IMG/VR virus record: IMGVR_UViG_3300047157_000171 | Source: a virus | Strand: one strand, 5' to 3' | DNA: 64,000 nucleotides | In this document: in pieces, positions 1 to 64,000 of the stretch | Position numbering within the stretch: position 1 is the first letter of the stretch | Layout of the letters: each line of letters opens with the position of its first letter | Position numbers and translations under genes: made by a program | Notes under the pieces: generated by a model | Told to the model about the DNA's origin: nothing | What the model saw: only the letters and a program-made list of their open reading frames with translations | Databases searched by the model: none

Positions 1-1
1 T

Positions 2-1249
2 AGATGTAGGAATATTATTACCGTAAGCGAGTATGTAATTCTTATCTGATAATACCACAACGTTTTTACTGGGTTTATCAGTGTTTTTAACGATAGTCTC
101 TTTTATTTTTATCTCCTTCTCAGGTGTGTTATCTTCTTCATTACTAAATAAAAGACCAAACCCTTTTCTGGTTTTAATATGTATATTTTTTAATATCTCA
201 TTATTAAAAGCATCGTTGGTTTTCTCAACGTCGTATTGTGTTGGAACATTCCTGAAATATAACGGAAATATTGATGTCATTTTTTGTGGGTCAACATTTG
301 ATGGGTGTTTGATGTAGTTCTCTAAAGAACTTAACCCTGTTAATCCACGATTTATTATCTGTTTAATTTCATGTCTGAGATTAAAGGATAAATCTTCTAA
401 ATCATCACCATTAACGATAGTAGAAAATAACAATTCTTTTTTATCGTTTTCAATTTCAGTTGTTTGATTAAAGTATAACGTTTCTGTTATTTCTTTTTGT
501 TTCGCTAATTTATACACATAAAGAGTCGAAGTACAATTTCCATCACAATTAAGGTCATCAATAAGGTATTCAATTAATACTTCAGTATGTACAAATTGAT
601 TCACTTTAGAGGTGATTTCTTTACCTTCACTTATTGTTGTTGTCGTATCAAATTTAGATACCTGAATCATCGCAGGATTAGAGTCTCTAATAGGTTCTCT
701 TTTTGAGACAACCTCATCGTCTTTAATTTTTCCAGCCCTAATCACTATTGCTTTTTGAGTCCAAAGAATATCTGAGTTTAATCTACTCGATATTGCAAAA
801 TCTTCAGTTTTAGGAATTGCTCCGTCATAAGTTTTTTTAACAAACTCTCCTGTTGATTTATAAATGTCTTTTGCTTTCTTATACTTTAACCCCTCTTTTG
901 ATTGTGACATCATATGCTCCGCACTTGAAGGGTTTGGATATCCTTGGTCGACTATAGACATTGGTATATAGAAACCATCTATAAATTTAGAGTCGGTATC
1001 GGTATATAATATATTAACGGATTCACCCACCTTAGGAACCATATTGATATGGTTAGGTAATAATGGTACAAACATAAACGGGTCAGATACTGCGTTCCAC
1101 CTGTCTTTTTGTTCTGAATACTTTCCTGAATACTCTGTAACATAAACCTCATCAGAAACAATCCACTCAACAGGGTCGATTCTAATTCTACCTAACGATT
1201 TCGGGTCTTTATTGTCTTTTACAACCCCCTTAAAAATGAGTTTAGACAT
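2..1249 (-). CDS. gp5/VgrG-like baseplate spike protein with N-terminal OB-fold (3' end beyond window edge; absent from ORF track)
   Basis: Hand translation from ATG at 1249: MSKLIFKGVVKDNKDPKSLGRIRIDPVEW...PFMFVPLLPNHINMVPKVGESVNIIY. The 'V..N.DP..LGRIR....P.VGE.V' pattern is typical of gp5 OB-folds. The frame is open at the segments checked and runs to the window start. The ATG overlaps the stop of the upstream gene. Confidence 0.75.
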   Translation of the reverse strand, partial: MSKLIFKGVVKDNKDPKSLGRIRIDPVEWIVSDEVYVTEYSGKYSEQKDRWNAVSDPFMFVPLLPNHINMVPKVGESVNILYTDTDSKFIDGFYIPMSIVDQGYPNPSSAEHMMSQSKEGLKYKKAKDIYKSTGEFVKKTYDGAIPKTEDFAISSRLNSDILWTQKAIVIRAGKIKDDEVVSKREPIRDSNPAMIQVSKFDTTTTISEGKEITSKVNQFVHTEVLIEYLIDDLNCDGNCTSTLYVYKLAKQKEITETLYFNQTTEIENDKKELLFSTIVNGDDLEDLSFNLRHEIKQIINRGLTGLSSLENYIKHPSNVDPQKMTSIFPLYFRNVPTQYDVEKTNDAFNNEILKNIHIKTRKGFGLLFSNEEDNTPEKEIKIKETIVKNTDKPSKNVVVLSDKNYILAYGNNIPTS

Positions 1250-1451
1250 CTGTTATACCTTTTCTTTTTTTAACTTCTTCGGAGATTTGATAATAACTGT
1301 TTTCCACATTATCTAAATGGTGTGATAATTGAATCATTAATGTCTTAGTGTCTTCAAATTCCTTTGATAAAATAGTTGCCGCTTCGATTAAATCTTTATT
1401 AGACCTTTTCGATGCGTTTTCTGCTATTTCTAAAATTATCTTTATATCCAT
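1242..1451 (-). CDS. small coiled-coil hypothetical protein
   Basis: 69-aa ORF tightly coupled to both neighbours; helical and amphipathic. Confidence 0.7.
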   Translation of the reverse strand: MDIKIILEIAENASKRSNKDLIEAATILSKEFEDTKTLMIQLSHHLDNVENSYYQISEEVKKRKGITDV

Positions 1452-3299
1452 TTAATATGATGTTAGTGGTACTGACTTACCCGTTACAAATGGTGTTACT
1501 ACAGGACCTAATGGATGAGCTCCAGTTGCCGGTAATGACACAAATTGATTAACCCCATTCTCACCTAGTTCTTTCATTGCTCCTTTCATAATAGAATCTA
1601 CTAATAGTATATGTTTATTTGGTGAACCGTCCGGTAAACTACCAAGACTCACACCTTGTTTTTCCATGAATTGAATCGCATTGTTGTAAGCTCTTGTTGA
1701 GTTTGCCCCTTCCCTTGCGTATGCACCATAAAGAAGTGGAAACGGTACCCCTAAAGGTATACCTGATTTAAGGTTAAGTAAAGATAATAGTCCTTGAATG
1801 ATACCTATACACGTACTAAAGTCTGTTGTGGTTATAAATTTGTGTAACATAGATAATAGGGCTAGTATAATAGCATATCTACCTCTTAATTGTTGTTTAG
1901 CAATTTCTTTAAGAACCATAGAAACTATTTGAGTTAACTCTTTTTTAATTTCATCCATCAGTTCTTTTTTATACATATCAAACACCCTTTTACCAACTCG
2001 AGTCATAAAACGTTTGTTATTTTCAGCAAATTCCTTTACGTCCTTCGACTTACCTTTAGCCTCATCAATCGCTTTAGTTAATATTATAAATGGAAGAACC
2101 GTTTTTGGTCCCAGCACTTTACCCATTATTGTTGTTGGTAATTGTTTGAATATGTCTAAATTAAGGTTAAGATTTATTGTAGGAACATCAAATCCTGATT
2201 GTTCTACAAATCCACTACCGATATTTTGTAATAACCCTTCTAATACCTCAGACTCAGAAATATTATCTGAATCTAAATCGAGTAAAGAATCGATTAATAA
2301 ATCAGTATTCATCTCACCCTCAAAATTCCCACAATTAACTAATTTATATATTTTATTAATTTTATAATTAAACTCCTCTTCAATTTGTCTTGTATCTTCA
2401 TCGTCAAACGCATAAGACAAATCTTCGTCTTGTGTTGACAAACCATCAATTAAACTTTCTTGTATTAACGCATCCTGTTCGTAAAAGTCACTACACAAAC
2501 TAGCCAAAATTTGCATCATCTTGTTTAATTCTGCGAATGACTTTACCCTTTTGGTTGAGACATCAATTGAAGCCACACCAAATAGTTGGTCCATTAAGTC
2601 AGACATTAAGTCTTTTGTGTTGAATAGTTCAAAAGATGAGTAATAGTGAGAGACAAAATCGGTTACGTTAATGTCCTTAAATTTTAAATTATATTCTTGA
2701 GTGAAGTCGTCAAAACTAAGGTCAAACATTTCTTTACCGTTTGCCGAGGTAAATGTTTTAGGGGAATTTAGGTCATTACTTATCGTAACGTCGTATAACA
2801 TTTTATTAAGTGGTAAAGGATACAATTCGTTATCTATATCACCTTTTTCGTACATTACTCTACCTGGCATTCCTTCAGGAGAAACTTTTAATAAATCAAA
2901 GAAGTCTATTTCTTCAGGAGATAGGTTTATCTCAATACCCGTCAATGAAAAATCAGTTTCACAATTAATCGCCCTAAACAATTCTTCGATAACTATCTTA
3001 GTTATTTTTGGTGAATCGGTAGAAACTTTCTTAATAATTTTTTTAACGAATGTTTTTACTTTATCAGGGCCACCACCGGAACTTTGAAGTAACGTATTAA
3101 CTAATTTTCCGATAAAATCAGTATTAACTGATTTACCACTACCGTCACCTAATAATTTTTTCTTTAACTTATTTGTGTCTAAATAAGCGGAACCAACAGA
3201 CTGAAGGTCAATTTTCTTCATGTCCGACATTGACTGTAGTACCAACTTTATTGAGTCAATACCTTTATCTAATTTGTTTTGTTCCGTCTTTAATCCCAT
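1452..3299 (-). CDS. hypothetical protein, probably virion-associated
   Basis: 615-aa ORF in a late-motif operon upstream of the spike gene; no recognisable catalytic motif. Confidence 0.7.
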   Translation of the reverse strand: MGLKTEQNKLDKGIDSIKLVLQSMSDMKKIDLQSVGSAYLDTNKLKKKLLGDGSGKSVNTDFIGKLVNTLLQSSGGGPDKVKTFVKKIIKKVSTDSPKITKIVIEELFRAINCETDFSLTGIEINLSPEEIDFFDLLKVSPEGMPGRVMYEKGDIDNELYPLPLNKMLYDVTISNDLNSPKTFTSANGKEMFDLSFDDFTQEYNLKFKDINVTDFVSHYYSSFELFNTKDLMSDLMDQLFGVASIDVSTKRVKSFAELNKMMQILASLCSDFYEQDALIQESLIDGLSTQDEDLSYAFDDEDTRQIEEEFNYKINKIYKLVNCGNFEGEMNTDLLIDSLLDLDSDNISESEVLEGLLQNIGSGFVEQSGFDVPTINLNLNLDIFKQLPTTIMGKVLGPKTVLPFIILTKAIDEAKGKSKDVKEFAENNKRFMTRVGKRVFDMYKKELMDEIKKELTQIVSMVLKEIAKQQLRGRYAIILALLSMLHKFITTTDFSTCIGIIQGLLSLLNLKSGIPLGVPFPLLYGAYAREGANSTRAYNNAIQFMEKQGVSLGSLPDGSPNKHILLVDSIMKGAMKELGENGVNQFVSLPATGAHPLGPVVTPFVTGKSVPLTSY

Positions 3300-3673
3300 T
3301 ACATATTAAAATTATCGTCAGATGGTGTATCATTACCTAAACCATTAACCAAATCCTTTAACATTTCTTTATCGTCATCACTCAAAGAACCACCAATGTC
3401 TTCTCGACCTTCTGATGATTTTTGTATAATGACCTGTTGTAGTTTAGCTAATGATAGTTTTTTTTCTAAAACACTATCTAATATTTTTTGTTGTTCTTTA
3501 ATGATAGGACCCAATAAGGTTAAGTCTTCAGGACCTTTCATAAATCCTAACATTTTATTTTGTATCCTAACTGCGGTATTTCTCTGCTCTACAGTTTCGT
3601 TATATATCTCCTGTAGAAGTGCCATTAAACTTTTTTGTGAAAAATTAATTTCTTTTTTAGTTGTTCTTCCCAT
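3299..3673 (-). CDS. hypothetical helical protein
   Basis: 124-aa ORF preceded by the TATTTATT motif (3678-3685); its stop overlaps the next start. Confidence 0.75.
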   Translation of the reverse strand: MGRTTKKEINFSQKSLMALLQEIYNETVEQRNTAVRIQNKMLGFMKGPEDLTLLGPIIKEQQKILDSVLEKKLSLAKLQQVIIQKSSEGREDIGGSLSDDDKEMLKDLVNGLGNDTPSDDNFNM

Positions 3674-3687
3674 ACTAAATAAATAGT

Positions 3688-4389
3688 TTATTCCTGAATT
3701 ACCTGTAACATCATCTCAGAGTATATTTTTTTATACTTTTTCATTGACGTTCTAATTTCTTTTGTGGTCATAGATGTCATGTCTCTTAATGACAATAATA
3801 TAAGGTTCTTATTGAATTTATTTCCTTCCCCTCCTTGAAATATAACTTCGTAGTTAGTGAACACTTCTATTAACGCATATCCTAACTTTTCTTCATTTTT
3901 ATTAAGGTTAGTGATTTCCATAAAATCTTCTAATTCCTTAACTAAACGTTTAACAACGTCTTCATAATCTAAAGAGTCGTTATGTAAGAAGTATGTCATA
4001 TCAGGTCTGCTCTCAACTGAGGACGATATGTCTTCATAAGATATCTTTCTATTTAATTCTTTTTGGTCCTTTAATATCGCACCCATTAAATAGTTTTTAC
4101 AAATCGTACCAAAATACGAATAAGCCTTAGACCCTTTAGAGGGGTCAAACTTATCCGCTTTAGTGATTAAAAATGATGATACGTCAGTATGTAAAGATTC
4201 GTAATCGAAGTCTCTACGATATAATTTATATCTACGAATTATGCTTTCGACCATTTTACTTAATGGTTTTCTAAGACTCTGATTGTAAATCAGATTTCTT
4301 TCCTCATAGGTTTCTGCTTCTAAATATTTTACTACCGCAGCTTCCTCCTCAGGACCAAAGTATTGTTTGTTTTTTCTAGGTCTAGGCAT
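3688..4389 (-). CDS. phage RNA polymerase sigma factor (gp55/sigma70 region-2-like, probable late sigma)
   Basis: Region-2-like stretch ADKFDPSKGSKAYSYFGTICKNYL (compare sigma70 FDPxKGxKFSTYA). Likely start is MPRPRKNKQYF at 4389; the ORF-track start at 4464 overlaps the upstream gene. Confidence 0.75.
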   Translation of the reverse strand: MPRPRKNKQYFGPEEEAAVVKYLEAETYEERNLIYNQSLRKPLSKMVESIIRRYKLYRRDFDYESLHTDVSSFLITKADKFDPSKGSKAYSYFGTICKNYLMGAILKDQKELNRKISYEDISSSVESRPDMTYFLHNDSLDYEDVVKRLVKELEDFMEITNLNKNEEKLGYALIEVFTNYEVIFQGGEGNKFNKNLILLSLRDMTSMTTKEIRTSMKKYKKIYSEMMLQVIQE

Positions 4390-4397
4390 AATAAGTT

Positions 4398-5174
4398 TTA
4401 GTCTTGGTATGTTATCGCTCGGTCTTCTGTGAAAAATTGCTCTTTCTTTGCCGTCTCTAACCAAAACATTGCCTCGTCAGAACTTAACTTATTTTCTCCT
4501 TCTTTGTAATCCCAAAATAGAGAACCTTTTCTAAAGTTAGTGTGTCTATACGTTAACTTAGGTATAACGAATACTTCATTAGACATATGCGTTAAACGAA
4601 GTAAAAATTCGTAACCAAAAGATAATTTAACATTACTCTTAAGACCACCAACTTCGTTATAGACAGACGTTTTAATAATCATACCACTGGTTTGATAGTT
4701 CTCGTAAGACGATAACGATTCGTTATCTAAGTATCCTATAGTTTCTGTTAGGTTCATCGCCCAAACAGATTCATTTGTAAATGACAAGAACTCACCCTGT
4801 GAATTAGTGTCTATGACGATAGGTAGAAAGGTTGATACATCAGGATACGCGTTAATGTGTTGTATAGCGTTTTGTATGTATGTTGGAGTAATCTCATCAT
4901 CCACCTCAGTAATTGCGATGTATTCTGATTTAGTGTTTTGTGCTCCAAAATTAATCTGTGAACAAAAATCAGTTTCTCCAGTGTTCTCTAATAAGGACAC
5001 ATAAGATTCTAAGCTATATTCATTCAAATATTTGGTTAACTCTTTTGTTGGTTTATAAACAATAGTTAATGTAAAATCCTTAACTGTTTGTTTAGATACC
5101 GATTCCATAAAGGTCTCAAATCTCGACCTGAGCTCTTTATTGATTGTATGTATAGGTAAAATTAAATTAATCAT
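4398..5174 (-). CDS. glycosyltransferase, GT2/GT-A fold
   Basis: N-terminal ILPIH strand, 'DFCSQINFG', DxD-like 'EVDDE', 'GGLK...GYEFLLRL'. Confidence 0.8.
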   Translation of the reverse strand: MINLILPIHTINKELRSRFETFMESVSKQTVKDFTLTIVYKPTKELTKYLNEYSLESYVSLLENTGETDFCSQINFGAQNTKSEYIAITEVDDEITPTYIQNAIQHINAYPDVSTFLPIVIDTNSQGEFLSFTNESVWAMNLTETIGYLDNESLSSYENYQTSGMIIKTSVYNEVGGLKSNVKLSFGYEFLLRLTHMSNEVFVIPKLTYRHTNFRKGSLFWDYKEGENKLSSDEAMFWLETAKKEQFFTEDRAITYQD

Positions 5175-6225
5175 TTTCTTCTAATTCTTTAAATTTATCG
5201 ACTGTGAACTCTAATTGTTCTTTTCTCTTTTTTGTTATGTTTGTAAAAACACTTAACGTTTCTTTTGTGAATGTTTCATAAGTTAATTTACTTACCGTTG
5301 AATCCATCTCATCGTATAAGTCTGATGGTATTCTATCTTCTAACCATCCCTTAAATACAGACGCAACTAAATCCACAATTTGATTTGAATCTATAGTCCA
5401 AATACCATTATCCTCTGTCATCCAATCAGGTTTAAGTGTTGGTATTTTACCAATAACAGGTACTCCTGATTTCATAGACTCTAATGGGAATGTTCCATAA
5501 CCTGAAACGTCATCAACCCAAACAGATAAACACGACTCTCTTAATGTTGTCGCGAATTCTTCTTGAGTTAATCCTCTCATATCTCTAAATGTTACCCATT
5601 TAAATTGTGGGTACTTCACATAGAAAGATTTGATTAATTTCATAGTATCTCTTTGGTCACGTGTGTGTATAGAAATAATTGGTTTTTGTGGTTTATCTGA
5701 CTTTGTAAACAATTCAGAAATAAACGGTGTAATAACATCGATATTCAGTTTCTTAAATAAGTCATTAAGATATTGTTTTTGGTCTAAACTTGTAGTTATA
5801 ACCTTATTAAACCCAAAGGAGTTCCAAGTAGCACCTGGTTTTAATGTTTCAAATAAATAATCGTATGACTGACATAGAACTACTTTATTACATGGCATAT
5901 CCGCAATTTGTTCCATTACGTGAGCAAATAACTCAGGTATGATAACTAAGTCATCAGGTCTAACTTGAAGACTACCCTCTTCTATTGAAACAACAGGTGT
6001 TTCATCATACTCTAATGGTAACCAAGAAGAAACCCCTTCATAGTCTTTATTTTCAACTAAGATATGAGCGTTGAACTCATTCTCATTTAATACTCTTACT
6101 AAATCGTAAGAATGTTTGATTGATGCTTTAGCATTACCTTTAGCATCTTGTACGAACACATAAACGTTCGACTCTAATTTGTCGAGACGTTCGATAGCCT
6201 CGTTAATTACTTTTACTTTATCCAT
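5167..6225 (-). CDS. glycosyltransferase, GT-B (GT4-like) fold
   Basis: C-terminal 'EEFATTLRESCLSVWVDDVSGYGTFPLESMKSGVPVIG' matches the GT4 E-x7-E / G.PVI region. Confidence 0.75.
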   Translation of the reverse strand: MDKVKVINEAIERLDKLESNVYVFVQDAKGNAKASIKHSYDLVRVLNENEFNAHILVENKDYEGVSSWLPLEYDETPVVSIEEGSLQVRPDDLVIIPELFAHVMEQIADMPCNKVVLCQSYDYLFETLKPGATWNSFGFNKVITTSLDQKQYLNDLFKKLNIDVITPFISELFTKSDKPQKPIISIHTRDQRDTMKLIKSFYVKYPQFKWVTFRDMRGLTQEEFATTLRESCLSVWVDDVSGYGTFPLESMKSGVPVIGKIPTLKPDWMTEDNGIWTIDSNQIVDLVASVFKGWLEDRIPSDLYDEMDSTVSKLTYETFTKETLSVFTNITKKRKEQLEFTVDKFKELEEND

Positions 6226-6263
6226 GCTCTTTATTTAATGGTTTAATAATTTATTTGTAAATC

Positions 6264-6434
6264 TTATCCTTGTTCCTCTACAGAAGATTTACGATAATCA
6301 GTTACTAATTTCTTAATCTCACCGATTGATTTACGTGCTCTTGTTTGAGACGCTTTAGTAGTTCCATTGTGGTTTTCTACGAAGTCATTGTAGTGACTTT
6401 CTATTGCTTCGAAAATTTCTTGTTTTTTTGACAT
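6264..6434 (-). CDS. histone H1-like (Hc1-family) small basic protein; absent from ORF track
   Basis: Hand translation MSKKQEIFEAIESHYNDFVENHNGTTKASQTRARKSIGEIKKLVTDYRKSSVEEQG (56 aa). 'KA..TRARKS..E..KL...YRK.S.EE' is the signature of Bacteroidota Hc1-like proteins. Confidence 0.75.
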   Translation of the reverse strand: MSKKQEIFEAIESHYNDFVENHNGTTKASQTRARKSIGEIKKLVTDYRKSSVEEQG

Positions 6435-6446
6435 TTTTTTTTGTTT

Positions 6447-6806
6447 TTAATTTAATGGTTTAATTATACCATAGTTTAGTAATGTATTGAAACTTAATTT
6501 AAATGAGAACGGCATTTTTTTAAATCCATATGATATTCCCATTGCGGAGTCAATATCTTCCCCACCTTTTTCGTCCATAACAACTTCTAAAACATATTTT
6601 AAAAGTTCATATTTGGAGACGTTTAATCCCCCATCTTCCATTTCTTCTATTTCACTTTCGACACCTTTATCATCTTCTACCACTTTAACCACTTTTCTTG
6701 GTGGCATTTTAACGGCTTCGTGATAAGCATCTAAATCTAAAATATACGATAACCCCTCAACATCTAAGGTATATGGGATTAAATATGATTTGTCTTCGTT
6801 CGGCAT
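6447..6806 (-). CDS. hypothetical protein
   Basis: 119-aa ORF coupled to its neighbours in the minus-strand operon. Confidence 0.7.
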   Translation of the reverse strand: MPNEDKSYLIPYTLDVEGLSYILDLDAYHEAVKMPPRKVVKVVEDDKGVESEIEEMEDGGLNVSKYELLKYVLEVVMDEKGGEDIDSAMGISYGFKKMPFSFKLSFNTLLNYGIIKPLN

Positions 6807-7390
6807 TATAACTCTATTTCTTTTACATTCGTTAATGTTTCTACTGAATGGTTAGATTCATAATCTTTATTATATTCAGTTTCAACCTTTATTGATATTT
6901 TATCGTTTGGTTTTTGTTCTAAAACCTCACAGTCTGTTGTAATCCATATGTCACAATTTTCCCACATTGAATCAATAGTGTCTTTTTTATAAAACTTATA
7001 GTTATCGACATAACTACTATTTTTAGACATAAAGAATAGAGACGCCGCTTTACCCTTACCTAATTCATCAGAGACTATTGTGATTTCCCAATCTTTCTTT
7101 TCTTTCAAAAGGTCTGTTAGGTCTTTAAAAGCCCCCATATATGTTGGGGCAGAATGACCAAATATTTCCATAGCAAACTCAATAAAGAAGAAATACTTTA
7201 ATTCATCTTCATCTTGAAATTTAAAATGGTTTGAGATGTCATTTGTATTAACAGGTAAAACCATATCATACTCAAAACTCTCCTCGTCTTCAGAATCTGA
7301 TTCGATATAATACTTACGATATTCAGACGCTGCTTTTGCGAATGTGTCTCGTAATACACCTGTAATGTTAATATACACTTGTTTCATCAT
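6806..7390 (-). CDS. HAD-fold, 5'(3')-deoxyribonucleotidase (NT5C)-like protein with degenerate catalytic motifs
   Basis: 'YINITGVLRD' in place of DxDGVLxD; 'IVS' (motif II); 'DIWITTD' in place of DxLIDD; C-terminal 'YN'. Confidence 0.6.
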   Translation of the reverse strand: MMKQVYINITGVLRDTFAKAASEYRKYYIESDSEDEESFEYDMVLPVNTNDISNHFKFQDEDELKYFFFIEFAMEIFGHSAPTYMGAFKDLTDLLKEKKDWEITIVSDELGKGKAASLFFMSKNSSYVDNYKFYKKDTIDSMWENCDIWITTDCEVLEQKPNDKISIKVETEYNKDYESNHSVETLTNVKEIEL

Positions 7391-7432
7391 TAAAATATAG
7401 ATTTAATATACTTAAAGTAAAGTTTGTTATAT

Positions 7433-8152
7433 TTAGTCGTATTTCTCTAAAATCTGTGAGATTAAAGGGTTCCTAACAATGTCTTTATTATCGAACTCAA
7501 AGACTCCCACCTCATTCACACTACCTAATCGATTAACGATGTCGTATAAACCTGATTGTCTTTTATCTTTGTATCTGTCCGTTTGTTCTAAATCTCCTGA
7601 TATGAAGAATTTAGAATTAAACCCAATCCTTGTCAGTAGTAATTTCATTTGACCCGGAGTTGCGTTCTGTGCTTCTTCAAAAATTAAAATAGAATTGTCG
7701 ATATTCATACCTCTCATATATGCAAGTGCAAATACTTCGATATAATTCATCTCTTTTAATTTTTCTCTTTGTTCTTTTCCTATGATTTTATTTAATAAGT
7801 AATATGTTGGAAATATATAAGGGTCTAACTTTTCTTCAACTCCACCCGGTAATGAACCTAGTTTCTCTTCGGCCTCAACGGCAGGTCTAACAATTATTAT
7901 TTTTTCATACTTATTATCTTCTCTGTGTAATAACTCAACGGCTTTCATCATCGCCACATATGATTTACCAACACCCGCAGGTCCTGAACATAGAGTTATT
8001 TGATTTTCTTCTAAGATATTCCAATATTCTTTCTGTGCTTCAGTTAGAAATTTTTTCTTAGGGTTTTTTATAAGTGAACGTACAATCTCCTTTTTAGACA
8101 TTCTATGTAAAGGTAGTTGTGGTTCTGTATTTTTATTTTTTCGTGCTCCCAA
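7433..8152 (-). CDS. phoH: PhoH-family ATPase
   Basis: GPAGVGKS Walker A; RPAVEAEEKLGSLPG; AYMRG; EEAQNAT; LLTRIG; GDLEQTD. Confidence 0.95.
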   Translation of the reverse strand: MGARKNKNTEPQLPLHRMSKKEIVRSLIKNPKKKFLTEAQKEYWNILEENQITLCSGPAGVGKSYVAMMKAVELLHREDNKYEKIIIVRPAVEAEEKLGSLPGGVEEKLDPYIFPTYYLLNKIIGKEQREKLKEMNYIEVFALAYMRGMNIDNSILIFEEAQNATPGQMKLLLTRIGFNSKFFISGDLEQTDRYKDKRQSGLYDIVNRLGSVNEVGVFEFDNKDIVRNPLISQILEKYD

Positions 8153-8237
8153 ATTAATTGTGTTTAATTTATCACTTTATGATACTACTAATATCACCTA
8201 TAACCGTCAAAAATCAATAGATAGTCTAACCCCTTTA

Positions 8238-8861
8238 TTAATTTTTTCCCGTAGACCCAAAACCTCCATCACCTCTGTCGGTATTAACTAAAGAATCAAC
8301 AGGGCTCAAAGTGGCACTTAACTTAGTTAGTACGGGGCATAACACTGCTTGTGCTATTCTATCACCTTGTATTATCTTTGTAATTTCATTCGATAAGTTG
8401 ACTAAGATAATTTTAATCTCACCAGTATAACCTTGGTCCACAGTCCCCGGTGTGTTTAACACAGTTAGACCTTGTTTTGCTGCTAACCCACTTCTTGGTC
8501 TAACTTGTAGTTCGTAACCCACAGGAATTTTAAAATATAACCCTGTTGGTACGACAAATCTTTCTAACGGTTTTAACGTTATGGATTCTCCGCAATTAGC
8601 TCTTAAGTCAAACCCACTATCCCCGTCATAAACATATTCAGGGTCTTTGTTACTTGATTTGTTAATAAACCCTAAACTCACCACTGGTTTATTTTCTTCA
8701 ATAATCGCTTTTTGAAGTTCATTTGTTAACTCAGAGAATTGTTCGTTTATTTTATTCTCATCAAAATCTACATCATCGACATCAAAATTTTCGTCAGATA
8801 AGTTACCAAACTTTTCAGTGACAATACGTGTTAGTTTTTCGTAATCAAAGTTATTTTCCAT
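8238..8861 (-). CDS. dut: trimeric dUTPase with acidic N-terminal extension
   Basis: All five motifs present: SGFDL, RPRSGLA, GTVDQGYTGEI, GDRIAQ, RGDGGFGSTG. Confidence 0.95.
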   Translation of the reverse strand: MENNFDYEKLTRIVTEKFGNLSDENFDVDDVDFDENKINEQFSELTNELQKAIIEENKPVVSLGFINKSSNKDPEYVYDGDSGFDLRANCGESITLKPLERFVVPTGLYFKIPVGYELQVRPRSGLAAKQGLTVLNTPGTVDQGYTGEIKIILVNLSNEITKIIQGDRIAQAVLCPVLTKLSATLSPVDSLVNTDRGDGGFGSTGKN

Positions 8862-9429
8862 TATTCATTTCTTTTTCTTCTAAAATGGCTAAATCTGTCG
8901 CTTGTTTTAATAGTTGACCTAATTTAGTTGTATACCATCTTACTTGTTTATCATCATCACTTTTATCGTGATTTAAGATTGCTTGGTATTCATCTTCCGT
9001 TAATTTAACACCGTTAGAGAGTGCGTAATGTGCACTCCTTTCTCCAACCCTCATTGATACTAATTCTTCGTTATACTCAAAGTATTTACCCAAATTAGTC
9101 ATATGCCACTCACTTTTACAAGGGGTGAATAAGAATGTCTTACCAATTTCGGATAAAAATGAAACCTTAAGTATAGATTCCATAGTTTCCTGCATTGATT
9201 CGGGAATTACTTTATTCAGATAAACGGCATATTTAGCAACCTTTATGGTGTGGTCTAATAACCCACCAGGAAAAGCATTATTCATATCCTTCATAGGAGA
9301 CGCAGGTGATAGAAAATATCCCTGACCCAAAAAGTCTAAAAGGTCTTTTGTGAAAATATTATATTTTTCATTAACCTCTTCAAACTTTTTAATGTTTTTC
9401 TCTAATTTTTGTTTATCTAATGTTACCAT
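8851..9429 (-). CDS. HD-domain (YhaM-like) protein with degenerate metal site
   Basis: 'SPAS....NNAFPGGLLDHT..V', 'LSEIGK' (canonical HDIGK), 'ILNHD'. Confidence 0.65.
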   Translation of the reverse strand: MVTLDKQKLEKNIKKFEEVNEKYNIFTKDLLDFLGQGYFLSPASPMKDMNNAFPGGLLDHTIKVAKYAVYLNKVIPESMQETMESILKVSFLSEIGKTFLFTPCKSEWHMTNLGKYFEYNEELVSMRVGERSAHYALSNGVKLTEDEYQAILNHDKSDDDKQVRWYTTKLGQLLKQATDLAILEEKEMNNGK

Positions 9430-9431
9430 TT

Positions 9432-9668
9432 TTAGTTAGTGTAATACTTTGGAGAAAGTGTTGGGTTTAATACATCCTCGAATGTTGATTTAGTTATTGT
9501 TAACACTTCAGAACCTCTACTATCTTCACTTCTGTATTTTGCAATAACAATCATAGCTTCCTCAACGGATTGAGCCTCTACTAAGTAACGTGACTTTTTC
9601 ATTTTAGGGTTTCCGTCTTTGTCTAAGTTTTCAGTTTCGTAACCTACTGTAATCGTGTAATTCATCAT
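9432..9668 (-). CDS. DUF4494-like protein (Bacteroidota phage-associated)
   Basis: 'YE.....DG.PK..K..YLVEA.S.EEA' pattern. Confidence 0.6.
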   Translation of the reverse strand: MMNYTITVGYETENLDKDGNPKMKKSRYLVEAQSVEEAMIVIAKYRSEDSRGSEVLTITKSTFEDVLNPTLSPKYYTN

Positions 9669-9670
9669 TT

Positions 9671-10894
9671 TTATTTATTTATTAATTGTTTATAAAATTC
9701 TTTTCTTTTCTCTGTAGTCGTTTTAAGGTGATATTTGTCTTTAACACTCTCATATAATCTCTCACCTAAATCCTCGACTAACGAAGGATTGTTCATTAAT
9801 CTCTTAATGTGTTCAAACCAAAATTTATGATTTTTATTTGAAGAAATCAAAAATGCGGTACCTTTATCGTTAAACTTCCCTCTATCCCAAGCATTAACTA
9901 ATGTTGAGGAATACATACCAAAATCTTGAGAGATTAATGCTTTCTTATAGAAACCCGCTTCAATTATCTTTAACTCTGACTTCATTGAGTTAAATTCGTT
10001 TTCAACTAGTGGAGCCAAAGATACGTCAAATTGAGTATAACCCAACGCGTATTTGTTAATTGGTTCTGTCCATATTCTACGATAGTTTTCGTTAGAATCA
10101 TCATACTCTAAATCTCTGTTGAATTTCAAAAGATGTTCCCTATAATCGTCAGATAAATTTTTAAATTTATTAGTTAGGATTGCTTCATATCCAAACCAAG
10201 AGGTTTCCCATGGTTTAACGGGTCTTTTCTTCTGTCCCTGAGGAGTTTGTTCGATAATGTTACCTCGAGTGTCATAACCACAAAGAACAAACTGATACTT
10301 ATCCTTAAATTGAGATTCCATCTTACCTGACATCCCATCCATAAGTTTAATGTCTTCACCGTGAGAAGAACCACCTAACCACCCAATTCTAAGTTTATCG
10401 GTTTTTTTAGTCTCACCTTTAAACTGTTTTTCTTCAGGGTCGATAGCATTTTCAATTACTATGACATTTTTAATACCAACACTTTTTAGTTTAGATGCGA
10501 AGATAGGTGTGGTTGTTGTTACATAATCCACAGACCTTAATAACGATAACTGATTTTTAGAATATCCGTTATCTTTATATGACTTCTGTAATGGATGGCC
10601 ATTAGGTAATAACCAATAATCATCAACGTCCATAACCACCTTAGAACCTCCTTTTTGGATTTCTTTAATCTTACTTACTTGCCATTCAGTATCTTTACCT
10701 CTGACCAGACGTTTATGGAAATGTATGATGTGATAATCATTGAAATTAACATTCTCCACGTTATCAAAAACAATGTCAACAAAGAACTCGTCTGAGTAAT
10801 GGTTGTTTAAGTAAATGTGTGGGTCTAATGAACGATATTTACCAATACCTGAAGTGTCGGATGGTAATACCAATATTTTAATAAGCTCTGACAT
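9671..10894 (-). CDS. glycosyltransferase, GT-B (GT4-like)
   Basis: 'SGIGKYRS..P', 'MDVDDYW..P..HP', 'IGWLGGSSH..D', 'DVSLAPL..NEFN..KSELKIIEAG'. Confidence 0.85.
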   Translation of the reverse strand: MSELIKILVLPSDTSGIGKYRSLDPHIYLNNHYSDEFFVDIVFDNVENVNFNDYHIIHFHKRLVRGKDTEWQVSKIKEIQKGGSKVVMDVDDYWLLPNGHPLQKSYKDNGYSKNQLSLLRSVDYVTTTTPIFASKLKSVGIKNVIVIENAIDPEEKQFKGETKKTDKLRIGWLGGSSHGEDIKLMDGMSGKMESQFKDKYQFVLCGYDTRGNIIEQTPQGQKKRPVKPWETSWFGYEAILTNKFKNLSDDYREHLLKFNRDLEYDDSNENYRRIWTEPINKYALGYTQFDVSLAPLVENEFNSMKSELKIIEAGFYKKALISQDFGMYSSTLVNAWDRGKFNDKGTAFLISSNKNHKFWFEHIKRLMNNPSLVEDLGERLYESVKDKYHLKTTTEKRKEFYKQLINK

Positions 10895-10913
10895 AAATTA
10901 TAATTTAACTACT

Positions 10914-10945
10914 TAAATGTAGTTAAACCATAATAATAAGTCAAA
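10914..10945 (-). promoter_or_regulatory. Bacteroidota-type promoter variant (TTTG-N20-TACATTTA) for the GT/nucleotide-metabolism operon
   Basis: On the minus strand TTTG is at 10945-10942 and TACATTTA at 10921-10914, with a 20-nt spacer; one mismatch to TAnnTTTG. Confidence 0.55.
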
Positions 10946-10948
10946 AGA

Positions 10949-11554
10949 TTACTTAACGTTTCTAACGTCTGTTATTTTTCCTATGAACATAGAGTCACCA
11001 ACTCTAATTTGTAGATTCTCACTAATTTCTTTATTAGACTCCATTAACTTATTTAACTTAGATTCTACGATATCATCTAAAGTCTCTGTAATGGCTTCTT
11101 TAATGAAACTCTTTAACTCTTCATTTAAGTTAAGTGAAGTAGTTTGTCTTTGTATTGGTTGTGTTGGTTGAGGTATTTTTTGTGCTCCTGAAGTGAACTT
11201 AGATTGTTCCTCCATTTTCTTAGCAACCTCATCTATAAAATCAGACGATAAGTTATTTTCAAAATTAACGGTAGGAATTGGATTCTCTAACATTAATTGT
11301 TTGATGTTGTCAGGTAAGTTTGAACCTTTAATTTTATCTTCTGACATATTACTTTTAACATCTCTTTGTGTTCTGTTAGAACTAACCGGTGTTTGTTGAG
11401 GAGATGGTTGTTGAGGAGAGGATTGTAAATTGTTTGTGTCCTGAGATAACATAGACGCATCAACATTACCTGTTGTGTACGATTTATTATCAACCTTAGA
11501 CATAACTTGTTTAGCTGCTAATAATGAGTTTTGTAACTTTTCGAATCCTTCCAT
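10949..11554 (-). CDS. hypothetical protein (likely start MEGFEKLQ at 11554)
   Basis: The ORF-track N-terminus overlaps the WYL gene; a TATTTACT motif variant lies at 11568-11575, just upstream of the internal ATG. Confidence 0.7.
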   Translation of the reverse strand: MEGFEKLQNSLLAAKQVMSKVDNKSYTTGNVDASMLSQDTNNLQSSPQQPSPQQTPVSSNRTQRDVKSNMSEDKIKGSNLPDNIKQLMLENPIPTVNFENNLSSDFIDEVAKKMEEQSKFTSGAQKIPQPTQPIQRQTTSLNLNEELKSFIKEAITETLDDIVESKLNKLMESNKEISENLQIRVGDSMFIGKITDVRNVK

Positions 11555-11591
11555 AATACTATTTTTTAGTAAATATAAGTAACTTTTGTAA

Positions 11592-11969
11592 TTAGTCAAA
11601 CTTTGCAATCTCAAAAACTTGAGACATGTGCTTATCCCCTTTTGGGTTAAAATACGGTCTAGGCGTTTCAAAAGTGTCGTTAGTTGGTGAACTATTAGTT
11701 ATTTTATCTAATCTAAATAATCTCCACCCTGGTTGGTTTTCAGGGGTATCACTCGACCCTCTAACTTGCCAAGCCCTTAATACAACGTTTCCTGATACAT
11801 TATGAGGACCAAAGGCAACAGGTTCGATTTCCCTATAACCTTTATTAATCGTTTGGTCACCTGCGTAAAAAATAGTGATAACTTTTTTGTTACGTATTGC
11901 GTCAGCGATAGTATCACGACTAACGGCCTCTTTAATAATTAAAGATTTAAGTGACTGTATTAGTTTCAT
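11592..11969 (-). CDS. stand-alone WYL-domain protein
   Basis: 'ITIFY......YREIEP....G...LRAW......WRLFRLDKI' is the WYL-domain pattern. Confidence 0.85.
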   Translation of the reverse strand: MKLIQSLKSLIIKEAVSRDTIADAIRNKKVITIFYAGDQTINKGYREIEPVAFGPHNVSGNVVLRAWQVRGSSDTPENQPGWRLFRLDKITNSSPTNDTFETPRPYFNPKGDKHMSQVFEIAKFD

Positions 11970-12355
11970 TAGAAATTAGGATATTCGTTTGATGGTCCAT
12001 ATTGATTAGTCGACGTATTACTACCTCTGGTTAAAATATCAGTGGTCCCACCAATAGTGTTAGTTTGTCCTTTACCAGCCTCATCACCATCTGATAGTGC
12101 GTTAGGATGAGAAGAACCATAAGAGTTAGAATCGTTATATTCGTTACTATTAACTAATGTTTGCCTTGTTAGTATATCAGTCGAACTACCTGTTGTGTTA
12201 GTTAACCCTTTACCAGCTTCGTCACCGTCTGACAGTGCGTTAGGGTGGGTAGAACTATATTCATCACTCTCAGTACCGTCGTAGGTGTTTGAGGTCATCA
12301 AAGCAGTTCTTTGTTGATTTGCGATTTCTGTTAGTTTTTCGTTTGCGTTTGACAT
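11969..12355 (-). CDS. hypothetical protein with internal 46-aa tandem duplication
   Basis: HPNALSDGDEAGKG.TNT.G..TDILTR occurs twice, 138 nt apart. Confidence 0.8.
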   Translation of the reverse strand: MSNANEKLTEIANQQRTALMTSNTYDGTESDEYSSTHPNALSDGDEAGKGLTNTTGSSTDILTRQTLVNSNEYNDSNSYGSSHPNALSDGDEAGKGQTNTIGGTTDILTRGSNTSTNQYGPSNEYPNF

Positions 12356-12366
12356 ATTCTTTTTAT

Positions 12367-12374
12367 TATAAATA
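12367..12374 (-). promoter_or_regulatory. putative late promoter TATTTATA
   Basis: Motif just upstream of 12355; it recurs before structural genes on both strands. Confidence 0.6.
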
Positions 12375-12812
12375 TTACTTAATTAGTTTATGGTATCTTT
12401 TAATACTTTCAGATAACCTACTTACGTCAACAGAAGGTACTTGACCGTTCTTTTCATGTGACTTTCTATACGCATTACTTTTACCCGGTGTTAAATCAGC
12501 AGCTCTTTGTGCGGATTTTTTCTGTTGTTCAATTTCTTTTCTAGCGTTGTCTAATGTATTATTAACCCACTTATACATAACCTCACCACCGTTAAGATTA
12601 AATGAATCAGAATTTTCTTCTTGGTTAATGTTTTTAAAGTCGTATTTTAATCTCTTAAGTTGTTGATATGTCATAACCCTTTCTTCAACCAATCTACGTA
12701 AACGTTTCATTCCTTCACCTTTAACGTGACTCATTTTCTTTAAAGTCTCGTTTAAGTGTTTAACAATGTTGTTCGGTATTTGAAATTCTTTGTTATGTAA
12801 TTTACGATTCAT
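12375..12812 (-). CDS. basic hypothetical protein
   Basis: 145-aa ORF in a late-motif operon; ends in 'LSESIKRYHKLIK'. Confidence 0.7.
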   Translation of the reverse strand: MNRKLHNKEFQIPNNIVKHLNETLKKMSHVKGEGMKRLRRLVEERVMTYQQLKRLKYDFKNINQEENSDSFNLNGGEVMYKWVNNTLDNARKEIEQQKKSAQRAADLTPGKSNAYRKSHEKNGQVPSVDVSRLSESIKRYHKLIK

Positions 12813-12814
12813 TA

Positions 12815-13543
12815 CTACTTAAGTTTGTTAATGATATATTTTTTATCTTCGTCAGATAAATCTATTAAAAATTTTAATTTTCTATCTAATATTGGATTTG
12901 GTTCAGATTCGACATCGTCTTCCTCTTCTATTGTTGGTTCTAAAATGTCTTTAGGTGAATCTTTTTTAGATATTACCGAATCAACATATTCTTCAATCTG
13001 ACCTTTAGTCATCTTTTCGATAAGTCTTACCTTATCTTCTGATGATGGGATATAACCCATTTTTTCTAATCTTTCTTTAGCATCGATTTCCTCGAAGTCT
13101 AATTCGTCCATAAAATACTTTAACGCCTCTTCATAAGATGCGTTCTTACCCATTGTTTCTTCAAACCCTAAGGAATCGTCCATTTCTGACTCACCCCAGT
13201 ATCTTCTCATATAATGTCCTTTTTGGAATGGAGGTTGAGAGGTTGCACTTACTTGCGCATCAGAGGTCTTTCTAGCGGTAACGCTTTTAGCCCTAATATC
13301 TTTAGGTATTTTTGATGTCGGGATTGACCCGTCAAAATCTACAATTTCTTCAATTTCTTCTTCAGTTGCCTTTTCAGGTAACTTTTTGAAGTTTGTATCT
13401 TTAGCAAATTCATCAGCCATTTTACACCATTTCTTCTTTTCTTTTTTTGAAAGTGAATCGTCATTACACTTTGCAAAGAAGAATTTTTGTTGTTTTTTTG
13501 ACTCGAATTTCTCTAATACTATCTGTTTTAATCTTTGGTCCAT
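12815..13543 (-). CDS. hypothetical protein
   Basis: 242-aa ORF preceded by TATTTATA (minus strand, 13561-13568). Confidence 0.75.
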   Translation of the reverse strand: MDQRLKQIVLEKFESKKQQKFFFAKCNDDSLSKKEKKKWCKMADEFAKDTNFKKLPEKATEEEIEEIVDFDGSIPTSKIPKDIRAKSVTARKTSDAQVSATSQPPFQKGHYMRRYWGESEMDDSLGFEETMGKNASYEEALKYFMDELDFEEIDAKERLEKMGYIPSSEDKVRLIEKMTKGQIEEYVDSVISKKDSPKDILEPTIEEEDDVESEPNPILDRKLKFLIDLSDEDKKYIINKLK

Positions 13544-13599
13544 AGATAAAATTCTTTATTTATAAATATCAAACAACTTTAAAGATATTTATTATTATC

Positions 13600-15048
13600 A
13601 TGAGTATAACAAATAAATATCAAAATTCAGGTTCTGAACTAGGAATAAACCTAAATAAAGGGTATTTCTACGATGTTACACCACAAGTAAAAAATATAAC
13701 AAATATGAATTTATTGTATAGTAATCGTCTTTTTGATGATAAATTAGCGATAGATGTAAACCCAAACGATAGGGAAATCCTTTACATTAGTGATACAACT
13801 ATCCCACAATCTATGATGGCAAACTTCGTAGGTAAGGATGGTTTTGATAACAATCTTTTTTATAGATATCACTTTAAACAACCAGGAAAACAAGTTTTTC
13901 AAAATATAATGCCATGTGGATGGACATTTGAAACTGTAATGAACTTCGATAATAAAGATATGACTGATTTTAGTGTGTTTTATTATTTAGGTGTTGGATT
14001 TGAAAAAGAATTGATAGACGGAGAATTGGTGGACACATCAAGAAGTTACAAAAAAGATTATTTACACAACAATATTGCGTTTGGTTTTGATAAGAACAAA
14101 AGTATTGTTGTTCGTTCAGCAAGATACACTGAGGAGTGTTATGGTTGTGATGAAGAAGAAAAGAACTATTCTTCAACTGCATGTGGTGGGGATAGTAGTG
14201 TAACAGTTACTTCAGGTAATTTAGTTACGGGTTCTACGTTATACGAACATTCGTTTGATAAAGCGATATGTAGTGATGATAATACTAACTTTTTAGTTAC
14301 TGTTAAGTTTGAGAGAGACTCGAGTATCATTAATAATATGTGTACAGAATTAGGGACTAAGTTTGTAGAATCAGAATCAGAACGAATTGGTACTTTAAAG
14401 GTCTACGTTAATGGGTTATTATATGGTTCAATATATGGTTTTGAAGATATTGTTACTCGTAGAGCTAGTTTACCTGTTCATGAATTTGTACAGGGTTGGG
14501 GTTTTTCAGATAACTTCTTTATTAGTGAAGATTATAATATGTTTGGAACATTTGAAGGTAAACAACCAAGAGGTAGATTTCACTCAAACCCATTGTCTTT
14601 ATCTGAAATAAGACACAATTACAAACAATTAAAGGATTGTTATGACATTATTGGTTGTTTTGATTTAAACTGTGGTCCTACGTTCCCTGAAAAGGTGATT
14701 GAAGAGTGTCCAAATAGTAAAACTGATGAGACTACGCCAATATCGACTACAACAACAACTGAAGAAATAACAACAACAACGTCTACAATGGAAGAAGTTA
14801 CCACAACTACGACAAATGTAGACCCAACTGATACAACAGAACCACCCATCTGTAATCCATTTGAGGTGAATGGTTATTACCCATTGTATTTAACACAAGA
14901 CTGTGCTGAACGACACGTTGGTGGTAACGGTCAATTTCATACTCACGATTTTGGAGACCCAATGGTGACATATTATATGCCAAATGGTTTAAATATGGAC
15001 CCTAATAATGGTTTAGTAACAATGTGGCACGGTAACTATACGACTTAG
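13600..15048 (+). CDS. virion-associated beta-sandwich (LamG/ConA-like) protein with Thr-rich linker and His-containing C-terminal domain
   Basis: 'WTFETVMNF', 'LKVYVNG' strands; TTTTT-rich segment at about 14720-14850; late motif at 13586-13593; followed by a BppU-like gene. Confidence 0.5.
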   Translation: MSITNKYQNSGSELGINLNKGYFYDVTPQVKNITNMNLLYSNRLFDDKLAIDVNPNDREILYISDTTIPQSMMANFVGKDGFDNNLFYRYHFKQPGKQVFQNIMPCGWTFETVMNFDNKDMTDFSVFYYLGVGFEKELIDGELVDTSRSYKKDYLHNNIAFGFDKNKSIVVRSARYTEECYGCDEEEKNYSSTACGGDSSVTVTSGNLVTGSTLYEHSFDKAICSDDNTNFLVTVKFERDSSIINNMCTELGTKFVESESERIGTLKVYVNGLLYGSIYGFEDIVTRRASLPVHEFVQGWGFSDNFFISEDYNMFGTFEGKQPRGRFHSNPLSLSEIRHNYKQLKDCYDIIGCFDLNCGPTFPEKVIEECPNSKTDETTPISTTTTTEEITTTTSTMEEVTTTTTNVDPTDTTEPPICNPFEVNGYYPLYLTQDCAERHVGGNGQFHTHDFGDPMVTYYMPNGLNMDPNNGLVTMWHGNYTT

Positions 15049-15072
15049 TAATTAATTAATATATTTAATAAT

Positions 15073-15417
15073 ATGGAACATTTTATAAAACAACATTCAC
15101 AGGAACCAATTTTATCGGTTACGTTATATAACGACGAAAAATTCTTTAAAGAACCTTTTGGTGATAGAATTGAGAATTCTATTATTACTTTTAATATGGT
15201 TGATGAAAAAGGGGCGTATAAAATATTAAACGGTGAGTGTGACTTAATTTTTGAAAATGGTGACTACTCTATCATATATCCTTTTACCAAGTCAGATACT
15301 AAAAAAATTGGGGAATATAAAGGAGAATTTAAAATACAATTCTTAAACGACACGTACAGAGTGTCTACTGAAACCATACTTCCAATAAAAGAAGAATTAA
15401 TCGTCTCAATTATTTGA
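15073..15417 (+). CDS. BppU-like / baseplate-associated Ig-like domain protein
   Basis: 'IKQ.S..P.L...L....ITFNM...YPFT..DT...G.Y.GEF.I.F' pattern. Confidence 0.55.
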   Translation: MEHFIKQHSQEPILSVTLYNDEKFFKEPFGDRIENSIITFNMVDEKGAYKILNGECDLIFENGDYSIIYPFTKSDTKKIGEYKGEFKIQFLNDTYRVSTETILPIKEELIVSII

Positions 15418-15443
15418 TAATTTACCAAGTTTTCGTATCTTTG
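15413..15443 (+). promoter_or_regulatory. Bacteroidota housekeeping-sigma promoter upstream of DNA polymerase
   Basis: TTTG (15413-15416), N19, TATCTTTG (15436-15443): exact match to the TTTG-N19-21-TAnnTTTG consensus. Confidence 0.75.
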
Positions 15444-15485
15444 TTTTGAATGTCAAAGAGTAATCTCACCATTGTGTGAGAGACA

Positions 15486-18356
15486 ATGTCTCAGACGAAA
15501 AACAATATTAAAATGGTAACTACAGAACAAATTGAATCCTTTCTACTAGGAGAAGACGACGAAAAATATATTGTCGCATTAGAGTATGACTACAGAACCG
15601 ACAAGGTATACAAAGTTATTCAAGACCCTGATAAGGGCAAACAAATCAAATCAGATACCTTTACTCCATTCGCTTGGGTTGGCGACCTTAGAGGGAAGAA
15701 CTTCTATAATGGGTCAAAAGCACAACAAAAAGATGCGATGACACATAACGGTATTATGATTGAAACTCTTAATACTATGGGTGACCCGAGAATGGAATCA
15801 GGTCTTAGGTACATCGTAAAATCAACAAAATCTTACTCATCATTAGTAAACTTCTTTAGAAAGGGTGGTTTAGACCCGTGGAGTCGTGATAATTCAGATT
15901 GTATAACAATACTACCACCAGTGGAGATGTATTTGGTACAAAAAGAAAAAAGACTATTTAAAGGGTTTGAAGAATATGACGAACTACACCGTTTTGTTTT
16001 CGATATTGAAACAACGGGTCTATCACCTGAAACGAGTAAAATATTCTTAATAGGGATGAAAGATAACAAAGGTTATCAAAAATCTTTATCCGCAGAGAAC
16101 GAAGAAGAAGAAGCTAAAATCATTGAAGAGTTCTTTGAAGAGATACATAAAATAAAACCAACATTAATTGGTGGGTATAACTCGGCATTTTTCGATTTTC
16201 CATTTATATTACGTAGAGCGGAGATTTTAGGGTTAGATATTAAAAAGATAGCAAGAACCTTACACCCTGAAAAACCATTACGACAAAAAGATTCAATTCT
16301 TAAGTTAGCCAATGAAATGGAGGACTTCACACAAACAATGATGTGGGGGTATAATATTATTGATATCGCACATGCGGTACGTAGGACACAAGCAATTAAT
16401 TCAGACATTAAGAGTTGGGGTCTTAAATACATCACACAATTTATTGGTGCTGAAAAAGAGAATCGTGTATACGTACAGGGGGATAAGATTGGTAAAACCT
16501 ATTTTGATAACGAGCAGTTTTATTACAACCCTAAGTCTGGCGGGTTTAAGAAAATAGGAGACCCTGGTACAGAAAACTTACTACAGAGATTCCCAAATCA
16601 ATTTGAGATTAAGACAGGTAAGAATATCATTGAGATGTATTTGGATGATGACCTTTATGAGACTATGGTTGTCGATGAAGAGTTTAATCAAGCGAACTTT
16701 CTACTATCTAAATTGGTACCGACAACATATGAGAGACTATCGACTATGGGTACTGCGACATTATGGAAGATGATTATGCAGGCTTGGTCATATAAAAATG
16801 GTTTAGCAATTCCATCGAGGGGTGAGAAGAGACCATTTACAGGGGGGTTATCAAGATTACTAGCCGTGGGTTATTCAACCGATGTACTTAAACTCGATTA
16901 CTCGTCACTATATCCGTCAATTCAGTTAGTACACGATGTGTTCCCTAAGTGTGATGTGACAGGTGCGATGAAGATGATGTTAAAATATTTCCGTGATACT
17001 CGTATTAAATACAAAAAGTTAGCAGCAGATTTCTATGTGGAAGACCCTAAATTATCTTCTCAGTATAACCGTAAACAACTACCTATTAAAATTTTCATTA
17101 ACGCATTTTTTGGTTCATTATCAGCACCACACGTATTCCCGTGGGGTGATATGGATATGGGTGAACAGATAACATGTACAGGTAGACAATATCTTAGACA
17201 GATGATTATGTGGTTTATGGAGAGAGATTATAAACCATTAGTAATGGACACAGATGGGGTTAACTTCTCAGTACCTGAGGGTAGAGATGCTCACACATAT
17301 GTCGGTAAAGGATTAAATGGATTAGTTGTTGAGGGTAAAACGTATAGTGGTTCTGAAGCGGATGTTGCTGAGTATAATGACATCTTTATGAGAGACGAAA
17401 TGGGGTTAGATACTGACGGACAATGGCCCGCGACAATTAACTTAGCACGTAAGAATTACGCCCTTTTAACCAACACGGGAAAGGTTAAATTAACGGGTAA
17501 CACTATTAAGTCTAAAAAAATGTCTACATATATTGCAGATTTCTTAGATAAAGGGTTGGCGTTATTATTAGATGGTAAGGGACATGAATTTTTAGAGTAC
17601 TATTATGAGTATGTAACAATTATCTATAACAGACAGATACCACTTTCTAAAATTGCTAATAAAGCACGTGTTAAGCAATCAACCTCAGATTATAAAATAC
17701 ACATACAAAAGAGAACTAAGTCAGGTTCATTAATGTCTAGACAGGCACATATGGAGTTAATTTTAAAACACGAAATTAAAGTAGGTTTAGGTGATACAAT
17801 ATACTACGTTAACAACGGAGCACGTAAATCTCACGGTGACGTACAAAAAGTAAAAGATGTTGTAAAACTTAATTGTTATTTTATTCCTGAAGACGATATT
17901 ACAAAACACCCCGATAAGTTAGGTGAGTACAATATCCCAAGATACTTAGCGGCATTTAACAAACGTATCGAACCACTATTAGTGGTATTCAATACAGAAA
18001 TTAGGGATGAAATATTAGTTGACGACCCTAACGACAGACAATACTTCACACGAGGTCAAACAGAGTTGGTTAGAGGTTATCCTCGTAGAGACGGTGACCA
18101 AGATACGTTAGATGAGGTATTAACACTATCTGATACAGAACTTAAGTTTTGGAAAGATGTAAATATAGACCCATATTATATGTACGTAGACGGTACAATG
18201 TCATTGGTTGATAATAAAAGAATTGAGCATAACCAAGATTTATTAAAAAACTTTGTAGAGGTAGAGAAGAAAGCTTCAATAACCAATAGGGTAATACCAC
18301 AACCTAAACCTTTTGTTAAACCTAAAACGAACCAACAAACGTTTAAATTTAAATAA
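15486..18356 (+). CDS. family B DNA polymerase with 3'-5' exonuclease
   Basis: Exo motifs DIETTGL, YNSAFFDFPFI, YLDDDL; polymerase motifs LDYSSLYPS, KIFINAFFG, DTDG; no intein seen. Confidence 0.95.
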   Translation: MSQTKNNIKMVTTEQIESFLLGEDDEKYIVALEYDYRTDKVYKVIQDPDKGKQIKSDTFTPFAWVGDLRGKNFYNGSKAQQKDAMTHNGIMIETLNTMGDPRMESGLRYIVKSTKSYSSLVNFFRKGGLDPWSRDNSDCITILPPVEMYLVQKEKRLFKGFEEYDELHRFVFDIETTGLSPETSKIFLIGMKDNKGYQKSLSAENEEEEAKIIEEFFEEIHKIKPTLIGGYNSAFFDFPFILRRAEILGLDIKKIARTLHPEKPLRQKDSILKLANEMEDFTQTMMWGYNIIDIAHAVRRTQAINSDIKSWGLKYITQFIGAEKENRVYVQGDKIGKTYFDNEQFYYNPKSGGFKKIGDPGTENLLQRFPNQFEIKTGKNIIEMYLDDDLYETMVVDEEFNQANFLLSKLVPTTYERLSTMGTATLWKMIMQAWSYKNGLAIPSRGEKRPFTGGLSRLLAVGYSTDVLKLDYSSLYPSIQLVHDVFPKCDVTGAMKMMLKYFRDTRIKYKKLAADFYVEDPKLSSQYNRKQLPIKIFINAFFGSLSAPHVFPWGDMDMGEQITCTGRQYLRQMIMWFMERDYKPLVMDTDGVNFSVPEGRDAHTYVGKGLNGLVVEGKTYSGSEADVAEYNDIFMRDEMGLDTDGQWPATINLARKNYALLTNTGKVKLTGNTIKSKKMSTYIADFLDKGLALLLDGKGHEFLEYYYEYVTIIYNRQIPLSKIANKARVKQSTSDYKIHIQKRTKSGSLMSRQAHMELILKHEIKVGLGDTIYYVNNGARKSHGDVQKVKDVVKLNCYFIPEDDITKHPDKLGEYNIPRYLAAFNKRIEPLLVVFNTEIRDEILVDDPNDRQYFTRGQTELVRGYPRRDGDQDTLDEVLTLSDTELKFWKDVNIDPYYMYVDGTMSLVDNKRIEHNQDLLKNFVEVEKKASITNRVIPQPKPFVKPKTNQQTFKFK

Positions 18357-18390
18357 AAAAAGAAACCCATCAATTACGATGGGTTTTTTT
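18355..18390. terminator. bidirectional intrinsic terminator between convergent genes
   Basis: AAACCCATC-aattac-GATGGGTTT hairpin flanked by an A-run and a T-run. Confidence 0.8.
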
Positions 18391-18409
18391 AATTCGATGA
18401 TACTCTAAA

Positions 18410-19519
18410 TTAAATTGCGTTGAATGGTCCTTGGAATGGTCTGTAAGAAAGAGTCTTATTAAGGTTTTCCGCCTCACTTGCTCTTCTTTCTAACATCTTA
18501 TCAGGACGTAATCTTTCTAATCTTGCTTGTAGTTCTTCGATTAGTTTCATTTTTTCGTCTTTACCTTCAGTAAGTAATGAATCGTATTCTAAACTTAATT
18601 CCGAATCAGGAACTTTTAAGTTTCCACCAAACTTACCTCTAACACGACCCAAAGCTTCTTTACACGTCGCGATAAAGTATTTTCTTACCCAGTTTTGACC
18701 AGGTTTATTTAATGTCTCCCATGTCATATCTTCTGTTTCAACATCAGAAGGTAATTTAATAACGTCAGGATTATCTTTCATACATGCCTTTCTATCTTCA
18801 GTGTCGTAATACCAATACCATACTTTTGATTGGTTTAGTGATTTTGAACCAAAATCAAACCTACCACCTGGTACGTTCAATAAATGAATGAATTTACCAC
18901 CATCAGGTGCTGCGGTAACTCTATATGTTAAATCACCACCGATAATTCTATTTTTTAAGTTACGGTCCTGCATCCTTAGTAGAATGTCAAAGGCTGGCAT
19001 CATAAAGTATGACCCCATAATACCCATTTGTGCGAATCCACCACCACCTCCGATACCTGTACCACCAAAACCACCAAAACCACCCATAAAAGGGTCGATA
19101 AGTGACTCATTAAGTTCAGCACGGTTAAACCAAAGTAGTTCGTTTAATTCACGTCCTTTTGGTATGTGATACATTTGTTGACCTTCCTCTAATTGGATAA
19201 AGTCTTTTTGTAATACCCAATCACCGCCTGTCTGTAAACCAACAATCTTTGAGTATGCGTATGTATATTGTGTTTCGTAATCCATACTTCGAGTTGTAAA
19301 TGCTCTCGACAATGATTGTTCGTCAACATTTAATCCGTTTAACGAGGTCCATTGTGATTCAATCAACCAATCCTGTATGAATTGTTCATATTCACCTAAA
19401 GAAATTTCCAACAAAGAATCCATTTGGTCGTCATCTAATTCGATTGAACGAATAGGTGCTCCCAACAAGTGCATTGTTTGTTTGTATAATTTACCTTTAT
19501 TTTTTGAGTTTATAACCAT
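18410..19519 (-). CDS. neck / head-tail adaptor protein (T4 gp13-like)
   Basis: N-terminus 'LLGAPIRSIELDDDQMD.LLE.SL..Y' resembles gp13 'LGAP.I.I.VDD.Q'; TATTTATA upstream (19532-19539). Confidence 0.7.
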   Translation of the reverse strand: MVINSKNKGKLYKQTMHLLGAPIRSIELDDDQMDSLLEISLGEYEQFIQDWLIESQWTSLNGLNVDEQSLSRAFTTRSMDYETQYTYAYSKIVGLQTGGDWVLQKDFIQLEEGQQMYHIPKGRELNELLWFNRAELNESLIDPFMGGFGGFGGTGIGGGGGFAQMGIMGSYFMMPAFDILLRMQDRNLKNRIIGGDLTYRVTAAPDGGKFIHLLNVPGGRFDFGSKSLNQSKVWYWYYDTEDRKACMKDNPDVIKLPSDVETEDMTWETLNKPGQNWVRKYFIATCKEALGRVRGKFGGNLKVPDSELSLEYDSLLTEGKDEKMKLIEELQARLERLRPDKMLERRASEAENLNKTLSYRPFQGPFNAI

Positions 19520-19555
19520 TATCTCTTTTATTATAAATATCTTTACTTCGGTTAT

Positions 19556-20800
19556 TTACTTAATCAGTTTAAGTAAGTTTCTAATGATATTAATATCTTC
19601 ATTCAGTTCTGTCACACCTGTTTGGAAAGCGATACCACCATCGCGTACGACATATTTACCATTTTCAGGAAAACACAGATTCGAAAGTGCGACGATATAC
19701 GACCCATCTTTAGGGTGTTTTCCGAAAACAATATAATCGGTTGTATATCTTTTAGCCTGTCCCACACCATGTATGATTGTTGAATTATTATCTAATGTAA
19801 CACCAGTAAAAGGTTTTATTTGTATTGTGTGTGTAATTTCTTCAGGTACGGTTTCATATGTGATAGCGTCTACCCCATCAACCATATCTTCTCCAACACC
19901 TGAACCACCTAATTTTTTAATGTTTAATCCGTTGAATAGAGGGCAATTTGTTAATAACTCAACAGTTTCTTCTTCTGTCTTATCACCTTTAGCGGATGTT
20001 ACACCGATTATTCTCTCAACTATTGATTTATATAGTTCACCGTCTTCTGATAGAATTGATAAGAGATTACTTCTATAAAATTGTTTAAGTTCGTAATATA
20101 TCCCACTTGTTGGTCTCCACAAATCAACACCCATTTCCTCAATAAGTTTAGCCATAACGATGTAGTTGGTGTTTATTCTATTTAAGGTATGATGCCACTC
20201 ACCATCTTTGGTCCACACTCCTTTTTTGTATCTACCGTTGTCGTCTTTCTCTCCGTACCACCTTTTTTTAGGTGAATAAACATACTCTAAGGCTTTATTT
20301 AAAAAGACTCTCCAATCACTGTTATAACCCTTTCCGTAAGTACTCATAATATCACGAGCAATATCAACTGATTTTCTCTCAGGACTTCTTAAAATTGCCG
20401 GTTTGATATAATTGATATAATAAAAACCCTCCTCTAAAAATAATGACTTATACTCACGCCTAATTAAATTTTTAACTTCAACTAATAATAAACCAGCATC
20501 TTTATTTAAATCGGCTGAGGATAAATCTAATAACACAGACATTACTTTGTGGTCAGTATTTATTCTATTTAGTATTTGATGCCATTCACCATTAGAGTCT
20601 AAAACCCCCGTGGGTGTGTCGGCACCACTTGATTCTTGCCATCTATCTAATGGTTCGTATATGTGTTTTAAAACTTTGTTTATAAACACCCTCCATTCTG
20701 ATTTAGGCCCATTACCGTATTGTGTTACTATATCCTTAGATTTTACTAACGATTTCTTAACATCGTATTTTTCCATTATAAGCATGCTTAAATTTTTCAT
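19556..20800 (-). CDS. PD-(D/E)XK-like nuclease with duplicated N-terminal domain
   Basis: Two repeats with a 127-aa period (WRVF.NK.L...Y.P..RW...G.W...GEWH..LNRINT); C-terminal 'E....DMVDGVD....IQIKP'. Confidence 0.55.
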   Translation of the reverse strand: MKNLSMLIMEKYDVKKSLVKSKDIVTQYGNGPKSEWRVFINKVLKHIYEPLDRWQESSGADTPTGVLDSNGEWHQILNRINTDHKVMSVLLDLSSADLNKDAGLLLVEVKNLIRREYKSLFLEEGFYYINYIKPAILRSPERKSVDIARDIMSTYGKGYNSDWRVFLNKALEYVYSPKKRWYGEKDDNGRYKKGVWTKDGEWHHTLNRINTNYIVMAKLIEEMGVDLWRPTSGIYYELKQFYRSNLLSILSEDGELYKSIVERIIGVTSAKGDKTEEETVELLTNCPLFNGLNIKKLGGSGVGEDMVDGVDAITYETVPEEITHTIQIKPFTGVTLDNNSTIIHGVGQAKRYTTDYIVFGKHPKDGSYIVALSNLCFPENGKYVVRDGGIAFQTGVTELNEDINIIRNLLKLIK

Positions 20801-20866
20801 ATTATCCTTTTTATATAAATACCGTAAAAATATTAAACCCCATATTTCAAATCATATTAAAATAAG

Positions 20867-20898
20867 TTTGTAGTAATAGAATATTTTACTTATCTTTG
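20867..20898 (+). promoter_or_regulatory. Bacteroidota housekeeping-sigma promoter
   Basis: TTTG (20867-20870), N20, TATCTTTG (20891-20898), in a divergent intergenic gap upstream of 20935. Confidence 0.75.
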
Positions 20899-20934
20899 TA
20901 GTATAATAATAAGAACCATAAAAAAATAAATAAT

Positions 20935-21699
20935 ATGTCTACAGTTTACTCTTTCATCAGCGAATACAACGGAAACAATTCTTTCTTAAACTCTTTAAAG
21001 ACGGGATACGCAAAGTATGGCCGATTAACACCATCACAGTTGTCAGCGGCGGACAGAGTAATCACAAACATTCGTGAAAAAGTTAAATCAATGGCACCAA
21101 TCGAAGTTCGTAAGAATATCGAGCAAATTATGGATTACAAAGGGGATAATAAGTTCGTATTAGACCTTAAAGCTAAGTACGAAAAATACGGGAAACTAAC
21201 CGAGAAACAAATCGACGCAGGTTTGAAAGTTGTAAACCGTAAGGTTCAGAACAAAATGGCAAAACCTTTACGTTTACCTAAGACTGAAACAATTGTAGTT
21301 GGTCAAAGAACGGGTCGTAGTATCAAAGAAGAGAAGGGATTAGATTTCTTACCAATCCAAATTGATGTATCTCACATAATCGGTGTTTCTCGTAAAGCGG
21401 TTCATTTGAGAGGGAAACTATCTACTGTTGTTGGTTCTGTATGTCGTTGTTGTGGTAGAAAATTAACTGATGAGTTGTCAAAACTTACAGGTATGGGTAG
21501 AACATGTGCCAAAAACACCAATGTACCATACGTTAAAAACACGGACGACCTTGAGCGTTTTATGGAAGACTTAAAGGTTCGTGTAGATGAAATTGGAGAA
21601 TTTGATTTTTGGATTCCTAAATCACAAATTATCGAGTGGAAAGGAATTTACAAAGCAATGGCAAAAACAAGTTTCAGAACTTATGTGGTTACTTCTTAA
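20935..21699 (+). CDS. DUF6011 zinc-finger protein homologous to the SNF2 helicase N-terminal domain
   Basis: CRCCGRKLTD..S...GMG..C (DUF6011-like); two 57-aa-period repeats (Y.G.N.F...LK..Y.KYG.LT..Q); WIPKSQII near the C-terminus. Confidence 0.7.
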   Translation: MSTVYSFISEYNGNNSFLNSLKTGYAKYGRLTPSQLSAADRVITNIREKVKSMAPIEVRKNIEQIMDYKGDNKFVLDLKAKYEKYGKLTEKQIDAGLKVVNRKVQNKMAKPLRLPKTETIVVGQRTGRSIKEEKGLDFLPIQIDVSHIIGVSRKAVHLRGKLSTVVGSVCRCCGRKLTDELSKLTGMGRTCAKNTNVPYVKNTDDLERFMEDLKVRVDEIGEFDFWIPKSQIIEWKGIYKAMAKTSFRTYVVTS

Positions 21700-22297
21700 G
21701 TTTAATGATAATCTCGTCCCCTTTTCTTTTAATACTAAAGGAATCGGGGGATAGGTTTTTGTAGTAGTCTTCATACATTGAAAACTCATCTGTTGTTTTA
21801 CTATTTTTAGATTCTTTTAGAGGTGTAATCACTTTTTCGCTCATCTCCTGAATCTCCACTTCGCTGACATCGTAACTTCTAACATCCCTCTCTATCAACT
21901 CTAATTCGTTCCACTCTGAATCTTCAAGAATTCTTTTTTCTATGTCCTCTTTGGAATAACCTTCAAGGGTACCTTCATAATAATCTGTGCCATACCCACT
22001 CCACATAACTTCAGCTCCTACCTCAAATCGTTTAAGTTTTGGTTCTTTAATGAAATTTTCGTCATTTACGTTTAACGTTGGGGATAATTGAAAGCTAGCA
22101 ATCGCTTTGTTAACTAATCCTTCCTCTTGCCATTGAAACCCAAACTGTCTTGCGTATTTTCTAATCGATGATACTATTTTCTCGGGGTCATCACTAAAAT
22201 TATGATATTTAGATGATAACACTCTAGAAACAAAAACAAGAAATTGGTCATATTTAACCTCTGTTATTTCTTCCGTAATACGTTTTCTTAAATTCAT
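21689..22297 (-). CDS. hypothetical protein
   Basis: 202-aa ORF with TATTTATT upstream (22316-22323); leader MNLRKRITEEITE. Confidence 0.7.
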   Translation of the reverse strand: MNLRKRITEEITEVKYDQFLVFVSRVLSSKYHNFSDDPEKIVSSIRKYARQFGFQWQEEGLVNKAIASFQLSPTLNVNDENFIKEPKLKRFEVGAEVMWSGYGTDYYEGTLEGYSKEDIEKRILEDSEWNELELIERDVRSYDVSEVEIQEMSEKVITPLKESKNSKTTDEFSMYEDYYKNLSPDSFSIKRKGDEIIIKLKK

Positions 22298-22327
22298 TAG
22301 TGTGTGTTGTAAAATAATAAATAGTCA

Positions 22328-24076
22328 TTAACCCTCTTTGAGAGCCGAAAGTAGGTCTTCCATAACCGAATTACCCATATTATCTTCGTTATCTCCCATA
22401 ACAGTGTCTATAACATTTTTCTTTCTTTGTAAAATATCATAGATAATCATTTCTATTGTGTTTTCAAACACTGGATAAAATACAGATACGTTTGATTGTT
22501 GACCATAACGATACGCTCGGTCCTCTGCTTGTGAATGGTCTGAAGGTACAAAAGATAAATCGTTAAAGATTACGACCTCACCTGCGGTTAGGGTAATACC
22601 CACACCAGCGGCCTTAATGTTTCCAACAAAAACCTGTATTTTGTCGTCAGTCTGAAACCTATCAACAGACTCTTGTCGTTTTGCTTTACTCATTTTACCG
22701 TTTAAGGTTACAGAACGTTTGTTGTATTTCCACGCAATCTCTTCTAATGTTGCGGTAAAACTTGTAAACACAATGACTTTTTTACCTTGTTCGATGGCAC
22801 TGTCAATTAATTCGTATGTTGACTTTAGTTTGGCCTCTGCAATTATTTGTCTAGCGACCATTAACTTAGATAATTTAACCGCCAATGTTTTTTTAGTGTT
22901 ATCGTTGTTTGCCCATTCAACATATTCACCAATCTCTTTTTCATATTCTTTAGATTTTAAATTAAGATAAACAGGGGTTATAATCTTATCGGGTAAATCT
23001 AAGATGTCTTCTTTTAGTCTTCTAAGTACTTGAGGTTTTGTTCTATCTCTTAATTCCTCTAAATTAGATGCTCCGTTAACATTCCACACTTTTCTATTAC
23101 CGGCTTGGAATTGGTAACCATCACAATATCTCTTAACATAACCCGCCCAATTAATAGTTAAGGGAGAGTCTACAATATGTAATAAGTTAAAGTAGTTGAT
23201 TGGTCTTGATGTCATTGGTGTTCCTGTGAGTAACCATACACGACCAACTTGTCTAACCATATGGTTTACTAATTGTGTTCTTTTAGCTTGTTTGTTTTGT
23301 ATATAATGGGCTTCATCAATTAAAACCAAATCAAACCCTTCATCTAATATTTTAGATTTAAACTCGTCATCGTTCTTTTTTGGTATTTCATGGAAGTTTT
23401 TTAATATGTCATAATTGATAATAACAAACTTACCATCATCCCATTTTTTACCTTCAACTATGGCGACATTTTCATCGGTATAGTTTTTAATTTCTCGTTT
23501 CCAATTTAATTTAAGTGATGCGGGACAAATAACCAATATTTTATTTGCACCACTTTCAACCGCAGCAATGACCGCTGAGGTTGTTTTCCCTAACCCCATA
23601 TCATCGGCTAAAATATATTTATCGTTTCCTAACAATTTTACAATAGCCTCTTTTTGGTGGTCCATTGGAGGTCTATGGTTATATGGTTCCCAATCAACCT
23701 CAACTTTTCGTTCGTTGTATGTGATAATATGAGATTTAGGAATCCACATACATTCTAAGGCGGCTTTATCTAATATTTTACCATAGATGTGAAACGCCTT
23801 TTCTGTTTGTGTTAGTAATTTCTCGATATATATTTTTTTGATTGGTTGTGGTAATAGTCTTTCTTCTCTTAACTTATCACCAAAGTAAGAGTCCAACTCA
23901 ACCCACTTTCTCGCAACTTTAGGAGTATTTTCGTGGTTTTTAATTATGTACTCAGCCTGTGAACGAGACGGTTTATATCCCTTAGTAAAGAAAAGTTTTT
24001 CCTTACACCCTAGAATATAGTTATTTCCTCCTTCATATTTTTTTAATATTTCTATTGCTTTCTGTTCTGGAATCAT
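22328..24076 (-). CDS. SNF2-family (SMARCAL1/HARP-like) helicase
   Basis: LADDMGLGKT, DEAH, LTGTP, 'RRLKEDI.DLP', 'AAGVGITLT', 'QAEDRAYRYGQ'. Confidence 0.92.
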   Translation of the reverse strand: MIPEQKAIEILKKYEGGNNYILGCKEKLFFTKGYKPSRSQAEYIIKNHENTPKVARKWVELDSYFGDKLREERLLPQPIKKIYIEKLLTQTEKAFHIYGKILDKAALECMWIPKSHIITYNERKVEVDWEPYNHRPPMDHQKEAIVKLLGNDKYILADDMGLGKTTSAVIAAVESGANKILVICPASLKLNWKREIKNYTDENVAIVEGKKWDDGKFVIINYDILKNFHEIPKKNDDEFKSKILDEGFDLVLIDEAHYIQNKQAKRTQLVNHMVRQVGRVWLLTGTPMTSRPINYFNLLHIVDSPLTINWAGYVKRYCDGYQFQAGNRKVWNVNGASNLEELRDRTKPQVLRRLKEDILDLPDKIITPVYLNLKSKEYEKEIGEYVEWANNDNTKKTLAVKLSKLMVARQIIAEAKLKSTYELIDSAIEQGKKVIVFTSFTATLEEIAWKYNKRSVTLNGKMSKAKRQESVDRFQTDDKIQVFVGNIKAAGVGITLTAGEVVIFNDLSFVPSDHSQAEDRAYRYGQQSNVSVFYPVFENTIEMIIYDILQRKKNVIDTVMGDNEDNMGNSVMEDLLSALKEG

Positions 24077-24138
24077 AATTGCGCATTATACTAAATAATA
24101 AACATTAAACTAAACTTAATCAAGAGATATTTATTAGT

Positions 24139-24651
24139 ATGGGTAAAAAGAAACAACCGATTAATAGATTAAACAAGTTTTTTTCGTATGACGACTTTGA
24201 CTTAGATTTATCTATGGGTGAGGAATGGTTACACGGAGACATAAACTTTGATTTGGTTTTATTTAGAGTTGATAGGTCTAAAACTGTTGATGACGTATAT
24301 GGTGAATCGGGTAAAGGGGAGATTAAGTTCTTACCACCGACCGAATTTAAAGGGATGGTTCTTATTGGTGCACCTGACAACAAAACATATTCAAATGGAT
24401 TGGGTAGGTATTTAGAGCCTGGTAATATGACCATATCGGTCTATAAACACCATTTAGAAGAGAAGGGTATTGATGTGTCCTATGGGGATTACATCGGATT
24501 CTATGAGTCAGAGACAAGAGTAAGATATTATGAGGTTGCCAATGACGGTAAAGTGGTTTCAGATAATAAACATACAATCGGAGGATTCAAATCTTTTTAC
24601 AGAACATTACTTTGTACACCTGTAAGTGGTGACCAATTTAAAGGAGTATAA
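24139..24651 (+). CDS. head-closure / neck protein (T4 gp14-like)
   Basis: Position before the terminator and sheath genes, beta-rich 'VSYGDYI.F....RYYEV' pattern, late motif at 24128-24135. Confidence 0.5.
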   Translation: MGKKKQPINRLNKFFSYDDFDLDLSMGEEWLHGDINFDLVLFRVDRSKTVDDVYGESGKGEIKFLPPTEFKGMVLIGAPDNKTYSNGLGRYLEPGNMTISVYKHHLEEKGIDVSYGDYIGFYESETRVRYYEVANDGKVVSDNKHTIGGFKSFYRTLLCTPVSGDQFKGV

Positions 24652-24652
24652 T

Positions 24653-25924
24653 ATGGGGTTACCTAAGAAATATAAAAACGATATAAACGTATATTCTAAT
24701 AAGGAATTATTAGAAAGAAGGCGTGAACTTCTTGAAGAGATTACAAATCAAGACACTAACCTTCCTGAGTCTATTTTACACGAAGACTTAGATTTTGGTA
24801 TGTTGGAGTTTGTTAAGAACAATTTATTATTTCAAACGGGTGACGGTAATACTATTAATTTTATTGAAAGAATTTTAACAATACAAAGATGGGCAGAGAT
24901 GTCGAACACATTTCCTTTTACAGACGAAGATGGTAATATCGAGTTACCTTTTGTTGTTGTAATTAGAAAACCAGAAGTTCCTTTTGGAACCAACCCATCA
25001 CTACAATATACAATACCTGATAGACAATCGTTTTTTTATAGGAGAATACCAACATGGAATGGAAACAGAATCGGTGCTGATATCTATAAGATACCACAAC
25101 CAATACCTGTTGATATGTCTTTTGACATTGTTGTTGTTTGTAATAGAATGAGAGAACTTAACAGGTTTAATAAAAAAATAATGCAGAAGTTCTCATCGAG
25201 ACAATCCTATACTAATGTTAAGGGACATTACATTCCTTTAGTGTTAGAGGGTATTTCTGACCAATCACAAATTGATTCATTAGAGGGTAGAAGATACTAC
25301 CAACAATCATATACAATACAATTACAGGGATTTTTAATTGATGACGAAGAGTTTGAGGTAACACCAGCTATTGATAGAACACTTATAATGACGGAACTAA
25401 TTGCGGATGTTAAAGGACCTTCTTCGGGTGTTATGACAAAAGTAATTAAAAATAATGTTGAAGTTACTACAGAAAAGTTTTTAAGTGATGGTGTCACAAC
25501 GACATATAAAACACAAAAGAAAATAAACAATCTGTTCTATGTGGAATTAAATGGTTTAGTGTTGGTTAAAGATGTTGATTATTTACACAACGGCAATAGT
25601 TCTAATATTATATTTACTACCCCACCACCATTAGACAGTGTGTTGAGGATTGTTTATACCTTTGATAATACTATGAGTTCTATGGAGGGGAGTGTTTTAA
25701 ATCTTAAAAAAGAGACAATTGAATTTGTTGATGGACAGATGACATACCCATTAGAATTTCCAATATACGATATGATACTATTAGATGTTGGTGGTTTATT
25801 ACAAATTGAATCTGACTATTATACGTTTAGTAAAGGTCAGTTTAGTATCACGGTCAATGAACTTCCACCTGTGACAACACCTACAACCAAAATGAGTTTG
25901 GTTTATCTAACTTCGGAGTTATAA
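24653..25924 (+). CDS. tail terminator/completion protein (gp15-like) with two C-terminal small beta domains
   Basis: Likely start MGLPKKY at 24653; 'PIPVDMSFDI..V...MRELN.F'; C-terminal 'F..DG...Y....V.LNG....DY.....I.F..PP' repeated in degenerate form. Confidence 0.55.
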   Translation: MGLPKKYKNDINVYSNKELLERRRELLEEITNQDTNLPESILHEDLDFGMLEFVKNNLLFQTGDGNTINFIERILTIQRWAEMSNTFPFTDEDGNIELPFVVVIRKPEVPFGTNPSLQYTIPDRQSFFYRRIPTWNGNRIGADIYKIPQPIPVDMSFDIVVVCNRMRELNRFNKKIMQKFSSRQSYTNVKGHYIPLVLEGISDQSQIDSLEGRRYYQQSYTIQLQGFLIDDEEFEVTPAIDRTLIMTELIADVKGPSSGVMTKVIKNNVEVTTEKFLSDGVTTTYKTQKKINNLFYVELNGLVLVKDVDYLHNGNSSNIIFTTPPPLDSVLRIVYTFDNTMSSMEGSVLNLKKETIEFVDGQMTYPLEFPIYDMILLDVGGLLQIESDYYTFSKGQFSITVNELPPVTTPTTKMSLVYLTSEL

Positions 25925-25935
25925 TAATTACGACA

Positions 25936-26097
25936 TTATATTTCGTCTCCGTAGATATCTCTTTTCACTTTACAATTGTCCTCAATTAGTTTTTCTACGA
26001 AGTTAAACATCTTAAGACCCCCTTTATTACAGTGGTCTTTTAGTAGTTTATGGTGGTATTCCGAGATTTTTAAGTTTTTAACCCTTTTGTCGTTCAT
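25936..26097 (-). CDS. small ribbon-helix-helix-like DNA-binding protein; absent from ORF track
   Basis: Hand translation MNDKRVKNLKISEYHHKLLKDHCNKGGLKMFNFVEKLIEDNCKVKRDIYGDEI (53 aa); strand-helix-helix pattern; divergent from the sheath gene. Confidence 0.55.
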   Translation of the reverse strand: MNDKRVKNLKISEYHHKLLKDHCNKGGLKMFNFVEKLIEDNCKVKRDIYGDEI

Positions 26098-26183
26098 TAT
26101 CTGTAGTATGAAAAAAGTATGAATATAATCATACTCTTAATAAATATTCGGTTTAATAAAAAGTCTTTTATAAAAATACTGAA

Positions 26184-26191
26184 TATTTATA
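26184..26191 (+). promoter_or_regulatory. putative late promoter TATTTATA (sheath)
   Basis: Same motif found upstream of tube, tape measure, gp25 and neck genes. Confidence 0.65.
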
Positions 26192-26232
26192 GTAGTAAAG
26201 AAATAAATTACAATTAAAAAAATATTCAAATA

Positions 26233-29041
26233 ATGGCAAATTCTAACAGAGTTTTCGTCTCACCAGGAGTATTCACATCAGAAAAAGACTTGAGTTTTGT
26301 TTCTCAAAGCGTTGGTGTATCTACTTTAGGTTTAGTAGGTGAAACAAAAAAAGGTCCCGCATTTGAACCAGTATTGGTTTCGGGTTATAATGGATTCAGA
26401 ACAATGTTCGGTGGTTCTTCACCTGAAAAGATGGGTGAAACATTAAAATACCCACTTCCGTATTATGCAAAATCATACCTATCTCAATCATCACAATTAT
26501 TTGTGACAAGAGTATTGGGTTATTCAGGTTATGATGCAGGTTCGGCACATTCGATAAAAACTATCGCTGGTGTTAATACAACAACAATAGGACAATCAAA
26601 TTCACTTAAAGCGGATTTTGTTATTGAACTTAATAGTGGTTCTTTAGATATCGCTGGTTTAGGTCAATTAGAAACAGATTATCTTAATACTGAATTTGAA
26701 TCAAATGCAGGTGTTACTACAAGTTTCTTAGATTTCGTAAACTTAAACCTATCAGAAGATAAGGTAATGGTTATGGGTCCATATTATAATACATTCGATT
26801 GGAACGCTATTGGTGTTGATGATACGGATAAAGTTGTTTATCCAATGTCAGACTCTAAATGGGCAGACCAAATAGAATTTACAGGAACAAATGAAAGCGG
26901 ATTAGCGTTTTACGCAAGTAAATTCGACGACGCGGGGGTTATTAAAGTACAGATTGTGGTTATGGAATTAGATGTCGTAAGATTTTCAGAGTTTCATAAT
27001 AAGACAATTGCTATATTACGTTCAAGAGCGGAATATACAGGTGACGATTTAAACTTCAAATTAAACAGTAATATTACGATTACTAGTGATGTGGTAAACG
27101 ACAATGCTTTAGCTGACTTTGATTTATCATTCACATCAGCGGCAGGAGTACACAGTTTTACGTGTAACTTATCACCATCATCTAAGAAATTTATAACTAA
27201 AGTGATTGGTGAATCAGCGTTTGATAAAAACCCTGATGATTATCCTGTTTATGTTGATAAGGTTTATGACAATTATTTAAATTGGTTAATCGCAACAGGA
27301 AAAATTAAAGGATTATATACAGGAACTTTAGATAGTGTAAATGAGGGTGGAGACTTTAAGTCGAAATATACATCATCATATACTCCATATGTTGTTTCTG
27401 AAGTAAGAGGTGGTTTTGTGTCTAACTTATTTAGATTCGCAACGATTTCAGACGGAGACGCATCAGCAAGAGAGGTTAAGATTTCTTTTGTAAACATTTC
27501 AATTGAAAAACAAGAGTTCGATATCATTGTTAGAGATTTCTTCGATACGGATGCAAGTCCAATCGTTTTAGAAAAATTCTCAAGATGTTCTATGAATCCA
27601 GACGTACCAGGTTACGTAGCGAGAAAAGTAGGTACATCTGATGGTGAGTACGAATTAAAATCAAGTTATATTATATTAGAATTATCTGATGACGCACCGA
27701 TAGACGCGGGTACCATCAGGATTTAGAGGTTACGAGGTTAAAGATTATAACTTCGCTTCATCTTCTAACGCAAGTATTAACTATAAAAACGAATACTACA
27801 CTGCAGGACAGGTTATCGGTATAGATAATGATGGTAATGATATTGTGGTAAATTCAGATAAAGTAAGAAAAACATATTTAGGTGTTTCTAACACAGTTGG
27901 TTTTGACCCGTCATTCTTTGAATTTTCAGGTGATTATCAAGGTGTTGAATTACTTAAAGGTTTCCACCTTTCATCACAAGCTAACGGAGTTGAGTTTGTT
28001 AAAACTAATGAAAACTTTGAGTTATCAGAAGGAAACTTTGAAAAGTTAGTTGGTTGTAAATTCACAATAGCACCTGTGGGTGGTTTTGACGGATTTGATA
28101 TCTTTAGAAAAGAAAGAACTAACGGTGACCAATATATAAAAGGTAAATCACCATATGCGAACGCAGGGTTTGACCCTTACGTTGGTAACTCTGATTACTA
28201 TGCGTTCTTAGACGGTATTAGAACATACGCTAACCCTGAAGCAGTAGATATTAACTTATTCTCAACACCAGGTCTTAACTTCTTTGACAATTCATCTTTA
28301 GTTGGTGAAGCAATCGACATGATTGAAGAAGAAAGAGCTGATTCATTATACGTAATTGATTCACCAAACAGGTCATCAGTAGATGAGATTGTAGGTGACA
28401 TTGAAGACATAGGTTTTGATTCTAACTACTCAGCAACATATTGGCCTTGGATTCAGGTGAGAGACACTGAAAATTCAGTTCAGGTATACGTGGCACCAAC
28501 AGGTGAGGTATTAAAGAACATCGCGTTAACAGACAACGTGGCATATCCATGGTTCGCATCAGCGGGTTACACAAGAGGTTTAGTAAATGCAATCAAAGCG
28601 AAAAAGAAATTAACATTAGATGAAAGAGATGAATTATATGTTAATAGAATTAACCCAATAGCAACATTCTCAGACGTAGGTACGATTATCTTCGGTAACA
28701 AAACATTACAAGTTAGAGAATCGGCATTAGACAGAATCAACGTAAGAAGATTATTACTACAAGCAAGAAAACTTATTTCAAACGTGGCGGTAAGATTATT
28801 ATTCGAACAGAATGATGAAGTTGTAAGAAACGAATTCTTAAGTTTAGTTAATCCAATTTTAGAAAACATAAAAAGAGAAAGAGGTTTAACAGAATTTAAA
28901 GTTGTATTGTCATCTTCACCAGAAGATATGGATAGAAATCAGTTATCGGGTAAGATATACATTAAACCAACAAGAGCTCTTGAATTCATTGATATTGAAT
29001 TCTTAGTAACACCAACAGGAGCATCTTTTGAAAATATTTAA
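26233..29041 (+). CDS. tail sheath protein (gp18-like), about 935 aa, split by one extra G at 27708-27710
   Basis: SPGVFTSEKD N-terminus; C-terminal 'PWFASAGYTRG', 'INPI..F...G..IFGNKTLQ..ESALDRINVRRLL', 'IYIKPTRALEFI.IEF'. Removing one G joins both ORFs (…DAVPSGFRGYEVKDY…). Confidence 0.9.
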
Positions 29042-29051
29042 AAAATTATAG

Positions 29052-29075
29052 AGGGGAGGGTTTCCTCCCCTTTGT
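29052..29075 (+). terminator. hairpin/terminator after the sheath gene
   Basis: AGGGGAGG-gttt-CCTCCCCT followed by a short T-run. Confidence 0.6.
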
Positions 29076-29086
29076 ATGTATAATAT

Positions 29087-29938
29087 ATGAAACAAACATT
29101 AATAGAATCAGAAATTAAAAGACTTATGGAAATCATGAGTGTTGAGGTGTCTGAAGGTTTTAACGAAGAGGGTTTACCTGATTTTAAGTATTACGCATTT
29201 GATTGGGATGATAACCTAATGTATATGCCAACTGAAATTATGGTGAAAAGTTTTGGAGACCAAGAAATAGGTATGGGTACTGCAGATTTTGCTGAGTACA
29301 GAGGACAGATAGGAAAAGAAGATTTTGACTATAAAGGTCATACTATAGTTGGTTTTGCTGAAAATCCTTTTAGAAATTTCGGTGTAGATGGAAATGACCA
29401 ATTTGTTAAAGACGCTATGATTGCTAAAACAGGTCCTTCATGGAATGACTTTATAGAATGTATTAACGGAGGTTCAATATTTTCTATTATCACGGCAAGA
29501 GGACATAACCCTGAGACATTAAGAGAGGGTGTGGAAGCTATTGTTAAAGACGGTAAGGGTGGTTTATCATTCGAATCGTGCGTGGAGTCACTTAAGAAAT
29601 ATAAAGGTGTTATAGACGGGGATGGTGAAGAATTATTCCAAGAATATTTAGACCTATGTAGATTTCATCCTGTTTCACACGGAGCGGGTAGTGCTGCTAA
29701 CCCTGAAGAAGAAAAAATTAAGGCATTAGAATTATTTATTAAACACGTTAATTCTTTATCTGAAGAATTGGCGGTTACGATGGAGTTAGAAAATGACATC
29801 AAAAATAATTTTGTCCCGATGATTGGGTTTTCTGATGATGATAAAGCTAATGTCGACAATGTAAAAAAATACTTAGACGACAAAGGAGAAGAAAATGTCA
29901 ACGTGTATTACACTAAGACTGATAAAACAAAGATGTAG
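29087..29938 (+). CDS. HAD-superfamily phosphatase with intact motifs
   Basis: FDWDDNL (motif I), IITARGH (II), 'EEEKIKAL' (III), GFSDDD (IV). Confidence 0.75.
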   Translation: MKQTLIESEIKRLMEIMSVEVSEGFNEEGLPDFKYYAFDWDDNLMYMPTEIMVKSFGDQEIGMGTADFAEYRGQIGKEDFDYKGHTIVGFAENPFRNFGVDGNDQFVKDAMIAKTGPSWNDFIECINGGSIFSIITARGHNPETLREGVEAIVKDGKGGLSFESCVESLKKYKGVIDGDGEELFQEYLDLCRFHPVSHGAGSAANPEEEKIKALELFIKHVNSLSEELAVTMELENDIKNNFVPMIGFSDDDKANVDNVKKYLDDKGEENVNVYYTKTDKTKM

Positions 29939-30087
29939 ATACTAGAACTAGTATACTAGTAATATTTAAGTTATTATATTTTATATATTTTATTTCTTAA
30001 GTGTTTTTAAGTGAGTTATACTGGAACTAGTTTAAACAAAATAATTAAAAGTGTCAACTAATATCGAAAGATTTTTAAATTACTTGA

Positions 30088-30095
30088 TATTTATA
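30088..30095 (+). promoter_or_regulatory. putative late promoter TATTTATA (tube)
   Basis: Exact motif 33 nt before the ATG. Confidence 0.65.
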
Positions 30096-30128
30096 GATAA
30101 ATAAGAAACAAATTAAAAAAAATACAAA

Positions 30129-30617
30129 ATGGCTGATTTATTAATGAAAATGCCTGTTCCTTACGAACCAAAGAAAAAGAATAGGTTTATTTTAAGATTC
30201 CCTTCAAGTTTAGGGATAAATGAGTGGTATGTAAGTACAACATCTAGACCTTCAGCGAACATAGGTTCAGTTGAAATACCATTCCTAAACACCTCAACAT
30301 TCGTTGCAGGTAGGTTTAATTGGAACACTATTAATGTAACGTTTAAAGACCCGATTGGTCCTTCAGCGGCACAAGCATTAATGGAATGGTTTAGATTACA
30401 CGCAGAATCTGTTACAGGTAGAATGGGTTATGCTGCGGGTTATAAGAAAGATATTGAATTAGATATGTTAGACCCAACAGGTGTTGTGGTAGAAAAATGG
30501 ATTATACAAGGAGCCTTTTTAACTGACTTAAACTTTAATGACTTATCTTACTCTGATGAAGGTTTAGCTGACATCTCAGTAACGTTAAGACCAGATAGAT
30601 GTATATTAGTATACTAA
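30129..30617 (+). CDS. tail tube protein (gp19-like)
   Basis: 'YEPKKKNRFILRF', 'GRFNWNTINVTFKDPIGPSAAQALMEW', 'YKKDIEL..LDPTG.VVEKW...GAF'; late motif at 30088-30095. Confidence 0.88.
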   Translation: MADLLMKMPVPYEPKKKNRFILRFPSSLGINEWYVSTTSRPSANIGSVEIPFLNTSTFVAGRFNWNTINVTFKDPIGPSAAQALMEWFRLHAESVTGRMGYAAGYKKDIELDMLDPTGVVVEKWIIQGAFLTDLNFNDLSYSDEGLADISVTLRPDRCILVY

Positions 30618-30644
30618 AACTATAACGGCCATATAAAATTAAAG

Positions 30645-30669
30645 AAACTCACTTCATGTGGGTTTTTTT
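30645..30669 (+). terminator. intrinsic terminator after the tube gene
   Basis: AAACTCAC-ttcat-GTGGGTTT stem followed by a T-run. Confidence 0.65.
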
Positions 30670-30720
30670 ATGCTTTACAATGTGGTTATATGGTGTATTA
30701 TTAAAACAAAAGTGTTTAAT

Positions 30721-31471
30721 ATGGACGAACAAAATTATAAAATGGAAGTAGCCTTCGATGTAATACCGTTACCGACTAACGGGGTATTCTACAAAAATAA
30801 GAAAGACACACTTAAAGTTTCTTTTCTTACTGCATCGGATGAAAACATTTTAACATCACAAAACTTAATCCAACAAGGTTTGGTTATTGATGAGTTACTT
30901 AAGGTTAAAATCTTAGATGACGATATTACCGTGGATGAATTACACGATTCAGACAAAGAAGCCGTTTTATTGTTTTTAAGAAATACCGCATATGGTTCTA
31001 TGATTAAACTATCTGTAATTGACCCTGATACCGGTTCTTCGGTTGAGGTTGATTATGACCTACAAAACATTAAGTATAAAAAATTTACTCTAACATCTGA
31101 TAGTGAAGGGTTATTTGATTATACACTACCAACATCTAAAAAAGTCGTTAAATTTAAGTTCTTATCACCAAATGATGAGAGAGAATTAGAAAAAATTAGT
31201 GAGGTTTATAAAGATATGTTAATAAAACCAACAGTCACTAAAAGGTTAGAAAAGATGATTATTTCAGTTGATGGTGAAAAAGACCCAATGAAAATATCAC
31301 ACTTCATTAGTACAATACCTATTAGAGATTCTCAGAGTTTTAGGAAGTATGTCACTGACAACACACCAGGTTTAGACAAAGGGGTAGAGATAACTTTACC
31401 TTCGGAAAAAAAAAATACAAACATTCTTTAACCTTGACACAGAATTTTTTCGTCCATTCTACGGACTATAA
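30721..31471 (+). CDS. baseplate hub / tail assembly chaperone (T4 gp26-like); probable extra A in the A10 run at 31406-31415
   Basis: 'FDVIPLPTNGVFY', 'TASDENILTS', 'D..A.LLFLRNTAYG'. Removing one A gives the C-terminus LPSEKKIQTFFNLDTEFFRPFYGL (stop 31469-31471). Located between tube and tape measure. Confidence 0.7.
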
Positions 31472-31637
31472 AACATCTGTTTTAGAAGAAATCTATTATT
31501 TAGGGAAACATCTGAATTTCACGTATAGTGATGTTATGATTATGCCTGTCTACGAAAGAAAGTTTTTTGTTAATATGTTAGTTGAGGAATTTGAAAAAAA
31601 GAAACAAGACTACGAGAACGAAAAGGCTAAAAGGTAA
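31446..31637 (+). CDS. gp51-like / G-T-type chaperone C-terminal ORF lacking a good start codon (probable frameshift extension)
   Basis: IYYLGKHLNFTYSDVMIMPVYERKFFVNML resembles the gp51-like 'H..YS..E...M.PWER..Y' pattern. The first in-frame ATG is at 31536, inside this motif. Confidence 0.6.
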   Translation, partial: FFVHSTDYKTSVLEEIYYLGKHLNFTYSDVMIMPVYERKFFVNMLVEEFEKKKQDYENEKAKR

Positions 31638-31671
31638 TCTACATTATATCCACAAAAAAATGGTTGACAGG

Positions 31672-31679
31672 TATTTATA
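31672..31679 (+). promoter_or_regulatory. putative late promoter TATTTATA (tape measure)
   Basis: Exact motif 17 nt before the ATG. Confidence 0.6.
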
Positions 31680-31696
31680 GTTATACTTAATATCAA

Positions 31697-33541
31697 ATGA
31701 ATATTACATTTAAAGACTTAATTGCTGATTTAGAGATAACAGACCCTCAAAAGAAGAACAAATTGGATAGATATGTTCAGAGTGTTGCTAATGAGGCGGC
31801 TAATAAGTCTAATAACAAAATCAGTAGTAGTGGAACCTCTGCGTTAGATGGTGTTAGTAACTATATAACAGAATTAGGTCAAGTTAATGCTTCTGCGATA
31901 GCTTTTGATAAAAATATTTTACAGTTAACTGACGATGTTTTAGATTTTGGTAAAGCCATGATTAGTATGGACTTTGGTAAAATTATGACATCCTTAAGTA
32001 CTGTTGCTAAACCAATAATAGCACTCGATGGTGCTCTTAGAAAACAAGTAAATGTTAGTCTTGGTTTAACAGGTGGATTGGCTAGAGACCTTAGAACCGA
32101 CATGATTGAGGTTGCTGAGGAGACCACAAAATATGGTATTCAAATAGAAGACGTTGCTGCTGCATACTCATCTTTTATAACCGACTTAGGGCTTGCGGTT
32201 CCTATCAGTAGGGATGTTGCTGAAGGATTGATGTTACAATCCAAAGCCGTAGGGTTGAGTGCAACTCAAGCAGGTTCTTTCTTAGCTACCTTAACAAATT
32301 TTGGGGTTGGTTTAGAAAAAGGACCTGAAACACTCAAAGAAATGGCTTCAACTGCGAGGTCAATGGGATTGTCTACCAACAAATTTATGAACTTTGCCAC
32401 TACAAATTTAAAGATGATAAATACTTTAGGTTTTAGTAAGGGAATTAGAGGTTTTACTCAGATAGCCGCAAAGGCGTCTTCTATTGGTTACGACCTTGCT
32501 AGTGCACAGTCCGCAGCTGAAAAACTTTTTGATATTGATGGTGCGGTTGAAATGGCGGCACAACTAAATGTTTTGGGGGGTGATTTTGGTAAGTTAGGTA
32601 ACGCAATTGATTTAATGTTCTCACCAACGAACGACATGGAAGGGTTTACTAATTCATTAATGGATGCGACTAAACAGTTCGTTTCTTTTAATGCGGAGAA
32701 AAACACATTTGATGTTAGTCCTTTAGATTTAAGACGAGCACGTGAATTTGCTAAAGTAACGGGGATGAGTATCGAAGAAGTTATACGAAGTGGTAAGAGA
32801 TTGGCGAAGATGGATATGATAAAGGATAAAATATCTTTCTTACCAGATTTATCCGAAGACGAAAGAACATTAATAGGAAATTTAGGGTCTATAAGTGATA
32901 GTGGTGAGGTTACTTTAAAAGGTAAAGTTGTTAGTGAAATGGGAAGTGTGGAACTTACAAACACACTTAGGTCTTTAAAACAAGAAGACAAGAAAAAGGC
33001 GATGACTGAGAAAGAAATATTAAACGAACAGTTAAATATGTTTAGTAAATCCGTTTATTATTTAAAGGCAATAGCATTACAGGTTACAGGTGCAGGAGAT
33101 GGTGGTGGCGCCTTTACTGCCGTTGGAGATGACTTAAACGATTTGGTATACGATATGATTAAAGACGATACCAAGAGAGAGGCTATGTTAGATAGTTTTA
33201 TGACGATGTTTGCCAAAAATGATATTAGAGGTATTGAGGCTAGTTTAGAAGCAAATGCTAAAACAGATGACCAAAAAATTGCGGTACAAGGAATTAAAGA
33301 CAAGATGCAGTCTTATATGGATGAATATCAAAAAGTTATGGGGGTATCGGCAAAAAATAGTGGTATCTCAGGGGTTGGTAGTTCTTTGAAAGAGAATGTT
33401 GAGGTTAAGCTTAGTCCAACGACAAATGTTAGTGTTACCATTGATAGTCAATTGGAGAAATTCACTAATGATGAAAGAAAAATACTTAAAAATTATGCTG
33501 CGAAAGTGATTGTGGATAATCAAGGAGATAGCGGTAGATAA
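31697..33541 (+). CDS. tape measure protein
   Basis: 614 aa, Ala/Gly-rich helical, 'AEKLFDIDGAVEMAAQLNVLGG'; canonical position after tube and chaperones. Confidence 0.75.
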   Translation: MNITFKDLIADLEITDPQKKNKLDRYVQSVANEAANKSNNKISSSGTSALDGVSNYITELGQVNASAIAFDKNILQLTDDVLDFGKAMISMDFGKIMTSLSTVAKPIIALDGALRKQVNVSLGLTGGLARDLRTDMIEVAEETTKYGIQIEDVAAAYSSFITDLGLAVPISRDVAEGLMLQSKAVGLSATQAGSFLATLTNFGVGLEKGPETLKEMASTARSMGLSTNKFMNFATTNLKMINTLGFSKGIRGFTQIAAKASSIGYDLASAQSAAEKLFDIDGAVEMAAQLNVLGGDFGKLGNAIDLMFSPTNDMEGFTNSLMDATKQFVSFNAEKNTFDVSPLDLRRAREFAKVTGMSIEEVIRSGKRLAKMDMIKDKISFLPDLSEDERTLIGNLGSISDSGEVTLKGKVVSEMGSVELTNTLRSLKQEDKKKAMTEKEILNEQLNMFSKSVYYLKAIALQVTGAGDGGGAFTAVGDDLNDLVYDMIKDDTKREAMLDSFMTMFAKNDIRGIEASLEANAKTDDQKIAVQGIKDKMQSYMDEYQKVMGVSAKNSGISGVGSSLKENVEVKLSPTTNVSVTIDSQLEKFTNDERKILKNYAAKVIVDNQGDSGR

Positions 33542-33577
33542 AAACAAAAAAATAATTAAGAATACTATATATAATAT

Positions 33578-36500
33578 ATGTCTAATTTAAATTTTACAAA
33601 TACTGAGATATTAAGAAACAGTTTACTAAGTAGGAATCTAGATAATTCTTATGGGGTTAGTACTCCTTTGCCTAATACTTTCACCGATTCCACATATGGA
33701 ATACAAGGTACTTCAGACCTTTCAGTAAATGACCAATTGGATGTTAGTGAAACGGCTGAACCAATCATAGACACGATTGGTGTTTTAAATCAATATGGTC
33801 CTGAACAATATAGTATAACAAGTATTCAAACGGTAATAAGTAGTATTGGTAGTCAATTAGACTATTTACAGAGTTTTGTTCCTTCACCGAGTAGAGGTAG
33901 TTTAGGGTTAATTTCAATATTAACGGGTGACGATAATGGTGAGGGTGATACTGAAATGGTTTCTATCGCACGTGCTCAACTTAGGGGTATGGCATTGGAA
34001 ACGATGGGTGTTAAGTTAAGAGAATCTACTTTAGGTAGAATTAACGCATTAGACGCTATTAATGACCCAACGGCTTTAGACGGGTTACTAACAGGTAGAG
34101 AAAATATCATTGAAAGAGATTACCAAATTACAGTCCCCGGTAATCCGATAACAAGAGCGGCAGAATATTTCGCAAGAGTTTCGGGGACACAGTTACCCGT
34201 TTCTTATATTCCTGGTGAGTTCTTTGAAGAAAATGTTGAAAAAGGTAAAGTTGAAGGGTTTTTAGATAAGGCTGGTTCTGCGATTGGTCAAGTATTAAAT
34301 TTAGACTTTAACAGTCACAAAAAAACATATAGTCAAAAACTATTACAATATACTTCGGGTGGTCAAAAATCAAGACTATTTAAATCCGTAAATTATAACA
34401 AATATAAACCAAACTTTGATAGTAGTGTTGGGGGTGTTTTAAACAATGTTGTTGGGTTTGTCCAAGGACTTGTAGGGTTAGACCCTTCAGATGGGTCTTT
34501 TTACGTTGGTTCGCCAGACTCAGACCCAGGAACAATCTTTAACTATGATAGTCAAAGTAACACACAAAAAGGGTTTATTGTTTCAGGACCGTCTAAGATG
34601 GTTAAAATGTTTGAGGGTGATATACCATTAAACACATACCCACAGAGTGGTAGAAAGTACTTAAACGGTACTAGACCAAGAAATACAGAAACCGATTTCA
34701 TTTGGATTGGTGATGGTAATGATATACCAAGAGGAACGATAGATGGTGTTTCCGTACAATCAAACGAGAAAACCATTAAAGAAGATACTCTTTTAGGGTT
34801 CACAGAAAAAATGGTTCAAGACGCATCCGCATTAGAGGGTGAAGCAAGATTAAAACATCCCGGTACTGTTATAAGTAACGTGGCCTATAAATATCATGAT
34901 GGGTACAAAATAATATCCAAAGGTAGTGGGGTTATAGGTGAGGATGATGACTTCTGTCGTGTATGGACTAAAGATTACGGTTATGACCGTTATGGAAGGT
35001 TGGTTAGACATAAAGGAATACAAAATAATCAGAGAAGGGTTCCTGGTTCTGTAATCAGGTCACAAATGATGTTAAATATCGGACCAACTAAAGATAATGA
35101 TGGAGAAAATATAAATTTTGGAACAGATAAAGAAGGTAAGAACTTAACTAAGTATATGTTCTCAATTGAGAATTTAGCGTGGGTTGGTTCTGACAAATTA
35201 AAAGACCGACCAATATGTGAACAAGGACCTAACGATGGTAGAATTATGTGGTTCCCTCCTTATGATTTAAAATATACTGATGATAATAGGGCGAGTTGGA
35301 CCTCACACACGTTCTTAGGTAGACCTGAACCCGTATATACATATAATAATTCAGAAAGAAGTGGTACTATTAATTTTAAAGTTGTTGTTGACCACCCTTC
35401 AATTGTTAATTTATTAAGAAAAAAATTAGAGAAGAATATACCAGTAGAAAAACAAGAGGAGATAATGACCGCTTTCTTTGCTGGTTGTAAAGATTATGAT
35501 ATTTACGAATTAGCGAGTGAGTTTAGTTCACTATCAATGAACGATGTTGAAAGGCTTGACGAATATTTAAAATTAGAAGGGGACTTAAAATCTGATGTAA
35601 AAGATGGAGAAAGAGTCATTGCTAAACCAGTAGAATCGGTGAAGAAAATTAAGTCTGTTTTTGAAGAAAAATATGATAGTAAAACGAAAGATATTCAGTT
35701 ATATTGGTTTAATGATGTGCCGGGACCAAACACAACGGCAGATAAGACACCTAATTCGGAGTTTGATAATGACCTTAATGGTTATATAGAAAGGTTTGAC
35801 GCACCTCAAGAAATAGATAGTGATTACCAAAAAAAGGTTAACGAACTTACAGACGATGATTTATTTGAAGGAGATGTTAATTGGGGGGAAAATGAATTAT
35901 TGAATTTTAAAGGTATTTTAGATAATATTAAATCGGTTGTTGAAGAATTAAAGACAACGGTTAAGGAGACCCTTAACCAAAAAGACGACGAAAAGGATAA
36001 ATTCACATTTGAAATAAAGATAAAAGCGACCACGTCTGCGGTTGCGACACAAGAATATAACGATGCTTTAGCTAGTAGAAGAGCGGAATCACTTAAGAAA
36101 TATTTGTTAGGGGATAAAGACCAAAAAAGGATATCTATAGTAATAGAATCAACAGGTGAAAATCCTAAATTCTCAGGTTTGAATTGTACTAAACTACAAA
36201 ATACGACTAAAGGTAAAATATACTCAAAATCGGCAACTTATTGTCGTACGGCAACCGCTAGTATTACTGTATTAGGTGAACCAACAGTTCCTGTATATAA
36301 GCCGGGAAAAACAGAACCAACATACAAGAAAGCGATAGATAAAATAGAAAAAAACCCTGAGAATAAAGACGGTTGGGATTTAATATTAAAAACTATTCAC
36401 TCTGAATGTGATTACTTTTTAGAATTAAAAGAAACTGACCCGTTGGTGTTTGGAAGCTTAGTGGAGAAATTAAAATATTTCCAACCAGGTTTTCACTCAA

Positions 36501-38173
36501 CAACACCTGAAGGGTTAAACTCACGATTAACATTCTTACAACAATGTTTAAGACCCGGTGAAACAATAAAAGTTTTTGATGAAAACAAAAATGAAGTTAC
36601 TGACCTATCATCAAATAGTGCGTTTGGGAAACCACCAATCTGTGTATTAAGAATTGGAGACTTTTTCCATACCAAAATGGTTGTTGATAATGTCAATTTT
36701 TCGTATGACGATGCGTTATGGGATATGAACCCTGAGGGTATTGGGATGCAACCAATGATTGCGTCTGTTAATATGGGGGTTAAGTTTATTGGTGGTCACG
36801 GTATTGGTGGTGCGGTTAACGAATTACAAAACGCATTATCGTTTAATTATTATGCGAACACAGAAGTTTATGATTGGATGTCGACTGAGACTGATGGTGG
36901 TAGAGACCCTAAAAAGGTTGAAGAAATTCAAAACGCGTATAAAGATAGAATGACTAAACAATTATCAGACAATTTAAATAACCCAGAAATATCAAAAGAT
37001 GATGACGAATATTGGGGTAATTTAATGGAAAGTGATACTGAAAATATTACATATAATCAGTTTTATAATAACTTTACTGAGAGTATTAATGATTACGCAA
37101 ACGAGTTAATCACACAAACAAATAACCTATATAACAAATTTGGTAACTCTGCAGTACGACTACTTTATGATAAAGAAAAAAGATGGAACATAAAATCCGT
37201 TACAAAATATAGTACGACTGATAGTGTTGAAATAGGGTATATTGGTAGAGATGATTATGATTACAATGAAGCTTATGATAAGATATTATTTCTCATTCAA
37301 TTAGTGGTTGATAATGTAAACGAATTTGCAGACGAAATCTACATCGAACTAAAGAAAACGATAAACTTCAATGAAGAGAAAAACGAAGAATATATAAAAA
37401 TAAATAAACACTTATTAAAAGAGGTTAAAAAGAAATTTTCCGATTTTGGAATACAAATACAGAATTCGATAAGTGAGGTACACAACAAACAGAAATCATT
37501 ACAAGAGTCGTTAGATGCTTTTAATATCATCTTAGGTGATGAAATTGATGGGTATAGAGGTAAAGACAACGAGTTTGTTGTGAAATACCTTAATAATCTA
37601 ACACAGGATAATGGAGATTTATCGGGTGATTTTGAATCTGTGTTAAATAAAACGAAAAAACTTTATGATGATTATGTGTCCACACTATCTGGCGAAAGTA
37701 AAGAATATGAAATAAGTTCTAAATCTGAATTAACAGACATAAGTAAAGGAAACATCACTTTAGATGCTGCTCTTTATTATTACAATGAATTACTACCCTT
37801 ATTTTTAAATGATGGTATACTTGATATTGATGAACAAATCAAAAACAATACGGAATTTGATAGACGTATTAGAAGAAAATTTGCAGAACAGTTAGTGATT
37901 ATAAAAAATAAAAACGTTAAGACTCTTAATGTTGATAGTGTTACTTGGGAAAACGTTGTTAAAACAAACCAAGTTTATGACTTTAGGTTAACCGAATCTA
38001 TTGACCCGTCAAACACTGAGATATTAAATGAATATTATAGACAAGTTAATCCTAATAAAGAGGATTCTAAGGGAATATGGAATCCATTTACAATGCCTAG
38101 TTTAGGTTCTCCAGATTCTGCGGTACTTTATAATCCGCCTAACCAATTTAGTAATGACCCTCAAATGGCCTAA
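33578..38173 (+). CDS. large baseplate-centre / tube-initiator protein (gp48/gp54-like tube-fold segments) with an inserted OmpA-like domain
   Basis: 'RIMWFPPYDL...W....FLGRPEPVYTY..SERS...F' and 'PPICVLRIGDFFHTK.VV.NV..SYD...W...P..A.V'; OmpA-like 'SAVATQEYNDALASRRAESLKKYL' at about 36030-36110. Confidence 0.6.
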   Translation: MSNLNFTNTEILRNSLLSRNLDNSYGVSTPLPNTFTDSTYGIQGTSDLSVNDQLDVSETAEPIIDTIGVLNQYGPEQYSITSIQTVISSIGSQLDYLQSFVPSPSRGSLGLISILTGDDNGEGDTEMVSIARAQLRGMALETMGVKLRESTLGRINALDAINDPTALDGLLTGRENIIERDYQITVPGNPITRAAEYFARVSGTQLPVSYIPGEFFEENVEKGKVEGFLDKAGSAIGQVLNLDFNSHKKTYSQKLLQYTSGGQKSRLFKSVNYNKYKPNFDSSVGGVLNNVVGFVQGLVGLDPSDGSFYVGSPDSDPGTIFNYDSQSNTQKGFIVSGPSKMVKMFEGDIPLNTYPQSGRKYLNGTRPRNTETDFIWIGDGNDIPRGTIDGVSVQSNEKTIKEDTLLGFTEKMVQDASALEGEARLKHPGTVISNVAYKYHDGYKIISKGSGVIGEDDDFCRVWTKDYGYDRYGRLVRHKGIQNNQRRVPGSVIRSQMMLNIGPTKDNDGENINFGTDKEGKNLTKYMFSIENLAWVGSDKLKDRPICEQGPNDGRIMWFPPYDLKYTDDNRASWTSHTFLGRPEPVYTYNNSERSGTINFKVVVDHPSIVNLLRKKLEKNIPVEKQEEIMTAFFAGCKDYDIYELASEFSSLSMNDVERLDEYLKLEGDLKSDVKDGERVIAKPVESVKKIKSVFEEKYDSKTKDIQLYWFNDVPGPNTTADKTPNSEFDNDLNGYIERFDAPQEIDSDYQKKVNELTDDDLFEGDVNWGENELLNFKGILDNIKSVVEELKTTVKETLNQKDDEKDKFTFEIKIKATTSAVATQEYNDALASRRAESLKKYLLGDKDQKRISIVIESTGENPKFSGLNCTKLQNTTKGKIYSKSATYCRTATASITVLGEPTVPVYKPGKTEPTYKKAIDKIEKNPENKDGWDLILKTIHSECDYFLELKETDPLVFGSLVEKLKYFQPGFHSTTPEGLNSRLTFLQQCLRPGETIKVFDENKNEVTDLSSNSAFGKPPICVLRIGDFFHTKMVVDNVNFSYDDALWDMNPEGIGMQPMIASVNMGVKFIGGHGIGGAVNELQNALSFNYYANTEVYDWMSTETDGGRDPKKVEEIQNAYKDRMTKQLSDNLNNPEISKDDDEYWGNLMESDTENITYNQFYNNFTESINDYANELITQTNNLYNKFGNSAVRLLYDKEKRWNIKSVTKYSTTDSVEIGYIGRDDYDYNEAYDKILFLIQLVVDNVNEFADEIYIELKKTINFNEEKNEEYIKINKHLLKEVKKKFSDFGIQIQNSISEVHNKQKSLQESLDAFNIILGDEIDGYRGKDNEFVVKYLNNLTQDNGDLSGDFESVLNKTKKLYDDYVSTLSGESKEYEISSKSELTDISKGNITLDAALYYYNELLPLFLNDGILDIDEQIKNNTEFDRRIRRKFAEQLVIIKNKNVKTLNVDSVTWENVVKTNQVYDFRLTESIDPSNTEILNEYYRQVNPNKEDSKGIWNPFTMPSLGSPDSAVLYNPPNQFSNDPQMA

Positions 38174-38178
38174 AAATT

Positions 38179-38496
38179 ATGCAGTACTACGATAGATATT
38201 CTGAATTTCATTTTAACGGAGAACACAAAGTTGTTCCGGCGATTAATCTGAATAAAAAAGGTTCTGATGTTGTTGTTACCTATAAAAAGGGTGTTTCAAG
38301 ATTGGATAAATTTTCACAACAATATTACGGGACACCGTTCTTTAATTGGTTAATATTACAGGCAAACCCAAAATATGGTGGTTTAGAGTGGAATATTCCG
38401 GATGGTGATACTATAATTATACCATTCCCTTTGGTCCCAACTTTAGAAGAGTATAAGACAAAGGTAGACGAATATTACTACTACTATGGCAGATAA
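38179..38496 (+). CDS. LysM-like baseplate protein (gp53 / tail protein X-like)
   Basis: 'YKKGVSRLDKFSQQYYG.P...WLILQANP.......IP.G..I.IP'. Confidence 0.8.
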   Translation: MQYYDRYSEFHFNGEHKVVPAINLNKKGSDVVVTYKKGVSRLDKFSQQYYGTPFFNWLILQANPKYGGLEWNIPDGDTIIIPFPLVPTLEEYKTKVDEYYYYYGR

Positions 38497-41400
38497 AATA
38501 CAGAAAGGTAATATCTTTGTTCAGAAAGAGGAGAACAACTTAGTCATTATCGACCCGAATAAAGTACATACGGGTGGTAAGACAGGTGCTCCTGTTGACA
38601 GGTACGTACCTCAAGAAGATTTAGTTTATTTTGTTAACTTAGAAGCTAACCCTGTACCACGTAGTATTTTAGATGTTGGTGGGAACGAAGAAACGGTTAG
38701 GAACGTGGTTGCCTATGGTAAGGTAAATTACTTAGGGCCAAACGGTGGTAAACCAATGGACACTTCATGGACCGAAGATTTTTCGGGTAAAACAAATAGT
38801 AAAACTGCGATATCAGATACTAAGAGAGAATATTATACGGGCAATGTTGATTACGATTTCCAAATGGAGAATCAATATAATACTCAGTTATTGGGTATTA
38901 AAGATATTAAGATTGATACTAAACCCGACAATTTAAAAACCTCAATTATTACGATTAGAATGGTTGACGTTAGGGGACGTGCTTTATTTGATAAAGGACC
39001 TTCTTCGATTTACTCAACATTTTTTCATTTACCATATCCACAGTTTTATTTAACGGTTAAAGGTTATTATGGTGAAGCGATAACATATCAAATGGTATTA
39101 TCGGGACAAGTGAAAACTTCGTTTGAGAGTGATGGTGATTATTATGTCACTGCCTCATTTATGGCGACAAACCAAAAATTATTAAATGATATTCGATTAA
39201 AGGATGCCGAAGTGGCGCCTTATCTTTTTGAATATGTAAAACCAAAGACAGATGCTGACGGGGAGGTTAAAACTTGTAAATCAACCAAAGGGTTCGACAT
39301 ACTAAATCAAGTTTATCTTAATTACGGTAAAGATAATTTAATTAGTGAAAAGTTGGCTAAAAAACCATTAACATTACCACAGTTAAGTAAGTTAGTTAAA
39401 AGGTTAGATACATTCTTAGAGGATGATTTAATGGACGAAGCGGACATTAGTTTTTTCTCTGACATATCGGAGTATGGTAAAGTATTATCACAATTAAACA
39501 CTGCGGTTATTGAGTGGTTTAGTAAATTCTGTAACGTAAATAATCCAATACCTATTGATGACGATAAAGGAGGTCAATACTTTGAATTTAAAAAGGCGTA
39601 TCAGGGTGGGATTCTAAAAACAAAAGTAGGGGATAAGGTAACGGGTTCGTTTAATATCCTTGAAGACAAAAAATATAACCAATCGATATATACGATTATA
39701 GATGGATACCTTAAAAAGTTAAGTGAGATTAAGTATTTTGGTAAACATCAAAAACTTGTGTTAAAAACTGATGAAAAGGGAGGTATGAATGAAATCACAT
39801 ATACCTCAATAAACACGTCTAAATTAAATCATTCGTTATTGATTTATAATTTTAAGAAAAAACAAGTAAGAATTGATTTGTTTATTGATGAGTTAGAAAA
39901 AGTGATTAACACATATACTCGTGAATACGAACAAATTAAAGACCAAGTCGAAGAGGTTTTAAGTAATGTACAAAACAATTACTTAGGGTTTGAACCTACA
40001 CTTAAAAACGTGATGGGTGTTATATTGGCAAACACAGAGACGTTTTTAAAGGTTATGAAATATACTCACGACCTGTCTTATAAGCAAAGGTTTAATGGAG
40101 ACAGAAAAAAGGGTATTGATATGAAAGATAATCCCGATTCTGTTAATGATGTCGTCTATCCGTTTCCTACGATATATGATAAAAACAAAGAGGGTAGGTT
40201 AGAGGAGTATTATCCTGGTGACCCTGCGGTTAAGAGTAAATTAAAGGGTTACGACACTGCGACATGGCCTGAAGTTAAATTGGTTGAAGAGTATCTTTCA
40301 GCAGCAACAACGAATGGGGCTATATCATCAGAATTTTGTGATACCGCAACGACTGACAAAACATCTAAGGTCTCGGATAAAGTGAGATATGGTGTTTTAA
40401 CTAAGGATTTAACCGATAATGAGGGTGCGTTTAACGAGTCATCATTTTCAGGTTTAATATATAGATTATATAATAGAGCAATTTATTCTGTATTAGGTAC
40501 AGGGTTTTCTAAAAAGACTATTGATGTTATTGGTTACGAAGATGCTAATAATGGTAAATACTCTATCAATCGACTACTTAACGGTAAGAACTTATTTAAG
40601 GAAGGGGTAACTAATTTAAACGCATTGTTTGGTGGAGGTTATTTGGGTAAAGATATCCAACTAATAGAAACCGCTAAGAGTTTAATACTTACAAAATCCA
40701 CTGAGAAAGATATAGAAGACCGTAATAGTTTTACGGTAATTGACACAATTGTTGATGAAACCGTTGTTAAGATAAGTCCTTTTGCAAAGGCGGGGGACGT
40801 TTTAATGGAGGAGGTTAAAAAATACGAAACACACGGATTAGAGCCTTATCCATATACTAATGACGAATGGTGTAAAGACAATTTAAAAATTAACAAAACA
40901 AATAAGTTTAACAGAAAGGTTAGTACCACATATACGGAAAGTTTAAGGTATACGGTATCTAACTCGAACAAAGATGTTACAAAAGAAGATTTATTTCTTA
41001 GTTCAGACATAAATCCGTTACAAACACCTAATTTTGTTACAACAGATTCAGATATAACAAAAGCATATTGGTTATTAAATACGATACCAACTAAGTCGAT
41101 GACTGACATTTATGAAGGTGAGGATTCGCTTAAACAAAACTACTTCGCAAGATTTTTAGGTGGGGACATAAAAGAGGTCTCTAATGTACAATTATTAAAG
41201 TGGGGGTCTATGTGGTATAGATATACACATCAACTCGAAACTAATGAAGATATCTTAGATAATGTTTGGGGTGATTTAGACATTAGTGGGTATAGTCAAA
41301 ACCTATATGATATTAAAGGAAACAGTAACGGAGTTACACCTTTTTTAATTACGACATAACAAGTGAGAATATCTCTTTAGGGTTTTACCCTGAATTGATA

Positions 41401-44177
41401 ATTGACAAACTTAACAGGGTTATTAATGATGTTGAATTTGAGGTTGGGGGAATACAAGGGTATATTGATTCGGGTAAACTAGTTATTAAAAAAATAGGAA
41501 ACATTGTAACAACAGATTCTAGTCAAAGTATTGATTTGTATAGGTGTTATTATATAACAGAGGAAGGGATTATTAGATTACCTTCATACTCAGGACCTAT
41601 CACCCCTATTAGTGAAAATAAAATACCTGTGTTGGTTAACCGTTCAGTGTCAGAAGATTGGGACGGTCAGTTTGATAAAGGTGTGTTTGAAGATTTACCG
41701 TTCTCAACAGTAAGTAGACCAAAAACCGATGAGCATGTCATTAACAGTGAGGGTACACATTGTCATTGTCTTATGGTCATATTGAAAGTTTAGTGTCGTT
41801 GTTTAGTTATGAAACGTTAGAAAAGTTTAAAACAATGTTTATGGACTTTGCTAAGAGAAAATCAGACAACAATGTGGGGTCTTATGAGAATTTCTACTAT
41901 GAGTTATTAAAGTCGGATACCGAGTTAGAGGAGTCATTTGTAAAAAACAACATAGAAAACATTTCAAAAAATAAGGGTTTAATTGATGTTATTAAAATAT
42001 CGTTTGATAAAGCAATAGATGTAAAACTTTCGGTATTATCATCATATGTTGATAGTTTTGTAAAAGAACCGATTAAGTTTGCTGAGTTTAAAACAATCGC
42101 AATGGACGACAATTTATTCTTTAAGATAAATGGGTCTGTTAGTAGTGAGTTTGTTAATGGTGTAAGAAAAAGTTTTTTCGAGTTATCGGACATCGCACCT
42201 ACAGAACAAAACTTCAAGGACTTTAAGGGTATTATTAATGTATGGGCGGAATGGAAGTTATCGAACCCAAGTGGTGATATAGATGGGTTTAAGAGTTCTT
42301 TATTACCTACATTGACAGGTTTCATAGGTAAAATAGACGGGTATATTGACAATATATTCAAAAACTTTAGTGAGTTAATAAATGCCGAGGACGGTAACAG
42401 TGCATTGGAAAAAAGTGCTAGTGATATCTCAGGGGTTGAGTTACAGAAAATTACTTACCGTATATTAAAGAATATTAATGATACATGGATTGGTGGGTTC
42501 GATTGGGATAAGGCTAACTTAGCTAAGTTATTTAAATATCTTAATTACCTTAACGAACCAATAGGTGATAAGTTCCTTATGGATGTTAGAGTATTGAATA
42601 AATATTTTAATGAGTCAAATAAGGGAAAACCTATCGCGTCATTTATATCGATGATATTAAAAGATAATGCGTTATCAGAACCAATGTCATTTGCATCAAA
42701 TGTGAATTTCTACGGTAATTTAACTAACGCGGCTGAAAATATTAAAGACGCACAGAAATTAGCCAATGATGTGTTTGGTACACATACAACGGTTAATAAA
42801 AACGGATTACCTGGTTTTGTTGTGTTCTTTAGGTCAAACGAGTCCGAGTACTTAAACATTAAAAAACCAAACTTCAAATACGGTAGTGACGGTTTTGACA
42901 TTGCGGTTAAGAATCCAATATCGGATAAACCCACAGATGTAAAACAATTGAGAGAAGGTAATCGTGGAGTTGCGTTTAATGTTGACTTTGGAATTCAAAA
43001 CCAAAATATGTTTACAGATTTTAGTATTGAATCTTATGATGGGGTTAAATCGGGTGAAGAACTTATTGTTACTGAGAACATTGCCAATATGAGAAAAGGG
43101 ACCACTGCGTCTTCTATTTCTACAAACTTATTGGATGTTATGAAAACGAGAGTTTATCAGTGTTCTATCAAAATGATGGGTAATGCGATGATACAACCGT
43201 TTATGTATTTCAACTTAAGATATATACCGATATATTCAGGAACTTATTTTATTCTATCTGTCGAACATACACTTTCACCAGATTCAGGAATGATTACGAC
43301 GTTTAAGGGTGTAAGAATATCTAAGGCTAGTGTTTCTAACATCGATAAAGGGATGGTAAAAGCACGAAGAAATTTATTAGACAATTTAATAGAAAAATTA
43401 GTAACTAAGAAAAGGGCTACCGAACTTACAAAACCTAATGTTTATGGTGGTGATACTGAAAATCAAGGAAATACGAGTGTTAAACAAACTGCGGACGTTG
43501 GTTGTGTGGTTTCAAACTATTGGACTAATAACGGTAAGAATCCAATACCTAAGTATGATATACCAAACAGTCCTACGAGATTGACTGATTCAGAACTTAA
43601 AGGATTAATAGAGACGGCTGCTAGTCAGTTACCTAATTATAGTGATACTGTTAAGAATGGATTAATGGCAATGACATTTACGGTCTCTAAGAGAGAACAG
43701 GGTAGAGGTAACGGTGTAAGGTTCTTATACGATAACCCATTCGGATTACACTTAGACGGTGGTGGTCAGAGTACCTTTAGAGAGGAAATTAAAGGGTATT
43801 TCTGTCCTTCGACTAGTGATGGATATGCTAGGTCTACGGCAATATTCCATGATGTAAGTAAAGAAGAAAAGGTTGAAGATGGTATTGTAAGCGCATATAA
43901 AGCATTTATGAAGTCAATGAAGAAACGTGGGGAAACTTATTACGGAGCGAATCATTGGGAAAGTGAGAACTCCGCAAACCCTGAATATTTAGCTAGTTTA
44001 TGGGCGTTCTATTGGAATACTAGTTACAAAGCGATTAAAGATGAAGGGGATACGAAAGGTAACTTAATAAGTGAGTATGACAATGGTATGGTATCGTATA
44101 AGAATGGTACTAACAAAGACTATTCAGATGAGTTTGATACCTTTACTAAGTACAACGCTACTTTTAATAAACTATAA
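38486..44177 (+). CDS. baseplate hub protein (gp27/gp44-like), about 1900 aa, with C-terminal lysozyme-like domain; split by missing bases at 41341-41346 (T) and 41751-41753 (G)
   Basis: N-terminal 'LLGIKDIKI...ITIRMVDVRGRALF'; hub C-terminal 'MMGNAMIQP.MYFNL..IP.YSG.Y.I.SVEH.L....M.T.F.G.R'. Adding one base at each run joins the three ORFs in frame. Confidence 0.7.
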
Positions 44178-44225
44178 AACCTGATATTTTAATATTTGGT
44201 TATATTTATATATAAACACATTATT

Positions 44226-44432
44226 ATGGAAAATAATAAATTACAAAACGCATTAAATCAGTTTTTAGGTAGAAACGTTGTTGTTGAAGACAAAGGTGAC
44301 TATCAAGAAGTATGTGATTTACAAACAGGTGACTGTTACACTATCAGAACAAAAGACGGTTTAATCGAGAGACAAACAAGATTAGATAAAAAATTTATAA
44401 CTGAGGACGGTAGAACGTTACTTAGAGGGTAA
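44226..44432 (+). CDS. small hypothetical protein (likely start MENNKLQ)
   Basis: TATTTATA at 44203-44210 lies inside the ORF-track N-terminus, supporting the internal ATG. Confidence 0.7.
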   Translation: MENNKLQNALNQFLGRNVVVEDKGDYQEVCDLQTGDCYTIRTKDGLIERQTRLDKKFITEDGRTLLRG

Positions 44433-44443
44433 TATTATATATT

Positions 44444-45151
44444 ATGAAAAAAACACAAGAAGAGCTTCTTAACGAGGAGTTAAGTAGGTTTATGTCTATC
44501 AACAAATATGTTGGTACTATTAACGAACAAGAGTTAGGTGGTGAAGAGGAGGTGTCTACTGAATTACCAACAGGGTTGGATACAGAGACTCCTGAATTAG
44601 AGGACGAGGTTGAAACAGAAGATGAAGTATCAACTGAAGAACCAGGTGGTGGTTTGGATGATGCGTTATCGACTACTGAGGAATTACCTATGGGTGATGA
44701 AGAGGAGTTAGAAACAACAGAAGATTCAGATACTGAAGAAGTAGATGTTACTGATTTAGTTGACGGACAAAAAGAATTAGAGGAAAAATTTAAATCAACG
44801 GAAGAAAAGATTAGTCAATCGGTTGAAAAAGTTGATGGAGTATTTTCTAAGTTAGATGACTTAGAACAAAAAATGGGTGAATTGGATAAGTTATATAATG
44901 CGATTGACGACTTAGGTGATAAAATCGAACAAGCTAAACCAAAAACCCCTGAACAAAAATTAGAATTACGTTCATTAGATTCATACCCTTACAATCAGAA
45001 ATTAACAGATTTCTTTGATGATAAGGAAGTTGAAATGGATGTGACAGGTAAGGATGATTATGTATTAACATCTGATGACGTTAAAAATATGTCAGAAAAA
45101 GATGTTAAGGATTCATTCGTAGCACCTGATGAGGTTGAGGAAAACGACTAA
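44444..45151 (+). CDS. highly acidic coiled-coil protein (possible head scaffold/core protein)
   Basis: Glu/Asp/Thr-rich; leader 'ELLNEELSRFMSIN'; heptad region 'SKLDDLEQKMGELDKL'. Confidence 0.5.
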   Translation: MKKTQEELLNEELSRFMSINKYVGTINEQELGGEEEVSTELPTGLDTETPELEDEVETEDEVSTEEPGGGLDDALSTTEELPMGDEEELETTEDSDTEEVDVTDLVDGQKELEEKFKSTEEKISQSVEKVDGVFSKLDDLEQKMGELDKLYNAIDDLGDKIEQAKPKTPEQKLELRSLDSYPYNQKLTDFFDDKEVEMDVTGKDDYVLTSDDVKNMSEKDVKDSFVAPDEVEEND

Positions 45152-45172
45152 GAAAAAAACAATCTAAATATT

Positions 45173-45202
45173 AAAAGGGGTACGAAAGTGTCCCTTTTTT
45201 TT
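45173..45202 (+). terminator. intrinsic terminator
   Basis: AAAGGGGTAC-gaaa-GTGTCCCTTT followed by a T-run. Confidence 0.75.
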
Positions 45203-45223
45203 ATTCTTTATATATTTATTAGT

Positions 45224-46108
45224 ATGGATATTAGAGAAACTATTAAAGAGGATTTGGCCGTTTGGTTCGGGACTAAGAAAAAACCGAAAGGAAGTAAACA
45301 ACCAAAAGGACCATGGGTTAATATTTGTAAAAAGAAAAAGGGAGGTGGACACCCACCTTGCGGTCGTTCAGATGATGACGGTGATGGGAAAAAAGATGGT
45401 GCTTATCCTAAATGTAGAGCAGTCCATGTCGCGTCCAAAATGTCAGATGATGCCAAAAAAAAGGCATGTGGACAAAAAAGAAGGGCTGAAAAGAAAACCC
45501 CTAAAACGGGTAAGGGTAATAAACCTACAATGGTATCCAACAAAAACTTAAAAGAAAATATGTCAAAGACAGTTAAGATTACAGAAATAGAACTATATAC
45601 TATAGTTGAAAATGTTATAAAAGAACAAAAAGAAAAATTATCAAAGTTTGATTCGGTATCGGATATCGCTGAATGGTCTAAAATAGTCTCACAATTTTCA
45701 GGTGACGATTTTAGGTTTGTAGAATATAAAAGATTTAGAGCCGCGACTGATAGTGATGGTGAGTATTTAGCTCATTGGGACCATAAATTAGGAATGGGGT
45801 TCTTTGATGAGATGGATTTAATCCCTGAAGATAGTTTAGAAGGATTAGGTATTGTTAAAGACGATAAAGAGTACGAGTTTTTTGGTGATTTAAATGAGAC
45901 CGACTTACTTGAAGGTAAGAAAAAAAGTAAAAGTAAAAAATCTAAAAACGCTTTATGTGCGAGAGGTAAGTCAGCGGCTAAGGCTAAGTTTGACGTTTAC
46001 CCGTCAGCATATGCTAACGGATATGCGGTACAGGTCTGTAAAGGTACTATAAAAGGTTTAGACGGTAAAAAAAGGTGTTCAGGTAAATATTGTAAGGGTA
46101 AAAAGTAA
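45224..46108 (+). CDS. basic Cys-rich modular hypothetical protein (likely start MDIRETIKE)
   Basis: TATTTATT at 45213-45220; two Lys/Cys-rich modules flank an acidic middle module. Confidence 0.7.
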   Translation: MDIRETIKEDLAVWFGTKKKPKGSKQPKGPWVNICKKKKGGGHPPCGRSDDDGDGKKDGAYPKCRAVHVASKMSDDAKKKACGQKRRAEKKTPKTGKGNKPTMVSNKNLKENMSKTVKITEIELYTIVENVIKEQKEKLSKFDSVSDIAEWSKIVSQFSGDDFRFVEYKRFRAATDSDGEYLAHWDHKLGMGFFDEMDLIPEDSLEGLGIVKDDKEYEFFGDLNETDLLEGKKKSKSKKSKNALCARGKSAAKAKFDVYPSAYANGYAVQVCKGTIKGLDGKKRCSGKYCKGKK

Positions 46109-46174
46109 TAAACTATTATTCGTTTATTTTTAATATTGAAAGGGTTATATTTATAGATATAATCCTTTTTTTTT

Positions 46175-46720
46175 ATGTCATTTTATTATAAATTTGGTAC
46201 TGTTGAAACTACAACCCCTTGGAATAGACCTACATTGGAGGTGTTTAATGAGTGGTGGGAAGAATTCAAAACATTTGAAGGTGTTTCTGATTATGATTTC
46301 TATCTGTCAGGTAGTTTTCTGACTTTAAGAGATACTGATAAAACATGGGACGTAGATGTTATAGTAACAGGTCCGATTAAAAATTTTGTAAATTTAAGTG
46401 ATATTTTAAAACACGGTAGGTTATTAGGGTTTCAGAAAAAAATCTTTATAGACCTTTTCTATTACGACTCAATAGAGTTTTGTTACGGTGAAATTAGTGA
46501 GGAAAATATTAAGTACTACCTTAAAGGTTTTTTACTTGGGCAAGAACTTAAGATTGTTGATGGTAAAACTGAGGTCGATAGAAAACTTCATAGTACTTTA
46601 ACTCCGGGTAAGCCATATGGTTCCGATGTGGGATTTGTTTACACAAAACAACCAACAATCAAACAGTTAAACAACAAGGAAAAATATCACCCTACAAACC
46701 GAGCAAAAAAACTAAATTAA
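46175..46720 (+). CDS. Pol-beta-superfamily nucleotidyltransferase-like protein
   Basis: 'YLSGSF...(x9)..WDVDVIV' GS...DxD motif plus a third acidic residue in 'IFIDLF'. Confidence 0.6.
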   Translation: MSFYYKFGTVETTTPWNRPTLEVFNEWWEEFKTFEGVSDYDFYLSGSFLTLRDTDKTWDVDVIVTGPIKNFVNLSDILKHGRLLGFQKKIFIDLFYYDSIEFCYGEISEENIKYYLKGFLLGQELKIVDGKTEVDRKLHSTLTPGKPYGSDVGFVYTKQPTIKQLNNKEKYHPTNRAKKLN

Positions 46721-46744
46721 ACTTCTCTACGTTCAACATATTAG

Positions 46745-46774
46745 TTGACTTATTAATAATAATGTGTATCTTTA
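46745..46774 (+). promoter_or_regulatory. Bacteroidota-type promoter variant for the replication operon
   Basis: TTG (46745-46747), N19, TATCTTTA (46767-46774), upstream of the SSB gene. Confidence 0.55.
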
Positions 46775-46848
46775 CATTGGGTTAGATAACCAAACACGAG
46801 AACGGGTTATAACCGAACAATAATTTATTAATAACAAAAAAAGTAAAC

Positions 46849-47730
46849 ATGTCAAACATTTTAGACGCGGTTCTACAACAGTACGAATCAAACAAAATCG
46901 AGCCAAAATCAAACTCGAACAGAATGTCTCAAGACGAGAGACTTAAAAAGTATTTCACCACTATCTTACAGAAAGGTGAAAGAGAAGGTCAAAAAAGGGT
47001 ACGTATCCTACCTACTGCAGATGGTACGTCACCATTCAAAGAAGTATGGTTCCACGAATGTCAAGTTGGTGGTAGATGGATGAAAATCTATGACCCAGGA
47101 AAGAACGAAGGTAAACGTTCACCATTAAATGAAGTTAACGAAGCACTTATGATGACAGGTTCTGAGCAAGACAAAGTCTTGGCAAGACAGTACAAGTCAC
47201 GTAAATTCTATATCGTTAAAGTAATCGACCAAGACAAACCAGAAGATGGTGTTAAGTTTTGGAGATTTAAACACAACTATAAAGGTGATGGTATCTTAGA
47301 CAAAATTATCCCAATTTGGAAGAATAAAGGTGATGTAACTGACCCATCGGTTGGTAGAGACTTAATCCTTTCACTTTCATTAGTAAAAGCACCAAACGGA
47401 AAAGAATATACTAACGTTGCGTCAATCATGTATGATGACCCAACACCTATTTCTACAGACGCGGCACAACAATCAGAGTGGACCGATAACGTTATGACGT
47501 GGGAAGATGTATATGCTAAGAAACCTGAAGAATATTTAGAAGCAATCGCTCAAGGTCACGAACCAAGATGGAGTTCAGAAGCTGGTAAGTATGTATATGG
47601 AGATGGTGAAAACATTGTAGAAATTTCAGGAGGTACATCTACAACAACCAAGGTTGAAACAACACCAACACAGGTAAAAATAGAAGATACTCAAGCAAAC
47701 GCTAAGGTAGACGAAGACTTACCATTTTAA
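46849..47730 (+). CDS. single-stranded DNA-binding protein (T4 gp32-like)
   Basis: 'VRILP', 'WFH', 'RKFYIVKVIDQD.PEDGVKFW.F', 'D..GRDL.L', acidic C-terminus ending 'DEDLPF'. Confidence 0.85.
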   Translation: MSNILDAVLQQYESNKIEPKSNSNRMSQDERLKKYFTTILQKGEREGQKRVRILPTADGTSPFKEVWFHECQVGGRWMKIYDPGKNEGKRSPLNEVNEALMMTGSEQDKVLARQYKSRKFYIVKVIDQDKPEDGVKFWRFKHNYKGDGILDKIIPIWKNKGDVTDPSVGRDLILSLSLVKAPNGKEYTNVASIMYDDPTPISTDAAQQSEWTDNVMTWEDVYAKKPEEYLEAIAQGHEPRWSSEAGKYVYGDGENIVEISGGTSTTTKVETTPTQVKIEDTQANAKVDEDLPF

Positions 47731-47790
47731 TAAACACTAATCATATGGTACCGACACGGATGTCGGTACCATATTATCACACAAACAAAT

Positions 47791-48789
47791 ATGGCATTAA
47801 AGAAAAAAGACTTTAGTAGTATTAAATCAAAATTCTCAAAACAGGCGAAGTTTAAGTCTGACAGATTTTTTGATTTAGGACCATCCTTTTTAGATGCTAC
47901 AGGGTTACCAGGTCCGGCTATGGGTCACATTAATATGTACTTAGGTCATTCAGATACTGGTAAAACAACTGCCTTAGTAAAGGCGGCGGTAGACGCACAA
48001 AAAAAGGGAATATTACCTGTATTCGTCATCACTGAACAGAAATGGGATTTTCCACACGCAAAATTGATGGGATTAGAAATTGATGAAGTCGTTGATGAAG
48101 AAACGGGTGAAATTGAATATGATGGATTTTTCTTATTCAACAATCACTTTGAGTATATTGAACAAATAACGGATTATATTAATGAATTGTTAGATGCTCA
48201 GGCAAAAGGTGATTTACCATACGACCTATTATTCCTTTGGGATTCTGTGGGTTCTGTGCCATGTAAGATGACTTACGATGGTAAAGGTGGTAAACAACAC
48301 AACGCATCTGTATTATCGGATAAGATTGGTATGGGACTTAATCAAAGAATCTCAGGTTCGAGAAGAGTTGATAGAGAACATACGAACACATTATTGGTTG
48401 TTAATCAACCATGGGTAGAATTACCTGATAATCCATTTGGACAACCAAAGATTAAGGCTAAGGGAGGGGAATCGTTATGGTTAAACTCAACATTAGTATT
48501 CTTATTTGGTAATCAAAAAGGTGCTGGAACAACTAAAATTTCGGCAGTAAAAGACAAAAGAAAGGTAAGATTCGCAACAAGAACTAGAATATCTATTATG
48601 AAAAACCACGTAAATGGAATGGGGTATGAAGATGGTAGAATTTTAGTCACTGCTCACGGTTTCTTATCAGGTAAAGATTCGGCGGAAGAGAAAAAATCTT
48701 TAGAGAAATACAAGGCTGATAACGCTCCTTATTGGAAGACGATGTTAGGTATTGAAGGAGAGTTTGGTCTTTCGGTGGACGGAGAGTAG
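47791..48789 (+). CDS. recA: RecA/UvsX-like recombinase
   Basis: GHSDTGKTT Walker A; 'LFLWDSVGS'; 'VVNQ'; 'KAKGGE'. Confidence 0.85.
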   Translation: MALKKKDFSSIKSKFSKQAKFKSDRFFDLGPSFLDATGLPGPAMGHINMYLGHSDTGKTTALVKAAVDAQKKGILPVFVITEQKWDFPHAKLMGLEIDEVVDEETGEIEYDGFFLFNNHFEYIEQITDYINELLDAQAKGDLPYDLLFLWDSVGSVPCKMTYDGKGGKQHNASVLSDKIGMGLNQRISGSRRVDREHTNTLLVVNQPWVELPDNPFGQPKIKAKGGESLWLNSTLVFLFGNQKGAGTTKISAVKDKRKVRFATRTRISIMKNHVNGMGYEDGRILVTAHGFLSGKDSAEEKKSLEKYKADNAPYWKTMLGIEGEFGLSVDGE

Positions 48790-48833
48790 AGAGAGTAAAA
48801 AGTATATATGGTTTAACCTTTCAAGGTATATAA

Positions 48834-49874
48834 ATGAAAAACACGTTAGTAGTTGACGGAGACAACTTATTTAGGATTGGATTTTACGGAGTAAAGAACT
48901 TTTACACTAAAGGAAAGCATGTTGGAGCTATATACCATTTCTTAAATACGATTAAGAGACATATTCAGGCCCATAATTATAACAAGATAGTAGTATTTTG
49001 GGATGGGTCTGAAAACTCTTCGTTTAGGAAAAAAATATTCTTACATTATAAAGATAATCGTAAGAGTAGAAACTTATCAGAAGAACAACAAGAGTCTTAT
49101 AACTTCCAAAGACAGAGAGTAAAACAGTATTTAGAAGAATTATTTGTACGACAATCAGAATTTAGTGTTTGTGAGGCAGATGATAATATTGCGTTTTACT
49201 GTCAAAACTCAGAAAACGAAACAAAGGTTATTTTCTCATCAGACAAAGACCTCACACAACTTATTAGTGACGATGTTAAAGTTTTTTCACCCACAAATTC
49301 CTATATGTATGAATTGGGTGATAAGATTGAATTAAATAAAGTAGACATACCAACATATAACGTTGCACTTACAAAAATTTTTGTTGGAGATAAGAGTGAT
49401 AATATTGATGGTATTCAGATGTTAGGTGAGAAGACGTTCGTTAAACTTTTCCCAAAGGTTCTAACGGAAGAGATGACAATCCAACAAGTTCTAACAAGGG
49501 CGGAGGAGTTATTTACCGAGGACAAAAATAATCGATTAGTTAATAACATTCTCACAGGAAAAACAAAGAGAGGTGTGTTCGGTGAAGAATTTATAAATAT
49601 TAACAAACAAATAGTAGATTTAAGCGTACCTTTGTTGACCGACGAAGCAAAAAATGATATACTTGAATTAGTAAACGAACCATTAGACCCGACAGGTAGG
49701 GGATGGCAGAACTTAATTAAAATGATGCACGAAGACGGGTTATTTCAGTTCTTACCTAAACGTGACGATGGTTGGACAGAGTTTTTCACGCCACTCTTAA
49801 AATTGGCGAGAACAGAGAAAGAAACATTTAGTAAAACAAACAAAAGAAGAAGACATGAAAGAAAAAAACGATAA
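48834..49874 (+). CDS. 5'-3' exonuclease / RNase H (T4 rnh, PolI N-terminal-like)
   Basis: 'VVDGDNL', 'VFWDG', 'EADDNIA', 'SSDKDLTQL', 'GDKSDNIDG'. Confidence 0.92.
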   Translation: MKNTLVVDGDNLFRIGFYGVKNFYTKGKHVGAIYHFLNTIKRHIQAHNYNKIVVFWDGSENSSFRKKIFLHYKDNRKSRNLSEEQQESYNFQRQRVKQYLEELFVRQSEFSVCEADDNIAFYCQNSENETKVIFSSDKDLTQLISDDVKVFSPTNSYMYELGDKIELNKVDIPTYNVALTKIFVGDKSDNIDGIQMLGEKTFVKLFPKVLTEEMTIQQVLTRAEELFTEDKNNRLVNNILTGKTKRGVFGEEFININKQIVDLSVPLLTDEAKNDILELVNEPLDPTGRGWQNLIKMMHEDGLFQFLPKRDDGWTEFFTPLLKLARTEKETFSKTNKRRRHERKKR

Positions 49875-50301
49875 CTCAACAAAATTTGAGTTTCTATTAA
49901 AATTGAATGACAACATTGTGTGTCAAAGATATTTTAATGTCAAAGGATTCAATTCTAAAACGTTAAAATCGTTAGAACTTCACAATGAAGTTGCTTATGT
50001 AGTCAATGAATTAAAAGAGACATTGAAGTACAAAACTAGTGATTATATGGCGGAAAACTATCACTTATTTTTAGATGGTGGTGACTTAGAAAAAGGTAAT
50101 ACTCAGAACGATTATTTCACTATTTCGATACGTAAGGACGATAGAGATGTGATTACTCGTTACTTTGAAGGTTCAATCTACCCACCTAAAGTTAGGTACA
50201 CAGTAGACATCAGACCTACACTAAGAAGAATCTTAAAAAATTTCACCGACACATTGTCAGGAAAAAATGCAACTACAAACTATCTAACATACAAACTTTA
50301 A
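49855..50301 (+). CDS. hypothetical protein in the replication operon
   Basis: 148-aa ORF overlapping the exonuclease stop, upstream of the helicase. Confidence 0.7.
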   Translation: MKEKNDNSTKFEFLLKLNDNIVCQRYFNVKGFNSKTLKSLELHNEVAYVVNELKETLKYKTSDYMAENYHLFLDGGDLEKGNTQNDYFTISIRKDDRDVITRYFEGSIYPPKVRYTVDIRPTLRRILKNFTDTLSGKNATTNYLTYKL

Positions 50302-50339
50302 TAGTATTTATTTTAGGGTAGTTAATTAAACGAGTATAT

Positions 50340-51734
50340 ATGAAGGATAAAAATTTTGGATATTTAGGACATAGCTTTCAAATATCTCTACTAAATAATT
50401 TAGTGGAAGATAAGAGATTTGCAACGACTATCATTGACGTGATAGACCCTAAGTATTTTGACAATCAGTATTTTAAATTGATTGGTCAAATGGTGAAAGA
50501 GTACCACAGAAAATATGAAACTTCACCTTCATATGATGCACTCGAGCAAATTGCGAGATTAGAGGTAACACAAGAAATGGCACAAAGAAATGTCATGGAT
50601 ATGATACGTCAAATCAAAGAGCACGAATCTAAAGACCCATTGTTTATCCAAGAAAAGGCGACTAAGTTTTGTAAACAACAAGAGTTAGGTAAAGCAATGG
50701 CTAAAGTTAAAGAAATAATGGACAAAGGAGACTTTGAAAATTATGAAAGGGCTGAGGCGTATATTCGTGAAGCATTACAGGTAGGTGAAAAAGATTTGGG
50801 AACCCAAGACGTATTCGACCACTTAAGTACTGTTTTAGATGATGATTATAGACATCCGATACCTATGGGTATTGAGGGGTTAGATAATCTCTTAAATGGT
50901 GGTTTAGCAAAGGGAGAACTTGGAGTGGTATTAGCACCGACAGGTGTTGGTAAAACAACCATACTTAGTAAAATTGCGAACTCCGCGTATAATTTAGGGT
51001 ATAATGTTCTTCAAATATTCTTTGAAGATAATCCTAAGATTATACAAAGAAAACATTTCACTATGTGGACAGGTATCGCACCTCAAGAATTGTCAGACAA
51101 TCGAGATGATGTTATGACAAAAGTAAATGAGATTAAAGCCAATAGTGAAGGTAAGTTAATATTAAAAAAGTTACCATCTGATTCTCTTACATTGGGACAG
51201 ATTAAGAGTCAGGTTAGAAAGATAATCGCAGAGGGCACTAAAATTGATTTGATTGTAATGGATTATATTGATTGTGTGGCGGCTGAGAAGAATTTCAGTG
51301 GTGACGAATGGAAAAGTGAAGGAAATATTATGAGACAATTTGAAGCTATGTGTTACGAATTTGATGTTGCGGCTTGGACTGCAACACAAGGTAACCGTTC
51401 TTCGATTTCATCTGAGGTCGTTACGACTGACCAAATGGGTGGGTCGATTAAAAAGGCACAAGTTGGACACGTAATTATTTCTGTAGCAAAAACACTTCAA
51501 CAAAAAGAATTAGGACTAGCGACAATCGCTATTACTAAGAGTCGTTTAGGACAAGACGGTGTTGTATTTGAAAATTGTAAGTTTGATAATAAATTATTAG
51601 AAATCAGTACTGAACAAACAAATACATTCTTAGGGTTTGAAGAAAACAAAGAAGAAAAAAGAAGGGACCGTGTGTTACAAGCACTACAAAGAAGGAACCA
51701 AACTTTAGGGAAATCAAACAAAACAAATAATTAA
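50340..51734 (+). CDS. dnaB: replicative DnaB-like helicase (gp41-like)
   Basis: 'GGLAKGELGVVLAPTGVGKTT', 'IVMDYID', 'WTATQGNR', 'ITKSRLG'. Confidence 0.92.
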   Translation: MKDKNFGYLGHSFQISLLNNLVEDKRFATTIIDVIDPKYFDNQYFKLIGQMVKEYHRKYETSPSYDALEQIARLEVTQEMAQRNVMDMIRQIKEHESKDPLFIQEKATKFCKQQELGKAMAKVKEIMDKGDFENYERAEAYIREALQVGEKDLGTQDVFDHLSTVLDDDYRHPIPMGIEGLDNLLNGGLAKGELGVVLAPTGVGKTTILSKIANSAYNLGYNVLQIFFEDNPKIIQRKHFTMWTGIAPQELSDNRDDVMTKVNEIKANSEGKLILKKLPSDSLTLGQIKSQVRKIIAEGTKIDLIVMDYIDCVAAEKNFSGDEWKSEGNIMRQFEAMCYEFDVAAWTATQGNRSSISSEVVTTDQMGGSIKKAQVGHVIISVAKTLQQKELGLATIAITKSRLGQDGVVFENCKFDNKLLEISTEQTNTFLGFEENKEEKRRDRVLQALQRRNQTLGKSNKTNN

Positions 51735-51743
51735 AACATTATT

Positions 51744-52724
51744 ATGAAACAAGTAGAACCTATTTTACAGGAGAATAAGGACCGTTTTGTCCTTTTTCCA
51801 ATCAAACACCATGACATTTGGGATTGGTACAAAAAATCTGAGGCTTCCTTTTGGACCGCTGAGGAGATAGATTTATCCGCTGACTTTGGTCATTGGGAGA
51901 GTCTGAACGAAGGTGAACAACACTTCGTTAAAAACGTATTGGCGTTCTTCGCGGCGTCTGACGGTATAGTTAATGAAAACTTAGCTGAGAATTTTGTTAG
52001 TGAAGTACAGTATACTGAAGCTAAATTCTTTTATGGTTTTCAAATTATGATGGAGAACATTCATTCAGAGACATATTCTTTGTTGATTGATTCTTATATT
52101 AAAGATAAGGAAGAACAGAATAAATTATTCAACGCAATTGAAACGGTACCAGCGGTTAAGAAAAAGGCTGAGTGGGCGTTAAAATGGATAGATTCAGATT
52201 CTTTTGCTGAGAGATTGGTTGCTTTTGCTGCCGTTGAAGGGATTTTCTTTTCAGGGTCATTCGCATCTATTTTTTGGTTAAAGAAAAGAGGGTTGATGCC
52301 AGGGTTGAGTTTTTCTAATGAACTAATCTCAAGAGATGAGGCGTTACACTGTGACTTTGCAGTACACCTACACAACAACCACTTAAATAATAAAGTACCA
52401 CAAGAAAGAATCAAAGAGATTATTCTTTCAGCTTTAGAAATTGAGAAGGAGTTTATTACTGAATCATTACCGGTATCACTAATTGGTATGAATTCAGATT
52501 TAATGAAACAATACTTAGAGTATGTTACAGACAGATTATTGGATTCCTTAGGGTGTTCAAAAGAGTTTAACTCTTCAAATCCATTTGATTTCATGCAGAA
52601 TATCGCATTACAGAATAAGACAAACTTCTTTGAGAAGAGAGTGTCAGAATATTCTAAGAGTGGTGTTGGAGATAAAAAAGAAGATGAGGTTGACCCATTT
52701 GGTGGAATGGATATTGACTTCTAA
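51744..52724 (+). CDS. nrdB: class Ia ribonucleotide reductase beta subunit
   Basis: '[10 protein letters not shown]', '[13 protein letters not shown]', 'ENIHSETYS', '[10 protein letters not shown]', 'RDEALH', '[11 protein letters not shown]'. Confidence 0.96.
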
Positions 52725-52738
52725 AAAAAATAAGAGAA

Positions 52739-55216
52739 ATGAGTAAAATGAGAGTATTAAAAAGAGATGGTTCTACTGACATTGTCAGATTAGATAAAAT
52801 CTCATTAAGGATTAAAAAACAGACTTACGGTCTGAATACTGATTATGTTGACTACAATGCAGTTGCTATTAAAGTAGTTAATGGTTTATATGATGGAGTG
52901 ACTACTGATGAGTTAGATAACTTAGCATCAGAAACGGCAGCGTCTATGGCGACAATACATCCTGATTACTCTATACTCGCGGCACGTATCGCAATTACTG
53001 CGATGTACAAAAACATCGACAAACAATTCACGTCGGTGGCAAGTAAATTATATAATTATATTGAACCAAAAACAGGTGAACAGGCAGGTATGATTTCTGA
53101 CGATACTTATTCAGTAATTGAAAAGTATGGTGATAAATTAGATAAAATGATTGTTCATGATAGAGACTTTAACTTTGATTACTTCGGTTATAAAACGTTA
53201 GAAAAGTCTTACCTATTAAAGATTGATGGTAAAATTGCTGAGACACCTCAGCACTTGTATATGAGAGTGGCCGTAGGGATATGGGGGGATAATATTGAAA
53301 AGGTTGAATCGACCTACAATATGTTATCAACAGGAGTTATGACACACGCAACACCAACATTGTTTAATGCGGGAACTAAAAGACCACAACTGTCATCATG
53401 TTTCTTATTAGACATTGACGATGATTCTATTCAAGGAATTTATAAAACATTATCAGATTGTGCTGCTATTTCACAATCAGCAGGTGGTATCGGACTTAAC
53501 ATACATAAGATTCGTTCTAAAGGTTCTTATATTAAAGGGACTAATGGAACTTCGAATGGTATTATACCAATGTTAAAGGTGTTTAATGAAACTGCTAGAT
53601 ATGTAGACCAAGGTGGTGGTAAAAGAAAAGGGTCGATAGCCGTTTACTTGGAACCATGGCATGCTGACATCTACGACTTTTTAGATTTAAGAAAGAATCA
53701 TGGTAAAGAAGAATTAAGAGCAAGAGATTTGTTCTTGGCATTATGGATTTCAGATTTATTCATGGAGAGAGTTAAGACCAATGGAGATTGGACATTATTT
53801 TCACCTAATGAGGTACCAGGATTGATAGATGCTTATGATGATGGAGAGAACAAGGCGTTCAGTGATTTATACCAAAAGTATGAGTCAGAGGGTAAAGGTA
53901 AAACGATTAAGGCTCGTGAATTATGGGCGAAAGTTTTAGAATCACAAATTGAAACAGGTACTCCTTATATGTTATATAAAGACCCTGCAAACGCTAAATC
54001 TAATCAGAAGAATTTAGGTACTATTAAGTCATCTAACTTATGTACTGAAATTTTAGAGTATACCGATAAGGATGAAACTGCGGTTTGTAACTTAGCATCT
54101 ATTGCGTTACCAAAAATGGTAACAATACCTGAAGGTAAAGTACGTTCACAAAATAAGGGGTTAAGAACTTTTGATTTTGATATGTTATATGATGTTGCGT
54201 ATAATACGACTGTTAACTTAAATCAGGTAATTGATATCAACTATTATCCTACTCCTGAGACTAAACGTTCAAACTTTAGACATAGACCAATCGGAATTGG
54301 TATCCAGGGATTAGCGGATGTATTTGCTATGATGGGGTATCCTTTTGATTCTGAAAAAGCCTCAACTCTTAACTCAGAGATATTCGAAACAATATACTTT
54401 GCGGCGGTTACGGCATCTAAAGATAAGGCGATTGAAGAAGGTCACTACGAAACATTTAAAGGGTCTCCTTTATCGGAGGGTAAATTCCAATTTGAATTAT
54501 GGGGGTTAACAGACTCTGATATGTCAGGTAAATGGGATTGGAAATCTTTACGAGATGAGGTTGTGAAACACGGGGTTAGAAACTCATTATTAATGGCACC
54601 AATGCCAACGGCTTCAACGGCACAAATTTTAGGTAATAATGAATGTTTTGAACCATTTACTGCTAACATATATAAAAGAAACACCCTATCAGGTGAGTTT
54701 GTAATGGTAAACAAACACTTAATCCAAGATTTAGTTAACTTAGGTTTATGGAATGATAAGGTTAGGTTACAGATGTTTGCGGGTAATGGTTCGGTACTAC
54801 ATATTGATGAAATACCGCAAGAAATAAAAGATAGATATAAAACAGTTTGGGAAATTTCACAAAAGAAATTAATTGATATGGCGGCTGATAGAGGTGTGTT
54901 TATCGACCAATCACAATCTATGAATTTATTTATGGAAGACGTAAACGCGGCGAAACTAACTGCTGCTCACTTCCACGCATGGGAAAAGGGGTTAAAGACA
55001 GGTATGTACTATTTGAGAACGAGACCGAAGTCTGAAGCACTGAAAGGTTTGGGTATTGATATGTCTAAATTGGAGGAAACACCAAAAGAGGTTGTTGCAC
55101 CACAAATTGAGACACCAAAGATAACGCAACCAACACCGATGACTGATGAACAGTTATTGAATGATATGGTTTGTTCGTTAGACAATCCTGATGACTGTGA
55201 AGCATGTGGTTCATAA
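52739..55216 (+). CDS. nrdA: class Ia ribonucleotide reductase alpha subunit with ATP cone
   Basis: N-terminal ATP cone (VLKRDG); 'ATPTLFNAG', 'QLSSCFL', 'SNLCTEI', 'VCNLAS', '[10 protein letters not shown]', C-terminal 'CEACGS'; uninterrupted. Confidence 0.97.
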
Positions 55217-55234
55217 CCAAAAAAACAGATTGAT

Positions 55235-55260
55235 AAAAAGAGGACTTAGGTCCTCTTTTT
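55235..55260. terminator. intrinsic terminator after nrdA
   Basis: AAAAAGAGGAC-ttag-GTCCTCTTTTT, an 11-bp stem. Confidence 0.8.
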
Positions 55261-55301
55261 TATTTATTGACTTTAATAATGGGAGAAAATAGTTAATTTA
55301 A

Positions 55302-55309
55302 TATTTATA
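55302..55309 (+). promoter_or_regulatory. putative late promoter TATTTATA (baseplate wedge)
   Basis: Exact motif after the nrdA terminator, 16 nt before the ATG. Confidence 0.65.
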
Positions 55310-55325
55310 GTAATAAAGCAACTAA

Positions 55326-55784
55326 ATGGCGGATATAAATAATTTTGGGATTGATTTTCCTTTTTCGGATTCTACGAATGGGAAGTATTTAAAAATGACG
55401 AACACTTCAAGTAAAGAAGTAAGGGCGGCATTGATTCATTTGTTATTAACAAGAAAAGGAAGTCGTTATTATTTACCAAGTTTTGGAACCAAACTATATG
55501 ACCATATATTTGAACCAATGGATGAGAGTACTTTCAGTAAGATACAACAAGATGTTGATGAGTCTGTTAAAGAATTCTTACCACAACTAACGGTTAATAG
55601 TATCAAGGTCACTCCGTATTTAGAAACAGAAGAAAGTCCTGGTGAGTTTACTACAGGGTTAGATGAAAGACTTTATAGAATTGCCTCTAAAGGTACTGAA
55701 GAGTACACGGCTAAATTAAGGATTGATTACACAAATAGTATTGGTCAATTCGCAGAAAGAGATTACATTTTAATTAACATATAA
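55326..55784 (+). CDS. baseplate wedge protein (gp25-like)
   Basis: 'GIDFPF', 'LIHLLLTRKGSRYYLP.FGT.L...IFEP', 'V.EFLP.L.V..I'. Confidence 0.88.
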   Translation: MADINNFGIDFPFSDSTNGKYLKMTNTSSKEVRAALIHLLLTRKGSRYYLPSFGTKLYDHIFEPMDESTFSKIQQDVDESVKEFLPQLTVNSIKVTPYLETEESPGEFTTGLDERLYRIASKGTEEYTAKLRIDYTNSIGQFAERDYILINI

Positions 55785-55786
55785 CC

Positions 55787-57622
55787 ATGGCAGATAAGAT
55801 TTCATACGTAGAAAGAGACTTTTTGGGGTTAAGAACTGAATTAGTTAACCTAACAAAAGAGTATTACCCAGATTTAATACAAAATTATAACGATGCGTCA
55901 TTATACTCGGTATTCTTAGATATGAACGCTGCGATTGGTGATAATTTACATTATCATATTGATAGGACAATGCAAGAGACTGTGTTGGACTACGCACAAC
56001 AAAAACAATCAATATATAATATTGCCAGAACTTACGGATTAAAGTTACCGGGTAAAAGACCTTCAGTGACTTTAGTTGACTTTACAGTTAACGTTCCTGT
56101 TTCGGGGGATAAAGAAGATTCTAGATATTTGGGTATCCTAAGAAGAGGAGCTCAGGTGTCGGGTTCGGGACATATATTTGAAACGATTTACGATATTGAC
56201 TTCTCAAGTCAGTATGATTTGAAAGGTAATCCAAACAGGACTAAAATTCCTATTGTTGATGGTTCGGGGACAATATTATCGTATAATATAACAAAAAGAG
56301 AGGTTGTTGTTAATGGGGTAACAAAGGTGTTTAAAAAAGTTATTAGACCTTCAGATGTTAAACCATTTATGAGATTATACCTACCGGATGAAGATGTGTT
56401 AGGGATTGTGGATGTTATAGAAAAACAAGGAACAACATTTAGTACAGTACCGTCAGATGCAGAATTTAGAAAAACTAAAAATAAGTGGTATGAGGTTAAA
56501 AGTTTATCACAGGATAGAATTTTTACTCAAGACCCGACATCTCCTTCAGACCAACCAGGTGTTGTAAGGGGTAAGTATAAAACAGTTGATAGAAGATTTA
56601 TATCTGAGTTTACTCCTGAAGGATTTGCGTTTGTAACTTTTGGTGGTGGTAATACATCGGCTCAAGACCAATTCGATACTTTCGTTGACTTAGAAGGAAG
56701 TTACGATTTATTAGATTTCACAAATAACTTATCATTAGGTAAATCAGTTAAACCAAACACTACTTTATTTATAAAATATCGTGTTGGTGGTGGTATAACA
56801 TCTAACGTAGGTGTTAATTCATTAAACGACTTAGGTGATTATGATTTTTCGGTAACAGGACCATCGTCTAATATCAACACACGAGTTATTAACTCTTTAA
56901 CTGCGACTAACGTAGCAGCCGCGATTGGTGGGGCGGACAAACCATCATTAGAAGAAATTAGAAATATGGTTGCGTTTAATTTCGCCGCTCAAGAAAGAGC
57001 CGTGACATTGAATGATTATAGAATATTAATAAAGACAATGCCGGCAAAATATGGAGCACCATCAAAGGTGAACGTATTTGAAGAAGATAATAAGATAAGA
57101 ATTAATTTATTGTCTTATGATTCTGATGGTAGTTTAACAAATAAAGTTTCTAACGTTTTAAGACAAAACATTGCTGAGTATCTATCAGAATATCGAATGA
57201 TTAACGATTATATTGAGACAGAAGTTGCTGAGATTATTGACTTAGGTTTTGAGATAGATGTGATATTAGATAAGAATGTTAATCAAACAGAAATCATATC
57301 TTCGATTTTATCAGAAGTGTCTTCATATTTGGAGATTGATGGTAGAGACTTAGGTGAACATTTATATGTTGGTGAGTTAAAACAAATTGTTAATTCACAA
57401 TCTGGTGTGGTTAACTTAGTCGATTTAAGGGTTATTAATAAAGTGGGTGAAGGGTATTCAGATACTAAAACTGCTCAACCGTATATTGATGAAGACACCA
57501 AACAAATTCAATTAGGTGATGAAACGGTTTATATGAGAAGTAATCAGATTTACCAAGTTAGGTTCCCAAGTAAGGATATCGTTGTCAGAGTTAAAACAAT
57601 TTCTGCTCCTTTGATTAATTAA
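55787..57622 (+). CDS. baseplate wedge protein (gp6/J-like)
   Basis: 'Y..RDF...R..L', 'D.LHYHID...QET..D.A', 'A.GGAD..S.EEIR', 'QERAVT.NDY', 'P.KYG'. Confidence 0.85.
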   Translation: MADKISYVERDFLGLRTELVNLTKEYYPDLIQNYNDASLYSVFLDMNAAIGDNLHYHIDRTMQETVLDYAQQKQSIYNIARTYGLKLPGKRPSVTLVDFTVNVPVSGDKEDSRYLGILRRGAQVSGSGHIFETIYDIDFSSQYDLKGNPNRTKIPIVDGSGTILSYNITKREVVVNGVTKVFKKVIRPSDVKPFMRLYLPDEDVLGIVDVIEKQGTTFSTVPSDAEFRKTKNKWYEVKSLSQDRIFTQDPTSPSDQPGVVRGKYKTVDRRFISEFTPEGFAFVTFGGGNTSAQDQFDTFVDLEGSYDLLDFTNNLSLGKSVKPNTTLFIKYRVGGGITSNVGVNSLNDLGDYDFSVTGPSSNINTRVINSLTATNVAAAIGGADKPSLEEIRNMVAFNFAAQERAVTLNDYRILIKTMPAKYGAPSKVNVFEEDNKIRINLLSYDSDGSLTNKVSNVLRQNIAEYLSEYRMINDYIETEVAEIIDLGFEIDVILDKNVNQTEIISSILSEVSSYLEIDGRDLGEHLYVGELKQIVNSQSGVVNLVDLRVINKVGEGYSDTKTAQPYIDEDTKQIQLGDETVYMRSNQIYQVRFPSKDIVVRVKTISAPLIN

Positions 57623-57702
57623 TCAAGTTTACATTACTTTGTATTATCTTATTATTAATTAGGAAAATATTTAATTTAATATTTATCTAAAAAGAAACAC
57701 GT

Positions 57703-60700
57703 ATGTCTAAATCCTATAGAATAAGAACAACACCAGGGGTAGATACTAACATTAAAATCAATATCGACCAAGACTTTGATACGTTAGACATCTTATCCTT
57801 AAAAATGACACAAACAGGTGAGTACACAAGTTTATGTGCTGACTTTGGTGTTGTGGTAGGTAGAGTATTTACTAACGGGGGGTATGGAGTACCAAATACC
57901 CGTGTGTCTATATTTGTACCTATTGATAATATCGATGAGGATAATCCAGTGATTAATGAGATTTACCCCTTCAAAACATCCACGTCAAGAAACGAAAAAG
58001 GGTACAGGTATAACTTATTACCTAATATAAAACAACATTCGGGACATACACCGACAGGTACTTTCCCGTCTAAGGTTGATGTTCTTACACAAGAACACAT
58101 ATTAGAGGTATACGACAAATATTACAAATATTCTGCAAAAACCAATGACTCAGGTGACTTTATGTTATTTGGGGTTCCATTAGGTACACATACAATACAT
58201 TACGACTTAGATTTATCTGACATTGGTTGTCAGTCTTTAGTTCCTTACGATTTAAAATTCGAAGGAGTTTCGGATGAAAAGTTTGAAAACGCATATACGT
58301 TTATGTCTTCAGACAATTTAGATTCCTTACCTCAAATCGTATCTACACAGAAAACAGTAAATGTTGAACCATTTTGGGGTAATCCTGAATTATGTCAAAT
58401 AGGTATAACTCGTTCAGATTTTGATTTAAAAGAAAGAGGTGTTAGGATAGACCCTTATGCTATTATGATGGGTGGTACGTTTACTGATTCAGGTAAAGAT
58501 GCTTTACGAGCCAGTTGTAATGTTGATAATCAGATGGGTGAGAAATGTCGACTAACCACATTCAAAGGAGACGTTGAAGCGATACGTTTTAGTGGTCAGT
58601 ACGAAAGTAAGCCTAATGGTGAGATTGACATGAAAAGACCGATATTAGAAAGTATATCTTTTAGACACTCAGGTTGATGAGAAAGGAGTGTATTTCTTCA
58701 GAGTTCCGATGAATATGAAATACGTTACAACTGACGAGTTCGGTTATTTAGTGGAATCTAAAGATGAGGATGTGGGTATACCGACTATGGGTAACTATAG
58801 GTTTAGAATAAGTTTAAATGAAGATACAGGAGAAAGAAATCGTTTTACTGGTAAGTATTTAATCCCTAACGTTAGGGAATATCACACTGATGATGATACT
58901 AATTTTGTTGGTGGTCGCTCAACGATAGATAGTAAATCGTACTCATTCAGTACGAATTTAGACGATTATCCTGCGGCTGCGATATCTGAGATTGCGGGTA
59001 TGAGCCAAGATGCGATTGACAATAACCAAGTGGGTGTACCACAAGATTATTTTTACCAATACCGTTACGGTAGGGTTTATACTGCGTCTAGCTTTATCAA
59101 CCAATATTGGAAGACAGGTTGGTGGGAGAGAGTGTTTAAGATTTTTGTTAGAGATAGGAATGAATCGTTTATTGGTATAAAAGAGATTTGGCCGTCAGAA
59201 AAAGATGATTGTGCCAACACTAATAACTTCTTTCCGATTAATGATGCAGTTAGGAATCATAGATTTAATTTCTTTATTTTAACGATTCTTAGTTATGTTG
59301 ATTATCTCGGATTAGTTTATAACGTTACTGATAAATGAATTTGTAACTAGGGTGTTGTTTCTTATTGCAGCCGCGTTAGAAAGGATTACAAGAATCTGCG
59401 AATAAGGGCAGTCGGCTAAGATGTATAGAAGGGCGAAAGAATTCCAATTTGATAATATTATGACACTTGAGGTCTAATTACGTATCCCGATTGTTATGAT
59501 TGTACTGAAGATAATGAGGAGAATTCGGTTATTTTTAACGTTGACATTATAAGTCAGGCTGATATTACTGATACAGTAACAGACAACCCTTCGGGTGATT
59601 TCCAAGACGTTATCTTTATTGAAAATTATAATACGGCTAGCGATGATTGTTCTACATATGATATAGAGAATACATCAAGTAATACAGTTACTATTTCTAA
59701 TTGGACGGATTGTGAAGGACAAAATGAGACTATAGTCCTTTCGCCGAATGAAGTATTACTTGCTTATCGAGGAGCGGGAGGTCAAATACCACCAGCAGAC
59801 GTTACATATAGTAATATAATTGACATTTCAGGACCTGAATCGTATGACCCTGACGGTAATCTATATATTCCAAATAGTGTAATACCACCACCCGCTGCGG
59901 GTACCGATGACGGTGAGATTCTTCTTGAATTATGGATTTTTGGAATTGCTGGTTTTGGAGATACTGACCCTGATAGTTTAGGGTTTGTGTATATATCTGC
60001 TGGTCCTGGACAAGCGTATAGTATTGTTTGGGATGAGACTTATAATATGTGGGCAATTCTTGGGGGTTATGACGATGTTAGAGAAGGAATTGCTGAATTT
60101 TATAATAAACCTGTAGATGAAACTGTTAGTGGCTCATGTCATGAAGTTAAAGGTGAGGTTAAAATTTATAGGGCATGGAAATACGAGGAACTAGTCGAGG
60201 AAACCCTTGAAATTATAGAAATTGAAAATGGATGTGAAAAATATGATTTTATAATTGAAGATGAAAAGACTGGACGTGGTAATATGTTATTAAGACCATT
60301 TGTTGGTCCATTTGCAGGTCCCGATGGTAATACATATTTAACCTATAATGATGCTAAAAATATATACCCACAATACAGGCCGACTTCTAGTTATGTTTCT
60401 AATTTTTGGCAAACTGACAATGAGGGAAGATTCATGTGGGAACAATTAGACTCTTCGGAAGAATATTATAATACGATAAATGGGATTGATGAAAACGGTA
60501 ATAATATAGAGGATAATTGTGAAGATAGACCAACATATGATGTAAAAGCGGTTGCTTCATACCACAGTAAATGGCCTTTAGAAAAGGACTCTCGTAAATT
60601 TGATAACAATCCGGCTCACTGTATATATTTAGGAAAAATATTATGGTAAGGTCAAGAAAAGAGGTCCTTATTGGGTAGATTACGATAAAACAAAGAGGGG

Positions 60701-62048
60701 TACTTTATCGGGTTATTCTGAATTTAGAGATGGTGTTTACACCTTAGTTCCTTTGGCCGGAAGAACCGGTGAGATGTTAAACGACTACAGAAGAAGAAAG
60801 TTATTTGGTAAATTAATGTGTAGTGGTGTAGTTTCATATACCTTCTCTAACTCATGGTTAAATGGGGCGTTATATTTCTTTCAGTTTATGAAAAGAGGTA
60901 AAAATAGGTATTGTAAAGATTGTTTATATAGAAAAGAAGATGAAACTGGTGTTCACTACTATTATAGGTCAACGCCATTCAATCCGAACTATAGTCAAGG
61001 AGAAAATCAATATAACTACAGTAATGGAGGGAATAATTTAGGTTTAAATAGTCAATTAACTGAGGACTATATGGATAAAACTAAAGGGTTTTATGGGTCT
61101 TCTCGAGACGGGAAGCATAGAGAAATTAATTACCCAACGACTGTGATGGATTTAGGACCTAGAAATACTTGGTTAAATGAAATTTGTGCAGATAACGAAT
61201 TAGACCCTAACTGTTCAATAAGTAGAAGTATTGGTGCCACCTCATATAAAGGTGTTGATGACCTAATGGAGTATACTATACAGTCAAAAGAAATTAAAGA
61301 GAGAGGTCGATTAAGGGTTAGGGATTTATTTGATAGTAGAAAAGGTAAGATTGATGGAGATATTTCTCAGTTAATGAATTTTAACACACAAACAGGGATA
61401 TATCCGTTTGAAATCGAAGAGGAGGACTCACCATATATGTCCTTATACAATGGTATTTTTGATTCCAAAGGACCTATAGGTATTAAAATGTTCTTTTCTG
61501 AAGATGACCCTGACACTCCTGAGTTAGAACAATTAGGTGGGTTAATAAGGGCGTGTCTTAATGAACCTGGAAGGTTAGGAGATACATCACAAAGAGTTCC
61601 TTATTTTTTATGGAATACTAGAGGTCACGGTTTTGGTGAAAGAGCGGTGGGTGATGGTAGTGGTCTTAACGGATTATTTGATGACGTTGCGTTACCATTT
61701 TTTGATGAACTTGGGACTCTTTTAAGTAGGTCGGGTGAAAAACAAAGTTATTATGAGAATAAGGTTTATAATCAAAGAATACAAATGTTTAAAGCAAATC
61801 TTAATGAAGATTTAAATAATGACCCATCGGATAATGAGTACCTTAAACCTTATTTATTACCCCCAATTATTGACTGTGTTGAGGTTAATGGGGAAAAATT
61901 AAAGGCGAATGACAATTATAAAGAGTATACTGTTAATCAAAAACGAGCCCATTTAATGGAAATTGGTGTTCCGTTCCATTTTCAACTAGGGTTGAGAAAA
62001 GGTTCTACTGCGTATGATAAATTTATTGAAAATTATGGACCTAAATAA
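57703..62048 (+). CDS. very large virion structural protein (about 1440 aa) broken by indels at 58659-58662, about 59310-59480 and 60634-60638
   Basis: N-terminal prealbumin/carboxypeptidase-regulatory-like 'GVVVGRV..NGGYGVPN.RVSIF' and 'TNDSGDFMLFGVPLG'. Single-base corrections give continuous reading (…ISLDTQVDEKGVYFFRVPM…; …GKYYGKVKKRGPYW…TLSGYSEFRDG…). Confidence 0.6.
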
Positions 62049-62070
62049 TATGAAACGAAACCCGAGTCAT

Positions 62071-62721
62071 TTAATAATATATTTTCTTTATAAAGAGGAA
62101 GAAAAGTTATTATATAGGTTTTTATCCAAAATAACCCATAGTGTTATAGGAACAACAACAAATATTGATGGAATTATACAAGATATAAATAAGTTTGTTC
62201 AAAAATACGATGGTATTAAACTTAAACAAATCAACCTGACTAGTTATGGTTCTGGTTATAGGTTAGTTGAGGGGTTGACTAAAGAAGATGTTATTAAAAT
62301 CATAGACTCATTGAGTTCTGTTATCACTAAAGAGACTAAAATAATGTTTACCACTTGTTATAGTGGGTCTACCTATCGAAAACTTGTGGAATTATCAGAA
62401 CATTATAATGGTATGGATATCTATGGAATGTATAGTAATTACGGATTAACATCTAATATGACCAAGTGTAAATGTAAAGAAAAGGGGGTAAGTCAAAAAA
62501 TAATAAATGAAATACCCAAAAGTAGGTACGGGTTTGAACACGATGAGGTTATGGTGGTGAATACTATTAGAAGAGGTGAAAACGAAGTGATTGATTGGAA
62601 ACGTTGTGGGATGGCATATCAATACGACAAAACTATGAAAGAAAGGGGTATCTGTGAAGAATCTAAACAACCATATACGTTATTAAAATCAATTAGGAAT
62701 TATTTATTTAATATACAGTAA
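62071..62721 (+). CDS. hypothetical protein, possible caspase/CHAT-like fold with degenerate His
   Basis: 'INLTSYGSG' and 'IMFTTCYSG' resemble SHG / xxC dyad strands; start codon uncertain. Confidence 0.4.
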   Translation, partial: LIIYFLYKEEEKLLYRFLSKITHSVIGTTTNIDGIIQDINKFVQKYDGIKLKQINLTSYGSGYRLVEGLTKEDVIKIIDSLSSVITKETKIMFTTCYSGSTYRKLVELSEHYNGMDIYGMYSNYGLTSNMTKCKCKEKGVSQKIINEIPKSRYGFEHDEVMVVNTIRRGENEVIDWKRCGMAYQYDKTMKERGICEESKQPYTLLKSIRNYLFNIQ

Positions 62722-63968
62722 TGGAGAATAAAAAAATTATATTACCCGAGTTAAGGTTCAAAGGTTCTGAAGAGACAGATATGTCTTTAAAAGTTGAACT
62801 TGCTCAAGAAGGTAGACATATCGTTGAAGGGGATAGAACTGTAATTTTAAGTCAGTCAGAACAATACGATACTGAAAGACAGAAATCGGACAAGTATAGA
62901 TTGACGGGTATTATAAGACCCATATGGAAAAATATTACTGACTTAACAACAACCAACCTTGAGATATTACATAACTTATTTTTTGTAAACGAGAAAATTG
63001 AAGAAATCATTAATGAAACGGAGGATAACTCTCCATCTGATTTAGATTTATCTGAGTTAATAGGTCGAATACCGATGAAAGAAATGTCTTTTATTCGTGA
63101 AGACTATAATGGTGGTATCGCATCTGAAGAGTTTTTCGATATTACAGGGTATAAAAATTATTCGTGGTATAATAACGGTAATGGTTTTGGTTCTGTTTTT
63201 TCTGATAGAATCAATTGGAATTTATACCTAACCTACCCTAGTGAGAAGTTTGTACCTACTGTCGGTGATAAGATTAAATTAAACTTACCTGAACATGAAG
63301 GGACGATTGAATTTGATTTGGCTAATGGGTTACCGTTCAAGGCGACTGATAACGGTTCGTATTTTGAATTTTATACTCCACTTAAACATGGATTAAGTAA
63401 GGACGATTTTGTCGAGATTAGTGGTGTGGTTTATAGTGTTGATGTTATTGGTAATCAAAAATATCGTTCAGAAGATAGAATATTTGGGATTTATAAAGGA
63501 CAGTTTGAAGAAGGTGTCGTATTAGATGAGGGTGGTTTTAAGAGAGTGATTGAGAAAAATAATCCTGAAGAAACGACCTCAGAGTATTATATGATTAAAC
63601 ATAAGATACTTAGAACCCACGAGGCGTTTGAGGTACAAAAAAACGCATTTGAATCTTCAATTTTTGAGGACGAACGATATATACAGAAATACGGATTAAC
63701 TGATGACAATGTACCATCATACGAAGAGCAAGGTGTTGTAAGAACACAAGAAAACGGAAATACCTATATGTTCATCTTAAAGGATGAGGTAGATGTTGAT
63801 GGGTTAGTTGACCATTTAGAAAGACCATTAACAAACATTAACGTTAGTGTCTTACATAGAAACAATATGAAGATGTTCAACCAACAACAATATGGGTTTG
63901 AAAGACAATTCGGTTATGGAAACGAAGATGCGTTAACTAAGGTTGAAGAAAGTTTGTATGAGTGGTAA
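62721..63968 (+). CDS. virion structural protein (possibly continuing past a frameshift near 63958)
   Basis: 415-aa ORF coupled to the previous gene; another open frame (MSGNDKVVKDLSVG) starts at 63958 and runs off the window. Confidence 0.6.
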   Translation: MENKKIILPELRFKGSEETDMSLKVELAQEGRHIVEGDRTVILSQSEQYDTERQKSDKYRLTGIIRPIWKNITDLTTTNLEILHNLFFVNEKIEEIINETEDNSPSDLDLSELIGRIPMKEMSFIREDYNGGIASEEFFDITGYKNYSWYNNGNGFGSVFSDRINWNLYLTYPSEKFVPTVGDKIKLNLPEHEGTIEFDLANGLPFKATDNGSYFEFYTPLKHGLSKDDFVEISGVVYSVDVIGNQKYRSEDRIFGIYKGQFEEGVVLDEGGFKRVIEKNNPEETTSEYYMIKHKILRTHEAFEVQKNAFESSIFEDERYIQKYGLTDDNVPSYEEQGVVRTQENGNTYMFILKDEVDVDGLVDHLERPLTNINVSVLHRNNMKMFNQQQYGFERQFGYGNEDALTKVEESLYEW

Positions 63969-64000
63969 TGATAAGGTGGTTAAAGACTTATCGGTTGGTG

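Follow-up and report, generated by a model that had tools for sequence, protein, structure and literature searches.

Does this phage send unrelated late proteins into its head by means of short peptide labels? The question was raised by a 64,000-nucleotide stretch of viral DNA (the window), in which a preliminary description had pointed out terminal helical peptides with I/L-x-E motifs and had proposed that they act as capsid-targeting leaders on a diverse enzyme set. Each of the quoted peptides does occur in the gene named for it. Our analysis partly confirmed this observation and partly supported its interpretation; about half of the listed tags proved to be real members and about half did not.

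The phage and the I/L-x-E motif

The phage is an uncultured marine, distant T4-like jumbo myovirus and is a member of a large clade of such uncultured viruses. The window is part of its genome (33% GC) and encodes homologues of the gp55-like sigma factor, gp32, UvsX, gp41, gp25 and gp6. The gp55-like late sigma factor (3688..4464, minus strand; phrog_234, E 5e-5) is 61% identical to its orthologues in genomes G005 and G006. As the head module lies outside the window, that of the window genome was deduced from the L006 contig, which encodes a capsid protein with 90% identity, and from G002. A Gp23 family capsid protein was identified in G001; the closest capsid protein of a cultured phage has 45% identity across half its length. 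A gp21-like protease, which the preliminary description had suggested looking for, was found in the relatives: all those of sufficient length have a Peptidase_S77 (gp21-type) gene adjoining the capsid gene, which is of the Gp23 type (G002-G010, G014-G016 and G018). In a BLAST alignment, the cleavage site of T4 gp23 pairs with S-F-E-T and not with the conserved I-N-E-A 12 residues upstream. Head assembly in the clade would follow the T4 pattern, with a capsid protein of the Gp23 type, an acidic scaffold that forms a coiled coil and a protease of the gp21 type.

I/L-x-E had been taken as the defining feature of the tagged class, but its count in the window is not above chance. The motif occurred within residues 1-20 of 17 out of 61 window ORFs (28%), where the motif density across the proteome would predict 23.5%, and local shuffling of the window sequences revealed no enrichment (15 of 55 with the motif versus 12.4 ± 2.7, z = 1.0). 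It is likewise present in the helicase, as I-P-E, and in the small RNR subunit, as L-Q-E, and in Staphylococcus phage K, which has no gp21-type protease, N-terminal I/L-x-E is still enriched 1.27-fold. I/L-x-E near any terminus is a non-specific criterion here. Across the clade, [IL]xE at spacing 2 was in 1.53-fold excess (z = 10.6); the values for adjacent spacings and for related classes of residues were close to 1.0.

Two helical tags on unrelated proteins

What stands of the proposed portable terminal tags on late proteins is two solid tags, found in eight related genomes. Tag 1, with the consensus L-x-E-E-I-x-R-I-K-x-M-M, gave 33 matches of at least 13 bits, compared with about 1-3 in shuffles. 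Of the 33, 31 lie at the very N- or C-terminal end of the protein, although terminal positions make up only 10% of all, and C-termini carry it as often as N-termini. Its bearers belong to 22 unrelated families (window members counted), and different codons are used at 46% of the identical residues. An [LI]xE follows 15 of the 18 N-terminal copies, against a background of 25% (p = 3e-7). Since tag 1 itself starts with L-x-E, a cut there would leave an N-terminal helix in place.

Tag 2 (consensus I-I-T-E-S-Q-L-K-K-I-I) had 86 matches versus less than one in shuffles. It is N-terminal in 64, on 45 unrelated body families, and internal in 20, with some copies between modules; codons differ at 47% of the identical residues. 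A second [IL]xE is present in 56 of the 64 N-terminal copies against 27% in the background, and about 4-5% of all clade proteins start with this tag. No counterpart of tag 2 was found when the head proteins were searched for one. The octamer TATTTATA lies at most 60 nt upstream of 33 of the 64 tag 2 genes, compared with 15.5% of all genes, and is 3.3 times commoner at tag 2 genes than at other genes. With 18-fold enrichment it ranks among the top upstream 8-mers of the clade, and it is late-promoter-like: 12 of its 16 copies in the window are sense-oriented, 11-41 nt upstream of gene starts, and the genes behind the window sites include those for the sheath, tube, gp25-like wedge and adaptor. 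One of the 12 is at 20814..20821 (minus strand); further sites are at 12367, 13557, 13561, 19532, 26184, 30088, 31672, 44203, 46148 and 55302. Tagged genes cluster in variable regions, for example at 124-141 kb of G006.

At the sequence level, the core of tag 1 matches the C-terminal helix of the clade scaffold and of the gp21-type protease. This helix is kept in 71 scaffold loci, in a protein that varies more everywhere else, and the protease C-terminus has the core R-[MI]-K-x-[LM]-M in common with it. When 1402 C-termini were ranked with a tag core matrix from whose training the head proteins had been left out, the G002 scaffold came 1st, proteases 4th, 9th, 11th and 12th, and the remaining scaffolds 50th-105th. 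Beyond the sublineage of the window, the scaffold tail is only moderately similar to tag 1. A similar basic helix, likewise high-scoring with this matrix, forms the end of the gp55-like late sigma factor, which shows that other partners are possible for helices of this type. The polymerase C-terminus has no tag-1-like helix, and the tails of T4 gp21 and gp22 share no motif of the tag 1 kind.

Tagged and untagged proteins of the window

The window peptides were scored with position matrices trained on related genomes only. The very acidic 235-aa protein encoded at 44444..45151 (plus strand) carries tag 1 at residues 9-20 (44468..44503, 15.7 bits), as had been proposed; no other frame of the window that begins with ATG has an N-terminal match to tag 1 of at least 10 bits. 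Its orthologues in G004, G005 and G006 retain the helix. A candidate protease site, I-N-E followed by Q (44519..44527), comes after the tag, and I-[NM]-E-Q is retained in the orthologues of G005 and G006 at 35-39% overall identity. The gene is the second behind the TATTTATA at 44203. With an acidic tract followed by a coiled-coil segment, the protein is scaffold-like and is probably a prohead-core or internal protein.

The C-terminal tag that had been listed for the basic 145-aa protein at 12375..12812 (minus strand) likewise belongs to tag 1. The helix begins with L-S-E (12381..12416, 17.4 bits) and stops one residue short of the C-terminal end; the orthologues in G006, G007, G008 and G009 terminate in the same helix. 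The gene is second in an operon behind the TATTTATA at 13561-13568, and its product is a candidate internal protein. These two supported members, one very acidic and one basic, look like head-core or internal proteins and not like enzymes, contrary to the proposed diverse enzyme set.

The basic protein at 45188..46108 (plus strand) is a mosaic in which tag 2 lies in the interior, between an N-module and a Y-P-S-A-Y-A-N-G domain at the C-terminal end; the C-terminus matches phrog_27331. The N-terminal peptide quoted for it at 45224 was unsupported; its strong tag is a different, internal peptide at residues 117-134 (45572..45625, 18.7 bits, p < 1e-6), four codons after an in-frame Met at 45560. 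The N-module and C-domain are homologous to two different capsid-adjacent genes in G005 and G006.

For the 414-aa accessory protein with two internal repeats at 19556..20800 (minus strand), described as a nuclease tagged at both ends, the matrices gave no support to the N-terminal tag. Its C-terminal helix, L-N-E-D-I-x-I-I-R-N-L-L (19559..19606), scored 12.8 bits (p = 3e-6 per position), making it a moderate candidate for tag 1. None of the training genomes encodes an orthologue, and the gene is missing from G005 and G006; a G001 variant (56% identity) retains the helix but not the Arg. A TATTTATA of its own precedes the gene by 13 nt. The nuclease label is only a lead: language-model neighbours were restriction-endonuclease and PD-(D/E)xK-like proteins, at scores of 0.85-0.86 only, and no match was found in Pfam, PHROG or PDB.

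The HAD label of the protein at 29087..29938 (plus strand) was backed by its fold. The AF2 model (mean pLDDT 81, pTM 0.77) was closest to the 3'-phosphatase domain of T4 Pnkp, with VIA-align Z scores, over residues 31-283, of 10.1 to 5uj0_B, 9.5 to 1ltq_A and 9.4 to 4xrp_A; the next matches were many HAD hydrolases. D39, D41, T136 and D250-D252 are invariant across 29 homologues. The N-terminal helix at residues 2-22 (29090..29152) lies outside the HAD fold (pLDDT 48-63), is covered by no structural match and, at 6.9 bits with the tag 2 matrix and 4.5 bits with tag 1, may be regarded as a weak tag candidate. In the homologues this helix varies and ends in [LV]-x-E before G-F.

The WYL label at 11592..11969 (minus strand) was borne out by PF13280 (23.1 bits, cut-off 21.8), while the N-terminal tag assigned to this protein was not. 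Relatives of 280-295 aa carry tag 1 at the end; the window gene is a truncated form that comprises the first 125 aa only and has lost the tagged half that they keep. The matrices also failed to support the N-terminal tags listed for the genes at 12815-13543 and 21689-22297 and the internal peptide of the gene at 10949. Altogether, 6 of the 11 quoted peptides were at background with both matrices.

Proposed address labels, alternatives and known systems

We consider it about an even chance (0.5) that both helices are address labels which bring the tagged proteins into the prohead core and which the head protease then cuts off at I/L-x-E. The shared C-terminal amphipathic helix would hold scaffold and protease within the assembling shell, and its near copy, tag 1, at the ends of about twenty unrelated families would, like tag 2, let the bearers co-assemble into the core. 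The flanking I/L-x-E sites would then allow removal of the label as from the capsid-targeting sequence of T4, and a T4-style mechanism is likely. The sequences themselves show the motifs, where they sit, their spread over unrelated proteins, selection on them at the protein level, the likeness to the scaffold and protease tails, the sites beside them and the tie to the late-type promoter; that the tagged proteins bind inside the capsid, are packaged, cleaved and injected is what we infer. Several observations speak against this reading: the internal tag 2 copies and the lack of a head counterpart for that tag, the merely moderate likeness of scaffold tails beyond the sublineage, the L-x-E at the start of tag 1, the alignment of the T4 gp23 cleavage site, the T4 gp21 and gp22 tails and the helix of the sigma factor. 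Among the window proteins, those at 44444 (acidic) and 12375 (basic) and the tagged module of the one at 45188 are likely clients; for the putative nuclease this is less certain, and for the Pnkp-like phosphatase it is doubtful.

The helices could instead dock their bearers to a hub other than the capsid, such as a chaperone, a membrane, a host factor, or else the sliding clamp or the machinery of late transcription, and the likeness to scaffold and protease tails would then reflect a mere common amphipathic design. The sigma factor helix agrees with this, as the tail of T4 gp55 binds the clamp, and so do the internal tag 2 copies and the lack of a head counterpart for that tag. We nevertheless regard such a hub as rather unlikely, because both prohead-core proteins have the tag 1 core at the extreme C-terminus, a T4-type protease motif flanks the tags far above background, tag 2 genes share their promoter with structural genes and the polymerase lacks the helix. 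A DNA-level origin, in which promoter and first codons spread by recombination as a cassette kept for expression and not for the peptide, would explain why half of the tag 2 genes have the same promoter directly upstream and why tagged genes cluster. It is very improbable given the differing codons across unrelated families, the equal use of C-termini by tag 1 and the internal copies.

Self-associating coiled-coil or linker elements that arose repeatedly, with no addressing function, would fit the heptad-like hydrophobic spacing, the copies between modules and the HAD homologues of other lineages, whose N-terminal helices vary and do not recur on other proteins of the same genome. Separate origins would, however, not yield the same 12-18 residues, and it is near-identical sequence, not the pattern alone, that reappears across unrelated families, 45 for one tag and about 20 for the other, with synonymous codon variation and strict terminal position; we hold this explanation improbable. 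Little more can be said for the idea that the original list reflects no system in the window, only ordinary amphipathic N-terminal helices in an AT-rich proteome where I/L-x-E is common. The window-level tests, the background scores of six peptides and the excess in phage K speak for it, and it stands for the WYL, 12815, 21689 and 10949 peptides. Against it are the clade-wide spacing-2 excess and the 3-5 window proteins whose matches to other-genome matrices have p values of 1e-6 to 3e-6 per position and lie at the terminus where a tag is expected, and the matrix scores refute it for 44444, 12375 and the 45572 helix.

The closest parallel to the proposed address labels is in T4, where the internal proteins IPI-III and Alt bear a capsid-targeting sequence that is removed by the gp21 prohead protease (PMC3012670, PMC9958956, where Mullaney and Black 1996 is cited). 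As in T4, a short N-terminal leader ending in I/L-x-E is common to otherwise unrelated, fast-changing proteins, the protease is of the same family (Peptidase_S77), the genes have late-type expression signals and the candidate clients include small basic proteins. The clade differs in that its tags have no sequence similarity to the T4 leader, are 12-18 instead of about 10 residues long and are of two types, with tag 1 at either terminus and copying the scaffold/protease tail. Roughly 6-8% of the clade proteins are tagged, compared with a handful in T4.

The phiKZ-like and SPN3US giant phages have propeptide-bearing ejection proteins processed by a gp21-like protease, as described in PMC5694885, PMC7411985 and PMC10052503. 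The clade resembles them in its T4-type protease, and in those giant phages many head-internal proteins are loaded and trimmed in maturation. Their proteases cut after S/A/G-x-E, and we know of no report from them of a portable consensus helix common to cargo and scaffold tail. Encapsulin cargo-loading peptides, short C- or N-terminal peptides that send unrelated enzymes inside an HK97-fold shell, are similar by analogy only, as terminal addresses on unrelated proteins; they differ in sequence and operate without protease removal or DNA packaging.

C-terminal capsid-binding tails are found in the HK97 gp4 protease, lambda C/Nu3, the P22 gp8 helix-turn-helix, the 80alpha scaffold and SaPI1 CpmB. 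As with these tails, one short C-terminal helix is common to the scaffold and protease of the same phage and is the best-kept part of the scaffold, whereas in the clade the helix is also present at N-termini and on unrelated proteins, about twenty in number, that do not belong to the head. The clade helix may itself bind the capsid protein.

The phage, its relatives and the I/L-x-E motif

The 64 kb window has a GC content of 33% and combines T4-type replication and virion genes. The replication genes encode a family B polymerase, an SNF2-type helicase, a gp32-like SSB, a UvsX-like recombinase, a flap exonuclease, a DnaB/gp41-like helicase and both RNR subunits, and the virion genes encode tail sheath, tube, baseplate hub, and gp25- and gp6-like wedge proteins. 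Genes for regulation and metabolism comprise a gp55-like late sigma factor, PhoH, a dUTPase and a glycosyltransferase; no tRNA genes were found in the 64 kb. The window showed no DNA-level similarity to cultured phages, and in protein searches the cultured relatives of the polymerase were only distant, with the best match 24% identical. The IMG/VR fragment G001, ~95% identical to window positions 1-41071, extends 5.2 kb beyond the window, up to a Gp23-family capsid gene (PF07068). The best cultured match of the capsid protein is in Flavobacterium phage immuto (45% over half of the protein), while more than 598 viral contigs encode capsid proteins 62-90% identical to that of G001. The longest contigs of this clade measure 251-287 kb at an estimated completeness of 75-86%, which suggests genomes of ~330 kb. 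Two related genomes, G005 and G006, share the gene order of the window at ~50% protein identity.

ORFs were called by a simple procedure of our own, in which a wrong start could swap the N-terminal and internal status of a tag. The tail sheath gene of the window (26233-29041, + strand) is interrupted, with a TAG at 27724; its two ORFs, 26233-27726 and 27845-29041, do not share a reading frame. The 95%-identical fragment G001 has a single ORF of 935 aa here, and G005 and G006 each have one of 943-945 aa. The gene may be truly broken, or the split may stem from a frameshift or from the assembly.

The preliminary description had proposed that unrelated late proteins carry helical tags with an I/L-x-E cleavage site for packaging into the capsid. 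Each quoted peptide was found at its gene. As a signal near the terminus, the motif itself failed in the window: it occurs within residues 1-20 of 17 out of 61 ORFs, against 23.5% expected from its proteome-wide density, and is also found there in the helicase and the small RNR subunit. Shuffling each protein's own residues 2-20 gave 12.4 ± 2.7 proteins, compared with 15 of 55 observed. Across eight related genomes the N-termini do contain an excess of [IL]xE (479 observed, 313 expected, ratio 1.53), confined to spacing 2 (ratios of 1.10 for [IL]xD, 1.10 for [VM]xE, 0.97 for [IL]E and 1.13 for [IL]xxE). The corresponding [IL]xE ratio is 1.35 in T4 and 1.27 in Staphylococcus phage K. As the latter is without Peptidase_S77, the excess is partly generic, so a tag cannot be identified from I/L-x-E alone; the practical lesson is that the motif by itself is unusable for calling such tags.

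Two terminal helices and the tails of head proteins

The first helix, tag 1, follows the consensus L-x-E-[EQN]-[IV]-x-R-[IM]-K-x-[ML]-M. Its position matrix covers 12 residues and was trained on eight relatives only, with scaffolds and proteases omitted; it replaced an earlier 17-residue matrix that left out the C-terminal copies. At a threshold of at least 13 bits, 33 sites were found, compared with about 1-3 in residue-shuffled proteomes. Eighteen of the 33 start in the first 13 residues and 13 end at most 12 residues before the stop, a definition of terminal that covers only 10% of all positions. With the tag cut off, the bearers fall into 22 families (four window members included) without detectable mutual similarity. 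Since orthologues across several genomes inflate z-scores, family counts are given alongside. Different codons are used at 46% of the identical residues, so it is the peptide that is under selection.

Tag 2 was first spotted among the genes of a variable G006 region. Its consensus is [IV]-[IK]-[IL]-T-E-S-[QE]-L-K-[KR]-[IL]-[IL]-x-x-[IL]-[IL]-x-E, and it usually stands directly behind M-K-(K). Among 1435 proteins there are 86 sites of at least 12 bits, compared with less than one in shuffles. In 64 of them the tag is N-terminal, on 45 unrelated body families, and the codon differences amount to 47%. Both tags were present again in four further T4-like contigs reached through homologues of the window's HAD protein, and no tags were found in the extra 25 kb of G012, a 96%-identical contig. 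Pfam searches with ten tagged proteins of relatives returned a single domain above cut-off, a peptidoglycan-binding one, and a literature search for the motif strings found no publication describing either tag. One family of ~500 aa carries an internal tag 2 together with a C-terminal tag 1 (G005 179062-180603, G006 234029-235510, G004 20491-21981). A tag-2-like helix, I-x-x-T-E-x-x-H-[KR]-E-x-L-E-x-L-A, is also found inside a conserved head-module protein of ~440 aa, encoded upstream of terminase-like and portal-like genes (G002 11518, G006 68038, G007 33512, G008 51694, G009 81466).

The head module of the window phage itself lies outside the window. The gp21-like protease assumed by the preliminary description has a counterpart in the relatives: G001 has a Gp23-type capsid gene, and a Peptidase_S77 gene (PF03420, E 1e-22 to 1e-26) adjoins the capsid gene in G002-G010, G014-G016 and G018. 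The gene order in all relatives is protease, then an acidic coiled-coil scaffold, then capsid protein, and L006, a locus whose capsid protein is 90% identical, has it as well. The scaffold, for which no match was found among cultured phages, varies from 388 to 547 aa, while its final 25 residues are almost invariant in all 71 loci with a head module: [LV]-[LI]-[SI]-E, then S-K-[AT]-Y-E-N-P-Q, then F-x-R-M-K-[DE]-L-M-[SG]-K-[IL]-K and the stop. At its C-terminal end the protease reads D-[DN]-R-M-K-K-L-M-G-N-L-D-x-F-L, and the shared core closes it wherever its ORF was recovered (~30 of the 71 loci), as it also does in L006. In the sublineage of the window (L006, and G002 with a 78%-identical capsid protein), the scaffold end I-[RI]-R-I-K-E-M-M-G-[IV]-[VL]-K equals the tag 1 core, residue for residue. 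A matrix built from scaffold tails alone was too narrow, giving only 4-10 bits for accessory tags, and the reverse test was used instead. For this, the tag 1 core matrix, never shown head proteins, was run on the last 25 residues of 1402 non-training proteins; the G002 scaffold ranked 1st, proteases 4th, 9th, 11th and 12th, and other scaffolds 50th-105th. No such motif is shared between the tails of T4 gp21 and gp22. In its N-terminal part the capsid protein aligns with the T4 gp23 propeptide, and a conserved I-N-E-A lies 12 residues upstream of the position aligned to the T4 cut.

Two further proteins contain similar helices. The gp55-like late sigma factor (3688-4464, - strand; orthologues e.g. 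G005 88882 and G006 50056) has a basic C-terminal helix, [IL]-K-[RK]-[FY]-K-K-[ML]-Y, nine residues before its end, which scores high with the tag 1 core matrix; this tail might serve to bind the clamp, or might resemble the tag by chance. A protein of 537-542 aa adjoining the capsid gene (L005:2053-3681, in the part of G001 that lies past window position 1) resembles, on visual inspection, an M23-type peptidase. Inside it is a helix like the scaffold tail, E-E-L-A-K-F-R-K-L-M (10.5 bits), and its C-terminal domain is shared with the N-module family of window gene 45188-46108.

Motifs of the I/L-x-E type flank both tags. After N-terminal tag 1, [LI]xE follows within 14 residues in 15 of 18 copies (background 25%, p = 3e-7), and a second [IL]xE stands at or just past the end of the tag 2 helix in 56 of 64 copies (background 27%). 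In C-terminal copies of tag 1, as in the scaffold, an L-x-E lies on the N-terminal side of the helix, where a cut would release the cargo from its label. That the clade protease keeps the I/L-x-E specificity is assumed from its homology with that of T4.

The 8-mer TATTTATA is among the most enriched upstream 8-mers of the clade (18-fold). Twelve of its 16 window copies are sense-oriented and lie 11-41 nt upstream of gene starts. The genes behind it include those for sheath, tube, the gp25-like wedge and an adaptor-like protein, none being a replication gene; it also stands upstream of the operons containing 12375-12812, 44444-45151 and 19556-20800. Because it precedes structural genes and a gp55-like sigma factor is present, we regard TATTTATA, by association, as a late-type promoter. 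It precedes 33 of the 64 genes with N-terminal tag 2, compared with 15.5% of all genes.

Tagged proteins of the window

Scored with matrices trained without the window, its proteins gave good support for a tag in 44444-45151, in 12375-12812 and at the 45572 helix, moderate support for one at the C-terminus of 19556-20800 and weak support for one at the N-terminus of the HAD protein (29087-29938). Matrix scores gave no support to the N-terminal peptides of the WYL protein (11592-11969), 19556-20800 and 21689-22297, nor to the internal peptide of 10949. The N-terminal peptides of 12815-13543 and 45188-46108 were not supported either; the former is conserved within its family, and the latter lies in a conserved domain. 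A HMMER scan with a 14-residue motif, a method of low power here, recovered 12375 (9.3 bits) and 44444 (7.4 bits), the only proteins to reach or exceed 7.4 bits, the top score among 50 shuffled proteomes, and missed the HAD protein.

Tag 1 of 44444-45151 occupies residues 9-20 (15.7 bits) and is followed by I-N-E-Q, retained as I-[NM]-E-Q in orthologues of 35-39% identity. A long acidic tract and then a coiled-coil segment follow, the same layout as in the scaffold, and we read this gene product as a prohead-core protein rather than an enzyme. The best analogue of a T4 internal protein is the product of 12375-12812, a basic protein of 145 aa encoded in a late-type operon, with tag 1 at its C-terminal end (17.4 bits); four orthologues end likewise. 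The protein of 45188-46108 has a strong tag 2 at residues 117-134 (18.7 bits), which lies four codons past the in-frame Met at 45560 and separates two modules; in G005 and G006 the homologues of these modules are encoded by individual genes adjoining the capsid gene.

The late-type operon 10949-13543 (- strand) consists of five genes, namely 12815, 12375, 11969, the WYL gene and 10949. The WYL label is confirmed by PF13280 (23.1 bits, above the gathering score of 21.8; E 7.5e-5). In relatives the WYL protein is 280-295 aa long and also comprises a linker rich in Pro and Lys, a second domain and tag 1 at the C-terminus; the window copy ends right after the WYL domain. Of the five genes, 12375 and the WYL gene in its long form end in tag 1 in relatives, so several proteins of the head interior may be encoded together in this operon.

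The protein of 19556-20800 belongs to an accessory island (with 20935-21699 and 21689-22297) that is missing from G005 and G006. It consists of two ~90-residue repeats and a C-terminal domain, and had no match in Pfam, PHROG or PDB. It is called a putative nuclease, of the PD-(D/E)xK type, because its language-model neighbours are restriction-endonuclease-like, with scores of 0.85-0.86, which are under the tool's trust level. Its C-terminal helix scores 12.8 bits, with no orthologue in any training genome, and is retained in a 56%-identical G001 variant, without its Arg. This variant (L004:265-1140) has one repeat, the same first ten residues and C-terminal helix, and an N-terminal L-I-T-E-S that equals the first half of tag 2. 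Most proteins on the list of the preliminary description had no match in Pfam or PHROG.

The HAD label was borne out by a structural match to the HAD Rossmann-like fold together with the nucleophile motif. The model of 29087-29938 matches 5uj0_B (Z 10.1, rmsd 3.6, 132 aligned residues), with many HAD hydrolases next; the top-ranking structures are 3'-phosphatase domains, those of T4 Pnkp and Pnkp1 (Z 9.4-10.1). In motif I (DxDxT type), read as D-W-D-D-N, both Asp are invariant and Asn replaces Thr. Sequence searches of Pfam and PDB gave no match, and Foldseek against PDB no significant E-value. From the model, the protein is predicted to be a HAD-superfamily phosphatase. Its N-terminal helix lies outside the HAD fold, is modeled with low confidence and scores 4.5 bits for tag 1 and 6.9 bits for tag 2. 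Homologues in hundreds of contigs have differing N-terminal helices, all closing with [LV]-x-E ahead of a conserved G-F, and four of five long contigs tested that carry such homologues encode the protease. Tested as a lineage-wide tag in four other genomes, the helix did not exceed the null in G014, G016 or G017 and gave a single modest match in G015. That it belongs with the tags is conceivable, with the odds somewhat against it. In two distant relatives (loci L266 and L275; G014 131889 and G016 112719), an ORF of 47-49 aa directly adjoins the start of the HAD homologue and has a tag-2-like helix at its end. It could be a small gene of its own, or an exon-like start further upstream that the ORF calling missed. 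Between the sheath and HAD genes of the window (29045-29086) there is a G+C-rich hairpin followed by T-T-T-G; TATAAT lies directly ahead of the HAD start and TATTTATA was not found there, so the HAD gene may be expressed differently from its late neighbours.

Capsid loading, its alternatives and known systems

In the mechanism that we favor, the tail of the scaffold and protease would be the determinant that holds both inside the growing shell. Tag 1 proteins would borrow this tail, tag 2 would act in the same pathway, and the head protease would remove the labels at the flanking I/L-x-E, for which T4 offers a precedent (PMC3012670, PMC9958956). We give this reading a probability of about 0.5.

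As the main alternative, the tags might address a common partner other than the capsid. The look-alike helix at the end of the late sigma factor, the missing head counterpart of tag 2 and the internal position of one quarter of the tag 2 copies speak for such a partner, and the tag 1 core at the ends of both scaffold and protease speaks for the capsid; we hold a different partner to be improbable. For the core motifs, chance is an unlikely explanation, as is a DNA-level cassette head beside the codon differences. Pure self-association helices are likewise unlikely for these motifs. For the unsupported half of the peptides listed in the preliminary description, chance is still the best explanation.

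Extended to the whole marine and freshwater clade of T4-like jumbo phages, capsid loading would mean that dozens of fast-changing proteins, unrelated to each other, are packed into the capsid by a small code of portable, protease-releasable helices and delivered along with the DNA. Of these helices, one would be copied from the scaffold/protease tail and be usable at either protein end, and together they would mark ~6-8% of the proteome, with an RNA-repair-type phosphatase, a nuclease-like protein, WYL proteins and basic DNA-binding proteins among the clients. We offer this extension only tentatively. If true, it would describe a kit pre-loaded for takeover or anti-defence, much larger and more modular than the internal proteins of T4, and co-injected proteins are the first to encounter host defences. 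If the tags load the capsid, they provide a sequence rule to predict the DNA-co-injected proteins of uncultured giant phages, as well as short portable peptides for putting foreign proteins into T4-like heads. A phage could then recruit cargo by copying its own scaffold tail, and the T4 capsid-targeting sequence would be joined with scaffold-tail and encapsulin-type cargo loading.

The T4 leader M-K-T-Y-Q-E-F-I-A-E has nothing in common with the consensus of either tag except the final Glu, and judged by sequence the tags are thus an analogue of that leader rather than a homologue. The likeness to the T4 capsid-targeting system lies in its parts: a gp21-type protease and a Gp23-type capsid protein are encoded in the clade, a short leader is common to unrelated proteins (~20 body families for tag 1, 45 for tag 2), the leader ends at an I/L-x-E motif, and the genes of tagged proteins often share the late-type promoter of structural genes. 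As in the capsid-binding tails of scaffolds and proteases, a conserved helix stands at the extreme C-terminus of both proteins, here as a candidate capsid-binding tail.

Follow-up and report, generated by a model that had tools for sequence, protein, structure and literature searches.

The window analysed here is a 64,000-nt stretch of the viral record IMGVR_UViG_3300047157_000171, and all positions count from its first letter. Two convergent genes, both present as open reading frames as first described, face each other in it: a plus-strand gene (P0001, 20935-21699) that encodes a small protein of 254 aa, and a minus-strand gene (22328-24076) that encodes a 582-aa SNF2 helicase. Between them, 3' of the helicase gene, lies a minus-strand ORF of 202 aa (P0003, 21689-22297) whose 3' end overlaps the 3' end of the small gene by 11 bp. 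P0003 had no match in Pfam, PHROG or NCBIfam searches. The convergent cassette of small gene and helicase was kept across the window's own clade, and P0003, kept only within this clade, was always found between the two.

Upstream of the small gene, a promoter-like motif of the Bacteroidetes -33/-7 type (TTTG-N20-TAnnTTTG) occupies plus-strand positions 20867-20898 and ends 37 nt before the ATG. The pattern was matched five times in the window against 2.0 matches expected, and only two matches stood directly upstream of a gene start, the one at 20867-20898 and one at 15413-15443 before the DNA polymerase gene. Both TTTGTAGT boxes were conserved upstream of the small-gene orthologues in L085, L086 and L087, and the helicase gene was without such a motif. 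Judged by its letters, the motif may function as a promoter, presumably in a Bacteroidetes-type host, and it is the one observation behind the earlier suggestion that the small gene may be early. A TAGTATAAT box upstream of both genes was considered as a shared regulatory site and was dropped, as it was not conserved in relatives.

On its Pfam scores the 582-aa protein is an SNF2 family helicase, with both lobes of the motor (aa about 133-582; 22328-23680, minus strand) above the cut-offs: SNF2-rel_dom (PF00176) at E 6.9e-26 and 91.4 bits (cut-off 24.9), and Helicase_C (PF00271) at E 1.8e-17 and 64 bits (cut-off 23.5). The best solved relative in a PDB profile search was the Sulfolobus Rad54-like chain 1z63 (E 3.8e-46). 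NCBIfam assigned the helicase only as a generic SNF2 protein. In front of the motor lies an N-terminal domain of about 120 residues, and a Pfam search with 31 such helicase N-domains gave zero matches at E up to 10, HARP, HIRAN and the RapA Tudor domain included. An ESM Atlas search with the helicase N-domain likewise provided no lead, and a literature search on phage SNF2 and HARP proteins returned nothing on the N-domain module.

The small protein and helicase residues 6-120 are, on the profile evidence, homologous. Pairwise BLASTP was marginal (aa 56-170 against 2-109, 24% identity at E 0.009) and also picked up the WIPKS word. Comparison of the small-protein family with helicase N-domains by hhalign gave a probability of 93.7% and E 1.9e-7, improving to 96.1% and E 3.5e-9 with a 90-sequence core profile and to 98.4% and E 1.1e-14, over 111 columns and helicase aa 6-120, when residues 166-221 were cut out. 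Reversed-sequence controls gave E 0.22-0.37. When the six-frame ORFs of the window were all scanned, the HMM of each family had the other gene as its best non-self match (E 1.1e-8 and 6.4e-9). Bridging helicases matched the core HMM with E values down to 3e-15, and small proteins with a single helical unit were matched by the helicase HMM. The initial annotation had aligned the two proteins by eye, and its aligned columns were the same as those aligned by hhalign. It had also called the small protein a stand-alone paralog of the helicase N-terminal domain. The homology holds, but the term needs a qualifier, because the small protein is not a recent copy and instead belongs to a large, old family (at least 1375 cluster representatives, consisting of uncultured-phage proteins).

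The small protein can be read as a helicase-type N-domain with two additions. The first is a doubling of its three-helix unit, proposed earlier with a 57-aa period: aa 8-43 and aa 65-100 share 44% identity (E 1e-11) at an offset of 57 aa. Copy 1 (aa 1-56; 20935-21102) was matched on its own by the core HMM (E 4.5e-12) and by phrog_4046 (E 3.6e-13), and in the AlphaFold2 model has helices at 4-10, 16-28 and 33-53. Copy 2 (aa 57-105; 21103-21249), with model helices at 56-66, 73-85 and 90-100, was aligned by hhalign with helicase aa 6-47, within the single three-helix unit of the helicase (aa 1-49; 23930-24076, minus strand; model helices at 3-13, 19-30 and 38-47). A third copy was suspected in the ORF at 12815-13543 (HMM E 0.006) and was rejected, that protein being acidic and of low complexity.

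The second addition interrupts the predicted barrel that follows the helices. Part 1 of the barrel (aa 106-165; 21250-21429), a strand, a helix and two strands, was aligned with helicase aa 53-102, and the last strands (aa 222-240; 21598-21654), which carry the FWIPKSQII motif, were aligned with helicase aa 108-120. The insert between them (aa 166-221; 21430-21597) consists of a DUF6011 Cys finger and then a long helix. The finger, at aa 169-193, belongs to Pfam DUF6011 (PF19474; E 4.2e-9, 36.2 bits, cut-off 26.6). That this finger is an insertion before the last barrel strand, as had been suggested, is indicated by the improvement of the match to the helicase once the insert was removed. DUF6011 was matched in all 79 family representatives tested. 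Of the four finger cysteines of the small protein (C170, C172, C173 and C191), C170, C173 and C191 were invariant in the 79 representatives together with G188, and the CxxC...G-x-G-x-x-C pattern was present. Between the model helices at 180-185 and 189-194 lies a helix-hairpin-helix-like L-x-x-x-G-h-G-x-x-C-A pattern (LTGMGRTCAK in the small protein, GIGPxCA in the family consensus), and only one of the 79 family members touched a Pfam HhH model (E 0.019). The insert's remaining helix spans 203-220. Conserved lysines stand on the aligned strands (KA, GK and WIPKS), and the net charge of the small protein is +18 compared with +4 for the helicase N-domain, a charge from which we infer that the small protein binds DNA.

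AlphaFold2 models (pLDDT 79 for the small protein and 85 for the helicase N-domain) predict the same arrangement for both domains, three helices followed by a small, Sm/SH3-like beta-barrel that includes a single helix, in the common order H-H-H-E-H-E-E-[insert]-E. The helicase barrel (aa 50-120; 23717-23929, minus strand) is without the finger and is modelled with strands at 53-61, 81-90, 94-100 and 108-113 and a helix at 63-73; the final elements of the small-protein barrel are strands at 223-228 and 232-235. The two models were compared through shared PDB matches and a BFVD match. Both barrels matched identical Sm/SH3-like PDB chains over the same residues (e.g., 2ej9_A 191-235/237), and among the BFVD entries returned by Foldseek for the small-protein model, rank 4 was a viral SNF2 helicase of 586 aa (E 3.2e-5). 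Foldseek searches of the PDB with both models gave nothing at E ≤ 0.001, and the small-family profile gave chance matches only against solved structures (E ≥ 0.17).

SNF2 motors are generic DNA translocases, and accessory domains set the role of each one. Small modules in front of such motors are known from other systems. SMARCAL1 is an annealing helicase with HARP directly N-terminal to its SNF2 motor, and many phage helicases of the present group carry the JGI name SMARCAL1-like. HARP is reportedly a small module of alpha/beta type, present in tandem in some cases, that confers recognition of DNA structure, and a HARP-like fold also occurs in the UvsW N-domain, the XPB DRD and MutS domain I. 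The phage N-domain resembles HARP in its size and position before the motor but is a predicted Sm/SH3-like barrel with a three-helix unit. The full-length helicase had no Pfam HARP match at E up to 1, and HARP, HIRAN, UvsW, XPB and RapA domains were absent from the VIA-align lists and the Pfam matches. We therefore abandoned, as unsupported, the reading of this protein as a HARP-like annealing helicase; the initial annotation had called it an annealing helicase. No HARP-like fold (SMARCAL1, UvsW N-domain, XPB DRD or MutS domain I) appeared among the Foldseek and VIA-align matches listed, and the N-domain could still have such a fold. HARP is not known to carry a zinc finger or to occur on its own in phages.

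The HIRAN domain of HLTF and Rad5 is said to be a small barrel before an SNF2 motor that also stands alone in bacteria and phages. The phage barrel follows the same logic in cis and in trans, being either fused to an SNF2 motor or free-standing, but it has another strand order, a helix after strand 1 and no Pfam match, and no HIRAN chain was among the fold matches listed. RapA, a bacterial SNF2 ATPase whose N-terminal Tudor-like barrels dock on RNA polymerase, is a further prokaryotic case of small barrels of bent beta-sheet that precede the motor. Its barrels, however, have no sequence match to the phage N-domain, and the helicase falls outside the NCBIfam RapA family, scoring 53.7 bits where the cut-off is 576. 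Scores against the small barrels of Sm/Hfq and WYL proteins were at the level of a common arrangement only, with no sequence relation, and the phage barrel differs from these in its extra helix after strand 1. The finger itself is a member of DUF6011, but that model covers about 30 residues of a "family of unknown function", without the barrel, the helical unit or any link to SNF2. An ESM Atlas search with the small protein returned only clusters labelled "hypothetical protein, DUF6011", and a full-text literature search found no paper naming DUF6011.

Intact homologues of the small protein (38-100% identity) were present in 289 viral-contig stretches, and adjacency of the small gene itself to the helicase was confined to the window's own clade. 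Related modules are joined to SNF2 motors elsewhere. Barrel, finger and SNF2 motor were fused in P0297 (669 aa) and in an ORF of L230 (750 aa), and finger and SNF2 motor in L232/L233 (730 aa). In three cultured Herelleviridae, the Bacillus phages Nachito and YungSlug and the Lysinibacillus phage LysYB1, a gene for a 170-187-aa barrel-and-finger protein was found zero or one gene upstream of the only SNF2 helicase gene and co-directional with it. Co-occurrence, proposed at the outset as a check in related phages, was seen in both of two near-complete jumbo-phage records of 290-297 kb and in 6/10 incomplete records of distant family members. At 73 marine small-gene loci, the conserved neighbours were nearly all unannotated, except for a ClpB-like ATPase and a peptidase, and provided no functional clue. 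Searches of cultured phages with the window DNA and with the helicase N-domain gave no match, and neither did scans of genome contigs with the single proteins P0217 and P0201. In phage Wooper, the finger occurred without any SNF2 gene, beside HTH regulators.

The fusions, the adjacency in cultured phages and the co-occurrence in jumbo-phage contigs support a functional link between the small protein and the helicase. They also lend weight to the earlier suggestion that the small protein is a partner without a motor, or else a DNA-binding module shared with the helicase. Since the module occurs in other phages either joined to SNF2 motors or encoded next to them, the small protein probably represents a partner, not described before, that targets phage SNF2 helicases to DNA. 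On balance, we favour by a little over even chances the reading that it is a free-standing accessory module, a subunit that acts in trans to target or load the helicase. In this view the 254-aa protein is the free form of the module that fronts the motor in this lineage of SNF2 helicases, made of a three-helix unit and a small barrel of Sm/SH3-like type; its helical unit is doubled, and the finger and helix occupy the loop that precedes the final barrel strand. The barrel may serve as the targeting element of these motors by recognising a DNA structure, and the finger may strengthen the hold on the DNA backbone. The strongly basic small protein would then bind the substrate of the helicase and cooperate with it in trans, and elsewhere the fused barrel and finger would do the same job in cis.

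The small protein could instead be an antagonist that occupies the DNA or partner site of the helicase N-domain, a competitive timer of the dominant-negative type under a separate promoter. Its fold and conserved strand motifs are the same as those of the N-domain, it has no motor, and a conserved promoter-like motif of host type precedes its gene but not that of the helicase. The gene is also convergent with the helicase operon, and the overlap of 3' ends means that the transcription units could interfere. We consider this unlikely, because the fused forms join barrel, finger and motor in one polypeptide and the small gene of the Herelleviridae shortly precedes the helicase gene in the same orientation, both of which fit cooperation better than inhibition.

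A similarly low probability is given to a role in protein docking, in which the barrel is a Tudor/SH3-like adaptor that binds a protein hub (e.g., SSB, the clamp, RNA polymerase or part of the replisome), with the helicase and the small protein as separate clients. Small barrels at the ends of the bacterial translocases RapA, Mfd and UvrD/PcrA dock on RNA polymerase, and the phage barrel resembles those of RapA, Mfd and PcrA in general shape; the fold matches were to generic Sm/SH3-like barrels, and the N-domain of the helicase carries only a mild positive charge. The charge and the finger of the small protein, however, point to nucleic acid, the N-domain matched neither the RapA Tudor domain nor any other Pfam family at E up to 10, and the marine loci were without a conserved neighbour for a candidate partner. 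Lastly, it is very improbable that the two proteins merely have an old mobile domain in common by descent, the small protein being, e.g., an early DNA-binding regulator or nucleoid protein: adjacency in one clade, a small family that appears larger than the helicase family and the Wooper finger would fit this, but independent fusions and adjacency in at least four other lineages and a helical unit specific to the helicase and small protein of this lineage argue against it.

The targeting-subunit reading has a broader form, which we put forward tentatively and hold at rather less than even chances. The barrel, with or without the Cys finger, may be an undescribed and widespread substrate-recognition module of phage SNF2 translocases that defines a family of two-part remodelers, each a motor with its sensor either free or fused. 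In function the module would parallel HARP and HIRAN without being related to them, and the free basic protein would mark particular structures of the replicating phage DNA, such as a fork, gap or end, and bring the motor there.

SNF2 helicases are common in large phages, and their accessory parts are almost wholly undescribed. The present analysis gives about 120 helicase residues, for which there is no Pfam model, a defined domain of a three-helix unit and a barrel, and connects DUF6011, and a family of at least 1375 protein clusters, with SNF2 motors by homology, by fused genes and by the order of genes. The family membership, the SNF2 fusions, the gene order in Herelleviridae and the co-occurrence in jumbo phages are new. 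Nachito, YungSlug and LysYB1, cultured phages with the small gene beside that of the helicase, make the hypothesis open to experiment. If it is true that the module reads DNA structure, it would represent a third way to aim an SNF2 motor, independent of HARP and HIRAN.

The 254-aa protein P0001 (20935-21699, +) and the 582-aa SNF2 helicase P0002 (22328-24076, -) are encoded convergently in an uncultured, AT-rich (~33% GC) tailed phage with sheath genes. Contigs related to the window reach 290-300 kb, and by DNA polymerase the nearest cultured relatives are Salinibacter phages, at an identity of only 24%. Downstream of the helicase lies P0003, a 202-aa ORF (21689-22297, -) that shares 11 bp at its 3' end with the 3' end of P0001 on the other strand. 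P0003 is acidic, has no family match, and is kept only in the window's clade, where the helicase and the small gene always flank it. No terminator was predicted between the convergent P0001 and helicase/P0003 units.

Pairwise BLASTP between P0001 and P0002 gave a marginal match (E 0.009), and family profiles were therefore built. P0001 has 25 close relatives and the helicase N-terminus has hundreds; 31 helicase N-domains were excised from viral contigs. With hhalign, the small-family alignment matched these 31 N-domains with a probability of 93.7% (E 1.9e-7), and a core profile of 90 cluster representatives matched them at 96.1% (E 3.5e-9). When residues 166-221 were deleted from the small family, the match rose to 98.4% (E 1.1e-14); helicase residues 6-120 were then aligned without interruption, beginning with the Y-x-G-x-N helix, continuing over the KA.H..GK strands and ending at WIPKS. 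Reversing the helicase alignment as a control gave E 0.22-0.37. In a search of every six-frame ORF in the window, the two families were each other's best non-self HMM match (E 1.1e-8 and 6.4e-9). Matches of the small-family core to more divergent helicases of the P0002 family were stronger still (E down to 3e-15), and the first 109 positions of the full helicase HMM matched small proteins with a single helical unit. The alignment by eye of the initial annotation is confirmed, as are its inserted finger and the duplication of the helical unit in P0001 (aa 8-43 and 65-100, offset 57, 44% identity, E 1e-11). Other members of the small family carry one, two or three such units. The shared domain itself is short and divergent.

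The AlphaFold2 models (pLDDT 79 for the small protein, 85 for helicase residues 1-135) share one succession of elements: a three-helix stretch, then strand, helix and two strands, and finally the last strand or strands. In P0001, the last strands are set apart by a 56-residue excursion, in which the finger and its two short helices are followed by one long helix. A Foldseek search of predicted viral structures with the P0001 model returned four significant matches. Three are small relatives, among them gp639 of Bacillus phage G; the fourth is a viral SNF2 helicase of 586 aa (E 3.2e-5, over 185 columns). Because the profile alignments are significant, the element order is common to both models, which were compared indirectly, and Foldseek recovers an SNF2 helicase, the proposed relationship of the two domains holds. 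In these models the fold of the module is a generic small barrel.

In P0001, Pfam annotated nothing but the DUF6011 finger (aa 169-193, 36.2 bits; cut-off 26.6), and in P0002 only the SNF2 and Helicase_C lobes, starting at about aa 138 and leaving the first 130 residues unannotated. The helicase N-domain and the P0001 barrel are described by no Pfam, PHROG-annotated, NCBIfam or PDB entry, and a literature search found no paper naming DUF6011. For P0001 and the helicase N-domain, no HARP, HIRAN, UvsW, XPB or RapA domain was among the Pfam matches or the structure matches listed. The earlier label "annealing helicase" goes back solely to automatic JGI names and was not upheld by NCBIfam, which gave a generic SNF2 protein with no model above cut-off.

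Upstream of P0001, a Bacteroidetes-type TTTG-N20-TAnnTTTG motif (20867-20898) has two TTTGTAGT boxes, both retained in front of three diverged orthologues, and a sigma-70 scan of this region was at chance level. The "perfect host promoter" of the initial annotation would be this putative promoter, and early expression from it would be conjectural. The sole other gene-proximal copy in the window (TTTG-N19-TAnnTTTG, 15413-15443, +) precedes the family-B DNA polymerase gene (15486) by 43 nt, and the two motifs could represent one promoter class. A further box, TAGTATAAT, has only three copies in the window, two of them 28 nt before the P0001 start codon (20899-20907, +) and 9 nt before that of the helicase (24085-24093, -); it is probably not an element common to both genes, since it is not conserved in the related stretches L086 and L087.

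An exhaustive profile search recovered 1375 cluster representatives of the small family at E <= 0.001 (266 at E <= 1e-10), the majority of 180-350 aa with one helical unit, barrel and finger. All 79 representatives tested carried DUF6011 and essentially no other domain; one also matched the N-terminal ssDNA-binding domain of ArdC, an anti-restriction factor (PF08401, E 6e-5). Among marine relatives, the convergent helicase-P0003-small gene cassette was confined to the window's own clade (small protein at least 64% and helicase at least 83% identical), and none of 73 loci encoding more distant small proteins had a helicase within 8 kb or informative neighbours. The N-domain helicase was present in four of five long records with the small gene, the remaining one being 56% complete. 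Conversely, the small gene was present in two of five records with the helicase, one of these two being 99% complete, against 43-60% for the three that lack it. For still more distant members, six of ten incomplete records encoded an SNF2 helicase of ~600 aa, each with the N-domain. Co-occurrence alone is no proof of a functional link, because these phages may all be related.

Fusions and distant gene order are independent lines of evidence for the tie to the helicase. P0297 (669 aa) joins N-terminal barrel strands, the DUF6011 finger and WIPKSQ to an SNF2 motor; a 750-aa ORF on the 356-kb contig L230 carries the complete barrel and finger before the motor, and 730-aa ORFs of L232 and L233 the finger without the barrel. 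Nachito, YungSlug and LysYB1, all phages of the Herelleviridae, encode a barrel-and-finger protein of 170-187 aa (core HMM E 1e-18 to 1e-21) co-directionally with the only SNF2 helicase of the genome, either immediately upstream of it or with one gene in between. Phage G has the two genes 24 kb from each other. P0163 (433 aa), in which the last barrel strands and finger follow an unrelated N-terminal part of ~320 residues, is probably a chimera produced by assembly or gene calling, not a real fusion. Between N-terminal module and motor, fused and Herelleviridae-type helicases also have short G-x-W-D/N-x-x-x-K-x-W elements, one or two in each (P0297 aa 138-176; L230 ORF 2941-5190; L232 ORF 2944-5133; Nachito helicase, L245 5546-7783), which may be another unannotated accessory piece; they resemble DUF5710, with a weak Pfam match in P0297 only (E 7e-4). 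The finger alone is a mobile piece that moves between protein contexts. Gordonia phage Wooper gp42 (L249 5593-6168; 191 aa) has it, without the barrel, at the extreme C-terminus and is unrelated in its remainder; the gene adjoins two HTH regulators, and the 61-kb genome has no SNF2 gene.

P0001 and the helicase are linked by homology, architecture and association, and we somewhat favour P0001 as a DNA-binding subunit acting in trans on the helicase's own substrate. Its net charge is +18 versus +4 for the helicase N-domain, and conserved lysines lie on the aligned strands of both. The finger, a G-h-G-x-x-C-A hairpin flanked by two short predicted helices, resembles a helix-hairpin-helix that three invariant cysteines would hold together; the HhH models of Pfam gave no confirmation. 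The homology would also suit an antagonist competing with the helicase's own N-domain, which seems unlikely; a protein-docking barrel, with helicase and P0001 as two clients of one hub, is about equally improbable. Less probable still, given the fusions and the Herelleviridae gene order, is that the two have no functional link. The helical unit is common to helicase and small protein only in this lineage, so the segment was probably exchanged between the two genes.

In eukaryotic fork remodelers, HARP and HIRAN are positioned directly before the motor. The phage barrel occupies the same place and, by this analogy, would likely be a targeting element of the motor. HIRAN and HARP are also the known precedent for an SNF2 accessory domain that occurs both fused and free, and the phage module likewise exists fused to an SNF2 motor and free-standing. 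The role in trans that we favour for P0001 is testable in cultured Bacillus phages.
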